A stretch of 64,000 nucleotides of DNA from Hormiphora californensis (lineage: Eukaryota > Animalia > Ctenophora), in assembly GCA_020137815.1 (NCBI GenBank), contig CM035350.1, forward strand, positions 7,502,001-7,566,000, written 5' to 3'. Position 1 is the stretch's first letter; every line of letters begins with the position of its first letter. The position numbers were made by a program, and so were the translations under genes. The notes under the pieces are model-generated. The model saw only the letters and a list, made by a program, of their open reading frames with translations. It searched no databases and was not told the DNA's origin. This document shows, in pieces, positions 1 through 64,000 of the stretch.

Positions 1-2200
1 CAAAAAAATATGTCTACCCACCAATCGGGTAAAAACCTTTACTCAGGTCTTATCCAATGACAGAAAATAAGACCGGGATTGAATTTTTAGGGAAAAAAAA
101 CATTTCCAAAGCCACCCACGATTACTTCATTCTAGAAAAGGGATCAAAATATGAAGTGTGTAAAAAGTTGTAGGGGAGAAGACACCAGCGCCGAAAACCC
201 AGCACACATTTTTTTGTAACAGCAATTTGGGCATAACGAGTAATTATCACTGAAAGGGGAAGGGGGGGGTTTAAAAAAAACAAGGGGGATGGAATTTAAA
301 AAAACAAAACCAAAAATTTTTCTTATTATGACCCTTCTTCATTTCCACCCCAATTTTTGAGGAAAAAGGGTCAGGGGGAAACAACTCTCGGGTGGAGAAT
401 AACTTAACGAGAGCATTGTCGGGAAATTCACTACATGGAAATATAAAGAAGCAGTAAACAAAAAATCAAAATCTTATTAAAAGGGCACGTGACTGGTTAC
501 AGCCAATCAGGGACCAGATTTTCCCGATTCGGCGGTTCCGGGAACTGTGGAAATAAAAAAAGTAGTAAATAGTTGATTGAAACGAGAATGTGCCAAAAAA
601 CGAATGTTGAGCCCACTCGGGGCACCCCGATTTTAAAAGTGTATCACTGCCCTTTGGGCCGGGAAAGGTGGACTTCAGGCCAGAAAAAAACGTACACAAA
701 ACGAATAGAGGGGGGTTATTAGGACTGAGTGTGACCGGTTGTGCCCGCAATTCAAATTGGGGCAAAACACAGTGAACCAAAAGTAAAAGTACGTATCGAA
801 GGGTTGCAGAAAGCTTTCCAAGACCAAAAAAAACAGGTTTGTCAAAACTCATCCAATTTAAAACAATCGGGTTTTGGGGCGGACAAAAAGGGGGAATTTA
901 AAACTTAGACCCCCCGGTGGGTTTATCTTCTCAAGGTAGCGTCCATGGATTCAAAAAGGGGAATGGAACCATAGTGGCAGGGTTCTTCCCGCACTTTAAG
1001 AACCTCTCTCCTAATTTAACAGGAGGTGGGAAAAGGGCGGATAAATCCCATCGCTTGTTCGTACTGTCAGTCACGTTTTGGGCTCATACGTATGAGAAAG
1101 TCATTAGGGCGGGTTTTGAATTTGTTTTTAATAGGGCACGGCTTTTGTAACTTAGAACTTGCTACTTATCGAGATTCAATTATAATAAAATGGTATGACA
1201 AAGAGGCAAGAATAAACAATAAATGAAAATATTATTTTTCTCAAAATTGAAGGGGAGGTAAAAATGTTTTGGAAAGGCTTTCCTGTAAGTAAAAAAAACA
1301 AGTAGAGATTTTAAAAATTTCGCCCCCCCTCTTTCTTCTCTCTTTCCTCTTCTCTGCCTGATCTACGGACCTCACTTTTAAAAGTTGGGGAGTTTAAAGA
1401 AAAGATGAACATATTCACTTTCTTTAACAAAGAATGTGGTCCCTTTGGGGAGGGGGGACGACAAAGGCCCCCAATTTTTAAAGACGATAGTTTCAATAAT
1501 ATTTAGGATAGGGGGGGGAGGGGAGGAGAGGGAAGAGGGAGAAAAAGGGAGAAAAAAGAAAAACTAGGGAAGGAGAAAAAGAAAAGGCGGCTGTACATTG
1601 GGTGCTAGGGTTTTTAGAGGAAGCTAGTTAGTGAGATCAATTCAATTTCTAGGTCTATCGTCCCCGGCCTTTCCAGAACCAGGACGCATGTGGGCCCCTG
1701 AGAAAGGAGACAGACAAAGAAATTTTTTAGGCAGGGAAATCCGATAAACAGAAGTTTTTGGGGAGTACTCCCATAAGAGGAACCCGTGTATTTTTAGACT
1801 GAACGTTGAACAAAAATTTTGGGAAAGGTTTAAAAGGTAATGAGTAATCCCAAAAATTACAAAGACAAAAATGACAAATGAGAAATTTGTTGTTCCAGGC
1901 ACCCTTTTTAAGAGGTTCGGAGAATGTAAACCGAAAAGTACTCAATACAGTATACGTAAGTTGGGGTAACTTTGTTTTGCAGGGTAACTTTGGACACTTT
2001 CAAAATTGGCTTTAGTCCCCAAAATTACCAATAGATAACGAGAGATTTGGAAAACTGTTCGGTTGTACAAGTAACTGACCCACAAATGTCTAACTAACGG
2101 TACAGTTATTTTTTCCAAGTCTATGCTAATTACCTTACTCTCGTTTTTTAAGAAACGCTTTAGTAAGAAACTTTTTTATAAGAAACTTTTCAATTCAGGA
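1..2200. other. Low-accuracy sequence (homopolymer-inflated, probably near a contig end)
   Basis: Excess A/G/T/C runs and no coherent ORFs. The copy of the 109-bp MITE at ~445-541 is riddled with indels compared with the clean copies at 20427 and 25943. Confidence 0.7.
445..541 (+). mobile_element. Degraded or error-rich copy of the hAT-like MITE
   Basis: 'cagtaaacaaaaaatc...gggcacgtgactggttacagccaatcagggaccagattttcccgattcggcggttccg' aligns by eye to 20427-20535. Confidence 0.75.
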
Positions 2201-5200
2201 TGTCGGGTGTGGCTACCCATGATGTTATTATGTGCAAGACAGATATGGAGGGTAAGTTGCTCGCCACGAGCTATCTGATAGTTGTAAAGGTGCCAGCATA
2301 GCACAGAGCATCACAGGATGATACCGGCGGGGAACCCCGAGGGGGACTACCCAAACCGATTTATGGACAGTTATCACAAAAAAACTGTATGCTTTGTTAC
2401 CGGACACCAGACGCATCTCTACCACTCATCTGAATCTGTATCTTCATTCACGGCAGGAGATTTACAGGAGACGTTGGCAAAAGCTGAAAAGAGGATCTTC
2501 AGGTTCACTTCCGGATTAGTAGCTCCCAAGGTTAGACAAGATTCTTCAGCTGATCGAGGGAACCATCCCTGACAGTGTTGACTCCTCCTGACTAAATACT
2601 GGAGCAGTGGCTCCTGTGACTCCGATAAAGAGGTACCTGACAATCAAGGCAAAGGGGAAGATGGACCAATGTGTGAGAAGAAATGGACCGAAGTTGTACG
2701 AAACCAAAAGGGAAACAGCGTTGAAGAATATTCCGGTGTTAGATCTTTCTGTCACAAACAGAAGAGACGGACTAATTGATGTTTGAGAGACGGATGATCA
2801 GATGGAAAACAAGCGAAGGAGGTTCTCTCTCCATTCCTTGATGTGTCTTCTGCAGTGGAGAAAGAGAAGAAGAAGGATCCCCGGATAATGGTCAATGACC
2901 TTGATCAGGACACTGTTAGAGAAGGATAGTCTTCTCTCCGAGATTGTAAGTGATAAGAATGAGTCAGTGAAGAGGCTTGTTGAGGAGGGTCATGTTGTGG
3001 AAGGTGGTTCATATTAACAAGACAGGGGATATAGCTGTGATTCAGGTAACCCAGAGGTGAGGAAGGTGATTGCTGACCGGAAGGACAAGCTCTTTTGAAG
3101 CTCCGACAGCACTTTTGTTAGGAACAGGTTTTTATGTCACTCAGTGTTCCACTGTCAGCGCTTTGGTCATGTAGCAGGGTCCATTTACTGTCCAAACAAG
3201 GATACAATTGCTGTTGGCCTGTAACAAGGGGATCCTGATATAGGAGTTGCCAAGCCAAGAAGGATAACGTAGTGCAGCAGAATGAAATGTGTCAAACTTG
3301 ATCATGGAGGAAGCAAAGAGGACAAGCGTCATGCTTAAGAGCACCCAGCCTCAAGCAGTATGTGTCCATTCTACATCAATGCTAAAGCTAGACTCATGGA
3401 GAGCACAAGTGGCGTGACTAGAGGAGAAAAAAACCTGTATCAGACGAGGGCATGGGAGGGACCTGAGAGGAAAACGACTTGGAAGATTGGCTCACTAAAT
3501 GTTCACTCATATGAAAATAAAACGTCAGGTGTAATTCACACTTGGAGGAAAAAGGAAAAGGATGCGACATCTGCTTGGTACAGCGAGACTTATCTGAGCA
3601 AAGTGACACTGCAAAAACTTCAGGAGATTAGAGAGATTATGGTTGAACATCTTCATCCTCCTAGGGCCAGAACGCTCTGGAGGAGGAATTGGGGATTCTT
3701 GTACAGGATGGCGTACGTAAAGATCAAGTACACACCAGTATAAAGGACTAAGTTTAAATCATTCCAGGTCCAGGAGCCCTTATCGGATTGGGCAGGATCT
3801 TACAAGGTTGTGCAATTGTCTATAGGCCTCCTTACACCGGGCAAGGCAGATATCGGAAGCACAGTTACTGGATGAGTTAATGACTATCTGTCCGAGCTAG
3901 TCTGCCAAAAAATGGATATCCCGTTCTGATGGGTGATTTTAACTTCCAAGTCCAACGAACCCGAGACTTCTATGCCAAGAAATTACTTGCACGCTGACTC
4001 TCTGGGGTTTGATCAATTGTTCCAATGCAACCCACCCATGTTCGAGGAGGTACTCTGATCTCTTGCTGTGCCAAAAAGACAGAGTTTCCAAAGTTCAATT
4101 CAGTGGACAATATTTCCAGAAGGGACAACTTCGGATCCTTTATGGTTTTAGCTGATCTGTTAATCGAGACTACTGAAGTGAATACAAAACCCGTGAACAG
4201 ATTGACACATACAGGGATTTTAGGGCAGTTGACTGGAACTGTTCAGGCGAGCTTTGGAGATGTGGATTGGAGTGCGGTGAGGAGGTCTAAATATTGCTGA
4301 GGATGCTTTGGCTGCTTATTCGAGGATAATCGAGGATCTTGTGGAAGAGGACTGTCCCACTGAAGAGGAAAAAAGAAGGAAAGGGGCGAAGATAAAGCCA
4401 TGAGAGATATCCAGAGGTGCGTGAGGTTCTTCGACTACGAAGGAAAGCCGAGAGGGCTGGGAGAAAGCAACAGAAATTAGTATAACGAAGAAGAAGCAAT
4501 TCAATGACCTCAAGAGACAGTTGGACGTGTGGATAAAGAGGCGGAGATTGAAGTATGTGAAAGATGATCTAGAGGAATCAAGGGATGACCCAAAAGCACT
4601 TCAGAGGAAGCTCAGCCGCCTTCTTGGAAACAAAACAAATGAACCTTTCTACAGAAACAAGTGATAAGAGGAAGCTTAGGGATGATTTTTGGTGACTTCT
4701 TGTTGGAAAAGTTGAGAGGATCCGAACTACTGTGGTTAGAGGAGCAGAACCAGAGGACAACGAGGGATGTTTGCATCAGACCCTGTCTGTTGTTTTGAAA
4801 AGTTTTTGAGGAAGTTTCCCCAGAGAAAAAACTAATCAGGATTATCAAAGATATGCCTGACAAGACCTGTGATCTGATCTCATACCTACGTGGTTGGTGA
4901 AAGGTTGCATTGATTGAGCTAGCCACCGCTTTGTGCAAGTTTTGTAAAACCTATCACTCCAGTGTTCCAGCGTTCCTGATATCTTCAACAAGCATTGTTT
5001 TTCCTACGATTAAGAACCCCCATGGGGACAAAGACTCCTTATCCAACTACCGTCCAGTCTCCAACCTACCGTTTATCTCCAAATTACTGGAAAAGGTTGT
5101 CCTAGAGCAGCTGAACTCTACCTCAATGAGAATGAGTTACTGAACAAACATCAATCGGGTTATCGGGTGGGACATAGTTGTTGAAACACTCCTGATGGGT

Positions 5201-7025
5201 TAGTTTGATGATTTACTACGGGACCTTGATGAGGAAAGGTCACTGGCCTCTTTCTTTTAGACATGAGTGCTTGCTTTGATACAGTGGACCATGGGAAGCT
5301 GCTAGAGACTCTGGAAGGACGTTTCGGAAGTGAAAGGCTCTGTGCTGGATTGGTTTGCCAGCTATCTACAGTTGTAGGAATTACCGAGTTAATGTGGAGG
5401 GGAGCTTCGAGGGATCATCACGCTGTATGTGGAGTTCCACAGGGGTCACTGCTGGGCCGGTATTGGTTGTTGTATGTCGAGGAGCTCCAGGACTTGGTTT
5501 AGACCCTTTGGTCTGAGGATTAAGCTATACGCCGATGGACTCTCAAACTGTACATCAGTCTTGTGCCTACTGACGAGGATGGTTGGAATGCAGCGAAGGA
5601 GAGATGGGAGTGTCTGATACAGTGTGAGAAACTGTGGATGAGTGATCACTGGCTTAAGTGTAATGAGGCAAAGAACAGAGTTTTTACTGTTAGGTAAGAG
5701 CAGTGCTCTGGATAAGATGGTTCTTCCAGCCCACAGGTAAGCTTTGGAGGAGTGGAAATCAGCCCTATGGAATTACTGGATCTGAGGGAAGACCCTGGGT
5801 GGTATTCCTTGACAGTAACATTTCGATGGAAAGGCAGATCAACAGTGTTAAGAAGCAATGTGGAATGCTTCTAAGGAATTTGTGGCAGGTTAAACCGATG
5901 TTTGGAAACCGACCAAGATGGCTTCTGGTTGAAGCAACTTCATCGTTTCGAGACTCGACTAACTGTAATGTCCTTATTCTGGCTTACAAGAAGCTCCTGG
6001 ATAGGCTTGCAGCGAGTTCTTCTGAAACTCATGTGTCAGATTTGAGATGGGCCTGTATGGTCACCGGACAGTTACATGCCATACTTGAGTGAAATGCCAC
6101 GTCTCACGATATTGAACAGCGAGTAAGTTCAAGGTTTGCTTAATGGGTACAAGATTGTACATGGCTTGGCTCCGTGTACCTGCAGGAACAGGTCCTGTGG
6201 AGGACGGACTACATGTGATCCGGATGACCAGAGGAAACGCTCAGCCTGATGGCCCTCAAGCTGAGGTATACTAAGATATCCAGTGTGAATGCACTTCTAA
6301 GTGAGGAGGAGGACGTCCGTCGGTTTATCTGCCTGAAATCTGGAATAAGCTTCCATTGATCTGAGAGCAATTGACTCTGTGGACTCTTGCAAGTCTAAGC
6401 TAAAGACTTAGTCTCTTCATTGAGGCTTTCGGTTGAATTCCTGGATCTGTCCTAGGAGTGTTCTCTCATCTTACTGAGGTTGTTCTCTAGGATGGGCGTA
6501 CCTGTTTTATTTTTTCTGTATTTGGCTGTGGCGAAGCGAAGTGTGAAGCACGTTTTGGGTTTTTTCATAGCACGAGTGTTTTCTATCTATTGGACTTTTA
6601 AACCATCTTTTTAGAGTTCCAGGACTCTATCTCAGTCTGTTATGTTTTCAGTTACCGATAGTTATGTGGGCCGTTGTTTTTTTCTTTACCATTTTTTTGT
6701 GCAATATTAAGGATAAGTCGGCAGGTATATTCAAGTATGTTAACCGTTCAGATCATCCTTCAGTGACAGCAACAGTTCTACTGCTCTGTCCCTGTCGGAT
6801 ATGGGCGGAATACAAACATAGTTATTATTATTATTATTATTATTATTGTAAATCACACAATTCAGAGACACCACAACAAAATAGAACACCCCTAACTTGT
6901 TTAGTTTCTTGATAAAGGAGAAATTCTTTTTGTTTTTGGATTGCTTACACCTGTAGTTTCCAAGAAAAAAAGTTTCTTATTTAAAAGTTTCTTGAAATAT
7001 GCGAGCTTAATTAACGAGAGTAAGG
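2133..7025. mobile_element. Second TA-flanked MITE nested in the first and interrupted by a LINE
   Basis: TA|ccttactctcgtt at 2131-2145 and aacgagagtaagg|TA at 7013-7027. The 'aagaaactttt' repeats at ~2150-2190 mirror 'aaaagtttctt' at ~6967-6993. Confidence 0.75.
2199..6848 (+). mobile_element. Near full-length L2/CR1-clade non-LTR retrotransposon (ORF1 remnants, APE endonuclease, RT), multiply frameshifted
   Basis: APE motifs KIGSLNVHS (~3485), LMGDFN (~3927), PTHVRGGTL (~4030). RT motifs NYRPVSNLPFISKLLEKVV (~5045), DMSACFDTVDH (~5260), GVPQGSLLG (~5430), KLYAD (~5520). 3' (TTA)n tail at 6822-6847. Clear homology to the intact RT at 60307-61752. Confidence 0.92.
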
Positions 7026-8226
7026 TAGCTCCTAATTAGGGTCAAACATAATTGATGTCAAAATCGCTAAAAATGTTCCAATCAAAATGGGTACCATAGA
7101 CCTGACCGGGCAAATGATCGAATCAAGTTTGCTCCATAGAGTGGAAGGGTTTCGATCAAATAATTCGGGGCACCATTTTTCAAATCCGACCAATTACTTT
7201 AATTGAGACTAATTGGGTTGGCCAATGTTACCCCACCATATTTTGAATTTTGGGGTAACTTTGGACGGGGTGCCAAAGTTACCCCATACTACATGTTTTG
7301 AACTTTTGATGTCTGCAGAGTTGCCATAAACCCTCTCTGACTTGTTTAGAACCATCTGATCAAGATTTAGCCCGATCCATGCCCATTTTCATCGATCTAT
7401 TCGCTAAGGTAGTAAATAAACCAGAATTAGTTCTACTTTATGGAGCTAAATCATAGAAATCCGACCTGAAACCCATCAAACTTCAATAATTTGGGGTCCC
7501 TCATTCATTCTGTAGCTTGGTAGATGGTATTGACCCTCTAGGCGAGTCTATTAGTTCTTGTGGACAATCTATGCAGGAACACAGGCACCAAAACTCCTTT
7601 ATTTAGCCAGTACCCATAAGTGTCCGGTCACTTCCTGGCGGTCCAATTCAGTAAAAAGAACTAATACTGCCGTCTAGGGGGCAAATACCACCTACCAAGC
7701 TAGAGGGTGGATGAGGGACCCCAAATTATCGAAGTTTATGTGTTTTAGGACGGTTGTTTGTGATTTAGCTCCATAAAATAGACCAAATCCTCGTTTATTC
7801 ACTACCTTTGCGAATAGATGGATGAAAACGGGTGTGGATTGGGCTGAATCTTGGTCATATGGTCCTAAACAAGTCAGAGAGGGTCTAAGGCAACTCTACA
7901 AACGCTCATATCGAAAACCTAAACATTTATGTTCATTTATTTTATCATTGCAAAATGTGTCCAAAGTTACCCCACCCTCATTCCAAAGTTACCCCATGCC
8001 CTAAAACCCCACTTACACTAAAATACGTGTTAATTAATCTAATTAAATGAGAGGCGACCAAAATTTTCACTAGTTATATCTGGTGTACTGGGTCTGGAAC
8101 GGGATTCTTTGGCTCAAAAATTTTCGAGTGTGGTTCTGGCAAGGAGTTATTTTAGGAGAATGCTAAAAAGTGGTACAAAGTTACCCCAACTTACGGTATG
8201 TATACAGTAGTTACCCGACTGGTCTA

Positions 8227-19710
<11,484 letters not shown>

Positions 19711-20426
19711 CTAGAAACAGGGAGAGGATATGTAGGTTAGATGATTGATCATGATGGAGAATTGAAATCGGGGATTGGAATAGGGATTGAGTACGGTGTA
19801 GAATCTACACTGTAGATACAGGAGATTTAGGAAAAACTATTGCTGCCTGAAGTAGTGCGAGTTGATATGTTACTGCACACTCATTTCAGTGTTGTTTGAT
19901 GATGAGTAAGATGAGATAGGAATGGGAATGGAGGGACCTCATGAGGGAGCTACATATACAGTTTCCCCGCACAGTGATCTATTATATGTGTGGTTTTGTT
20001 CTGTGTTGCTAACATGGGGGCAAACAACGCAAAGCCGGACAACTTCGAAGCAGCAAACTTAGATAGCAACGCTTCACCAGGTATTTAGTGCACAGAGCTG
20101 CCAGACAAATTGATAGTTACTTAGGCCTAGAAAATGTTACATAACAAAATATCGATTATAGATCAGAAACATTAATGGTGAGTGTGTGTGGAAGCCTAAA
20201 ATGAGTACTACAGCACACTAAACCCTTCTACAATGATTATTATCTGTAGTACATAACCACAAACATTTTAATTTCCCCCATTATCATACAACCACAATAT
20301 TGGCACTTTGCTCGAGCGACACATTCAACTCCTTGCTGCCCTCCAAATTTTAGTAGAAGACCCCAAGAATTATTTCCCAATTATTGCAGATAATAATTGG
20401 GAGATTCTTCCTAATAAGGTCATCAC

Positions 20427-20535
20427 CAGGAACCGACCGACACAAGTAAACAACCAATCACATCTCGTTATTTAGGTCACGTGACTGGTTATCGGCCAAT
20501 CAGGGACCAGTATTTCCTAATTCGGTCGGTTCCTG
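20427..20535. mobile_element. 109-bp hAT-like MITE
   Basis: TIRs caggaaccgaccga / tcggtcggttcctg; perfect 8-bp target duplication gtcatcac (20419-20426 and 20536-20543). Confidence 0.92.
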
Positions 20536-20595
20536 GTCATCACCCCATTCGAATACCCCTAACGACCAGTCATCACCTCCTCCCCTTTGCATTAG

Positions 20596-21834
20596 GTCCC
20601 TCAACAGAGGAAGAACGAAAGCGAACAGTGGTTCTACACTATGAGACTCATGATAGGAGCCATGCCCACGAGATCCAACGAGGCCTGGCGACCCTTCATC
20701 ACCCCACCCTTCTCCACGATATTAATGGGGCTGAGGAGGAGAAATCCCTAAATCGGGCGATTGTGTCGTGTTACTGTTACACACTCTTCCTCTCTCGAGA
20801 CAACATCCCCCTCACCATTCACCAATTAGCCCTGGCTAAGTTGTGTCAACGGACGGTCTGTCTGGTTGTAAAAGAGGGCATCTTCTCTCTGTTCTCTAGT
20901 TTCTCCACCGAGATGAAGGTCCTAACGGCCTCCTGTAGGTGGGTGAGGGAGGGGGCCAGTATCGAGGAGGTCCTGGTACATGTTCCCAAGGTGGACATAT
21001 ACAGGTCCAAAGAGCATTTCCTGCACTGTCTCGATGGAAGGTCTGCCAGTGGTAATACCCATCCTGTGGGCCACAGGGGAGGGTTTTGGGACCGGCACTT
21101 TGCCAATGAGGAGGAGGTGCTGCTTAGCAATATCTTCAAATGCATCAAAAAGGACTACGAGTATGATTTTGTGGTTGTGTTTGGGGGTGCGACACAGAGT
21201 TGGGTTGCCAACGTCCTGCGACAATGGTGTTTCCATACAACATCTAACACCATATCCAAACAGTGTTATCGGAAGTTCCTTGCCCAGTATGGACCAACGG
21301 AGGGCTCTGGCAAGGAGGGCTGTGACACATTCTGGGAGTTGTGCAAGGCAAGGTTTGAGAGGTATGTGGTCCTACGGATGGTCTTCCAAGCTATCCAGCT
21401 CAACCCGACACCCAGCTATTCAACACATAACAAACATCTCAAAGGACGGAGACCACCTTTTCCAGGATATATCTGAGCTGCTCCAGGATGCGGACCCGGA
21501 TCTCCGGTGTACGGCGTGTGTCTGTCTGGGGCAAACAGGGAAGGCTGCCTTTATTGAGCAGGTCATGTCCCTGCTACATGACACAGATCGGCTGGTAAGG
21601 AAGTTTGCCTGTCTGTCCATATCCAGGCTGCTCGAGGATGACTCTGTCAGCGAGCAGGTCCAAGAAGGGGTGTTGTTGAGCCTCACAGGGGTATGGAGGA
21701 GAGACAGTGTCCAGGATGTGAGGCGGGCAGCATTACAGGCACTAATGGAGAGGGGTCACACGGGCATTCATCAGGGGATCAAGAGTGTCATTGATCTTGA
21801 AGCGGAACTTGATGAACTGGTGTCGTTCAACTAG
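20596..21834 (+). CDS. HEAT/ARM-repeat protein (main exon, one apparent frameshift near 21400); 5' exons probably at ~20014-20418
   Basis: Frame 20481-21476 hands over to frame 20980-21834, whose C-terminus has HEAT-like repeats (LLQDADPDLRCTACVCLG; LLHDTDRLVRKFACLSISRL; DSVQDVRRAALQAL). Acceptor 'tttgcattag' ends at 20595. Candidate start exon MGANNAKPDNF...SP|gt at 20014. Confidence 0.7.
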
Positions 21835-22356
21835 TGTTGCCATGGCGATATCTTAGCTAGTGTTGCCATGGTGATATCAACTAGTGTTGCCATGGTGATA
21901 TCAACTAGTGTTGCCATGGTGATATCAGCTAGTGTTGCCATGGTGATATCAGCTAGTGTTGCCATGGTGATATCAGCTAGTGTTGCCATGGTGATATCAA
22001 CTAGTGTTGCCATGGTGATATCAACTAGTGTTGACATGGTGATATCAACTAGTGTTGCCATGGTGATATCAACTAGTGTTGCCATGGTGATATCAGCTAG
22101 TGTTACCATGGTGATATCAGCTAGTGTTGCCATGGTGATACCAGCTAGTGTCGCCATGGTGATTTCAGCTAGTGTTGCCATGGTGATACCAGCTAGTGTT
22201 GCCATGGTGATATCAACTAGTGTCGCCATGGTGATTTCAGCTAGTGTTGCCATGGTGATACCAGCTAGTGTGGCCATGGTGATATCAGCTAGTGTTTCCA
22301 TGGTGATATCAGCTAGTGTTGCCATGGTGATATCAGCTAGTGTTGCCATGGTGATT
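21831..22356. repeat. 24-bp minisatellite (CTAGTGTTGCCATGGTGATATCAG), ~21-22 copies
   Basis: Visible tandem array. The MATLADIT / MVISASVA ORFs are its translations. Confidence 0.95.
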
Positions 22357-22941
22357 TAAAACAAACCTTGTGTGTCCCATACATGCCAGCTGTACTCTAG
22401 TAGAACAGGATTAGAAGATTCCCCGTAATTGTAAGATCAAACTCACATAATATACGAAAGAAAGTATACGGGGAGAGGAAATGAGAGTTATTGGACACCA
22501 CTAGCAGCCAGGCCACTAGGGGGTCCTTTGTTTGCGTCGTGCAAGAGGACAAAAGAGGCTAGATGTACACAAGGTTCACTAGTCATAGCCCCTTCCGCCC
22601 TATTATAACTTTGATGATTACTCCCGCTTAGTTAATTACTGAATTTCACAGACTTGAGTTTTGAGATGAGTACAGATGATATTGGTTTTGAAGGATACTA
22701 TTGTGATTTTAAGATGCAGTATATCTCAAGATGAAAATTGACTTGAGGATTTGAAACATGTTTTCTTTTTCGGAAGATCTAAACAAGATGATGTAACAGT
22801 AAACAGAAGCAGTACACTACTTGAAACAGCTGTAGCACTATGGAGGGTTGATTAACAGTAGTAGGGAGCTGAGTAAATGGCAGCTGCAGGACCGGAGAGA
22901 TTGGGAGAGATTGAATAGAGATAAATTAAGGCCTAGTGAAT

Positions 22942-23045
<104 letters not shown>

Positions 23046-23397
23046 ATCTCTTTCGTTAGTTGTTGGTGATAGAATTCACACTAAACCGACCACGTGCTGT
23101 TTGACAGAAGAGGAGAACAATACAAATTACTGACAGAATAGGCAGCGTATCACGTGGTACACAAATCCGCCACACACAAAAGTATACTCACCCTCCGAGG
23201 TTGCTGCAGCTTGAAAATCTGATCAACACAGAGTGCACAGAGTTAATAAATTATGTGAAAAACAAATTGTCTGAGATGTGGGACAATGGTTCAACAGCGT
23301 CTTGGTCAACAGGTGCTGTAGTTCGCGAGATGACCTCTATACAACACATACACACCTTCTCTCTCTTTCTCTCTTTCTCTCTATCTCTCTATCTATC

Positions 23398-23440
<43 letters not shown>

Positions 23441-24134
23441 ATCTATCTCTCTATCTCTCTCTCTCTTTCTCTCTATCTCTCTCTCTTTCTCTCTTTCTCT
23501 CTTTCTCTCTCTATCTCTCTCTATCTATCTCTGCCGTTAGACACTACCGGGGTTATTATCAATTTCATCAAGCCACCATCCCCATCAATGGTGTGAATTG
23601 GTGGGTGAATATCATGCACAGGGGTTCGTGCGATATTACATACGGTATGCAGCTGTAGTGGTGGTGCATAGAGGGTCACTGCATCAAGGGTTTCTATCAT
23701 GGTGGACGCTGATGGAATGAGCTTTTCAGAGAGGGAGCAAGTGGAATACTGGAATAATATCATGGCAATATTATCCGATATATAATAGTTCTGCAATCTG
23801 CTGAGATGGTAGCCTTTCTTTCAGTTATGAGTCTTAGAGAACAACAGTATTTTGCTGAGCTAAAATTGATAAACAATAGAACATATACAATACGTATTAC
23901 ACAAACACATGCAACCTTCTACAAAATAATACCATGTGTGGTCGATATGTGTAGTCCTTGAAAATGCCATTATTTTAATTAAATGAATTAAAAACTGTAC
24001 TAAACCAATTAATCTGAAACACAAACTAAACAATACAGAATTACTTTCGATACGAAAGCAACATCTCGGTCAAAAGTCAGTTCTCTGAGTCACTAGATGC
24101 CCTACTTCACAAATCATCAGGTATTATTGATTCA

Positions 24135-27100
24135 TCAGGTAAAGAGGCTAGTGAACTTGTCAATAAGACTCTCCTCTTCAATAACGGGTGGCGGGGGTGG
24201 CTCCACTTTCTTTCTCTTCAACGCAGAGGGAATCTTGATCGGCACTTCGTAGGTGTTGGTTGCCGTTGCAGCGTTGTACCTTACCTCGGCTTCAGATGGC
24301 GCCTGTTAGGAAGGGGGTTGGGGTCATGTAGTGATGGGGTTGGTTGGGGTCAAGTAGTGATGGGGGTCATGTAGTGATGGGGTGGGGGTCAAGTAGTGAT
24401 GGGGGATTGTGCTGTTATAGTGGGAGTGGATCACACGTATTGTGGTAGCAGACATATAGCCATTTGTTACTCTTGCTAGATGCAACAGGAAGAGTTTGGA
24501 AATATCAGCACCAATCACCATTGATAGCACATGCAGATGTGGACATATATTCAGCTCCTTTTTTTAAATTTCTATTTGTCATCTCAGCATTCAGCAGAAT
24601 TAACAAGCACACATCAATCACCTATACTCCTGTGTCTCCCTGCTCATCCTTTCCCGCGGTAAGATTCTCGGTAACTTGGGTTACTGCAGTTCGCCGCTAC
24701 AGACAATCATGGCTCAATATGTTTAATGTTTTCCCAATTAGGGTAATTAAAATCATGTAGAGATGCAACAATATCATAATGAAATCAAAATGCAATCAGA
24801 TAAATATCATATTGATCAGATAAATATATCATTCAAGTTAAGCCGGCAGCTTGAAACTATTATATTTACCTGTGTTCGTTTCTTGATGACGAATATAGCC
24901 ACAACGATGAGTGCTACCACTATGATAACCACCACTATGATAACAATGGTAACGGTACTGTCACTCTCATCCTTTACCTCTTGGGCGGCTGCAGAAAGGG
25001 AAGGGTGGGTTGTAATACAGCAAGAAATGAGTTAGAAACTATAAAAAGAGTAATTATTGGAGATCGCTGAGTGGGCGAAAATGGGACAGGGATTTCGAAA
25101 TATATAATGCCCCATTTTGACAAGGTGCTGATCAGAGGTAAACACCGCTAATATAATAAAGTGTACCTACCATCACAGACAGGATCAATACCACTGCCGC
25201 AGGTGAAGGTGTCAGTGTCCGTTGCCTTGCCGTCCTCACATTTCAGTGTCACCACGGTGTCATCTGTCACCCTGAATCCAGTGGGTGGAGTGGTACTTCC
25301 ATATGTCACCTTGTAGGGAGGAATGTGTCGCGTTGCCATGGGGAAGTAATATGATTGAAGTTGCCATGGGGATCCTTGGCATTTGAGGATCATCATGGGG
25401 TATTCTCTTGCTGGGACGCCGTACCCGGGAGTACCATCCCTGGGACCGTACTCCCGTGTACAAAATAAGCTAAGTTATGGCTACCACTATTTTCATTTTG
25501 ATTTTGTTATTACAACTCACCCCAGGAACTATACAGAGGTCCATGCACTGGGTGGAAGCCGTGCTCCCCGTGCCATACGTGGTAGTGTCAGTGGGGCACG
25601 TGGTGCAGGAGGTTGAACCCGCGGTGGGGTTATACGTTCCCAGAGAGCATGCCACGCACGTGGTACCACTCACATAGTAACCAGCCGGACAGGTATCTGA
25701 GGGGGAGTGGGGTGTTACATTTTCTGAGGGGGTTTGATGTTACATTGATATTATTGGTCTAGACATTGGCGGGGGTGGAAGTGTTGTACTTACAGCAGAA
25801 TCCATCCTCGCTTGCCTGACCATCATCACAGTTAACCTTTTCTGTTGCAGTGTAGCTGTCTTGCACCGCAGTAAAGCTCACCGTAGCCCTCTTCTTAGAC
25901 CAAGTAGCCCTAAATGTAGAAGTAGAGTATTATAGTGGTCAACAAGAACCGACCGAAACAAGTAAACAACCAATCAGAACTCGTTATTTAGGTCACGTGA
26001 TTGGTTATTAGCCAATCAGGGACCAGTATTTCTTGATTCGGTCGGTTCCTGGTGGTCAAATGGTTTTTATCAGTGCCAACAACAATATTACACGGCAGTT
26101 AAAGGCCTACTAGACACCCAGATCCCAAGTAGTCTTGATCGGCTGTACCTTCACTACATTGATCTATCTGTATTTAACTTACGAGAATGATAGTTTGTTG
26201 TTATCCACCAGATCTTTAATCCTATCATCTGCAGCCCCAAGAACGCTGCTGTTGGACAGGTCAACACTCTGTATCAGAGAGTATTCCAGGGTGGTCTGGG
26301 TTCCATCAGCAGTCTTCACACATGTACCATCCTCAAACTATTGGAAGGGGAAATTGGAAAACAGTCATGGCTTGATAAAGTTGATATGTATATACATATA
26401 TGTATTATGATATAGTTAGAATTCTAGCAAAGAGTTCTGGAGTGTTGTGTACAATTTACAATGATTCACTCACCGAGCAGGTATTATCAGCGAGGCACTC
26501 CACATTGTTATCTTCCAGGGCGGTCTCTAGTGCAGCCAATACAGCTGTCTTGGAGGCTGAAGTGTCACATGTCCCCGGGCTAATCATCATTTGGGATTCA
26601 AGGGTCCTGTTCTGGGGTGTAACAGAGAGAACACAAGGCTCAAATGTACCCAGACTGTTGTCATAAGACTGGTGAGACCAAATTAGGTTGTCCTTGCAGG
26701 TCACGGTAGTCTGGGGGGTCAGAGAGGGTGAATAGGGATTCAATCAATTAGGGAAATCAGACATTACATAGCTACTTGTCTACTTACTGCAGGCTAAATG
26801 ATAGAGAATCTACTATATATATCTAGAATTGGTACCCCACCTTTTCATTTAGGTTAAGGTACCCGGAATTGCAGGACACCGTACATTCCATTCCCACCCC
26901 ACTTCCACTACAGGATATCTTCCCGTTAGAAGGCGCCTCCAGCGTGGAGCATGAACCCGCTGAGGAATGTCATCACGTGATACCCATATATGGTCATATG
27001 AGGGGAGGAATTTCGCATATAAGTTTAATTTCGATCTATCGGGAAGTCTACTGGTATTGGATACCGGGGGAAGAGCTTGGAGAAACACGGATTATATATC

Positions 27101-27721
27101 CAATATATCGAGACCCGATAAATCGAGAGTATAATTCATCATTTCGCGAGCACTTTGGTAAAGTGGTCCGAGAGACTGTGTTATGATTGGTCCACATCAC
27201 GAGCAAGGTAAGGAGATGTCGGAGAGAGAAAATAGAAAAGAGAGAATTCAAATATTATTCGGAAGACAAATTCTTTGAATTCATCTCTTGCCATTCTACT
27301 TACAGTTCTTGGTACATGTCTGTGCGTTAGTTTTCCACCCCGGGGTTGATTCTGAGCACACACGGGGGTTTGTTCCATCTAGAATGTAGCCATAATCACA
27401 GACCACTGATACTTCCTGGAATTGATAATATTGTGTGGAATCTAAGTAAGTTGAGTACATGTATCATACTAGCAGACCAACCCCAAGAAATTACACCAAA
27501 GCCCCAGAACTTGAACAGAGAGAGAGAGAGAGAGAGAAAAAAATCCAAAATATTTTCTGAAATGAACCAAATTTCGATGAAGAGTGAAGGAGGAGAAAAC
27601 TGAAAACTTCTGTGACAGTTCCTGGATTATTTAGAAAAGAGAGGGAAAAGACGTTGTGCGACGTGTCTGATTTTCTTATCACGTTGCGTTCTCTCAGCGG
27701 TAAAAACTTGTTATCTTGTAG

Positions 27722-27805
<84 letters not shown>

Positions 27806-30800
27806 GAGAGAAAGAGTGAGAAAGATAGCGAAGGAAAGTCCGTTGAAGTGACGTTATTACTTTTTTATCAGTGCGTTAGCTACCACTAGGTTGCTGAATT
27901 GAAGTGACGCTGTTGTGCGATATCATTATTCCTGGACGATTCCAGAAACCGTCCCGATATTGCTGCTCTTAGATTTTTGTTAACTTAGTTTCTCAATTCT
28001 TACTTTATGCTAACTTTTAACTTACTGCTTTACGCTTGTCCTAGGACAAGCCACATCGTTTAATCGTTTAATTAAGTACTGAAAGGGCTGAGCTCAGCCC
28101 TTTCAGTACTTAATTAAGCGATGTGGAAATTTAGTTGCCCAAAAGCCTACCTAAGGTACTCTGATCGTTTCTCGTTTCCTGTTGCTCTCGTTCTCTCAGT
28201 ACAAACACCACATTTTGTCACCTGTTTCTTCCTTTAACATTCAACAATCACTCACAGCCCTCCTCCTACTCCCCAGTGGTCTCTACACAGCTTAGATAAT
28301 GCCCAATGTGTCCCTGATAAGCTTAGAAATGGCCCATTTTCACTGAAAAAGTTTCCCGAAAATTTCGAAAAAAGTCATTTTTTGAAGTTTGCGATGCATT
28401 TTATTTCCATTTTATTTAAAAGTCCACTTTTAAAGTTGCTTGCGGAGGCCCGTACACATGGTTACCACTTCGTGACATACTTCCCGGAAGTCTCATTGCA
28501 CTCTGATCGTTTCTCGTTTCCTGTTGCTCTCGTTCTCTCAGTACAAACACCACATTTTGTCACCTGTTTCTTCCTTTAACATTCAACAATCACTCACAGC
28601 CCTCCTCCTACTCCCCAGTGGTCTCTACACAGCTTAGATAATGCCCAATGTGTCCCTGATAAGCTTAGAAATGGCCCATTTTCACTGAAAAGGTACCCGG
28701 AAAATCCCATCCGCCCACCCCCCAGCCACCCTCCCTAAATAGAGGCGTTTACTAAACAGCCCACTACAGCGACAATCCTTGTGTTTTGGTGCACTAAGTC
28801 GCTTATCGCGTGTAACAATTATCAATGATCTTATCTATGTTATCCGACTTGTCTTCTAGAACATTTCACACTCTACATTTGTACTGTCCTATGCCTTATT
28901 TGTGTTTGATTGTCTTTAATCTTAATCTCTACTGAAAATGGAAACACTTCACATCTCATCACCAACACGTCACGGTACCCATCAAATCCATCAAGGTCGT
29001 AAGTTTGTCAGTCCGTTGTTATGTACAGTTGTATCCAAATTATGATCGTAGCCATTGAGAGATTCTATTCTTATTCTTAGTTAGTATCTTTAGCTAGCGC
29101 TGTTGACAGACCGTACTCACAATGGAAAACGTTACCTTGATCCAGACCAAGTCCAAGACTTGCTACCTTGTTCCAAAACATCTCAAGACTACCACAAAGG
29201 CAAAACGTTACCTTGTTCCAGACAAAACAAACTCAAGACACTCAAAGGCAAATCGTTACCTTGTTCCAGACTAAACTAAACTCAAGACACTCTCAACGGC
29301 AAAACGTTACCCTGTTCCAGACTAAACTAAACTCAAGACACTCTCAAAGGCAAAACGTTACCTGCTCCAGCTTAATATAAACCTTAGGAATTGATTTAGG
29401 CCAGGAGTAGTGTGATACCCCTGTCGACGTCGTGCGGCTCCGGGCTCACGCCGCTCGGCGTCGCCAGTGGTTGACCACGGTCTTCCTGGAGCGTCTGAAG
29501 TAACATGCTCTGCATAAACTGATTGGTGGGTGGCCTTGCTACGGCGGAGTGGTGGACGTGCTGGGGCGCCTAATAAGCGTGCTCGGTGCGGCCGCCGCTA
29601 CTTTCGGGCAGGTCACTCGCCAGACGCAGCAAGTACAAACAAACAAACAAACAAGCCTACCTAAATGTTCTTTTTCCGAATTTAACAAAAGCTTTCCTTT
29701 GACATAAGGATTTCGTTTTAGACTTTCATTCTTCTCATATTGTGTCAATTTGAATCCCTTCTATTTCCAAAAAGCTGCTCCTCAAATAATGGCTAATGAC
29801 TATAAAATATTTTACTAGTAAATTTAACTGTCTACTAATCTAACCTACCTCATTGTCATAATATTCCTTGTCGTTAGGACTGACGTCTCCATTTGTTACA
29901 CTGTAGGAGTTGCATTCTTCGATAACCTCTGAAATCAATGTTTTTCAAACTATATACCCACTCGTATCAACCTGTTTATAGTTCTCTAGAAACACATGAG
30001 TTGCTCGATAAAGTAAAGTTCATGATCACGTACCTTCACACGTTGGAACAGCATTACTCCAGGTCCTCTTGATGCACGTTATTATCGCACTGCCTTTCAT
30101 CTTGAACCCACTGTTACATGTAAAGGTAACCCCTTCACCCATATTGAATGGTGGGGAATCACCAGTTGCCGTGCCGTTAACAATGTCCGCCAAGAGAACA
30201 CACTGGTCTGCCGGGGGAAGGGGTTAGACTTAGGTTGGGAGAGAGAAGGAGAGATTTAATAGAGAGAGAGAGAGAGATATCCATGAGACCCATCAAACGA
30301 CATCTTCCAAGCTAAACCCTATCTAGGGTTTAGCTTGGAAGATGTCGTTTGAGAGAGGTAGAGGGAGAGAGCGGCTAAATGTGAACCATATGTTCCAGTG
30401 AATTCTACTCTCCTCCAGACAGGAAATGGGTCTCATGGATAATTAAACCCATTTACCATGCATCTCACTTTCATTCTCTCTCTCTCTCGCTCTCTTTCTT
30501 TCTCTCTCTCTCTCGCTCTCTTTCTCTCTCTCTTTCTCTCCTTCTAGCTCTTTCTCCATATTTCTTTCCCCCTCTCAAAAGGATGAGAGAAAGAAAGTAA
30601 AAGAGAGCTCTCTTTTACTCTCTTTCTCTCCCCCTCTTCCTCGATCGTTCTCGCTCTTTCTTCTATTCATTAGTGGAGGGAACGGCGTAGCTTCACTCCC
30701 ACTTTCTCTCTCAGCTCCTGCAAATTTTGTATAGCCCACACAGAATGTATAGTTACCGCCACGTCGCATTGCATTGCATATAAGGTTACATATTATTCTC

Positions 30801-31677
30801 TCTCTCTCTCTGCGAGAATGTTCCTTCTTGTCATTCTATATCTTGTATTGAACATCACCCCCACGATATCTACTGCTGGTGACACGATATCTACCCCTGG
30901 TGACACGATATCTACCCCTGGTGACACGATATCTACCCCTGGTGACACGATATCTACTGCTGGTGACACGATATCTACCCCTGGTGACACCTGTCTGGAT
31001 AGTGGAGATTGTCATCATGGGACTACTCACCCAGAGGAAGACACGTGTGAAGGGTCGAGTTGTAAGCACTACACGAGAAGGGATCATCATTACTCTCCTC
31101 ATACGTCTGATCACAGGTATATGATAGAACGTAGCTGGGGTCCACTTTTGTCCCTGCTGTTTTGTTTGTAGCGCCGTAGGGAATCTGAAAGATCGAGGTG
31201 TGTCATACAATGTTACATAGGGATGGGTGGGGTAGTCATGTGACACATATATCACGTGTCTTTGAGAATCTCAAAATGATGTTGTGAGTAGCTGCTGAAT
31301 GATATTTTGAGATGTTATGTCAATCACGCGGGGGGGGGGGGGGGGGGGGTCATACACGTACGTCAGGGACAGTACAGAGGGAGTAACATTGGTCCTCCTT
31401 AGTTGATCCCTCTCCGTATGTCGTCTTCCCGCCCGTACAATCAATGCACTCCGTGGCACCCTCAGCTCCGTTGTAGCTACCGACCGGGCACGCCACACAA
31501 GTGCTATTCACCGTCTTGTACCCAGCCGGACATGTAACTGTAGAGAGAATGGGTGTTATTCCGAGTATTACAGGTGTCAAAATATCGAGTTATACTTGAT
31601 ATAATATAACAAACGTGGCATTCCAATGAATAGACTTGAACAGAGAGATGGTGTAGAGAGAAAGAGAGAGAAAGAGA

Positions 31678-31740
<63 letters not shown>

Positions 31741-33405
31741 TGAGAGAGGAACAAATAACTAGACAAGTGAGACTATACTGAGTGAGTGATGATAGTATGA
31801 CTCACCACATTGTCCATTGCTAAGCGCCTCCCCGTCCGCACACGATACTTCATCCGTCGCTTCCAAGGAGTCCTTATCCGCTGATAGTGAGGTGGCCCTC
31901 TTTCTCCTCTTTTTGTCACTAATTGACAACACAAATGTATCACTCTTCACACTCGTCTTGATCAACTTCTTCGCTGAGTTTAGTATACTCTTGTCTGTTA
32001 GATCGGCCTTCTGGTCCAGAGTGAAGACCAGCCTCGTGTCTGATTGTGATGTTCTATACCAGCAGTCGACTGTTCCTAGCTCACACTTCTTACTAACTAG
32101 ACAACCTATCGCTAGGTTGCTCGAGAGAAAGGTGCTCAGAGCCGTACTGATCTTGGTTTTCTAGATAGGGAGAGAGATGTTGGTAGAAATATACAGATGG
32201 ATTCAATGAGTAGTTAGGAACTCGGGAATTTGAAGATGGTATTTACCTCAGCATCGGTGGTGCAGTATTGGGTGAGAAGGCTGACCTTGTTTTTCATAGA
32301 CCGACCCTTTGGTTCAATGACCTCTGAAATAATATTACAGGGGTGAGTTATTTGGTGTAACGTAGTGAAGTAGAAGTTGTATTGTTCATACTATTATTTT
32401 TGCAACAGCACAAAGTAGAAGGAGTGGGAGATGGAGTAAGTTTAGTGTTGGACCAACCTGTACAGGGTGCAAACTCTCCCAGGGTGTTAGAGGCCGTCTG
32501 AGTTGACCACTGAAGTTTCTTACTGCAAATCGCCGACTGTTTATCATGGGGGGAGGGGGTGTTTATATAATGGGGGTTGGGGGTGTTACAGTATGTTGCT
32601 AACTTTTACACCCTTCGATTAATTTCTCTCTCTACTACTAAAGTTTCCTAACTATCTAGCAATCCCTTGAAGCCAACTCATTTTGAAGTATGCAGAGAAT
32701 GTTGTGTTAACTCCTTCTGCCGTGTGAAAATGTTCATTTTACTTCTCAAACTCATTCCCTGCTCCCTACTCATTTATGTTTATTCTCCCTCTCATCTTCC
32801 CGCTATAACATCTTGTCCTACTCCTCCTCCTTCAAAATCATTAAATTACCGTAACATCACTAAGGTTGACGTAGCCATCATCGCATGTTGCAGTGCAGTT
32901 GGTTCCTGCTACATTCTTGCCACTTTCCTGTCCCGAGCAAGGATACAGCCCCGTTGTCAGGGGCAGAGAGACTCACACACTCATTGTCTGGTGAGAGAGA
33001 AGAGGGTTAGTTATGGAAACTGGGAAGATATAGATTTTGGATTACTGGTGAGTGTAAAGTGTTCGTTCTCTGCACACTATCCCATGAGCCACTGACCATG
33101 GCTGACCCTTCTCATGAGTAGTGTTCCTTACCTCTCCCACGACAAGATAGTGGTTGCTACGTACCTTGTTTCTAAACTCTCCCACAAGATAGTGGTTGCT
33201 ACGTACCTTACTACCTTGTTTCTAAACTCTCCCACAAGATAGTGGTTGCTACGTACCTTGTTTCTCGCATGTGGGGGCTGATGTTTTCCATCCTGCAGTC
33301 TGGCATTTTCTTGGGGATGTTCCCTTTAGACTGTAGTCTGTATCGCAGGAGATTTTCACCACCTGTAATGCGGGAGTGAGTGTAGAGAAAATGAGGTAGG
33401 TAAGG

Positions 33406-33484
<79 letters not shown>

Positions 33485-33637
33485 CTAGCCACTAGAATGA
33501 GTGTTATCTTAGTCCTTTTGCAGTTTCCGGGAAGAAATGATATCAAGCATGTGTGTACCCAACTTCTGTGTGTTTCTAGAGCATTCAGTTCCGGCTTTAA
33601 GAACTTAATTCTCTCCCTCTCTCTATCTCTGTCTCTC

Positions 33638-33725
<88 letters not shown>

Positions 33726-33838
33726 CTAATGCTCTTTTACTCCCCCGGTGGCAGTGTGTAGGGTAAACTGCGGCTTCCGTGAGATGCTCGATCTAACGAA
33801 CAGCTGCTGCGTGGCACTCTCTCATTTTATCCTTTCTC

Positions 33839-33882
<44 letters not shown>

Positions 33883-34474
33883 CATTGGTCCTCTTTGTAA
33901 CTAACTTCTCTCCTTTATTGCTGCAAACTCAGGTGGGTCACCGTCCCCGGGGCTTTCTGTCTTGATCTTTCTCATGACTCATTTCTCTTTGGTAACCTCG
34001 CATATATAGGTAATATGACTCTGTGTTTTGGTACTACCCGCATCCTCCATATCCTTAAATCGATAGTGTTTACGCAGTGAATACAGAGTGAATACGCAGT
34101 GAATACAGAGTGAATACGCAGTGAATACAGAGTGAATACGCAGTGAATGTAGAGCGAATGCAGAGCGAATACGCAAGTAATACGCAGTGAATACGCCGTG
34201 GTTCCAGAGTGAATACGCAGTGAATGCAGAGTGAATACGCAGTGAATACGCAATCATTGGGGATATCCTACCAGAACTGTTTACGCAGTGAATACAGAGT
34301 GAATACAGAGCGAATACGCAGTGAATGCAGAGCGAATACGCAATCATTGGTAATATCCTACCAGAACTAGAATGTCGTAAATACGCAGTGATAGAAAAAT
34401 TGGACATTGTTGCTACAACCCGAAAAAAAAAGCGGTTTTGTCTCTCTATCTCTATCTCTATCTCTATCTCTATC

Positions 34475-34516
<42 letters not shown>

Positions 34517-35848
34517 ACTCATACACACTGGGCACACCATCAGCAACAATGTCCAATTTTTCTATCACTGCGTATTTACGACATTCTAGTTCTGGTAGGA
34601 TATTACCAATGATTGCGTATTCGCTCTGCATTCACTGCGTATTCACTGCGTATTCGCTCTGTATTCACTCTGTATTCACTGCGTAAACAGTTCTGGTAGG
34701 ATATCCCCAATGATTGCGTATTCACTCTGCATTCACTGCGTATTCACTCTGGAACCACGGCGTATTCACTGCGTATTACTTGCGTATTCGCTCTGCATTC
34801 GCTCTGCATTCACTGCGTATTCACTCTGTATTCACTGCGTATTCACTCTGTATTCACTGCGTAAACACTATCGATTTAAGGATATGGAGGATGCGGGTAG
34901 TACCTGTGTTTTATTCCCTGCATATCATTTTGCTAATATGATTTGATTTGAAATATGATGATGATGTTTATTAGGTCCTTGCTACATTTTACCATGACAA
35001 GTCATACTAAACAGATCCTCTCACTTCCGCTCTCTCTATCATTCGCTCTTTCCTCTCTCTTCCTCCCCACCTTTCTTCCTCTCCCGTTCTCTCTCGTTCT
35101 CCCCCATTCTCTCTCGTCCTCTCTCTTCCTCCCCACCTTTCTTCCTCTCTCGTTCTCTCTCGTTCTCTCTCGTTCTCTCTCGTTCTCTCTCGTTCTCTCT
35201 CGTCCTCTCTTATTCTCTCTATCTCTCTCCGGCTCTATCTCTCTCTTCTCTCTCTTTATCATTCTCTATCATTCTCTCTCTCTCTCTCTCCCACGGGGTT
35301 CTCACAGCAGGTGGTCGTCGTTTATTCCTTATAGAGCAGCATCATTACTCGCCACTCATTCTATGCCGCGTGTACCTCATCATTGCAGCGAGCTTGCTTT
35401 GTTCGATCGAATCCAAGCTCCATCACTTTTATTTGGTTTGGTTTGGTTTGGTTTGGTTTTATATTTGGTGTGGATAGTTACGTTTTCAAACTTACATCAT
35501 TAGTAAAGTAGGGATCCGCATTACTTAGTTTCCCGTTGGTAACCTCAAACGACCCACAGTTCGTGTTTATGGCTGGAAAAAGAAGTCACTGTCAATTCTG
35601 GCTTGAATCAATATATGCTACTTTTTCACTAACATAGATTTCAAAGAAACCAACCCCCCTTGCTTACCAACACAAGTTGCAGGTTTACTGCTCCATTTGC
35701 TTCCCTTGCACTTCAGAACAGTGTTACCACTGGATACGTAGCCACCATCACATTGCAGGGTGACCACCGATCCGGCGGTGTATTTAGCAGCCGAGCCAGA
35801 CTTAATTGAACCGTTGTCTATGGCAATATCCTTCGCATCACATGTATC
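24135..35848 (-). CDS. C-terminal half of a type-I membrane protein: 2x[CCP, CCP, CCP, spacer with basic site, GCC2-GCC3, CCP-like], TM, cytoplasmic tail (SVEP1/polydom-like modules)
   Basis: Phase-compatible GT-AG exons, e.g. 35668-35848 (DTCDAKD...KPATCV), 35496-35572 + ~33259-33362 (split CCP), ~31806-32160 (KKRRKRA), ~31364-31537 (CVACPVGSYN...C..C...KTTYGEGS), ~30034-30207 (CCP), ~25521-25697 (CVACSLGTYN), ~24870-24989 (TM: VTIVIIVVVIIVVALIVVAIFVI-KKR), last exon ~24135-24303 ending ...DKFTSLFT*. Confidence 0.85.
25943..26051. mobile_element. 109-bp hAT-like MITE (second clean copy, intronic)
   Basis: Same sequence family as 20427-20535; 8-bp target duplication gtggtcaa (25935-25942 and 26052-26059). 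Confidence 0.92.
28155..29652 (+). mobile_element. 1.5-kb non-coding retroposed element with 12-bp TSD and (CAAA)n tail
   Basis: aagcctacctaa at 28143-28154 and 29653-29664; (CAAA)n tail ~29636-29652; ~190-bp direct repeat (~28159-28350 / ~28501-28692); ~49-bp tandem repeats at ~29125-29365; GC-rich 3' part. Confidence 0.75.
30862..30989. repeat. 21-bp intronic minisatellite (CACGATATCTACCCCTGGTGA), ~6 copies
   Basis: Direct observation. Confidence 0.9.
34030..34904. mobile_element. Foldback-type non-autonomous DNA transposon (Merlin-like) with long TIRs built of short tandem repeats
   Basis: Arms ~34030-34415 and ~34542-34904 are reverse complements; termini GGTACTACCC / GGGTAGTACC; 8-bp TSD tgtgtttt (34022-34029 and 34905-34912); central (TC)n. 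Confidence 0.85.
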
Positions 35849-36037
35849 TAGAGAGGGGGATAACATTGTTAAATATTACTCCTTATGTACCTCTTGTGCA
35901 ATCTACCCCCACCAGTCACTATCCCCACTTCTATCACTCCCTTCTCTTTGTTTTGTCTGTCAGTATTGTTTATTCCCCTCCCCCACCACTCCACTGGTAT
36001 ATAATGTCTGTATAACTAACCAGAACCCCGTTACAGG

Positions 36038-37103
36038 ATGTCTGCCTTTCCCGAGATCAAGTCTACCCACTCCCTGGTTGCTAAGCACGTAACCAAGGAG
36101 AAATGGGACAAGCTCTCCGGAATCACCACCAAGACCTCTGGATTCACTTTGGCCAAGGCCATTGCCTGTGCTGTTGAAGTTTGACAACCAGCACTGCGGA
36201 ATCTACGCTGGTGACAAGGACTCCTACAGCGACTTCGCTGATGTCTTTGATCCCATCATCCAGGAGTACCATGGAATCAAGGCCGATGCCAAGCACACCT
36301 CCGACATGGACTCTACTAAGATTGTGGGAAATGTGAACCCTGAGGCCCCTGTTAAATCTACCAGGATCAGGGTCGGCCGATCCATCAACGGATATGGACT
36401 GTCCCCAGGAATCACCAAGGATCAGAGGCTCGCTGTTGAACAGCTCTTCGCCTCTGCCTCTAAGAAGTTCCCCGAGGAGCTCGCCGGAGAGTACTACCCT
36501 CTGACTGGTATGGATGAGAAGATCCGACAACAGCTTGTTGATGATCATTTCCTCTTCGTGTCTGGAGACCCCAACCTGAAGGTCGCTGGAATGGAGCGAG
36601 ACTGGCCCGAGGGTCGAGGTATCTTCCACAACAAAGAGAAGACCTTCCTTGTGTGGGTGAACGAGGAGGATCAGCTCAGGATCATCTCCATGCAAAAGGG
36701 TGGTGATGTGAAGGGTGTATTCGAGCGACTTGCCCAGGGAATCAAGGCTGTTGGTGATTCTGTCAAGGAGGAATCTGGCCAAGACTTTATGTTGGATGAG
36801 AAATACGGATACATCCACTCTTGTCCCACCAATCTGGGAACCGGAATGAGGGCCTCCGTCCACATCGACCTACCCGGATGGACCAAGGATGGAGTTGACA
36901 AGCTGAAGGCTAGGTGCGAGGAGCTGGCTCTTCAGCCCCGAGGAACCCGAGGAGAGTCTGGTGGCCAGACTGGACACACCTACGATATCTCCAACAAACA
37001 TCGACTGGGATACTCTGAGGTGCAGCTGGTGCAGACCATGATTGATGGAGTGAACAAGCTCTACGAGGAGGATCTTGCACTCCAGAAGAAGCACGGAATG
37101 TAA
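36038..37103 (+). CDS. Arginine-kinase-type phosphagen kinase copy 1 (single domain; +1 frameshift at ~36177, error or pseudogene)
   Basis: ATG at 36038 with the same N-terminus as copy 2 (MSAFPEIKSTH). 'gttgaagtttgac' here versus 'gttgagtttgac' in the paralogs (1066 vs 1065 nt). Motifs WVNEEDQLR, CPTNLGT, RGTRGE intact. Confidence 0.88.
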
Positions 37104-37419
37104 TTTTAATGATTATAATAACATTTTGAGATGGCATTGACTGTTTCTCAACGCCCATATTTTGTAACTTATTGTTTAGGTCTCTAAACGGAAAAAGCTT
37201 TACCGGTTTTTGTGTAATTAATTCCATGTATTGCCTTTACAAAGCTATATAATTTTCCCGAAATTTAAAAAAATCAGTTTTCTTTTGTAAATACCTGTCA
37301 GGCCAAATGCTCTGTCCACGGTTCTCACACGCTCCATTTAAAAAGGCCAATGCTCTGACAGGTAAATATAACGGGGAGGAAGGTTTGTCGAGGGAAAAAG
37401 ATTGGCTTGATCTGCCGAT

Positions 37420-39170
37420 GTGAGCCACACACAATGTAGTGTGAGCCACACAAAATGTAGTGTGAGCCACACACAATGCAGTGTGAGCCACACACAATGT
37501 AGTGTGAGCCACACACAATGTAGTGTGAGCCACACACAATGTAGTGTGAGCCACACACAATGTAGTGTGAGCCACACACAATGCAGTGTGAGCCACACAC
37601 AATGTAGTGTGAGCCACACGCAATGTAGTGTGAGCCACACAAAATGTAGTGTGAGCCACACACAATGTAGTGTGAGCCACACACAATGTAGTGTGAGGCA
37701 CACACAACGTAGTGTGAGCCACACACAATGTAGTGTGAGCCACACACAATGTAGTGTGAGCCACACACAATGTAGTGTGAGCCACACACAATGTAGTGTG
37801 AGCCACACACAATGCAGTGTGAGCCACACACAATGTAGTGTGAGCCACACGCAATGTAGTGTGAGCCACACAAAATGTAGTGTGAGCCACACACAATGTA
37901 GTGTGAGCCACACACAATGTAGTGTGAGGCACACACAACGTAGTGTGAGCCACACACAATGTAGTGTGAGCCACACACAATGTAGTGTGAGCCACACAAA
38001 ATGCAGTGTGAGCCACACACAATGCAGTGTGAGCCACACACAATGTAGTGTGAGCCACACAAAATGCAGTGTGAGCCACACACTATGCAGTGTGAGCCAC
38101 ACACAATGCAGTGTGAGCCACACACAATGCAGTGTGAGCCACACAAAATGTAGTGTGAGCCACACACAATGCAGTGTGAGCCACACACAATGTAGTGTGA
38201 GCCACACACAATGTAGTGTGAGCCACACAAAATGTAGTGTGAGCCACACACAATGCAGTGTGAGCCACACACAATGTAGTGTGAGCCACACACAATGTAG
38301 TGTGAGCCACACACAATGTAGTGTGAGCCACACACAATGTAGTGTGAGCCACACACAATGCAGTGTGAGCCACACACAATGTAGTGTGAGCCACACGCAA
38401 TGTAGTGTGAGCCACACAAAATGTAGTGTGAGCCACACACAATGTAGTGTGAGGCACACACAATGTAGTGTGAGGCACACACAACGTAGTGTGAGCCACA
38501 CACAATGTAGTGTGAGCCACACACAATGTAGTGTGAGCCACACACAATGTAGTGTGAGCCACACACAATGTAGTGTGAGCCACACACAATGCAGTGTGAG
38601 CCACACACAATGTAGTGTGAGCCACACGCAATGTAGTGTGAGCCACACAAAATGTAGTGTGAGCCACACACAATGTAGTGTGAGCCACACACAATGTAGT
38701 GTGAGGCACACACAACGTAGTGTGAGCCACACACAATGTAGTGTGAGCCACACACAATGCAGTGTGAGCCACACACAATGTAGTGTGAGCCACACACAAT
38801 GCAGTGTGAGCCACACACAATGTAGTGTGAGCCACACAAAATGCAGTGTGAGCCACACACTATGCAGTGTGAGCCACACACAATGCAGTGTGAGCCACAC
38901 ACAATGCAGTGTGAGCCACACAAAATGTAGTGTGAGCCACACACAATGCAGTGTGAGCCACACACAATGTAGTGTGAGCCACACACAATGTAGTGTGAGC
39001 CACACACAATGCAGTGTGAGCCACACACAATGTAGTGTGAGCCACACAAAATGCAGTGTGAGCCACACACAATGCAGTGTGAGCCACACACAATGTAGTG
39101 TGAGCCACACACAATGCAGTGTGAGCCACACAAAATGTAGTGTGAGCCACACAAAATGCAGTGTGAGCCA
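37420..39170. repeat. 21-bp minisatellite (GTGTGAGCCACACACAATGTA), ~83 copies, with higher-order structure
   Basis: Direct observation. The 600+ aa ORFs in several frames are translations of the repeat. Confidence 0.97.
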
Positions 39171-40707
39171 TGTACAAAGGTTGGCGGAGTGCAGCTGTAG
39201 CTGTCTGGCGCCGTACTGGACCCCATCTGAGTGCACTGTCAAATCGGGGTCTGGCGCCGCTGTAGTTACTGTCAGGCCAATGCTCTGACCACAGATCTCG
39301 CGCTTTGAAAGGAATGAGAATATGGTCAGGCCAATGCTCTCTGACAGTGTAGCTATGAAAATTCATAATTCTCGAATGTGAGAGATGATTGAACACTCGT
39401 CACTCACTTGTTTACTGAACGTGTACACTGTACCTTGAATAAACCTGTCTGGTGGCACCTAATCGATCTGGGTTGTTGAGTAAGGGTGCAGAGATCTGAG
39501 CACTCTGTCGATTGAGAATCAAAACGTGGTCTGGCGACGCCAGATTGAATAACTTCGGTGTGTACTGTGCATGGTGTCAGGGCTTTGGTGTCAAACTATC
39601 AAGACTTTCTACATCAAAAGTTGCGTTCCACCTATTTTCAGCACTAAATCTGAAAACTACCGTCTGGTCGGTTCAATTGCTCCGGCTGTCTTTTAACTTC
39701 ATCCATAATTTATTACCTGATTATATATCACAAGTAAGTACCGGTACCTCTGCTTCTCCAATCTTCAATCTAATATTCTAATCTGAGCACGGCGGAGTAT
39801 ATGTTTGGTAGAGCCAAACAGTTTTGTTTGACCGTGATTTTGTTTCTTGGTTAAGGGGTTGGGCCTGTCAGGCCAATTCTCTGATAGGGTAGTAATGGAT
39901 TGTTCTACTAACAGTTTAGCAGCTCGAGGACATGTCTGTCGAGATGTTGTTTGATTTGCTATGGCAGTCTCCAGATAGCTTAGTACAACTTGATGACAGC
40001 TAAAGTGTACATGAAGCAAGGCACTAAGTGAACTTGTTTTTAGATTTCAACAACATTGCACTCTTGTGTGCCATGTTAGCTAGCTCCTAGTCTCATAGTA
40101 CATGCTGACTACTATCTGACTGTGTCATACTGAACACTTGAACCAAGTTAATAATGACATTCTTTTGATATAGTCATTGAAGACAGAACATACTTTTTGT
40201 AAAAAGGGTTCTGACCAAATGTTTTTATGAAGGAGCAATGTTTTAACCGTTCGCAAGAACTCATAAAATACAACTTTTCCTTGCCTTGCTGTGCCTTCGA
40301 ACTTGTAAACTTCCTAAATAGATTATGTTTTTAGCTGTCGGGCCGAGTCTCTTGAGCTATAGCTGCCACAATGTCCATAGTTCTTATATCCACCGGCAGG
40401 TGATGAAATTGCGTTAGTGCAAGGTAGTCCAGTAAACCTCCGGCTGCTGGTCTCACATCCTTTGCAACACTAGTCGGGGGTTTAAGCCGCAATTAGAGGG
40501 CCGTTCTCTATAACGTGCGGGAGAACGAAGCCGTACTTATATGCACTGCACATGCACGGAATCTACTACCCATTCAAACTATGTTATTCTATTAGCTTGA
40601 ATATACCATTTGCTCGCGTCCAGTTCTTGTGTTTCCATTTTTACTATCACACAGTTAGCCATTTGCTTCAGTCAATTTCCAAGAAATAACCAGAACCCCG
40701 TTACAGG

Positions 40708-41772
40708 ATGTCTGCCTTTCCCGAGATCAAGTCTACCCACTCCCTGGTTGCTAAGCACGTAACCAAGGAGAAATGGGACAAACTCTCCGGAATCACCACC
40801 AAGACTTCTGGATTCACTTTGGCCAAGGCCATTGCCTGTGCTGTTGAGTTTGACAACCAGCACTGTGGAATCTACGCTGGTGACTGGGACTCCTACAAGG
40901 ACTTCGCTGATGTCTTTGATCCCATCATCCAGGAGTACCATGGAATCAGTGCCGATGCCAAGCACACCTCCGACATGGACTTCAGCAAGATCACCGGAAA
41001 CGTGAACCCCAAGGCTCCCGTTCACTCCACCAGGATTAGGGTCGGCCGATCTATCGATGGATTCGGTCTGTCCCCCGGAATTACCAAGGAACAGAGGGTC
41101 GGAGTTGAGAAACTGTTCGCCTCTGCCTGCAAGAAGTTCCCTGAGGATCTCGCCGGAGAGTACTACCCTCTGACTGGTATGGATGAGAAGATCCGACAGC
41201 AGCTTGTTGATGATCATTTCCTGTTCGTGTCTGGAGACAGAAATCTAACTGTCGCTGGAATGGAGCGAGACTGGCCCGAGGGTCGAGGTATCTTCCACAA
41301 CAAAGAGAAGACCTTCCTTGTGTGGGTGAACGAGGAGGATCAGCTCAGGATCATCTCCATGCAAAAGGGTGGCGATGTTCTCGGAGTCTTCAAGAGGCTC
41401 GCTAGGGGAATTGGAGCTGTCGGAGACTCCGTCAAGGCCGAGTGCGGAAAGGACTTCTGTCTTGATGAGAAATACGGATACATCCACTCTTGCCCCACCA
41501 ACCTGGGAACCGGAATGAGGGCTTCTGTCCACATTGACCTCCCCGGATGGACCAAGGATGGAGTTGAGAAGTTGCAGGCTAGGTGCGAGGAGCTGGCTCT
41601 TCAGCCCCGAGGAACCCGAGGAGAGTCTGGTGGCCAGACTGGACACACCTATGACATCTCCAACAAACATCGACTGGGATACTCTGAGGTGCAGCTGGTG
41701 CAGACCATGATTGATGGAGTGAACAAGCTCTACGAGGAGGATCTTGCCCTCCAGAAGAAGCACGGAATGTAA
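40708..41772 (+). CDS. Arginine-kinase-type phosphagen kinase copy 2 (single domain, 354 aa, intronless CDS)
   Basis: ATP:guanido phosphotransferase signatures: GIYAGD, STRIRVGR, DDHFLF, WPEGRG, NEEDQLR, CPTNLGT, YDISNKHRLG. Confidence 0.95.
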   Translation: MSAFPEIKSTHSLVAKHVTKEKWDKLSGITTKTSGFTLAKAIACAVEFDNQHCGIYAGDWDSYKDFADVFDPIIQEYHGISADAKHTSDMDFSKITGNVNPKAPVHSTRIRVGRSIDGFGLSPGITKEQRVGVEKLFASACKKFPEDLAGEYYPLTGMDEKIRQQLVDDHFLFVSGDRNLTVAGMERDWPEGRGIFHNKEKTFLVWVNEEDQLRIISMQKGGDVLGVFKRLARGIGAVGDSVKAECGKDFCLDEKYGYIHSCPTNLGTGMRASVHIDLPGWTKDGVEKLQARCEELALQPRGTRGESGGQTGHTYDISNKHRLGYSEVQLVQTMIDGVNKLYEEDLALQKKHGM

Positions 41773-42266
41773 TTGTTGTAAAGTTTGAACTGACTTTTCT
41801 GTAAACCTTTCATTGTAATGCAGCAGTATAACTCACTCGTTTTACTTTGTTTTATACTTTTCAATCAGTGCATAGCACACTCACATTTCAAGCAGATCTT
41901 TTTACATGATCCCTTCTCTATCTCTCAACTCTTTCTCTTGGATAGTTGGTGTCCAGGCAACAGCGATGGTGCGAACATGCACTCTTGCAAGGATCGCATG
42001 CACAGTTTCACTAGTGCACACGGCCCCACTATTCAGCTGCTGTTGCTGCTTTGTCCTTGTCTGTCTATTTGACGATAGCGGCATAGTCGCGGCCATGTTG
42101 CATTTGTCCCACATTAGGCCAAGTAAATGTAAACTTGCATGCCCTGTGAGATGGGGAGAGGACGGCCGGAACTTGTGTGCTAATAAGATTACAACTCCCG
42201 AGGTGTTTTCAGGACATCCGGCTAGTCACTCACGAGCGAGAGAGAAAGGGAGAGAGAAAGGGAGAG

Positions 42267-42461
<195 letters not shown>

Positions 42462-42465
42462 AGAG

Positions 42466-42578
<113 letters not shown>

Positions 42579-43345
42579 CTCTCTCTCTTCTCTCTCACTC
42601 CCTCTCTCTAATCTCTCTCTATCTCCCTCTCCCTCTCTCTCTCATCTTTCCCGACTATTCTCTTCACCCACGTACCGCACATGTGCAACCTAAACTTGTT
42701 AATGACTACCAGATTTGTGCCGGGTTTGTTCGAGTAGGGAAGGTCGAGCAAGGCCAGGTTATCTTTTGCACCATGACGGTTTCACTGATCGAGATGCACA
42801 GCATGGTACTCGATGTTACTGCCTACTAACAATAATTTCAACCTGCACGGCTACTTCAATAATCTCGCTATGAAGGCCAACCGGAAATGCCTTGGCCCTT
42901 GACCTTATAAATCGGGGTAAACTGCCGTTTTTATGCCGCAAAAACTTGTCAGAATTCTTTACATTAGATATTTTTAAGTTAGGCAACTCCATAGGCCCAA
43001 AACCAGAAAGTGGTAAGTAGTTAGTAAGTTAGGGAAGGCAAGAAAATACAGTTAGCCACTGCCTATTTGTATCCACTGACTTGTACTGCTTCTGCCCTGT
43101 GCACCTCGCTACTGCTGCTGTAGGCTTCTTTCGCTATTCTCCTCTCCTTATGTTTTCAGTTTCTCTCTCCCTGAGTGCCCCTTGGTAGTTCTCTCCTTGG
43201 TCTCAGTAATTCTCACCATACACTCAACTATATTTTACCCTCTCTCTCTCCCCTTAAAAGGTCTGATCCTCATTCCATGCAAGTGGCCTTTATCGACCCT
43301 CTCTCATCGTGTGACGTGTATGTGTGTCATGTGTGTGTGTTTGTA

Positions 43346-43385
<40 letters not shown>

Positions 43386-44519
43386 TGTGTGTGTGTGTGT
43401 ACTGTGTTACCGTGCCAACATTCTTGCTACTCTTCTTCTGTTTCATGCACAGCTTGGTACTTGTTACCTTTCTTTCTTTTCTCACTCTGTCCACATTACC
43501 TGCATGTGATGCACAACTTCTTGCCCCTTTCCTTGCACACGTCTAAGCAGTGTGTGTACTTAAACTTGACCACCCTCGCCGGGTAAAATATTCCATTGGA
43601 GGAAAAGCTTTTCAATTTGTAGACCGGAAAACACTAAGCCCTCCCCCGACTTTTATTCACGAACATTCTTTCTCCCCTGTTGTGACTCTCATGTTGTCAG
43701 TCCCCCTCCGTTAGTCCTGGCACTGACATTTCAGGCATGAACTCCTCAGACCTTGTATTAAAACGTCATCCTTCTGAAGGGTTTCCGTTTGGTTATTGGT
43801 AATGCAATTACAGTCTTCCTCGGTTCTTCTCTCCTATCTCTTTCTCTCTCACTCTCTCACATTCACTCTCTCTCTCTCTCTCTCACTCTCTCTCTCTCCC
43901 TCTCATACAAACAGTGCACTTCCACTGCCACATTTGCTACTCGGGAGAAAGCAGAAATTCAATTTGCACAATTTCACCAGCTATTCAGGTGTCTTGTTCT
44001 CCTTCAAGAGAGAAAGATGGAAAACATCTCAGTGTTTGTCGTTTTTCCTCTCTTCTTGCCATATGAGGTCACAAGCATAGCGACAGTGTTTTGCCCAATG
44101 CCTGATTTGATTTCGGGGAAGACCTTGCACCTGCAGCACTGCACAACTCAGGATGTGTCTGCCTCTTCAAAAAACAACACACACACATTTACGGGGTACT
44201 CAACGATAGATTTCACATAGCTTCCAGATCCACGCCTTCGTGTGACTTCAGTGCTTGTTGTCTAAGTAAACTTTATTTAGTAATGACATGTGTGGCATGT
44301 TGGTATGGTTACAGAGGTCTCATATTACTGCGTAGGAGTCCTCTCTTTAGGTTGCCATAGTACCCATATCATAGCAGATACTCTCTCTACTGTTGATTTT
44401 GCTACCTTTATTCATAGCTCTACAACTTTCTGTTTTGATATGTAATGCGTTTATTCAATGAATCTAACTCGTTAATTCCCGTTTCAAGGCCGACACTGTC
44501 GGCCCGACGGCCGACTGCC

Positions 44520-45780
44520 AATTTTCAATAATTTTTTACTGGGAAGAACTATTTTAGGTATACTTACAAAGGCAAAGAAATCAATACACACATCAGAACC
44601 GTACACACTAAGGACCCCACACAGCGTTTGCTGCAGCTAAGGGGCCCTGAAATCTAGATAGAAGGCTAGTAAAATACTGCAAAAGCCTCGTCACGGTAAT
44701 TGAAGTACTAAAGAGAGGGGGTAGAAATACCTGGTGGACTGGGCGGCTATCCCGAGGGTGGAGCAGCCTCATATCTCGGACTGTGAACATGGACAGAGTG
44801 GGGAGGGGTAGGGGGAGGGGTAGGGGGAGGGGAGGTGTATTGTGTACTAGAGAACGTTACTGGGTACAATGGACTCAATCAGGTGTTTCTTAGTGAGACG
44901 GACAAACTCAGTCAGTGAATCACTCTGTCTGATAGAGTAGGGCAGCTTATTCCACAAATCAGTGACTCGGTGAAAAAAGCTAGCCCTAAGAGCCCTATGA
45001 GTGTTCGTGTGGTAGGCAGACATGAACACTAGAGTCGTTTTGTCACGACCCTCACGAATGTCACTATTCTGACGGGTGGCTCTGAGTGTGCTGGGGTTGA
45101 TCGGTTGAATGTACTGAGGGACAGTGATGGTAATCATACCATACACAATCTTGTAAAACAATCTAAGATCGTAAAACTCGAACAGCTGCTTAAACGGGAG
45201 AAGGTTCAAACTCAGCAGATGATCCACATACTCGTCATTTGTATACGAGGCAAGTGGTTCATTTCTGATCCATTTCACAACCCGTTTTTGCAGCAGTTCA
45301 AGTGACCTCAGACTACCAGCATTCACACACGACCAGACCTGGTTACAGTGCTCAACTAACGACCTCACCATGGACAGATACAGTGTTCTCTTACAAGAAC
45401 TCCTACTGAGGAAATAACAAGTCCTGCGGAGCAGGTTGAACTTAAACGACATGGATGTGATAATAGAGTCACAGTGGGAGTTGAAATCTAAAGTGCTGTT
45501 GATGACAATACCCAGGTCACGCTGGTTAGTGACATACTCCAGAGCCACCCCTCCAAGAGAGTAGAAGTACTTGTGGAAGGGGAGGCTGCTGAAAGGGTTA
45601 GATGACTGTGTGGTAGGGCTGATGACACTCAGAACCTGGCACTTAGCTGGATGAAACCGCATCATGCTCCGAATTGACCAATCATACAAGGCATCAATTG
45701 ACTTCTGAAGTTCAAAATGATCACTCATACTGTCTATTCTGCGCCAGATCTTGGTGTCATCAGCGTACAGGGAGATGTAT
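44520..45780 (-). mobile_element. 5'-truncated CR1/Jockey-group LINE (RT C-terminal part plus 3' UTR)
   Basis: Minus-strand frame begins ISLYADDTKIWR (~45740-45778) and continues as the 293-aa ORF (F.PAKCQVL, QRDLGIVI, LYLSMVRSLVE, LELLQKR, FFHRVTDLWNKLP). 3' boundary approximate. Confidence 0.88.
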
Positions 45781-46216
45781 GCTTCGCCTAATAATTTTTG
45801 TTAAAACGGAAGCTTGGCTAACCACTAAGTCATGCAGAACAGGCCAAACCTTTTTCCTTTTAGTCTCCCGGGCCCCGGTTATCACGCAAGACCGATGCAA
45901 AAAAGTGAAAAGTAAATAGTTAAAACGGCCATCTTGGAAATTAAAAAAATGGGACTTTTTTATTCTTAACTTTTTAAAGGAAACAGCAATCCGACACCGG
46001 GGTCTCAGATAATAAACGCACACCACGATCGGTCACAGAGTGAACCTGCAAAGTGGTACAACACCGAAGTGTCGAGAGTACCCTCGTATCCATCATGGAA
46101 CCCGGTATTGTCGGATTGCTGTTTGAAGTAAAGTAAATATATCTTCACGCCTCACACTGTACAAAATATAAATTCTAAAAAAGGGGGAGCCCTAACAAAT
46201 GTTCAAATGAGGTTAA

Positions 46217-46666
46217 AGGTTGACAAGATACCTAAAACTTTTCGTATATCGTCTTATTTTGATTTATCATTAATTTTCAGCATTTTTTCAGAATTTTTTG
46301 TCGGCTAGAAATATGTGCAAAATAGGGGGTCTACTGATAAACGAGAGGCGCAATTTAAAAATTGATACCGTAATATCTCCGGTTCCTGATGAGATACAGA
46401 AACCGTTTTGGTAGCGTTGGAAAGGTCTTATTGAGACCAATCCAACGCAACCAAGATCAAGTAGCTATCTTTTGAGGAACCGGAAACGTGAATTTCAATT
46501 TGCGAGACGCAGTGAGTGTGCCCAGTAAAACCAGTGCTGACAATATCGGTAGACCCCCTATTTCAAATTTTTTTCTAGTCGACAAAAAATTCTGAAAAAA
46601 TGCTGAAAATTAATGATAAATCAAAACAAGACGATATACGAAAAGTTTTAGGTATCTTGTCAACCT
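46217..46666. mobile_element. Kolobok-like MITE
   Basis: ~95-bp near-perfect TIRs starting AGGTTGACAAGATACC, flanked by TTAA on both sides (46213-46216 and 46667-46670). Purine-purine termini plus a TTAA target fit Kolobok. Confidence 0.82.
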
Positions 46667-46683
46667 TTAAGGTCCACATTGTT

Positions 46684-46837
46684 TATGAGGCCCCTCGGAA
46701 ATGTTCAAGTCATGCACAATCAAGTCACGCCCACCAATCACAGCTCAGAACGCGCGGAGTGCTTCACGCGTTCTGCGCTGTGATTGGTGGGCGTGACTTG
46801 ATTGTGCATGACTTGAACATTTCCGAGGGGCCTCATA
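46684..46837. mobile_element. Palindromic MITE-like element
   Basis: tatgaggcccctcggaaatg...catttccgaggggcctcata forms a near-perfect 154-bp hairpin with TA at both ends. Confidence 0.8.
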
Positions 46838-47402
46838 GGTGCATGATGGACTTTCACTCGCGAACCGGATGCGGAGTCTGAGGTATTCTATTGCTTTTAA
46901 TGGAACGCGCAAACTAGTTGGTTTATACGCTGCATTCATTTCCGGGGTCATTTTAATTTTTGCACTGCGCGCCGCGAAAATTCATCGAGCCTCGACATGA
47001 AAATTTTGCTCTCCAAAAAGTGTGCACTCTCCAAAAATCTCGCTCTACATTTTCGGACCATTTCTTTTTTCTTCCTTTTTTTTCATCCCATTATTTAATG
47101 AGAAAACCCTCTGCCACCAGGCCTCTTAACTTCCACAGCCTTTGTGTACACCGAGTTCATGAAACGTCAAACCAAACAGGGCCTTTAAAAATTAACTTTC
47201 TAAAACAGCAATCATGTCTAAAATAGGGAGACCACTGACCAGTGTTTTGACTCCTCAACAAATCAGTGTATAATACCCCATGTGACAAATAATATCGAAT
47301 GCCAAGGCCGGCATATCCGATAACATAACATGGTTCCCTACCAGCTGCCACAAACTTTGTCAGGCAAATTGATCTAACCAGTTCTTTTGTTTAGGAGCAA
47401 AT

Positions 47403-49682
47403 ATGGGTTGTGGATCGTCTCAAGTCGCTGCTGTAAGTTAACCTTACGATAAATAAGTCCATTGTTTGCTTTTTACTCAAATTACTAAAATTCCAACAAA
47501 GCAAAAGGCGATCTAACTTTAATCTCAATCTCAGGGTGCCAATGGTGGAATCTCTGACTTCCCCACAATCAAGTCTACCCACTCCCTGGTTGCTAAGCAC
47601 GTCAACAAGGAGAAATGGGACAAGCTCCACGAGCACTCTACTGCCACCTCTGGATTCACTTTGGCCAAGGCCATTGCCTGTGCTGTTGAGTTTGACAACC
47701 AGCACTGTGGAATCTACGCTGGTGACTGGGACTCCTACAAGGACTTCGCTGATGTCTTTGATCCCATCATCCAGGAGTACCATGGAATCAGTGCAGATGC
47801 CAAGCACACCTCCGACATGGACTTCAGCAAGATCACCGGAAACGTGAACCCTGATGCCCCTGTCCACTCCACCAGGATTAGGGTCGGCCGATCTATCGAT
47901 GGATTCGGTCTGTCCCCCGGAATCACCCAGGAACAGAGGCTTGGTGTTGAGAAACTGTTCTCCTCTGCCTGCAAGAAGTTCCCTGAGGAGCTCGCTGGAG
48001 AATACTACCCTCTGACTGGTATGGATGAGAAGGTCCGACAGCAGCTTGTTGACGATCATTTCCTCTTCGTATCTGGAGACAGAAATCTGACTGTCGCTGG
48101 AATGGAGCGAGACTGGCCCGAGGGTCGAGGTATCTTCCACAACAAAGAAAAGACCTTCCTTGTGTGGGTGAACGAGGAGGATCAGCTCAGGATCATCTCC
48201 ATGCAGAAGGGTGGTGATGTGCTTGGAGTCTTCAAGAGGCTTGCCCAGGGAATCAAGGCTGTCGGAGACTCCGTCAAGGAGGAATCTGGAAAGGACTTCT
48301 GTCTTGATGAGAAATACGGATACATCCACTCTTGCCCCACCAACCTGGGAACCGGAATGAGGGCTTCTGTCCACATCGACCTTCCCGGATGGACCTCTCA
48401 CGGTGTTGACAAGCTAAAGGCAAGGTGTGAGGAGCTGTCTCTGCAGCCCCGAGGAACCAGAGGAGAGTCTGGTGGCCAGACTGGCTTTACCTACGATATA
48501 TCCAACAAACATCGACTGGGATACTCTGAGGTGCAGCTGGTGCAGACCATGATTGATGGAGTAAACAAGCTCTACGAGGAGGATCTTGCATTCCAGAAGA
48601 AGTACTTTGAGTTCCCGGAAATCAAATCTACCCATTCCCTGGTTGCTAAGCACGTCACTAAGGAGCGATATGAGAAACTTGCCCGACACACTACTGCTAC
48701 CTCTGGATTCACCCTATACAAGGCCATTGCCTGTGCTGTTGAGTTTGACAACCAGCACTGCGGAATCTACGCTGGTGACTGGGACTCCTACAAGGATTTC
48801 GCTGATGTCTTTGATCCCATCATCCAGGAGTACCATGGAATCAGTGCAGATGCCAAGCACACCTCCGACATGGACTTCAGCAAGATCACCGGAAACGTGA
48901 ACCCTGATGCCCCTGTCCACTCCACCAGGATTAGGGTCGGCCGATCTATCGATGGATTCGGTCTGTCCCCCGGAATTACCAAGGAACAGAGGGTCGGAGT
49001 TGAGAAACTGTTCTCCTCTGCCTGCAAGAAGTTCCCTGAGGATCTCGCCGGAGAGTACTACCCTCTGACTGGTATGGATGAGAAGATCCGACAACAGCTT
49101 GTTGATGATCATTTCCTCTTCGTGTCTGGAGACAGAAATCTAACTGTCGCTGGAATGGAGCGAGACTGGCCCGAGGGTCGAGGTATCTTCCACAACAAAG
49201 AGAAGACCTTCCTTGTGTGGGTGAACGAGGAGGATCAGCTCAGGATCATCTCCATGGAAAAGGGTGGCGATGTTCTCGGAGTCTTCAAGAGGCTCGCTAG
49301 GGGAATCGGAGCTGTCGGAGACTCCGTCAAGGCTGAGTGCGGAAAGGACTTCTGTCTTGATGAGAAATACGGATACGTCCACTCATGCCCCACCAACCTG
49401 GGAACCGGAATGAGGGCCTCCGTCCACATCGACCTCCCCGGATGGACCGCTGAGGGAGTTGACAAGCTGAAGGCCAGGTGCGAGGAGCTGGCTCTTCAGC
49501 CCCGAGGAACCCGAGGAGAGTCTGGTGGCCAGACTGGACACACCTATGACATCTCCAACAAACATCGACTGGGATACTCTGAGGTGCAGCTGGTGCAGAC
49601 CATGATTGATGGAGTGAACAAGCTCTACGAGGAGGATCTTGCCCTCCAGAAGAAGCAGGCCGAGACCCCTGCCGCTGAATAA
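47403..49682 (+). CDS. Two-domain (contiguous dimer) arginine-kinase-type phosphagen kinase with N-terminal MGCGSS acylation leader, ~725 aa
   Basis: Exon 1 47403-47432 (MGCGSSQVAA|gtaagt), intron 47433-47534 (...aatctcag), exon 2 47535-49682 in frame with the 673-aa ORF. Two complete kinase domains joined at FQKKYFEFPEIKSTH. Confidence 0.92.
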
Positions 49683-49919
49683 ATGACAGTTGTTAGAGTA
49701 CGGTGGACGTGCATGTTTGCCTCACTTTTATCGGGTCAAGTTAGTTGGAAGGAACGGAACGTTAATTATATTGTCGTCAGTGTGTGAGTGGATAGTTTGC
49801 CTACTATGGCACCCCGTGTTTTGTACATATTAATAAGGATTGATTCGTAAACAATTCACCCGAATATATTTGATATAGCTTCTAACTAACTTTTGTTAAC
49901 CTAAGACTATCAATTTGTA

Positions 49920-52900
49920 CCTTGAACACAGGTTGGGGCGGTACTCAAGACAGCTTTTCCATTAGAAAGTGAACAACTCATAGTTTCTGAACCACTGATC
50001 GTGTAGTATTTATCACAGTTGGCCTTGTAACTCTCACCGACAGCAATTGTAGCCGTAGTAGGGGTCACCTTGGCCTTATCAATAGTAGGCTTACTGCACG
50101 TTTCACTGGTATCAGCTGAAAATATTGGGGCAAATGTTACTCCGAAAATGGCTAAGTACTATAATACCACTATTATTAGTATTGGCACAGTCCACGTCTG
50201 AGTGAGATAATCTCACTCAGACATCACAGAATTTCTCCCAAGTGTACAATCTTTTTACAAAAATTAGAGTTGCTACATAAACTAGAGCATCTCTAGTTTA
50301 TGTAGCAACTCTATTTCTGTAAAAAAGATTGTACACTTAGGAGAAATTCTGTGATGTCTGAGTGAGATTATCTCACTCAGACGTGGACTGTGCCTATTAT
50401 GACAACACAGACATCACAAAATAATTAGGATGCGGCCAGTAAAGTTAGAAAATAAGGTTTGCACTAGTGTCACATACTAGCGTTTTAGAGAAGTTTTGTT
50501 TCGGTGCACTATTTATTTAGAGTGTAGTACTGTTCTACCAAACAGGCAGAGTTTCGGTACACAATACCCGGCCCTAGGGTCTTAGTCAGCACACAAGTTA
50601 TAATTTACAAATTAAACAAATTAACAACACTGGTCAGATGGCGAACCATTGAGTCCCAGACCCCATTGAGTCCCAGACCCCGATTTGATTTTCAAATGGG
50701 AATGTGCGCTCAGATGGGGTCCACGGCGCCAGACAGATTCCCTATAGATGAGTCTTCTGATTCGAAACTATCGCACCTTCGACCCTATCGATCTGATTGC
50801 ATTGTCACTTGTCAGCAATTCAAAACGGCCTTTGGCACCATCGGACATGAGCTGGCGCCTAGCGAATCAAAATAGTTTTACCTTGGTCTTTGCAAGTCGG
50901 CGAAGTAGAAAGACTTCCGTCCGTGCAAGTGTACATACCTTCGCATGTCGGCAGGGTGGACAACACCCCATTTGTACAAGTTACGTCTTTGTTTCCGCTC
51001 AAAGTAAATCCAGTGCTGCAAGTGACAGTGTACTTGCTACCGGAGGCGATTGTTGCTGTGGTAGGGGCGACTGTACCGTCCGAAATTGTCGGCTTGTTGC
51101 AGGAATTGGCTGAAAACACGTTTTATCAAACAATTAGGCGGCATTGAAGTTGTGTCTTGTAGGCAGTATCATATCCTGGAGCAGCTTTTTAGCACTGAAC
51201 AATAACGAAGCACGAACAGACGTTCACGATTCAAGCAAACATCACAGCAAATACAAAGCAAACTAATAGTTTGTATAATTTTGCATCACAAAGCGGGGTG
51301 TTAATAAAAGTAATATCATTGATAAACATGACAAGCACAACATAAGAATATGATTTCTATATGAAAAGGATTGGAAAACATTCCATTATATTTATGCCTT
51401 TTACGTGAGCAGTGAGTGCTGGTTCGTACTTGATTTTTGCCGTACCTTCGCATGTCGGCAGGGTGGACAAGACTCCATTTGTACAAGTTACGTCTTTGCT
51501 CCCGCTCAAAGTAAATCCGGTGCTACAAGTGACAGTGTACTTGCTACCGGAGGCGATTGTTGCTGTGGTAGGGGCGACTGTACCGTCCGAAATTGTCGGC
51601 TTGTTGCAGGAGTTGGCTGAAAACACGTTTTATCAAACAATTAGGCGGCATTGAAGTTGTGTCTTGTAGGCAGCATCCTGGAGCAGCTTTTTAGCACTGA
51701 ACAATAACGAAGCACGAACAGACGTTCACGGTTCAAGCAAACATCACAGCAAATACAAAGCAAACTAATAGTTTGTATAATTTTGCATCACAAAGCGGGG
51801 TGTTAATAAAAGTAATATCATTGATAAACATGACAAGCACAACATAAGAATATGATTTCTATATGAAAAGGATTGGAAAACATTCCATTATGTTTATGCC
51901 TTTTACGTGAGCACTGAGTGCTGGTTCGTACTTGATTTTTGCCGTACCTTCGCATGTCGGCAGGGTGGACAAGACTCCATTTGTACAAGTTACGTCTTTG
52001 CTCCCGCTCAAAGTAAATCCGGTGCTGCAAGTGACAGTGTACTTGCTTCCGGAGGTGATTGTTGCTGTGGTAGGGGCGACTGTACCATCCGAAATTGTCG
52101 GCTTGTTGCATGGACTGGGATTGTTTGAGCAAGTCGGCAAAGTGGACAAGACTCCATTTGTACAAGTGACTTCTTTATTCCCGCTCAAAGTAAATCCGGT
52201 GCTGCAAGTGACAGTGTACTTGCTTCCGGAGGCGATTGTTGCTGACGTAGGGGTCACTGTACCATCCGAAATTGTCGGTTTGTTGCAGGAGTTGGCTAAA
52301 ACAAAAATTTATCAAACAATTAGGCAGCATTGAAGTTGTGTCATGTAGGCAGCAGTGAGTACTGATTTGCACTTGATTTTTGCCGTACCTTCGCATGTCG
52401 GCAGGGTGGACAAGACTCCATTTGTACAAGTGACGTCTTTGCTCCCACTCAAAGTAAATCCGGTGCTGCAAGTGACAGTGTACTTGCTACCGGAGGCGAT
52501 TTCTGCTGTGGTAGGGGCGACTGTACCGTCCGAAATTGTCGGCTTGTTGCAGGAGTTGGCTGAAAACACGTTTTATCAAACAATTAGGCGGCATTGACGT
52601 TGTGTCTTGTAGGCAGCATCCTGGAGCAGCTTTTTAGCACTGACCAATAACGAAGCACGAAAATACGTTCAAGGTTCAAGCAAACATCACAGCAAATACA
52701 AAGCTAACTAATAGTTCGTAGAATTTTGCATCACAAAGCGGGGTGTTAATAAAAGTAATATCATTGATAAACATGGCAAGCACAACATAAGAATATGATT
52801 TCTATATGAAAAGGATTGGAAAACATTCCATTATGTTTATGCCTTTTACGTGAGCACTGAGTGCTGGTTCGTACTTGATTTTTGCCGTACCTTCGCATGT

Positions 52901-55900
52901 CGGCAGGGTGGACAAGACTCCATTTGTACAAGTTACGTCTTTGCTCCCGCTCAAAGTAAATCCGGTGCTGCAAGTGACAGTGTACTTGCTTCCGGAGGTG
53001 ATTGTTGCTGTGGTAGGGGCAACTGTACCGTCCGAAATTGTCGGCTTGTTGCATGGACTGGGATTGTTTGAGCAAGTCGGCAAAGTGGACAACACCCCAT
53101 TTGTACAAGTGACGTCTTTGTTCCCGCTTAAAGTAAATCCACTACTGCAAGTGACAGTGTACTTGCTTCCGGAGGCGATTGTTGCTGTGGTAGGGGCAAC
53201 TGTACCGTCCGAAATTGTCGGCTTGTTGCAGGAGTTCGCTGAAAAAGTTATTCACTCGTTATCCGAAGGGCAAAGAGTAGACCTTTCTCATAACTTAGCA
53301 CAGCTCTAATTCGTTAAAATGTAACAGTTTGATAGAGACAAACTTTTTATGTATACCTTCGCATGTCGGCAGGGTGGACAACACCCCATTTGTACAAGTG
53401 ACGTCTTTGTTGCCGCTCAACGTAAATCCGGTGCTGCAAGTGACAGTGTACTTGCTACCGGAGGCGATTGTTGCTGTGGTAGGGGCGACTGTACCGTCCG
53501 AAATTGTCGGCTTGTTGCAGGAGTTGGCTGAAAACACGTTTTATCAAACAATTAGGCGGCATTGAAGTTGTGTCTTGTAGGCAGCATCCTGGAGCAGCTT
53601 TTTAGCACTGACCAATAACGAAGCACGAAAAGACGTTCAAGGTTCAAGCAAACATCACAGCAAATACAAAGCTAACTAATATTAATAGTTTGTATAATTT
53701 TGCATCACAAAGCGGGGTGTTAATAAAAGTAATATCATTGATAAACATGACAAGCACAACATAAGAATATGATTTCTATATGAAAAGGATTGGAAAACAT
53801 TCCATTATGTTTATGCCTTTTACGTGAGCAGTGAGTGCTGGTTCGTACTTGATTTTTGCCGTACCTTCGCATGTCGGCAGGGTGGACAAGACTCCATTTG
53901 TACAAGTTACGTCTTTGCTCCCGCTCAAAGTAAATCCGGTGCTGCAAGTGACAGTGTACTTGCTTCCGGAGGTGATTGTTGCTGTGGTAGGGGCGACAGT
54001 ACCATCCGAAATTGTCGGCTTGTTGCATGGACTGGGATTGTTTGAGCAAGTCGGCAAAGTGGACAACACCCCATTTGTACAAGTGACGTCTTTGTTCCCG
54101 CTTAAAGTAAATCCACTACTGCAAGTGACAGTGTACTTGCTTCCGGAGGCGATTGTTGCTGTGGTAGGGGCAACTGTACCGTCCGAAATTGTCGGCTTGT
54201 TGCAGGAGTTCGCTGAAAAAGTTATTCACTCGTTATCCGAAAGGCAAAGAGTAGACCTTTCTCATAACTTAGCACAGCTCTAATTCGTTAAAATGTAACA
54301 GTTTGATAGAGACAAACTTTTTATGTATACCTTCGCATGTCGGCAGGGTGGACAACACCCCATTTGTACAAGTTACGTCTTTGTTCCCGCTCAAAGTAAA
54401 TCCGGTGCTGCAAGTGACAGTGTACTTGCTTCCGGAGGCGATTGTTGCTGAGGTAGGGGCGACTGTACCGTCCGAAATTGTCGGCTTGTTGCATGGACTT
54501 GGATTGCTTGAGCAAGTCGGCAGGGTGGACAACACCCCATTTGTACAAGTGACGTCTTTGTTCCCGCTTAAAGTAAATCCACTACTGCAAGTGACAGTGT
54601 ACTTGCTTCCGGAGGCGATTGTTGCTGTGGTAGGGGCGACTGTACCGTCCGAAATTGTCGGCTTGTTGCAGGAGTTCGCTGAAAAAGTTATTCACTCGTT
54701 ATCCGAAGGGCAAAGAGTAGACCTTTCTCCTAACTTAGCACAGCTGTAATTCGTTAAAATGTAACAGTTTGATAGAGACAAACTTTTTATGTATACCTTC
54801 GCATGTCGGCAGGGTGGACAACACCCCATTTGTACAAGTGACGTCTTTGTTCCCGCTCAAAGTAAATCCAGTGCTGCAAGTGACAGTGTACTTGCTTCCA
54901 GAGGTGATTGTTGCTGTGGTAGGGGCGACTGTACCGTCCGAAATTGTCGGCTTGTTGCAGGAGTTTGCTGAAAACACAAATTTATCAAACAATTAGGCAG
55001 CATTGAAGTTGTTTCATGTAGGCAGCATCCTGGAGCAGCTTTTTGTACTGAACAATAACGAAGCACGAAAAGACATGTATATGGCGATATATAATGTACG
55101 ATAGTTTCAAATCCATTCAAGCGAACATTACATGAAATTCAAAGCAAACAAAGGGTTTATGGGATTATACATCACAATCACAGCACAATGCGGGGTGTCA
55201 ATGAAATATAATAGCATTCTTTATCATCATGAGAAGCACAACACAAGGTATAATGATTTTTATTTGAAAAGTATTTGAAAATATTCCATTATGTTTATGA
55301 TTTTTACGAGAGCAGTGAGTGCTGAATGCTGATTCGCACTTGATTTTTGCCGTACCTTCGCATGTCGGTAGGGTGGACAAGACTCCATTTGTACAAGTGA
55401 CGTCTTTGTTGCCGCTCAAAGTAAATCCGGTGCTGCAAGTGACAGTGTACTTGCTTCCGGAGGCGATTGTTGCTGTGGTAGGGGCAACTGTACCATCCGA
55501 AATTGTCGGCTTGTTGCAGGAGTTGGCTAAAAACACAATTTCATCAAAAAAATTAGGTGGCATTGAAGTTGTGTCATGAAGGCAGCATCCTAGCCTGGAG
55601 CAGCTTTTTAGCACTGAGCAATAACGAAGCACGAAATTAAGTTAATTATATGGCGATATAGATTGATTTCAAATCCATTCAAGCGAATATTATATCAAAT
55701 AAAAAGAATTTTACGGCACATAGAGGGATGTCAATACCTAAAATAGTATGTAAATGATCACTATGACAAGCACAGCACTAGTACAACATAACTTTGTATG
55801 AAAAATATTAAAACATTTAATTCCGCCGTGTTTATGCTTTTTACGAGGGCAGTGAGTGCTGATTCGCACTCGATTTGTGCTGTACCTTCGCATGTCGGTA

Positions 55901-58900
55901 GGGTGGACAAGACTCCATTTGTACAAGTGACGTCTTTGCTCCCGCTCAAAGTAAATCCACTACTGCAAGTGACAGTGTACTTGCTACCGGAGGTGATTGT
56001 TGCTGTGGTAGGGGCAACTGTACCATCCGAAATTGTCGGCTTGTTGCACGTTTTTGCCGATCCTGAAGAGGAAATATTTAGTTCCACGCTTATAGCGACT
56101 CCCTTATTATATAAAATGATACCACATGGTTCAGATACCTCCGGTGCAAGTTGGAATTTCTGCACTCCACTTTCCACCGGCACAAGTCAAGGTAGAAGCC
56201 CCGCTCAGGGTATATCCGTCGTCACATTTTGGAGTTGCTGTTGTGCCTTCGGTTATCTTTTCCCTGTCAAAGGTTATATCTCCATCCTCCATGGCAGTAC
56301 TTATATCGAAGCAAGTAACTGAAATACAGGTTGATGGTTACAATTATTAGGGCCCAGTTACAAATTTGAATCCTGATATCAGGATCCTGATGGCTCCTGA
56401 CCACCCCCTATACTAACAATTGATGCGACGCAACTCTCTACTTATCTCACATGGAAAGTTAAGCCGCGGAACCGCTTCACGTGGATTAGCATTGGGAATC
56501 TGCCATCAGATATGATGGCAGATTTCAGGACTGATTGCAGATTCCAGTTTGTAACTGGGGTGTAATACGTAATGAAGTGGTGTAACAAGTTCTTTGTATT
56601 CATACCTGCTCGACTACACATTCCTCTGGCTACGTATGTTTCGGAACTTTTAGTGTACCATTTACCCGTATTCTTGTCGATCATACCCCAATTTTTGGTT
56701 TGACTCCCGTCTGTGAAATTCAAGTAACCGTTGGCGGTGAACCCATCAATCCAACTATATCCATTAGTTGAGTCGTACCTGCGAGGTTTTATTGTCCATG
56801 AATATGTTTTGAGCTGATAATGAAATCTTTGAAGCCGGATCGAAAGTTAGTTTTGCTGCCGCCAACTTACAATAGACCCATCCAGAATAAGTTAAACTTA
56901 TCGTCTCCTTTCACTCCAGGGATTTGATTATTTGCCTTTGTGGCAACCTGAGGAAAATATTTTTAGCACATGCAATTTGTATCTGTATGATCATAATTTG
57001 AGTTTGATTAGAATCCCAGACAAACCCAGGCCAACTATAAGAAAACTCACTATACTATTATGATAAAGTGTTGGAATGACAGCAAGATCCCATCCTGTCT
57101 TTCCAGTTGTATCCATCGCCTTACAAGAAGCTTGACACACCGCACGAGTTCCCGTTTTGATGTCATTGCAAAACTCATATTCCATCTCTGGGAACAAGAA
57201 CAATATGCAATGATAAATCAATAGCAGGCATAACACTTGCCTAGTTTGCACCCGTCCCTTCATCGCTGCTTCATGCTTGTACCAAAGAATTGAAGAAGGT
57301 TCGGGTACAAACTAGAGAAAGTAACACTGGCAATGAAGGTAAGAAATTAATTGCAAGTATTCAATTTTATACCTCGGTTATAGTCTACACGGACTGAGTA
57401 AGCGTTTTTAAAAAAGTTACAACTCGACAGCGCTGATGTGTCACGGTTGTATCTAACATAGCCATCTTCTCCCCAGCCCGAGCCGTAGCTCCCCCTGACG
57501 CGAATGTATGTTTCCGTATATCCAACAACAGCCATAGCGTGAGAAAGTGCCTCAGAAGAACAGGTAGTATCCGTGAACAAGCCTAAGGATAATAATGAAT
57601 GATAATAGAATTTATCTAGAAGTGCTAATTATCACTAATTATATTTTGACATCTCGCAGTTGTCCAAAAAATGTCGAACTTACGGGCAATGCTCCTGCAG
57701 TCTCTTACCTCCAGAGTAGGACATTAGTTTCGTGCTGATAAGGGAAATGAATGCCACGGGAGAACTCTGAAGACCAGTTAGCATGGCATCTTCTGTGTTC
57801 GCTAGCCGCACATAATTCTGGAACCAAATTTTGGGAATGCCATTATCCTTCCGCTCTGCTATGTCTGTATCATACTTGCATACGGTATCTGAAATCATTC
57901 AATGTTGACATGACAGCGTAGGGCAAATCTAATTTGACGCTTTACCGCGTTTCATGTTTCAATGAGCTGTGACTGATAGCAACACCGGTTTGTCTGACAA
58001 TAAGTTACATTGTCATACTCACACATCCCGAAGTAAGGAAATTTAGCGGTTGTCATAGCATATTGGCGGACTCTGGTAACTTTAAATCCATCGTTTGCAG
58101 TACCGCCGCCACACCCATCTCCCTCTAAAGCACAGTCAATGAAGTATTGCTCCGACAAGTTGATTTCTTCACCGGTGTACTTCTTGTATAATGTCTCCAT
58201 AGCTAACGTCTGTGGGAGCAGAGAAGGGTTTAGATCCACCCGCAAATGTAAAGTAGCTGGAGGGTTAGAATATAACAAAAAAATACATGGAATTTGAATT
58301 TTGGACATACTGTAGGAAAACTCCAACAGGAGCCACAACTAAGTTGGTCCTTAACCGCAACCATTCCCAAGTCTTCCCACTCTGTAAATGTTGTAGGAAT
58401 AGACCGCTTGTGACGTCTAGGTGCTAGAGCTATGCCATCAAGACCACTTTCTCCAAGTTCAGGAATGGTCTTGTTACTGAGAAATTTAGCGTGAGCCTTG
58501 GCATACTCCTTGATATTCTGAAATAATTAACGTTGAGGATTTTCTATTCTTTCGGATAATAGGCAAAAGCTAATTGATATAGTGCTGGAGCTGATTAAAG
58601 AAAATCTGTGTACCATGACTGAAAATCGGTTCAGACTTTCCAGAAATACGCCATGTGTTGTAGCTTCTACATCAGCCTTGGCTTGTAGCAACCTCTCCCA
58701 TCTTTCACTGAAACACAGTTGAGATAGTATCGTGTTTTTAAAGAATGCTGTTTAAAAACTCACATTTTGTCTTGTTCGCTGGACGGCGTGATACCCCATC
58801 GATTTAAAGTATTCTGAAATAGCTCTGAGGCGGGGAGTGTGACTGAACTGAGTGCTAAATAAGGGAGCAACGTCAGTAGGAAAAGCCATTCATGGGCCAT
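49920..58900 (-). CDS. N-terminal half: signal peptide, propeptide, papain-family (C1A) cysteine protease, C-type lectin domain, 17 CCP/Sushi domains
   Basis: ATG 58900 MAHEWLFLLTLLPYLALS; propeptide ERWERL...LNRFS; RRHKR; VKDQLSCGSCWSF (~58312-58355); LSEQYFIDC...GCGGG; HAMAVVGY; GWGEDGY; CTL-like exons ~57050-57189, ~56870-56948 (FWMGL), ~56607-56778 (YSWIDG...GKW...GMCS); CCP exons from ~56319 down to 49920. Confidence 0.88.
50184..50394. mobile_element. 211-bp palindromic MITE with apparent 4-bp TSD
   Basis: ggcacagtccacgtctgagtgag...ctcactcagacgtggactgtgcc; TATT on both sides (50180-50183 and 50395-50398). Confidence 0.8.
50939..56063 (-). repeat. Tandem exon+intron array encoding 15 near-identical CCP domains in 11 phase-1 exons
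   Basis: Repeated CNKPTISDGTVAPTTATIASGSKYTVTCSTGFTLSG(N/S)KDVTCTNGVLSTLPTC: seven single and four double (CSNNPSPC-type linker) exons. Introns are duplicated too (~0.5-kb and ~0.95-kb periods). Confidence 0.93.
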
Positions 58901-59020
58901 ATCGCCATAGAGCACCGAACTGCTAAACAAATTGTTTGGGTTTAGGGTAACTGGATAGTGGACACTAGCGCAAAGTATACGTCATGTTTCTGAACAATTG
59001 GTTGAGAAATAAGCTACTAT

Positions 59021-59150
59021 CCCTACTAAAATATAGTTCGACGCGACGCGACGCACGATCGATGAACGATCGATAAACGATCGATATCGATCGTTTATCG
59101 ATCGTTCATCGATCGCGCGTCGCGTCGCGTCGAACTATATTTTAGTAGGG
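59021..59150. mobile_element. 130-bp near-perfect CpG-rich palindromic MITE (CCC...GGG termini, AT flanks)
   Basis: ccctactaaaatatagttcgacgcg...cgcgtcgaactatattttagtaggg, centred on cgatatcg, one mismatch seen. Confidence 0.82.
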
Positions 59151-59650
59151 ATGCTACACAAGAATATGTAGTAAAAGAAGAAAAACAATTATCTGGAATT
59201 AGTAAACTTAGATCGCGGATAGCTAATCGAGAATTTATCCGCGAATCCGCATTTATTAATTTCATCTAGAAAGATTTCTATACAACTTTATAATCGAAGT
59301 AGTCCAGTCGACTATAGTGCAGTTTTAATGAGGATTCAGTCTATTTTGTGATATTTTCACCAGGATAACAATGGATACAACTAGCTTACAAATATAGTGC
59401 TATAAATAAACTAAATTGGATAAATTTGTTGAGTTAGCAAATAACAAGCAAGGATTATTATATTACTAGTGTTGCTGGCGATGCGAGCAAAATTTGTGTT
59501 CATACATGTTTATGCTCGACTCATGAGAATTAGTCGCTAAAATCAGGTCAATTAAACAAGGCAACATGGTGTCAATCTTGTTTTCGCTCCTTAGAATTAC
59601 TGTGCTTGTAGTGGGAAAACAGTAATGAAAGCCCGTTTTTGCCTAAAATA

Positions 59651-59769
59651 CGGTAAGAAGATGCACAAGCGTGGCCAATCAACACGCTATGACGTACTGA
59701 AAAATGCACTTTTTGACATTATAAGCAGTATACACTCGCCCTTTACGTAAAGTCTACGTCTTCTTACCG
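59651..59769. mobile_element. 119-bp TA-flanked MITE (Tc1/mariner-like)
   Basis: TA|cggtaagaaga...tcttcttaccg|TA. The segment containing it is absent from the paralogous sequence at ~62190-62390. Confidence 0.75.
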
Positions 59770-60184
59770 TATGTGACGAGGCTGAAGTTAGTTCTGAACA
59801 AATCGAGTTTGATGGATCCCGGGGGTATATAGAGGGAGAGATCTATACTTCACGTCATTTGTCGTGATCGGTGATTGTACCTAATACTTGCCTGGCGACC
59901 TCCGTCCTCCCCACACGAGACCAATCCTTTCTATCTATATCTCTATCTTTCTATCTGACTGATGATACATGTATCGCCATATCGTATAGGGGGGCTGGGG
60001 GAGGAGCTATAGCGTCGATACTAGGAAAGGAGCAGCGACAGACACAACGCATTTGTACACTTGAACAGAACATGTAGGGGAGATGTGATGCCTGATGGTA
60101 CCTACACAACCGATTGGCGGTAAAATATGTTAACCGGATATAATGTGAGAATACGTACGTACGTGCAACAGCACGTTTTTGACC

Positions 60185-60306
60185 ATAACTCAGTCATTTC
60201 TTGGCCAATTTGCAAAATCGTGGGCTCATTGGAAAGAAGACAATGAGCTCTTACAAATGAGCCTTTCCAATGAGCCCAAGGTTTATAAAATTGGTCAAGA
60301 AATGGA
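60185..60306. mobile_element. Hairpin MITE remnant truncated by the adjacent LINE
   Basis: catttcttggccaattt...tgggctcattggaaag and ctttccaatgagccca...aaattggtcaagaaatg form inverted arms that end where LINE homology begins. Confidence 0.6.
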
Positions 60307-62143
60307 GTGTTTCCAACGATCAAGAATTCCTATGGGGACAAGGATTCTCTGACGAACTACCGACCGGTGTCTAATTTGTCGTTTATCTCCAAACTTCTGG
60401 AGAAGGTAGTTCTTGAGCAACTCAATGCTTATCTCACCACTAATGCACTTTTGAATAAACACCAATCTGGTTATAGGGTTGGTCATAGCTGTGAGACCCT
60501 TCTCATGGGAATGTTCGATGATCTTCTTCAAGAAGTGGATAAGGGTAATGTCATTGGCCTCTTTCTCCTTGATATGAGCGCTGCCTTTGACACGGTGGAT
60601 CATGGGAAGCTGAAGGATGTACTTGAGAGGAGGTTTGGAGTATGTGGATCTGCCCTAAAGTGGTTTTCTAGCTATCTTCAGTCGCGGAATTTCAGAGTCA
60701 ACGTTGGTGGAAAACTTTCGAGGATTATTGAGCTTGTTTGTGGAGTTCCCCAGGGATCTCTACTGGGGCCTGTCTTGTTCCTGTTGTATATTGAAGAGCT
60801 CCAGGATTTGATCAAGCCGTATGGTCTTCGGATCAAGTTGTATGCGGATGACTCCCAACTTTACATTAGTCTTGTACCTACGGATGAGGATAACTGGAAA
60901 CTGGCCAAAACGAGGATTGAGGGGTGTTTGTCAAGTGTGAAGGCGTGGATGAACGATCACTGGCTTAAATGTAATGAAGCGAAAACTGAGTTCCTGCTTC
61001 TTGGAAAGAGCAGTGCCCTGGATAAGATGGAATTTGTGCCTACTGTTGATTTTGGTGGTGTGGAGATTTCTCCGATGGAGTGTACAGGAAAGACAGGAAA
61101 AACACTTGGGGTTTACTTGGACACGAATCTATCTATGGAGAGACAGGTAAACAGCGTGAAGAGGCAGTGTGGAATGCTCTTGAAGAACCTGTGGCAGGTG
61201 AATCGCAGCCTGGATATTCCTACTAAAATCCTCCTGGTCAAGCAACTGATTGTTTCTCGGCTTGACTATTGCAACATCCTATACGCTGGATTGCCAAAGA
61301 AGCTTCTTGAAAGCCTTCAGAGGACATTGAACTCGTGTGTGAGGTTCATCTATAACCTTCATGGACATCAAGATGACTATTCTCAGTATCTTAAGGGCAC
61401 TCATATCCTACCTATGGAGCAGCGTGTGGAATTCAAGGCATGCTTGATGGCGTTTAAAATTGTTCATAACCTAGCCCCGGATTATCTCTGTGACCAAGTA
61501 CCAGTTGAGGACTTGGAGGCTGTTCGAACCACCCGTGGAACTGCAACGCCTGATCACTACAAGCTTAAGTATCCTAAGCTTTCGAGTATTAACGCCAACT
61601 CCAAGTTGAGAAGGAGGAGACCGTCTGTCTTCCTACCTGAAGTGTGGAATGAGCTCCCCCTGGAGCTTCGATCAGTTGAGTCAGTGGATCTGTTCAAGTC
61701 GAGGTTAAAGACAAGATTGTTTGTGGAAGCATTCGGAGCCAGCGGAGGATGAGGTTCCTTGTTTCGCCTGCTTTCATCAGGTATTTCGCCTAGCTTGTAT
61801 TTATTTTCTTTTGGTTCTGTTTTACCGCTCATGGTAAGGTTTTTATTGGCATTTTATAGCATTTTTTTCGAGTGAAGCACGAGTGGAAATGATATTTACA
61901 GACATTTTCTACCATCTAATGTGGACGTTTTTCCATATATATCAGTCTGTTATCTCATCTGGACAGTTATGTGAGCCGAGAGTGTTTAAATCAGTTTAAT
62001 TCAGTGTTTTGGGTCTACCATTTTTTGATATACGTCTTTAAGTAACCGCTCAGATCGCCTCTCAGTGTCAGTGTCAGTTCTACTACACTGGCCCTGTGAG
62101 GTAAGGGCGGCATATAAATAGACATATTATTATTATTATTATT
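60307..62143 (+). mobile_element. 5'-truncated L2/CR1-clade LINE with an uninterrupted RT frame (481 aa), 3' UTR and (ATT)n tail
   Basis: NYRPVSNLSFISKLLEKVV, LDMSAAFDTVDH, GVPQGSLLGPVLF, LYADDSQLY, SRLDYCN, WNELP; stop at 61752; tail ~62126-62143. Confidence 0.95.
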
Positions 62144-63191
62144 AAAGAGAGGTTGGTTGGTTGACCGTTGAGAAGGATCGTGAGTGAAAGAAATTGGATA
62201 AATTTGTTGAGTTAGCAAATACCAAGGATTACTGGCGGTGTGAACATATAGCATTTATGTTCATATGCTCATAAGAATTAGTCAGATCAATTAAACAAGG
62301 CAACATTATATGGTGTCAATCTTGTTGTCGCTCCTGACGAGGCTAAAGTTAGTTCTGAACAAATCGAGTTGGATGGATCCCAGGGATAGATAGATAGAGA
62401 GAAAGGGAGAGAGAAAGAGAGAGAGAGGGGGTTGATAGTTACTACAGGCAACCACACATATATACTGAGCTCTCTCATTAGATGATTGTGCTACAACCGT
62501 CTTTCTGAAAGGACGATGAGTGTGCTCCCCGATACAATATCATCTATAAGAAACGTGTAAAACAGATTTCAAACTGTGGCACATGGCAGCTACACATTTC
62601 AACCAGTCCTGTGGGAGAAATGAATCTATAACACACTACGCTCTGTGCTGGTATTGTATTAGATAATGGTCTAATGTATGTACTGTTATAGTAGTAATGG
62701 CGTTCTCTGCAGTACATTCGGAACTCTCTGAACTAAGTTTTTTGCTTCCGACTTGGAAACACGTACCAGTTAGATGATCTGAAAAGAAGGCAAAGTTTGA
62801 AATATCCCACAAAGATTACTAGATACCCGTCACCCGATACAGAATAACGGTCGCAGGAACACTCATGGACTGTCATTTTCCCAACGCAAGGTTGACAAAA
62901 GGTCGGTGACTCATGATGAGATGTGTGTCATGTTCAATAAAGATGGCAGTGACGTGTCAGCCATTGTTTAAACGACCCTGAAATGTAGGAGTGAAGTTGA
63001 GAAGTATGTTTTTGAGGGCAGCCACAACACCCAACTGTACTGAGAAACAAAGCAGCTCACGACCCTTTATTGTTTACAAACGCAAATTCACTCTACTTAG
63101 TAGAGTCTACTATACAGATATATATATATAGGACACTATACACGCAGACAGCTCAGCTCTAAAGTAGCACATAAAAGCGTTCATCACGTCT

Positions 63192-63613
63192 TTACTGTCG
63201 CGTGAGTAGCTGCAAAAATATGACACTTAGAAGGAGAATGACATTGATCGCTACTGACAAGCAACCACACACAGCATCTATAGTCTTATCATCGTCATTC
63301 ATGAATCTACCCTCCTCACACACAAAGTTATCAGTGGCATTTTTGTTTACACAGGTAGCAGTTACCAGCTCCCCCTCCTCAAACGTGGCCTTCATCGGAA
63401 CTACCGTTGCCCATTCCTCATCAGGGGCGTAGCACGTAGTCACTTGAGATTCGCACGCGGTAATGGTAGGTGAGAAAGACCCACTCTGGCATTCATGGTA
63501 GGTGGTAGAATTATCAGGACATTTGATAGTAACCTGCGCTCCATTATTAAAGGAGCTCTTGCTTGGATTAATAGTGCTGCCCGATCCAGCCTCGTTGTTA
63601 TACGTGCAGGAAA
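63192..63613 (-). CDS. Terminal exon of a small cell-surface protein: two short CCP-like Cys4 domains and a C-terminal hydrophobic (GPI-type) signal
   Basis: Acceptor ctccag at 63614-63619; reads SCTYNNEAG...VTIKC...ECQSGSF...ACESQVTTC...VTATC...FVCEEGRF...AVCGCLSVAINVILLLSVIFLQLLTRQ*. Confidence 0.7.
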
Positions 63614-64000
63614 CTGGAGGAATGGTTATCTGTTAGATTCACAAGGACACACATGATATGCATTGAAGCATTTCCACATATTCAGATAGAGACAGATCAG
63701 CGGCAATCAAAGCAAAAAAAAAGTTTCACACAGCAAGAAAAGACACGGATAGCAAGCAGAAACCACAACCAATGTGAGGTGTCATAATATATAATCAAAC
63801 CACAAAGATATAATATGCAGTGCACGATAGGTCGTGTTGCAAAGACCTGGAGATATTCATTAGGACACATGGCGACATGCAGATGTAGCAGGTGCTGTTT
63901 AAAGATTTAACCGCTAATTTCCCATGCTTCGCAATATGCATAATAATTTTCTGTAGCATGTAACAACACGAAATAATGCTGTTCAAACCTGTGGATCCTC

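Follow-up and report, generated by a model that had tools for sequence, protein, structure and literature searches.

A single minus-strand gene of Hormiphora californensis joins a papain-family (C1A) cysteine protease to a C-type-lectin-like domain (CTLD), a long CCP stalk, and a membrane anchor. The window analyzed is the 64,000-nt stretch at positions 7,502,001–7,566,000 of the forward strand of contig CM035350.1 (assembly GCA_020137815.1). The gene occupies 24135..58900 (minus strand) of this window in 43 exons, with GT-AG borders at 42 of 42 introns, and its exon model predicts a product of ~2,459 aa. The order is signal peptide, propeptide, C1A protease, CTLD, ~20 CCPs, two CCP/spacer/GCC modules, transmembrane (TM) helix, and tail; strand, introns, phases, and domain order are all as first described. 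The architecture is real and belongs to one gene. The model is not a product of chance, because the stalk repeats show a pN/pS of 0.13 and a further two proteins match it colinearly from end to end. Its sequence supports a predicted type I membrane protein in which a CCP stalk bears the C1A protease at its outer end.

Gene Model and Domain Order

The features, all on the minus strand, are as follows.

58764..58900: exon 1, start codon, signal peptide, and propeptide start (hydrophobic peak at residue 6; N-terminus matches both relatives)
58311..58707: exons 2–3, family-specific propeptide, RRHKR, mature protease start, and catalytic Cys (Pfam; R-x-K-R in both relatives)
58418-58404: RRHKR site
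58328-58326: catalytic Cys
57373..58209: exons 4–6, C1A protease domain (Pfam; introns 4, 5, and 6 spliced in X1 contigs)
57541-57539: catalytic His
57493-57491: Gly at the Asn175 position
56606..57187: exons 7–9, divergent CTLD without Ca2+/sugar motifs (family profile; intron 8 spliced in X1 contig)
56139..56318: exon 10, first CCP, common to short family members; intron read-through stops two codons on
50939..56062: exons 11–21, 15 near-identical CCP units
49921..50115: exon 22, CCP 17 and long-intron donor (Pfam, relatives)
35848..49920: intron 22, 14,073 nt, enclosing arginine-kinase-like ORFs on the opposite strand, a fragment of an RT, and a tandem array of 21-bp units
33257..35847: exons 23–25, CCPs 18 and 19 (Pfam, relatives, CCP profile)
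32458..32987: exons 26–27, short atypical CCP, +1 frameshift at ~32940
31806..32323: exons 28–29, spacer 1, putatively alpha/beta, RRKR site at 31908-31897
31031..31537: exons 30–31, GCC2/GCC3 (Ephrin_rec_like) and degenerate CCP
25794..30207: exons 32–38, two CCPs, a short CCP, and spacer 2 with conserved KKR motif
25171..25696: exons 39–40, second GCC repeat and degenerate CCP
24870..24988: exon 41, TM helix with basic stop-transfer residues (hydropathy 3.96; relatives)
24135..24696: exons 42–43, cytoplasmic tail, N-x-Y-[ED] motif, and stop (least certain exons)

Exons searched singly against Pfam matched Peptidase_C1 (exons 3, 4, and 6), Ephrin_rec_like (exons 30 and 39), and, for the CCP exons tested, Sushi. 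Peptidase_C1 lies above cut-off on exons 4 and 6 and scores 98–101 bits in the relatives, and the structure predicted for P0002, a member of the family, matches papain/cathepsin L (E ~1e-15). Gln19, Cys25, and His159 are all present, as expected of papain family C1A; the catalytic Cys is found in the model and in 15/15 family rows covering it (16 rows in total), and the His is invariant across a 12-row family alignment. The Asn175 position is Gly in H. californensis, in the X1 contig as well, and among 17 database rows it is Gly in six, Ala in five, and Asn in five by pattern, with one further row that the pattern missed and that has Asn in the alignment. All three long proteins carry Gly or Ala for Asn175 and Tyr for Trp177, and the Gly/Ala change extends to anchor-less family members. 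Asn175 is described as non-essential in the papain family (PMC8244254), and its replacement was therefore not used to exclude C1A membership. Together, the two substitutions mean that activity may be low. The initial identification of a C1A protease thus stands for the intact Cys and His but needs qualification at Asn175 and Trp177, here Gly and Tyr. The cathepsin L-like lineage is characterized by an I29 propeptide with ERFNIN/GNFD motifs; Pfam I29 gave no match in the model exons, family members, or relatives, and a family propeptide profile searched against 167 other proteins gave a best E of 0.08 (reversed control, best E 7).

The three CTLD exons singly gave no Pfam match. A family profile of the domain retrieved 60 PDB sequences (E ≤ 1), with mannose-receptor-family and other CTLD proteins on top, and Lectin_C scored above cut-off in family member P0034 and more weakly in four others. 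Calcium-dependent sugar binding is marked by EPN/QPD and WND motifs. All three are absent from the model and from the seven of eight homolog rows that a script read (one has QPN), and the eighth row contains none of them in the alignment. Because the CTLD lacks these motifs, the preliminary description of the enzyme as glycan-targeted is unsupported. The CTLD-to-CCP junction, previously placed at 56778/56319, lies at 56606/56318; exon 9 begins at position 56778.

A custom CCP profile found 19 clear CCPs before spacer 1 and 23 matches overall, leaving the short atypical unit of exons 26–27 unscored. The 15 near-identical units contain 24 synonymous versus 7 non-synonymous minor codons (P = 1.6e-9), and by its sequence this block is a recent tandem expansion under purifying selection. 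A ~20-CCP stalk is correct for H. californensis but not for its relatives, which have 8 clear CCPs before spacer 1 and 4 near-identical repeats instead of 15; repeat number ranges from 2 to 4 among Mnemiopsis isoforms.

Both R-x-K-R sites, one following the propeptide and one within spacer 1, are present in 3/3 long proteins, and conservation of the second suggests that the head could be cleaved from its anchor there. A SEA-like fold for the spacers is a tentative possibility: the structure model has pLDDT 41, the Atlas SEA cluster score is 0.79, and a SEA chain ranks 46th (Z 4.9, rmsd 3.2, 90 aligned). Exons 42–43 gave no blastp match in the relatives; the N-x-Y-[ED] motif is kept in 5/5 tails examined, two alternative tails included, and an ATTAAA lies beyond the stop at 23979.

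Relatives and the Single-Gene Structure

The same domain order is found in Mnemiopsis leidyi KAL5262342.1 (ACHWQZ_G007910, "hypothetical protein") and in RefSeq XP_063675082.1, which we take to be from Bolinopsis microptera and which is auto-named [quoted passage not shown] Both relatives, themselves gene models, are 46–47% identical to the H. californensis protein over 582–584 N-terminal and 1013–1019 C-terminal columns, the match continuing across the 14-kb intron. They share both basic sites, the catalytic residues, the TM helix, and the tail motif, but are shorter (1,834–1,849 aa) and have Ala, not Gly, at the Asn175 position as well as the smaller repeat number. The architecture is already in NCBI under other names, in two other species and not widely: the names given there take no account of the protease, and in neither protein does Pfam detect the CTLD. 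A literature search, mostly at the abstract level, found no published description of a protease-CTLD-CCP-TM protein. Wide annotation would have undone the claim of an undescribed architecture; instead, the two entries leave the layout unrecognized.

A division into two genes at the 14-kb intron is strongly disfavored, because each of the full-length relatives continues past the point of the exon 22/23 junction. The 49920/35848 junction was correctly placed from the outset. The relatives give no exon-like match in the intron besides the tandem array, and only two signal-peptide-like starts occur there, both antisense to the kinase ORFs. The genes within the intron are phosphagen kinases, ruling out HSP70.

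Shorter protease-CTLD-CCP proteins, whose named members are from ctenophores, form a related family, and most of those identified terminate after one or two CCPs. The family was reached only by a full HMMER scan and an alignment search, the latter covering proteins of 1113–3175 aa; word-based searches with single protease exons gave no match. In a protease tree of 20 rows the long form falls in three places, fitting repeated duplication or conversion.

Transcript Evidence and the Exon 26 Frameshift

In run X1, presumed to be RNA, introns 4, 5, 6, and 8 (4/42) are spliced out in one contig each; among these, a 333-nt contig joins protease to CTLD with 212 and 121 nt on either side. This splice is the opposite of a protease transcript ending before the lectin exons, an outcome that had been raised against the model. 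Transcript support in H. californensis reaches exon 9 at most; CCP exons in 53300-56500 lie outside X1 and X2 coverage, which gives no evidence either way. The reading frame is open throughout except for a single +1 indel at ~32940 in exon 26, and as assembled this indel would end the protein at 1,614 aa, without an anchor.

It is very improbable that H. californensis makes no anchored form, either because the frameshift is real or because transcripts end after exon 10 or 22, and has a secreted protease only. The indel itself, the stops met on read-through into the introns after exons 10 and 22, and the early ends of most family members would fit a secreted product. Every exon downstream of the frameshift nevertheless remains intact, with 46% identity to the relatives, skipping of exons 26–27 preserves the frame (2,386 aa), and there is no A[AT]TAAA within 920 nt past exon 22. 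An arginine-kinase copy at a distance of 3.2 kb carries a similar one-base insertion, a pattern expected of assembly error.

Comparison With Known Systems

Papain/cathepsin L-like C1A peptidases share Peptidase_C1, the Gln/Cys/His residues, a signal peptide, and a propeptide with this protein, which differs in its long C-terminal extension and TM helix, basic activation site, altered Asn175 and Trp177, and propeptide not recognized as I29. The Cwp84 and MOA lectin folds differ from the CTLD. Other eukaryotic C1A lineages described as multidomain, namely type 1 long C1, vWFA-C1, 26/29 kDa, and cathepsins F and O, likewise fuse the protease to additional domains. The first of these includes a TM helix, but at the N-terminus (residues 32–53) and in a lineage absent from animals (PMC10380794). 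Papain-like protease and lectin-like domains are also combined in Clostridium difficile Cwp84, which is surface-layer associated, and in fungal MOA chimerolectins (PMC10380794; PMC8244254). Both lack a CCP stalk and TM helix and are analogues only.

Selectins present a CTLD, CCP stalk, and TM helix in the same order, with an N-terminal sugar-binding CTLD followed by EGF; here there is no EGF and no sugar-binding motif, a protease stands in front, and GCC modules follow. SVEP1/polydom, a secreted protein with vWA, EGF, pentraxin, and HYR domains, has CCP and GCC2/GCC3 repeats in common with ours but no protease or TM helix, and none of those four domains gave a Pfam match in either relative. 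SVEP1 carries a furin site too (PMC13722417).

Function

We favor a sheddable, furin-activated cysteine protease of the cell surface, most likely for extracellular digestion in the pharynx, a tentative reading that falls somewhat short of even odds and is weakest in its digestive part. The colinear relatives, the protease-CTLD splice, the kept Cys and His, and the paired R-x-K-R sites speak for it. A proprotein convertase would cleave off the propeptide during secretory transport, and activation would then not need the lysosome. CCPs are about 3.5 nm long each, and the stalk would hold the enzyme tens of nanometers above the membrane, roughly 65–70 nm here and about 30 nm in the relatives. The CTLD would provide an exosite, either structural or for binding proteins, instead of binding sugars with calcium; cleavage in spacer 1 would free the head or leave a two-chain form; and the shorter anchor-less paralogs may be soluble partners. 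Ctenophore pharyngeal juice is reported to be acidic, and that of Pleurobrachia to have an unidentified cathepsin-like proteolysis (PMC6733828). That activity was called cathepsin B-like (PMC6733828), which counts against our reading given that the nearest solved structures of the protease domain are papain/cathepsin L-type, and it could be explained by ordinary cathepsins.

Other roles would use the same architecture differently. An active surface protease for epithelial defense, acting in the mucus layer or on phagocytes to cut surface proteins of microbes or parasites, is unlikely: CTLD and CCP domains are reported as common in ctenophore candidate immune receptors (PMC11797021), repeat number changes fast, and the scattered long forms fit repeated duplication or conversion, but the stalk copies are under purifying and not diversifying selection and the CTLD lacks sugar-binding motifs. 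The supplement of that study had no match for the locus numbers or PF00112. Quite unlikely is a role in tentacle or colloblast adhesion, adhesive turnover, or matrix remodeling and wound healing. The CCP/spacer/GCC module does resemble the matrix/adhesion protein SVEP1. Sushi is over-represented among colloblast candidates, and three C1A proteins are listed among those of colloblast and tentacle (PMC6278862), but those entries are 320–529 aa without Sushi or lectin rows and without sequence in the supplement, and so are not attributable to this family. About as unlikely is a weak or dead protease acting as a receptor or adhesion molecule, its papain cleft binding ligands and its tail tyrosine signaling. 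The replaced Asn175 and Trp177 of all three long proteins and the conserved tail motif would suit such a molecule, whereas Gln19, Cys25, His159, propeptide, and cleavage site are all kept and the Gly/Ala change also occurs in family members with no anchor.

Animal surface proteolysis is normally the work of serine and metalloproteases. A broader and more doubtful proposal is that ctenophores evolved an extracellular proteolysis system of their own out of a lysosomal-type enzyme. Its basis would be a papain family activated by furin, its active site remodeled through replacement of Asn175 by Gly/Ala, in soluble protease-CTLD-CCP and variable-stalk type I membrane forms, and this family would be the long-unidentified pharyngeal cysteine protease. 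If true, it would be an animal cell-surface cathepsin in a role held elsewhere by brush-border, membrane serine, or metalloproteases; our mostly abstract-level search found no animal papain-family protease described with a C-terminal membrane anchor. The conserved ctenophore lineage is unmentioned in the 2023 papain-family survey, whose main text has no occurrence of "ctenophor" or "sushi" (PMC10380794). It provides a natural papain subfamily without Asn175, flags a database misnomer (SVEP1-like), and supplies candidates that can be named and cloned for the pharyngeal proteases still to be identified, and it would bear on a separate origin of ctenophore extracellular digestion by the co-option of lysosomal enzymes.

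Gene Model and Genomic Setting

The gene was rebuilt from sequence as 43 exons on the minus strand, running from 58900 to 24135, with GT-AG ends in 42 of 42 introns. The phase-compatible GT-AG exons of the preliminary description are borne out except at exon 26, where one +1 indel at ~32940 has to be allowed for the phases to agree throughout. The predicted product is 2,459 aa long (with an X placed at the exon-26 break) and has one hydrophobic segment at its N-terminus and a second encoded by exon 41. Pfam was run exon by exon (39 queries, 31 of these from this gene), and single exons matched Peptidase_C1 (exons 3, 4, and 6), Sushi (the tested CCP exons), and Ephrin_rec_like (exons 30 and 39), while the three lectin exons had no Pfam match when queried singly. 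A custom CCP profile recognized 19 clear CCPs ahead of the first spacer. Other features of the window are as follows.

Features neighbouring or nested in the gene
~8500-19700, minus: ferlin-like multi-exon gene with C2, FerI, and DysF/Pex24p matches
20418-21831, plus: two overlapping ORFs in different frames, HEAT repeats in the second; may be a single gene interrupted by an intron or indel
21827-22355: tandem array with long open frames, 24-bp x 22
36038-37100, 40708-41769, and 47523-49679, plus: three intronless arginine-kinase-like ORFs, nested in the 14-kb intron on the strand opposite to the gene
37419-39170: tandem array with long open frames, 21-bp x 83
44850-45800, minus, and 60289-61749, plus: LINE-like reverse-transcriptase ORFs, of which one is fragmentary
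63195-63632, minus: Cys-rich ORF upstream of the gene with two weak CCP-like units and no Pfam Sushi match; may be part of a neighbouring gene

At the DNA level the arginine-kinase-like ORFs show 90-95% identity. The third encodes a two-domain form, and near 36177 the first carries a one-base insertion. Gene nesting is frequent in ctenophores: Hormiphora has 2,357 nested genes within 1,654 host genes (PMC8527503, in extract). As assembled, the reading frame ends at 1,614 aa, ahead of the membrane anchor. The exon-26 indel is most probably an assembly error, because the downstream exons are intact and a one-base insertion also occurs 3.2 kb away in an arginine-kinase copy; less likely alternatives are a null allele and a transcript that skips exons 26-27 in frame. 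Each of the two frames of exon 26 matches its own part of the relatives described below.

Full-Length Relatives and Transcript Support

A HMMER scan with exon 6 gave 446 matches, and among the best 150, which were listed, 12 proteins also match the model's C-type-lectin-like domain (CTLD). These consist of signal peptide, propeptide, C1A, CTLD, and CCP, none extending past a second CCP, and several are partial; the single named source among the ten looked up is Pleurobrachia bachei. When an alignment of the 12 was searched against proteins of 1113-3175 aa, Peptidase_C1, Sushi, and Ephrin_rec_like occurred together in 2 of 23 matches: M. leidyi KAL5262342.1 (1,849 aa) and RefSeq XP_063675082.1 (1,834 aa, labelled SVEP1-like). 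Both are gene models, from two other species, and they agree with the Hormiphora model, which was made independently of them; by themselves these relatives would place the window in a ctenophore. Each is matched by 41 of the 43 exons, the two tail exons finding no match in either in this exon-by-exon comparison. Some of the short or repeated exons match best at a paralogous module. Global alignments (46-47% identity to both) give an identical order end to end, which together with the Pfam matches upholds the domain order first proposed, and the exon 22/23 junction is uninterrupted in both. As judged by these comparisons, the relatives settle that one gene spans the 49920/35848 intron. In M. 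leidyi, G008512 (444 aa) almost duplicates the front part of the long gene.

Contigs of two sequencing runs, X1 (a seawater RNA-Seq library, its RNA nature presumed) and X2, were compared over 53300-59300. Introns 4, 5, 6, and 8 are spliced out in X1 at the predicted ends, with one contig per intron. A protease transcript ending before the CTLD had been a concern; the intron-6 contig splices protease to CTLD, with 212 nt and 121 nt on the respective sides, and the three differences listed for it all lie outside the Gly codon of the Asn175 position. One X1 record has 14 differences within exon 5 and may derive from a paralog or relative. A 2,051-nt contig of X2 has matches to the signal-peptide exon and to the start of the CTLD that lie 943 nt apart (~950 in the model), but these span just 23 and 33 nt. 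Coverage stops before exon 10, and 38 of 42 introns are without read support in X1 and X2. The 15 near-identical CCP units start 76 nt past exon 10, leaving little space for a separate gene start.

Protein Domains

The protease retains the active-site Gln, Cys, and His. The Asn175 region of papain aligns to Gly in the Hormiphora model, with Tyr at Trp177; the relatives have Ala at the Asn175 position, and Gly, Ala, and Asn occur across the family. In papain, Asn175 is important yet non-essential (PMC8244254, in extract). By homology and dyad, the protein is classed as a C1A member with a non-canonical third residue. A predicted structure for P0002, a member of the family, matches papain and cathepsin L; its mean pLDDT is 62, with higher values in the protease and values <50 across much of the CTLD. 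The propeptide is kept within the family, is just faintly I29-like by the family profile, and in each of the three long proteins has R-x-K-R after it.

A CTLD profile built from eight homolog stretches and the three window exons retrieved C-type lectin domains from the PDB, with best E values of 1e-14 for multi-domain chains and 1e-4 for single domains. EPN, QPD, and WND motifs are absent from the CTLD of the model and of the eight homologs compared, one of which has QPN; the glycan targeting originally suggested is thus unsupported, and the domain is not a canonical sugar-binding lectin.

Near-identical stalk units number 15 in Hormiphora, 4 in the relatives, and 2-4 among six Mnemiopsis isoforms. 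The 15 units are coding: their variable sites fall 5/3/22 at codon positions 1/2/3, with pN/pS 0.13. A degenerate half-CCP remnant past exon 21 (50860-50938, minus) is in frame, ends in a GT donor, and is a possible alternative exon end. All three long proteins carry R-x-K-R in spacer 1, and spacer 2 has a KKR motif; SVEP1 likewise has a furin site (PMC13722417, in extract). An N-x-Y-[ED] motif is present in five of five tails, and both relatives have two alternative tails.

Family History and Novelty

The three long proteins are scattered in a protease tree of 20 rows (three changes; a single change in 0% of bootstraps). Long and short forms have therefore interconverted, or swapped protease domains, more than once, although some "short" rows are incomplete. 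The 555-aa family member of the P0007 cluster, located on contigs between 93 kb and 2.3 Mb long, is possibly an intronless copy. Other multidomain C1A proteins among the matches include P0073 (C1A-CCP-kringle, 681 aa) and P0090 (C1A-EGF, 543 aa).

The gene is not a selectin, and SVEP1 is ruled out as its identity despite the RefSeq label of XP_063675082.1. A 2023 survey recognizes eight ancestral and two younger papain lineages; in the portion available none resembles this protein, and ctenophores and sushi domains are never mentioned (PMC10380794). The CTLD legend of a Mnemiopsis immune-domain paper, available in part, has no papain domain (PMC11797021), consistent with Pfam missing this CTLD in the relatives. 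The architecture had been called undescribed: a targeted search of the open-access literature found no published description, but the same order already stands in two database proteins, one named SVEP1-like.

Possible Function

Furin-type cleavage would activate a membrane-tethered cysteine protease, and the protease head would be sheddable from the membrane; the best reading of the protein is a furin-activated, membrane-tethered, sheddable cysteine protease. Less favoured alternatives are a defence role, a tentacle or matrix role, and a catalytically weak receptor. Against a tentacle role, three of the Mnemiopsis candidates for colloblast and tentacle proteins are of the C1A type, but the part of that study available offers no link between them and this family (PMC6278862). 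In ctenophores, prey is digested in a pharynx that is rich in glands and has acidic juice, and of the proteases involved, some of them cathepsin-like, a review says that they "have not been identified" (PMC6733828). Although the same review describes the activity as cathepsin B-like, acidic juice holding cathepsin-like proteases leads us to favour, on circumstantial grounds, a role for this protein in extracellular digestion.

Follow-up and report, generated by a model that had tools for sequence, protein, structure and literature searches.

Introduction

The closest described counterparts of the gene studied here are flagellar phosphagen kinases held by a lipid anchor and kinases with two fused domains. 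Trypanosoma brucei possesses three arginine kinases, 85–99% identical to one another, one of which is myristoylated, Unc119-dependent and flagellar (bioRxiv 2020.05.07.083568; PMC4517888); flagellar targeting of this isoform, TbAK3, requires both Gly2 and Unc119 (bioRxiv 2020.05.07.083568). In sea-urchin sperm, a contiguous creatine-kinase trimer acts in a phosphagen shuttle (PMC3080659), and the flagellar enzyme is reported to be myristoylated, according to the title of Quest 1997 as cited in PMC3080659. Anthopleura and clams have arginine kinases with two domains (PDB; PMC6429109).

A window of 64,000 nucleotides of the ctenophore Hormiphora californensis (assembly GCA_020137815.1, contig CM035350.1, positions 7,502,001 to 7,566,000 of the forward strand) was analysed; all coordinates below are those of the window. 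It contains a gene for a phosphagen kinase with two domains, which is likely to be an arginine kinase. Gly2 and Cys3 are predicted to bear a myristoyl and a palmitoyl group that would tether the enzyme to a membrane, the likeliest being the membrane of motile cilia or flagella, a reading for and against which we judge the balance to be even.

The similarity to T. brucei lies in a set of similar isoforms (TbAK1, TbAK2 and TbAK3, the last being Tb927.9.6210), of which one is myristoylated, binds Unc119 and is found at the flagellar membrane, and another is cytosolic. TbAK3 differs by its lysine-rich leader (7 basic residues), by its arthropod-like arginine-kinase lineage (the T. cruzi entry 2J1Q reached 273 bits, no better than creatine kinases) and by being an arginine kinase with an N-terminal extension for which the accessible text describes no micro-exon; it is presumably a single-domain enzyme. 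The sea-urchin flagellar creatine kinase shares with the ctenophore protein, in which acylation is predicted, the features of a contiguous multi-domain, myristoylated, membrane-associated enzyme at the distal end of a shuttle, but has three domains, a creatine substrate and lineage and a mitochondrial creatine-kinase partner, whereas the ctenophore enzyme has two domains, a loop of arginine-kinase length and a predicted second acyl site. Contiguous dimers are also formed by the arginine kinases of Anthopleura (PDB 4RF6-4RF9, 46% identity) and clams and by the taurocyamine kinase of Schistosoma (4WO8), which belong to a separate lineage. The predicted domain orientation differs from that of these dimers (rmsd about 12 Å over both domains), with a model pTM of 0.69 that makes this difference unsure. 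To our knowledge, these two-domain kinases have no acyl leader.

Results and Discussion

Transcript structure and N-terminus

The first exon of the gene (47395..47432, + strand) measures 38 nt and comprises 8 nt of 5'UTR and 30 coding nt, which read MGCGSSQVAA from the ATG at 47403 and encode the predicted Gly2 myristoyl and Cys3 palmitoyl sites; the MGCGSSQ motif is also present in the orthologues P0190 and P0191. A 102-nt phase-0 GT..AG intron (47433..47534, + strand) separates it from exon 2 (47535-49682, 716 codons including the stop), and the spliced product has 725 aa. An earlier note, made from the sequence alone, had suggested a 30-nt micro-exon followed by this intron. The RNA junction that it asked for was found (47432>47535, in X2 and X8), and its 30 coding nucleotides were right; the exon, however, is 38 nt long and is bounded on its 5' side by a trans-splice acceptor.

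The joint 47432>47535 was present in two of the four RNA runs compared with 47250-47660. In a 126-nt contig of X2 (study P2), 40 and 63 letters flank the joint with zero mismatch. In the contig of X8 (study P5), the short side has 23 letters and the sequence later drifts into that of another copy and folds back; this contig looks partly chimeric and supports the joint more weakly than X2. Runs X5 and X6 gave, in the same interval, only sequence of other organisms or other copies. The spliced form came from bulk plankton RNA, and contig depths cannot rank tissues.

The X2 contig also joins the ctenophore spliced leader to the acceptor AG at 47393..47394 (+ strand). Upstream of 47393 it carries 23 non-genomic letters which, together with the AG, are the last 25 nt of the published spliced leader of Hormiphora californensis (PMC8527503), as compared by eye; the leader sits 8 nt upstream of the ATG at 47403 and was not found in the 64-kb window with up to 2 mismatches allowed. 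Since the leader is joined at 47394 and the next ATG is that at 47403, MGCGSSQVAA is fixed as the real N-terminus. The N-terminus of the metatranscriptome protein P0196 is the exact peptide of the spliced junction. Skipping of the micro-exon would put the first ATG in the wrong frame and leave the Met at 47817, about 95 codons into exon 2, as the first one in frame, a start that would remove most of the substrate-binding domain.

Gly2 after the true Met, Cys3 and Ser/Thr at position 6 form a dual acylation motif, kept in three ctenophore lineages. In simulated 64-kb DNA, MGxxx[S/T] with a donor appeared about once per sequence (mean 1.0), the window having 2, and MGCxx[S/T] with a donor appeared in 1 of 60 simulations. 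The generic motif is therefore not significant alone, and the case rests on RNA and conservation. The leader-bearing gene is a real, spliced gene that ctenophores have conserved and that public models annotate wrongly.

Domain organization

Exon 2 begins with a short Gly-rich spacer (47535..47558, + strand; low pLDDT at model residues 1-5), in which the Ile codon at position 6 aligns with the start Met of the monomeric paralogues. It continues with phosphagen-kinase domain 1 (47559..48602, + strand), with the catalytic motifs RIRVGR, NEEDQLR, CPTNLGTG and RGTRGE intact, a three-residue interdomain junction (48603..48611, + strand) and phosphagen-kinase domain 2 with an 8-residue tail and the stop (48612..49682, + strand), the two domains having 93% amino acid and 92% nucleotide identity. 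Pfam assigned PF02807 and PF00217 twice each to the 725-aa product. The interdomain junction was bridged by RNA-library contigs of two studies (X1, 48560-48748, with 1 mismatch; X4, 48564-48684); RNA libraries may include DNA, and these contigs are still independent of the genome assembly. The two-domain fusion is real, confirming the contiguous dimer that had been proposed from the letters alone.

An alignment-based model of exon 2 showed two well-folded domains (pLDDT 88.9), with TM values to single-domain structures of up to 0.92. The NEED motif, the CP(S/T)N(I/L)GT cysteine and the nucleotide-binding arginines occur in both domains and in monomer B. By domains, motifs and predicted fold, the encoded protein is an ATP:guanido phosphotransferase (phosphagen kinase).

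Kinase family and substrate

The specificity loop aligned without gaps to those of five solved arginine kinases, having the length typical of arginine kinases, and reads DNQHC (within FDNQHCG) against the typical LDSGV. In the numbering of arginine kinase (PMC5598448, for 62-68, 193, 225 and 271), positions 62-65 are Asn-Gln-His-Cys instead of Asp62-Ser63-Gly64-Val65, which lowers the probability of arginine use and does not exclude it; the solved arginine kinases of Stichopus and Anthopleura offer examples of His at 64 and Cys at 65. The equivalents of Tyr68, Tyr89, Arg193, Glu225, Cys271 and Glu314 are all kept. The numbers used for Tyr89 and Glu314 are those which we take to apply to arginine kinase.

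By sequence and by fold, the best PDB match was the two-domain arginine kinase of Anthopleura, with 46% identity. Identities to solved arginine, creatine and glycocyamine kinases are similar (41-46%), and therefore the fold does not fix the substrate; the N-terminal domain scored highest with arginine kinases. In a quick tree the subfamily stands clearly apart from the remaining phosphagen kinases (support 100, stem 1.63). No characterised or assayed member was found in the literature searched, and a 50%-cluster search and the ESM Atlas yielded generic phosphagen kinases only; medusozoan phosphagen kinases are likewise reported without substrate assignment (PMC13679545). On these grounds the enzyme is likely an arginine kinase, and we consider it quite probable that its substrate is arginine.

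Gene cluster

Three phosphagen-kinase genes, all on the + strand, are present in the window: the monomeric paralogues A and B and the leader-bearing dimer. Paralogue A (36038..37103, + strand) has one extra base near 36177 (36176-36179) that breaks the frame in the assembly, being either a pseudogene or an assembly error. Paralogue B (40708..41772, + strand) is intact and encodes 354 aa; its start, MSAFPE, follows an acceptor AG by one base, and its predicted sequence showed neither an acylation motif nor a targeting peptide. An X2 contig joins the spliced leader directly to the monomer start sequence common to A and B, one base before the ATG.

The earlier note had counted two cytosolic monomers and, with the dimer, a complete two-compartment shuttle in one cluster. 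Monomer B (40708-41772) agrees with this, being intact, and A (36038-37103) does not, being frameshifted in the assembly. No targeting peptide was found on A or B and no mitochondrial isoform in the cluster; with A frameshifted and this isoform missing, the cluster does not seem to encode a complete shuttle, and that part of the claim is not supported. Four arginine kinases are reported in Pleurobrachia (PMC4685580 Table 1), which leaves room for a mitochondrial isoform outside the cluster.

Other elements of the window were also recorded. Between A and B, 83 copies of a 21-bp unit (37419-39170) yield spurious long open reading frames, and between B and the dimer an open reading frame without Pfam match (44847-45800, - strand) looks, by eye, like the C-terminal portion of a non-LTR element. 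Positions 60289-61752 (+ strand) contain the remnant of a reverse transcriptase (RVT_1, E 1e-27), and positions 20947-21834 (+ strand) an open reading frame with HEAT repeats (PF13646, E 4e-12). No Rfam families were found in the 64-kb window.

Orthologues and evolution of the cluster

MGCGSSQ is identical in Hormiphora, Mnemiopsis (KAL5262349.1) and Bolinopsis (XP_063690409.1), and the Hormiphora domains are 90-93% identical to the proteins of the latter two. Together with the spliced leader, this identity demonstrates the ctenophore origin of the window, which the earlier note had raised as a possibility. The Mnemiopsis protein starts with MGCGSSQAAA and has two domains and a longer linker. 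The Bolinopsis model has four domains, in the order monomer, monomer, MGCGSSQAAS at residue 708 and dimer, and probably joins three genes, whose order is that of the Hormiphora cluster; the leader and, judging from this model, the gene order are conserved in lobate ctenophores. The linker between leader and domain 1 is divergent, with 110 (Mnemiopsis) and 95 (Bolinopsis) residues versus 18 in Hormiphora.

Other ctenophore-type records vary at the N-terminus. In P0007, P0011 and P0199 the gene call seems to continue through an intron whose end has the same phase-0 position; P0011, a dimer, begins with MGRRAS. P0007, P0022, P0200 and P0203 begin within the intron or at an internal Met, the last three at the Met that would come first in frame if the micro-exon were left out. 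No leader was seen in P0015 and P0010, which are divergent two-domain forms. In P0196 the leader precedes only one domain, a mosaic of domains 1 and 2; this record may be a collapsed assembly or a real one-domain allele, and its single-sequence fold had a pLDDT of 40. Comparison of the leader plus 38 residues with longer proteins gave 2 matches among 4 candidates and no new leader, which is weak evidence.

The first 32 residues of Hormiphora domain 1 have 2 differences from Mnemiopsis domain 1, versus 8 from the protein's own domain 2 and 7 from monomer B, and this greater closeness to Mnemiopsis domain 1 than to its own paralogues indicates that the leader-bearing gene is an old orthologue. 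Residues 33-342 instead track species, with 4 differences between Mnemiopsis domains 1 and 2 and 23-24 between Hormiphora and Mnemiopsis. Copies in the cluster are 88-95% identical in DNA and linked by identical tracts of 138-179 nt. In a tree of 65 rows, built by a quick method only and with copepod-type rows labelled by spliced leader alone, the four Hormiphora domains grouped with P0196 (support 92) and the ctenophore rows formed one side of a branch with support 33. The cluster is likely old; gene conversion would keep its cores alike, with the leader and the first helix remaining specific to each gene. The spacer Ile and the aligned start Met of the monomers both come after an acceptor AG, suggesting that the trans-splice site of a monomer became the cis acceptor of the leader intron. 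The leader on L006, a transcript that nearly matches a Bolinopsis domain, is of another variant, which makes a cydippid of the Hormiphora/Pleurobrachia type the more likely source of the window.

Relatives in the plankton

The subfamily with the FDNQHCG loop comprises members from ctenophores, calanoid copepods and the krill Meganyctiphanes, among which multi-domain forms are frequent. The Hormiphora domains are 78-82% identical to eight transcripts with the copepod leader (L011, L018, L027, L030, L040, L045, L048 and L055), the calanoid copepod spliced leader being that of PMC4664967 Table 1, and 76-78% identical to krill P0043, yet their identity to solved phosphagen kinases is only 41-46%. 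So high a similarity between distant phyla is a hint of either gene transfer or extreme constraint. Among 368 proteins and 80 loci, the MGCGSS leader was found only in ctenophore-type records; 'merc' proteins with a mid-domain MG start, taken as a database prefix, were excluded from the count of myristoylation motifs. Other members of the subfamily differ in having a C-terminal CaaX (P0037) or hydrophobic N-terminal extensions.

The C-terminus of L051/P0037, and those of P0220 and P0240, all multi-domain kinases, combine a basic patch with CaaX, a prenyl-type route to the membrane. In P0102, P0107, P0085 and P0369 the subfamily is fused to 6-phosphofructo-2-kinase domains (krill) or a peroxiredoxin-type domain (metatranscriptomes); these fusions could be real or chimeric models. 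In L032 (positions 1-130), a leader resembling that of ctenophores, with the end AATTTGAG, is accompanied by an N-terminal extension that is hydrophobic and rich in Gly. This transcript, unrelated to the cluster, fell not among the ctenophore rows but with L039 and L058 (support 99), and is a candidate mitochondrial isoform of the subfamily.

Predicted acylation and location

In the proposed mechanism the initial Met would be removed and N-myristoyltransferase would then acylate Gly2, a modification that we regard as very probable. The small residues 3-5 would make the protein a high-affinity cargo of UNC119, released by ciliary ARL3-GTP, and palmitoylation of Cys3, predicted with somewhat less assurance and still probable, would trap the kinase at the ciliary membrane. 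The chances that the kinase ends in cilia or flagella appear about equal to the chances that it does not, and a location specifically in the comb plates is doubtful. The anchored kinase would regenerate ATP from phosphoarginine near dynein, under the membrane, an unanchored monomer would recharge the phosphagen in the cell body, and a single lipid anchor would carry two active sites.

No large residues are present at positions 3, 4 and 5 (Cys, Gly, Ser), in accordance with the rule reported for UNC119 cargo, for which Myr-GCGCSS binds at about 2 nM (PMC6179904). LCK, which begins GCGCSS, is a UNC119 cargo bound for a non-ciliary membrane (PMC6179904), and TbSMP1-1 is one located at a non-ciliary membrane (bioRxiv 2020.05.07.083568). 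For trypanosome calflagins, acylation is reported as insufficient alone and a lysine patch as required (PMC4517888), and the first 25 residues of the Hormiphora protein contain 1 K/R (Mnemiopsis 2, Bolinopsis 4). The lack of a lysine patch of the calflagin/TbAK3 type and the presence of similar leaders at non-ciliary membranes count against the ciliary reading. To treat MGxxxS with Cys3 as a ciliary signal, as had been done initially, was an overstatement, the motif being a general membrane anchor and not cilium-specific. The convergence with flagellar phosphagen kinases that had been suggested agrees with the precedents of TbAK3 and the sea-urchin enzyme.

An acylated kinase at a non-ciliary membrane, namely the plasma membrane of muscle, neurons or the bodies of comb cells, where it would be a local ATP buffer serving ion pumps or the cortex, is a less likely reading that nevertheless carries some weight: MGC starts are common plasma-membrane anchors, as in LCK, the leader has no basic patch and a myristoylated Unc119 binder of trypanosomes remains at the cell membrane; against it, the known N-acylated phosphagen kinases found in the sources are flagellar and residues 3-5 match the high-affinity UNC119 class. 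The animal precedent for a myristoylated multi-domain kinase is a sperm-tail enzyme (PMC3080659; Quest 1997), and an isoform of the sperm flagellum only, analogous to the sea-urchin flagellar creatine kinase and without a role in comb plates, is accordingly conceivable and in our opinion improbable.

The anchor may also be as predicted and the guanidino substrate another than arginine, which we consider rather unlikely. The atypical FDNQHCG loop, the distance of the subfamily from other phosphagen kinases and its having, like the medusozoan kinases (PMC13679545), no characterised member found all point that way, as does the RefSeq name of the Bolinopsis model, 'creatine kinase, flagellar-like'; that name is automatic, however, and the loop length and the equivalents of Tyr68, Tyr89, Arg193 and Glu314 are of arginine-kinase type, His 64 and Cys 65 have their solved arginine-kinase examples and a clam arginine kinase with Asp62 replaced is on record. 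Finally, the micro-exon or the two-domain fusion would be an artefact of assembly or prediction if copies 88-95% identical in DNA had been misassembled, and P0196 does have one domain; but the RNA joint carries the spliced leader, the domain junction is bridged in two studies and the same architecture recurs in Mnemiopsis, Bolinopsis and ENA contigs, by which this explanation is largely refuted and has become extremely improbable.

Joining the preferred reading of a ciliary anchor with the evolutionary proposals gives a wider and more speculative scheme, which is unlikely to hold in all its parts. A phosphoarginine shuttle would power the giant comb-plate cilia; its ciliary end would be the dually acylated dimer, an invention separate from those of sea urchins and trypanosomes and delivered via UNC119/ARL3; the leader exon would have been gained by the switch of a monomer's acceptor from trans to cis; gene conversion would keep the cores uniform; and an isoform of the L032 type would be the mitochondrial end.

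Significance

Each ingredient of this gene has a precedent, in TbAK3, in the sea-urchin flagellar creatine kinase or in the two-domain arginine kinases, and the combination predicted for ctenophores had none in the literature searched. No description of an acylated ctenophore phosphagen kinase was found in the literature searched, a weak absence with most subscription journals and comb-plate proteomes outside its scope; one supplementary file of a paper on Mnemiopsis tentacles and comb rows contained none of five kinase terms. Annotations are also affected: in Bolinopsis, the RefSeq model seems to run three genes together, hiding the leader at residue 708, and several public gene calls of orthologues miss it. 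KAL5262349.1 is a clear Mnemiopsis orthologue, against the zero arginine kinases listed for Mnemiopsis in a published table (PMC4685580 Table 1).

The ATP supply to dynein along the very long cilia of comb plates is an obvious physiological question, and no paper on it was found in the literature searched. The gene is a named and conserved candidate for this supply. If the proposal is true, ciliary phosphagen kinases with a lipid anchor would have arisen independently once more, in an animal lineage that branched off early.
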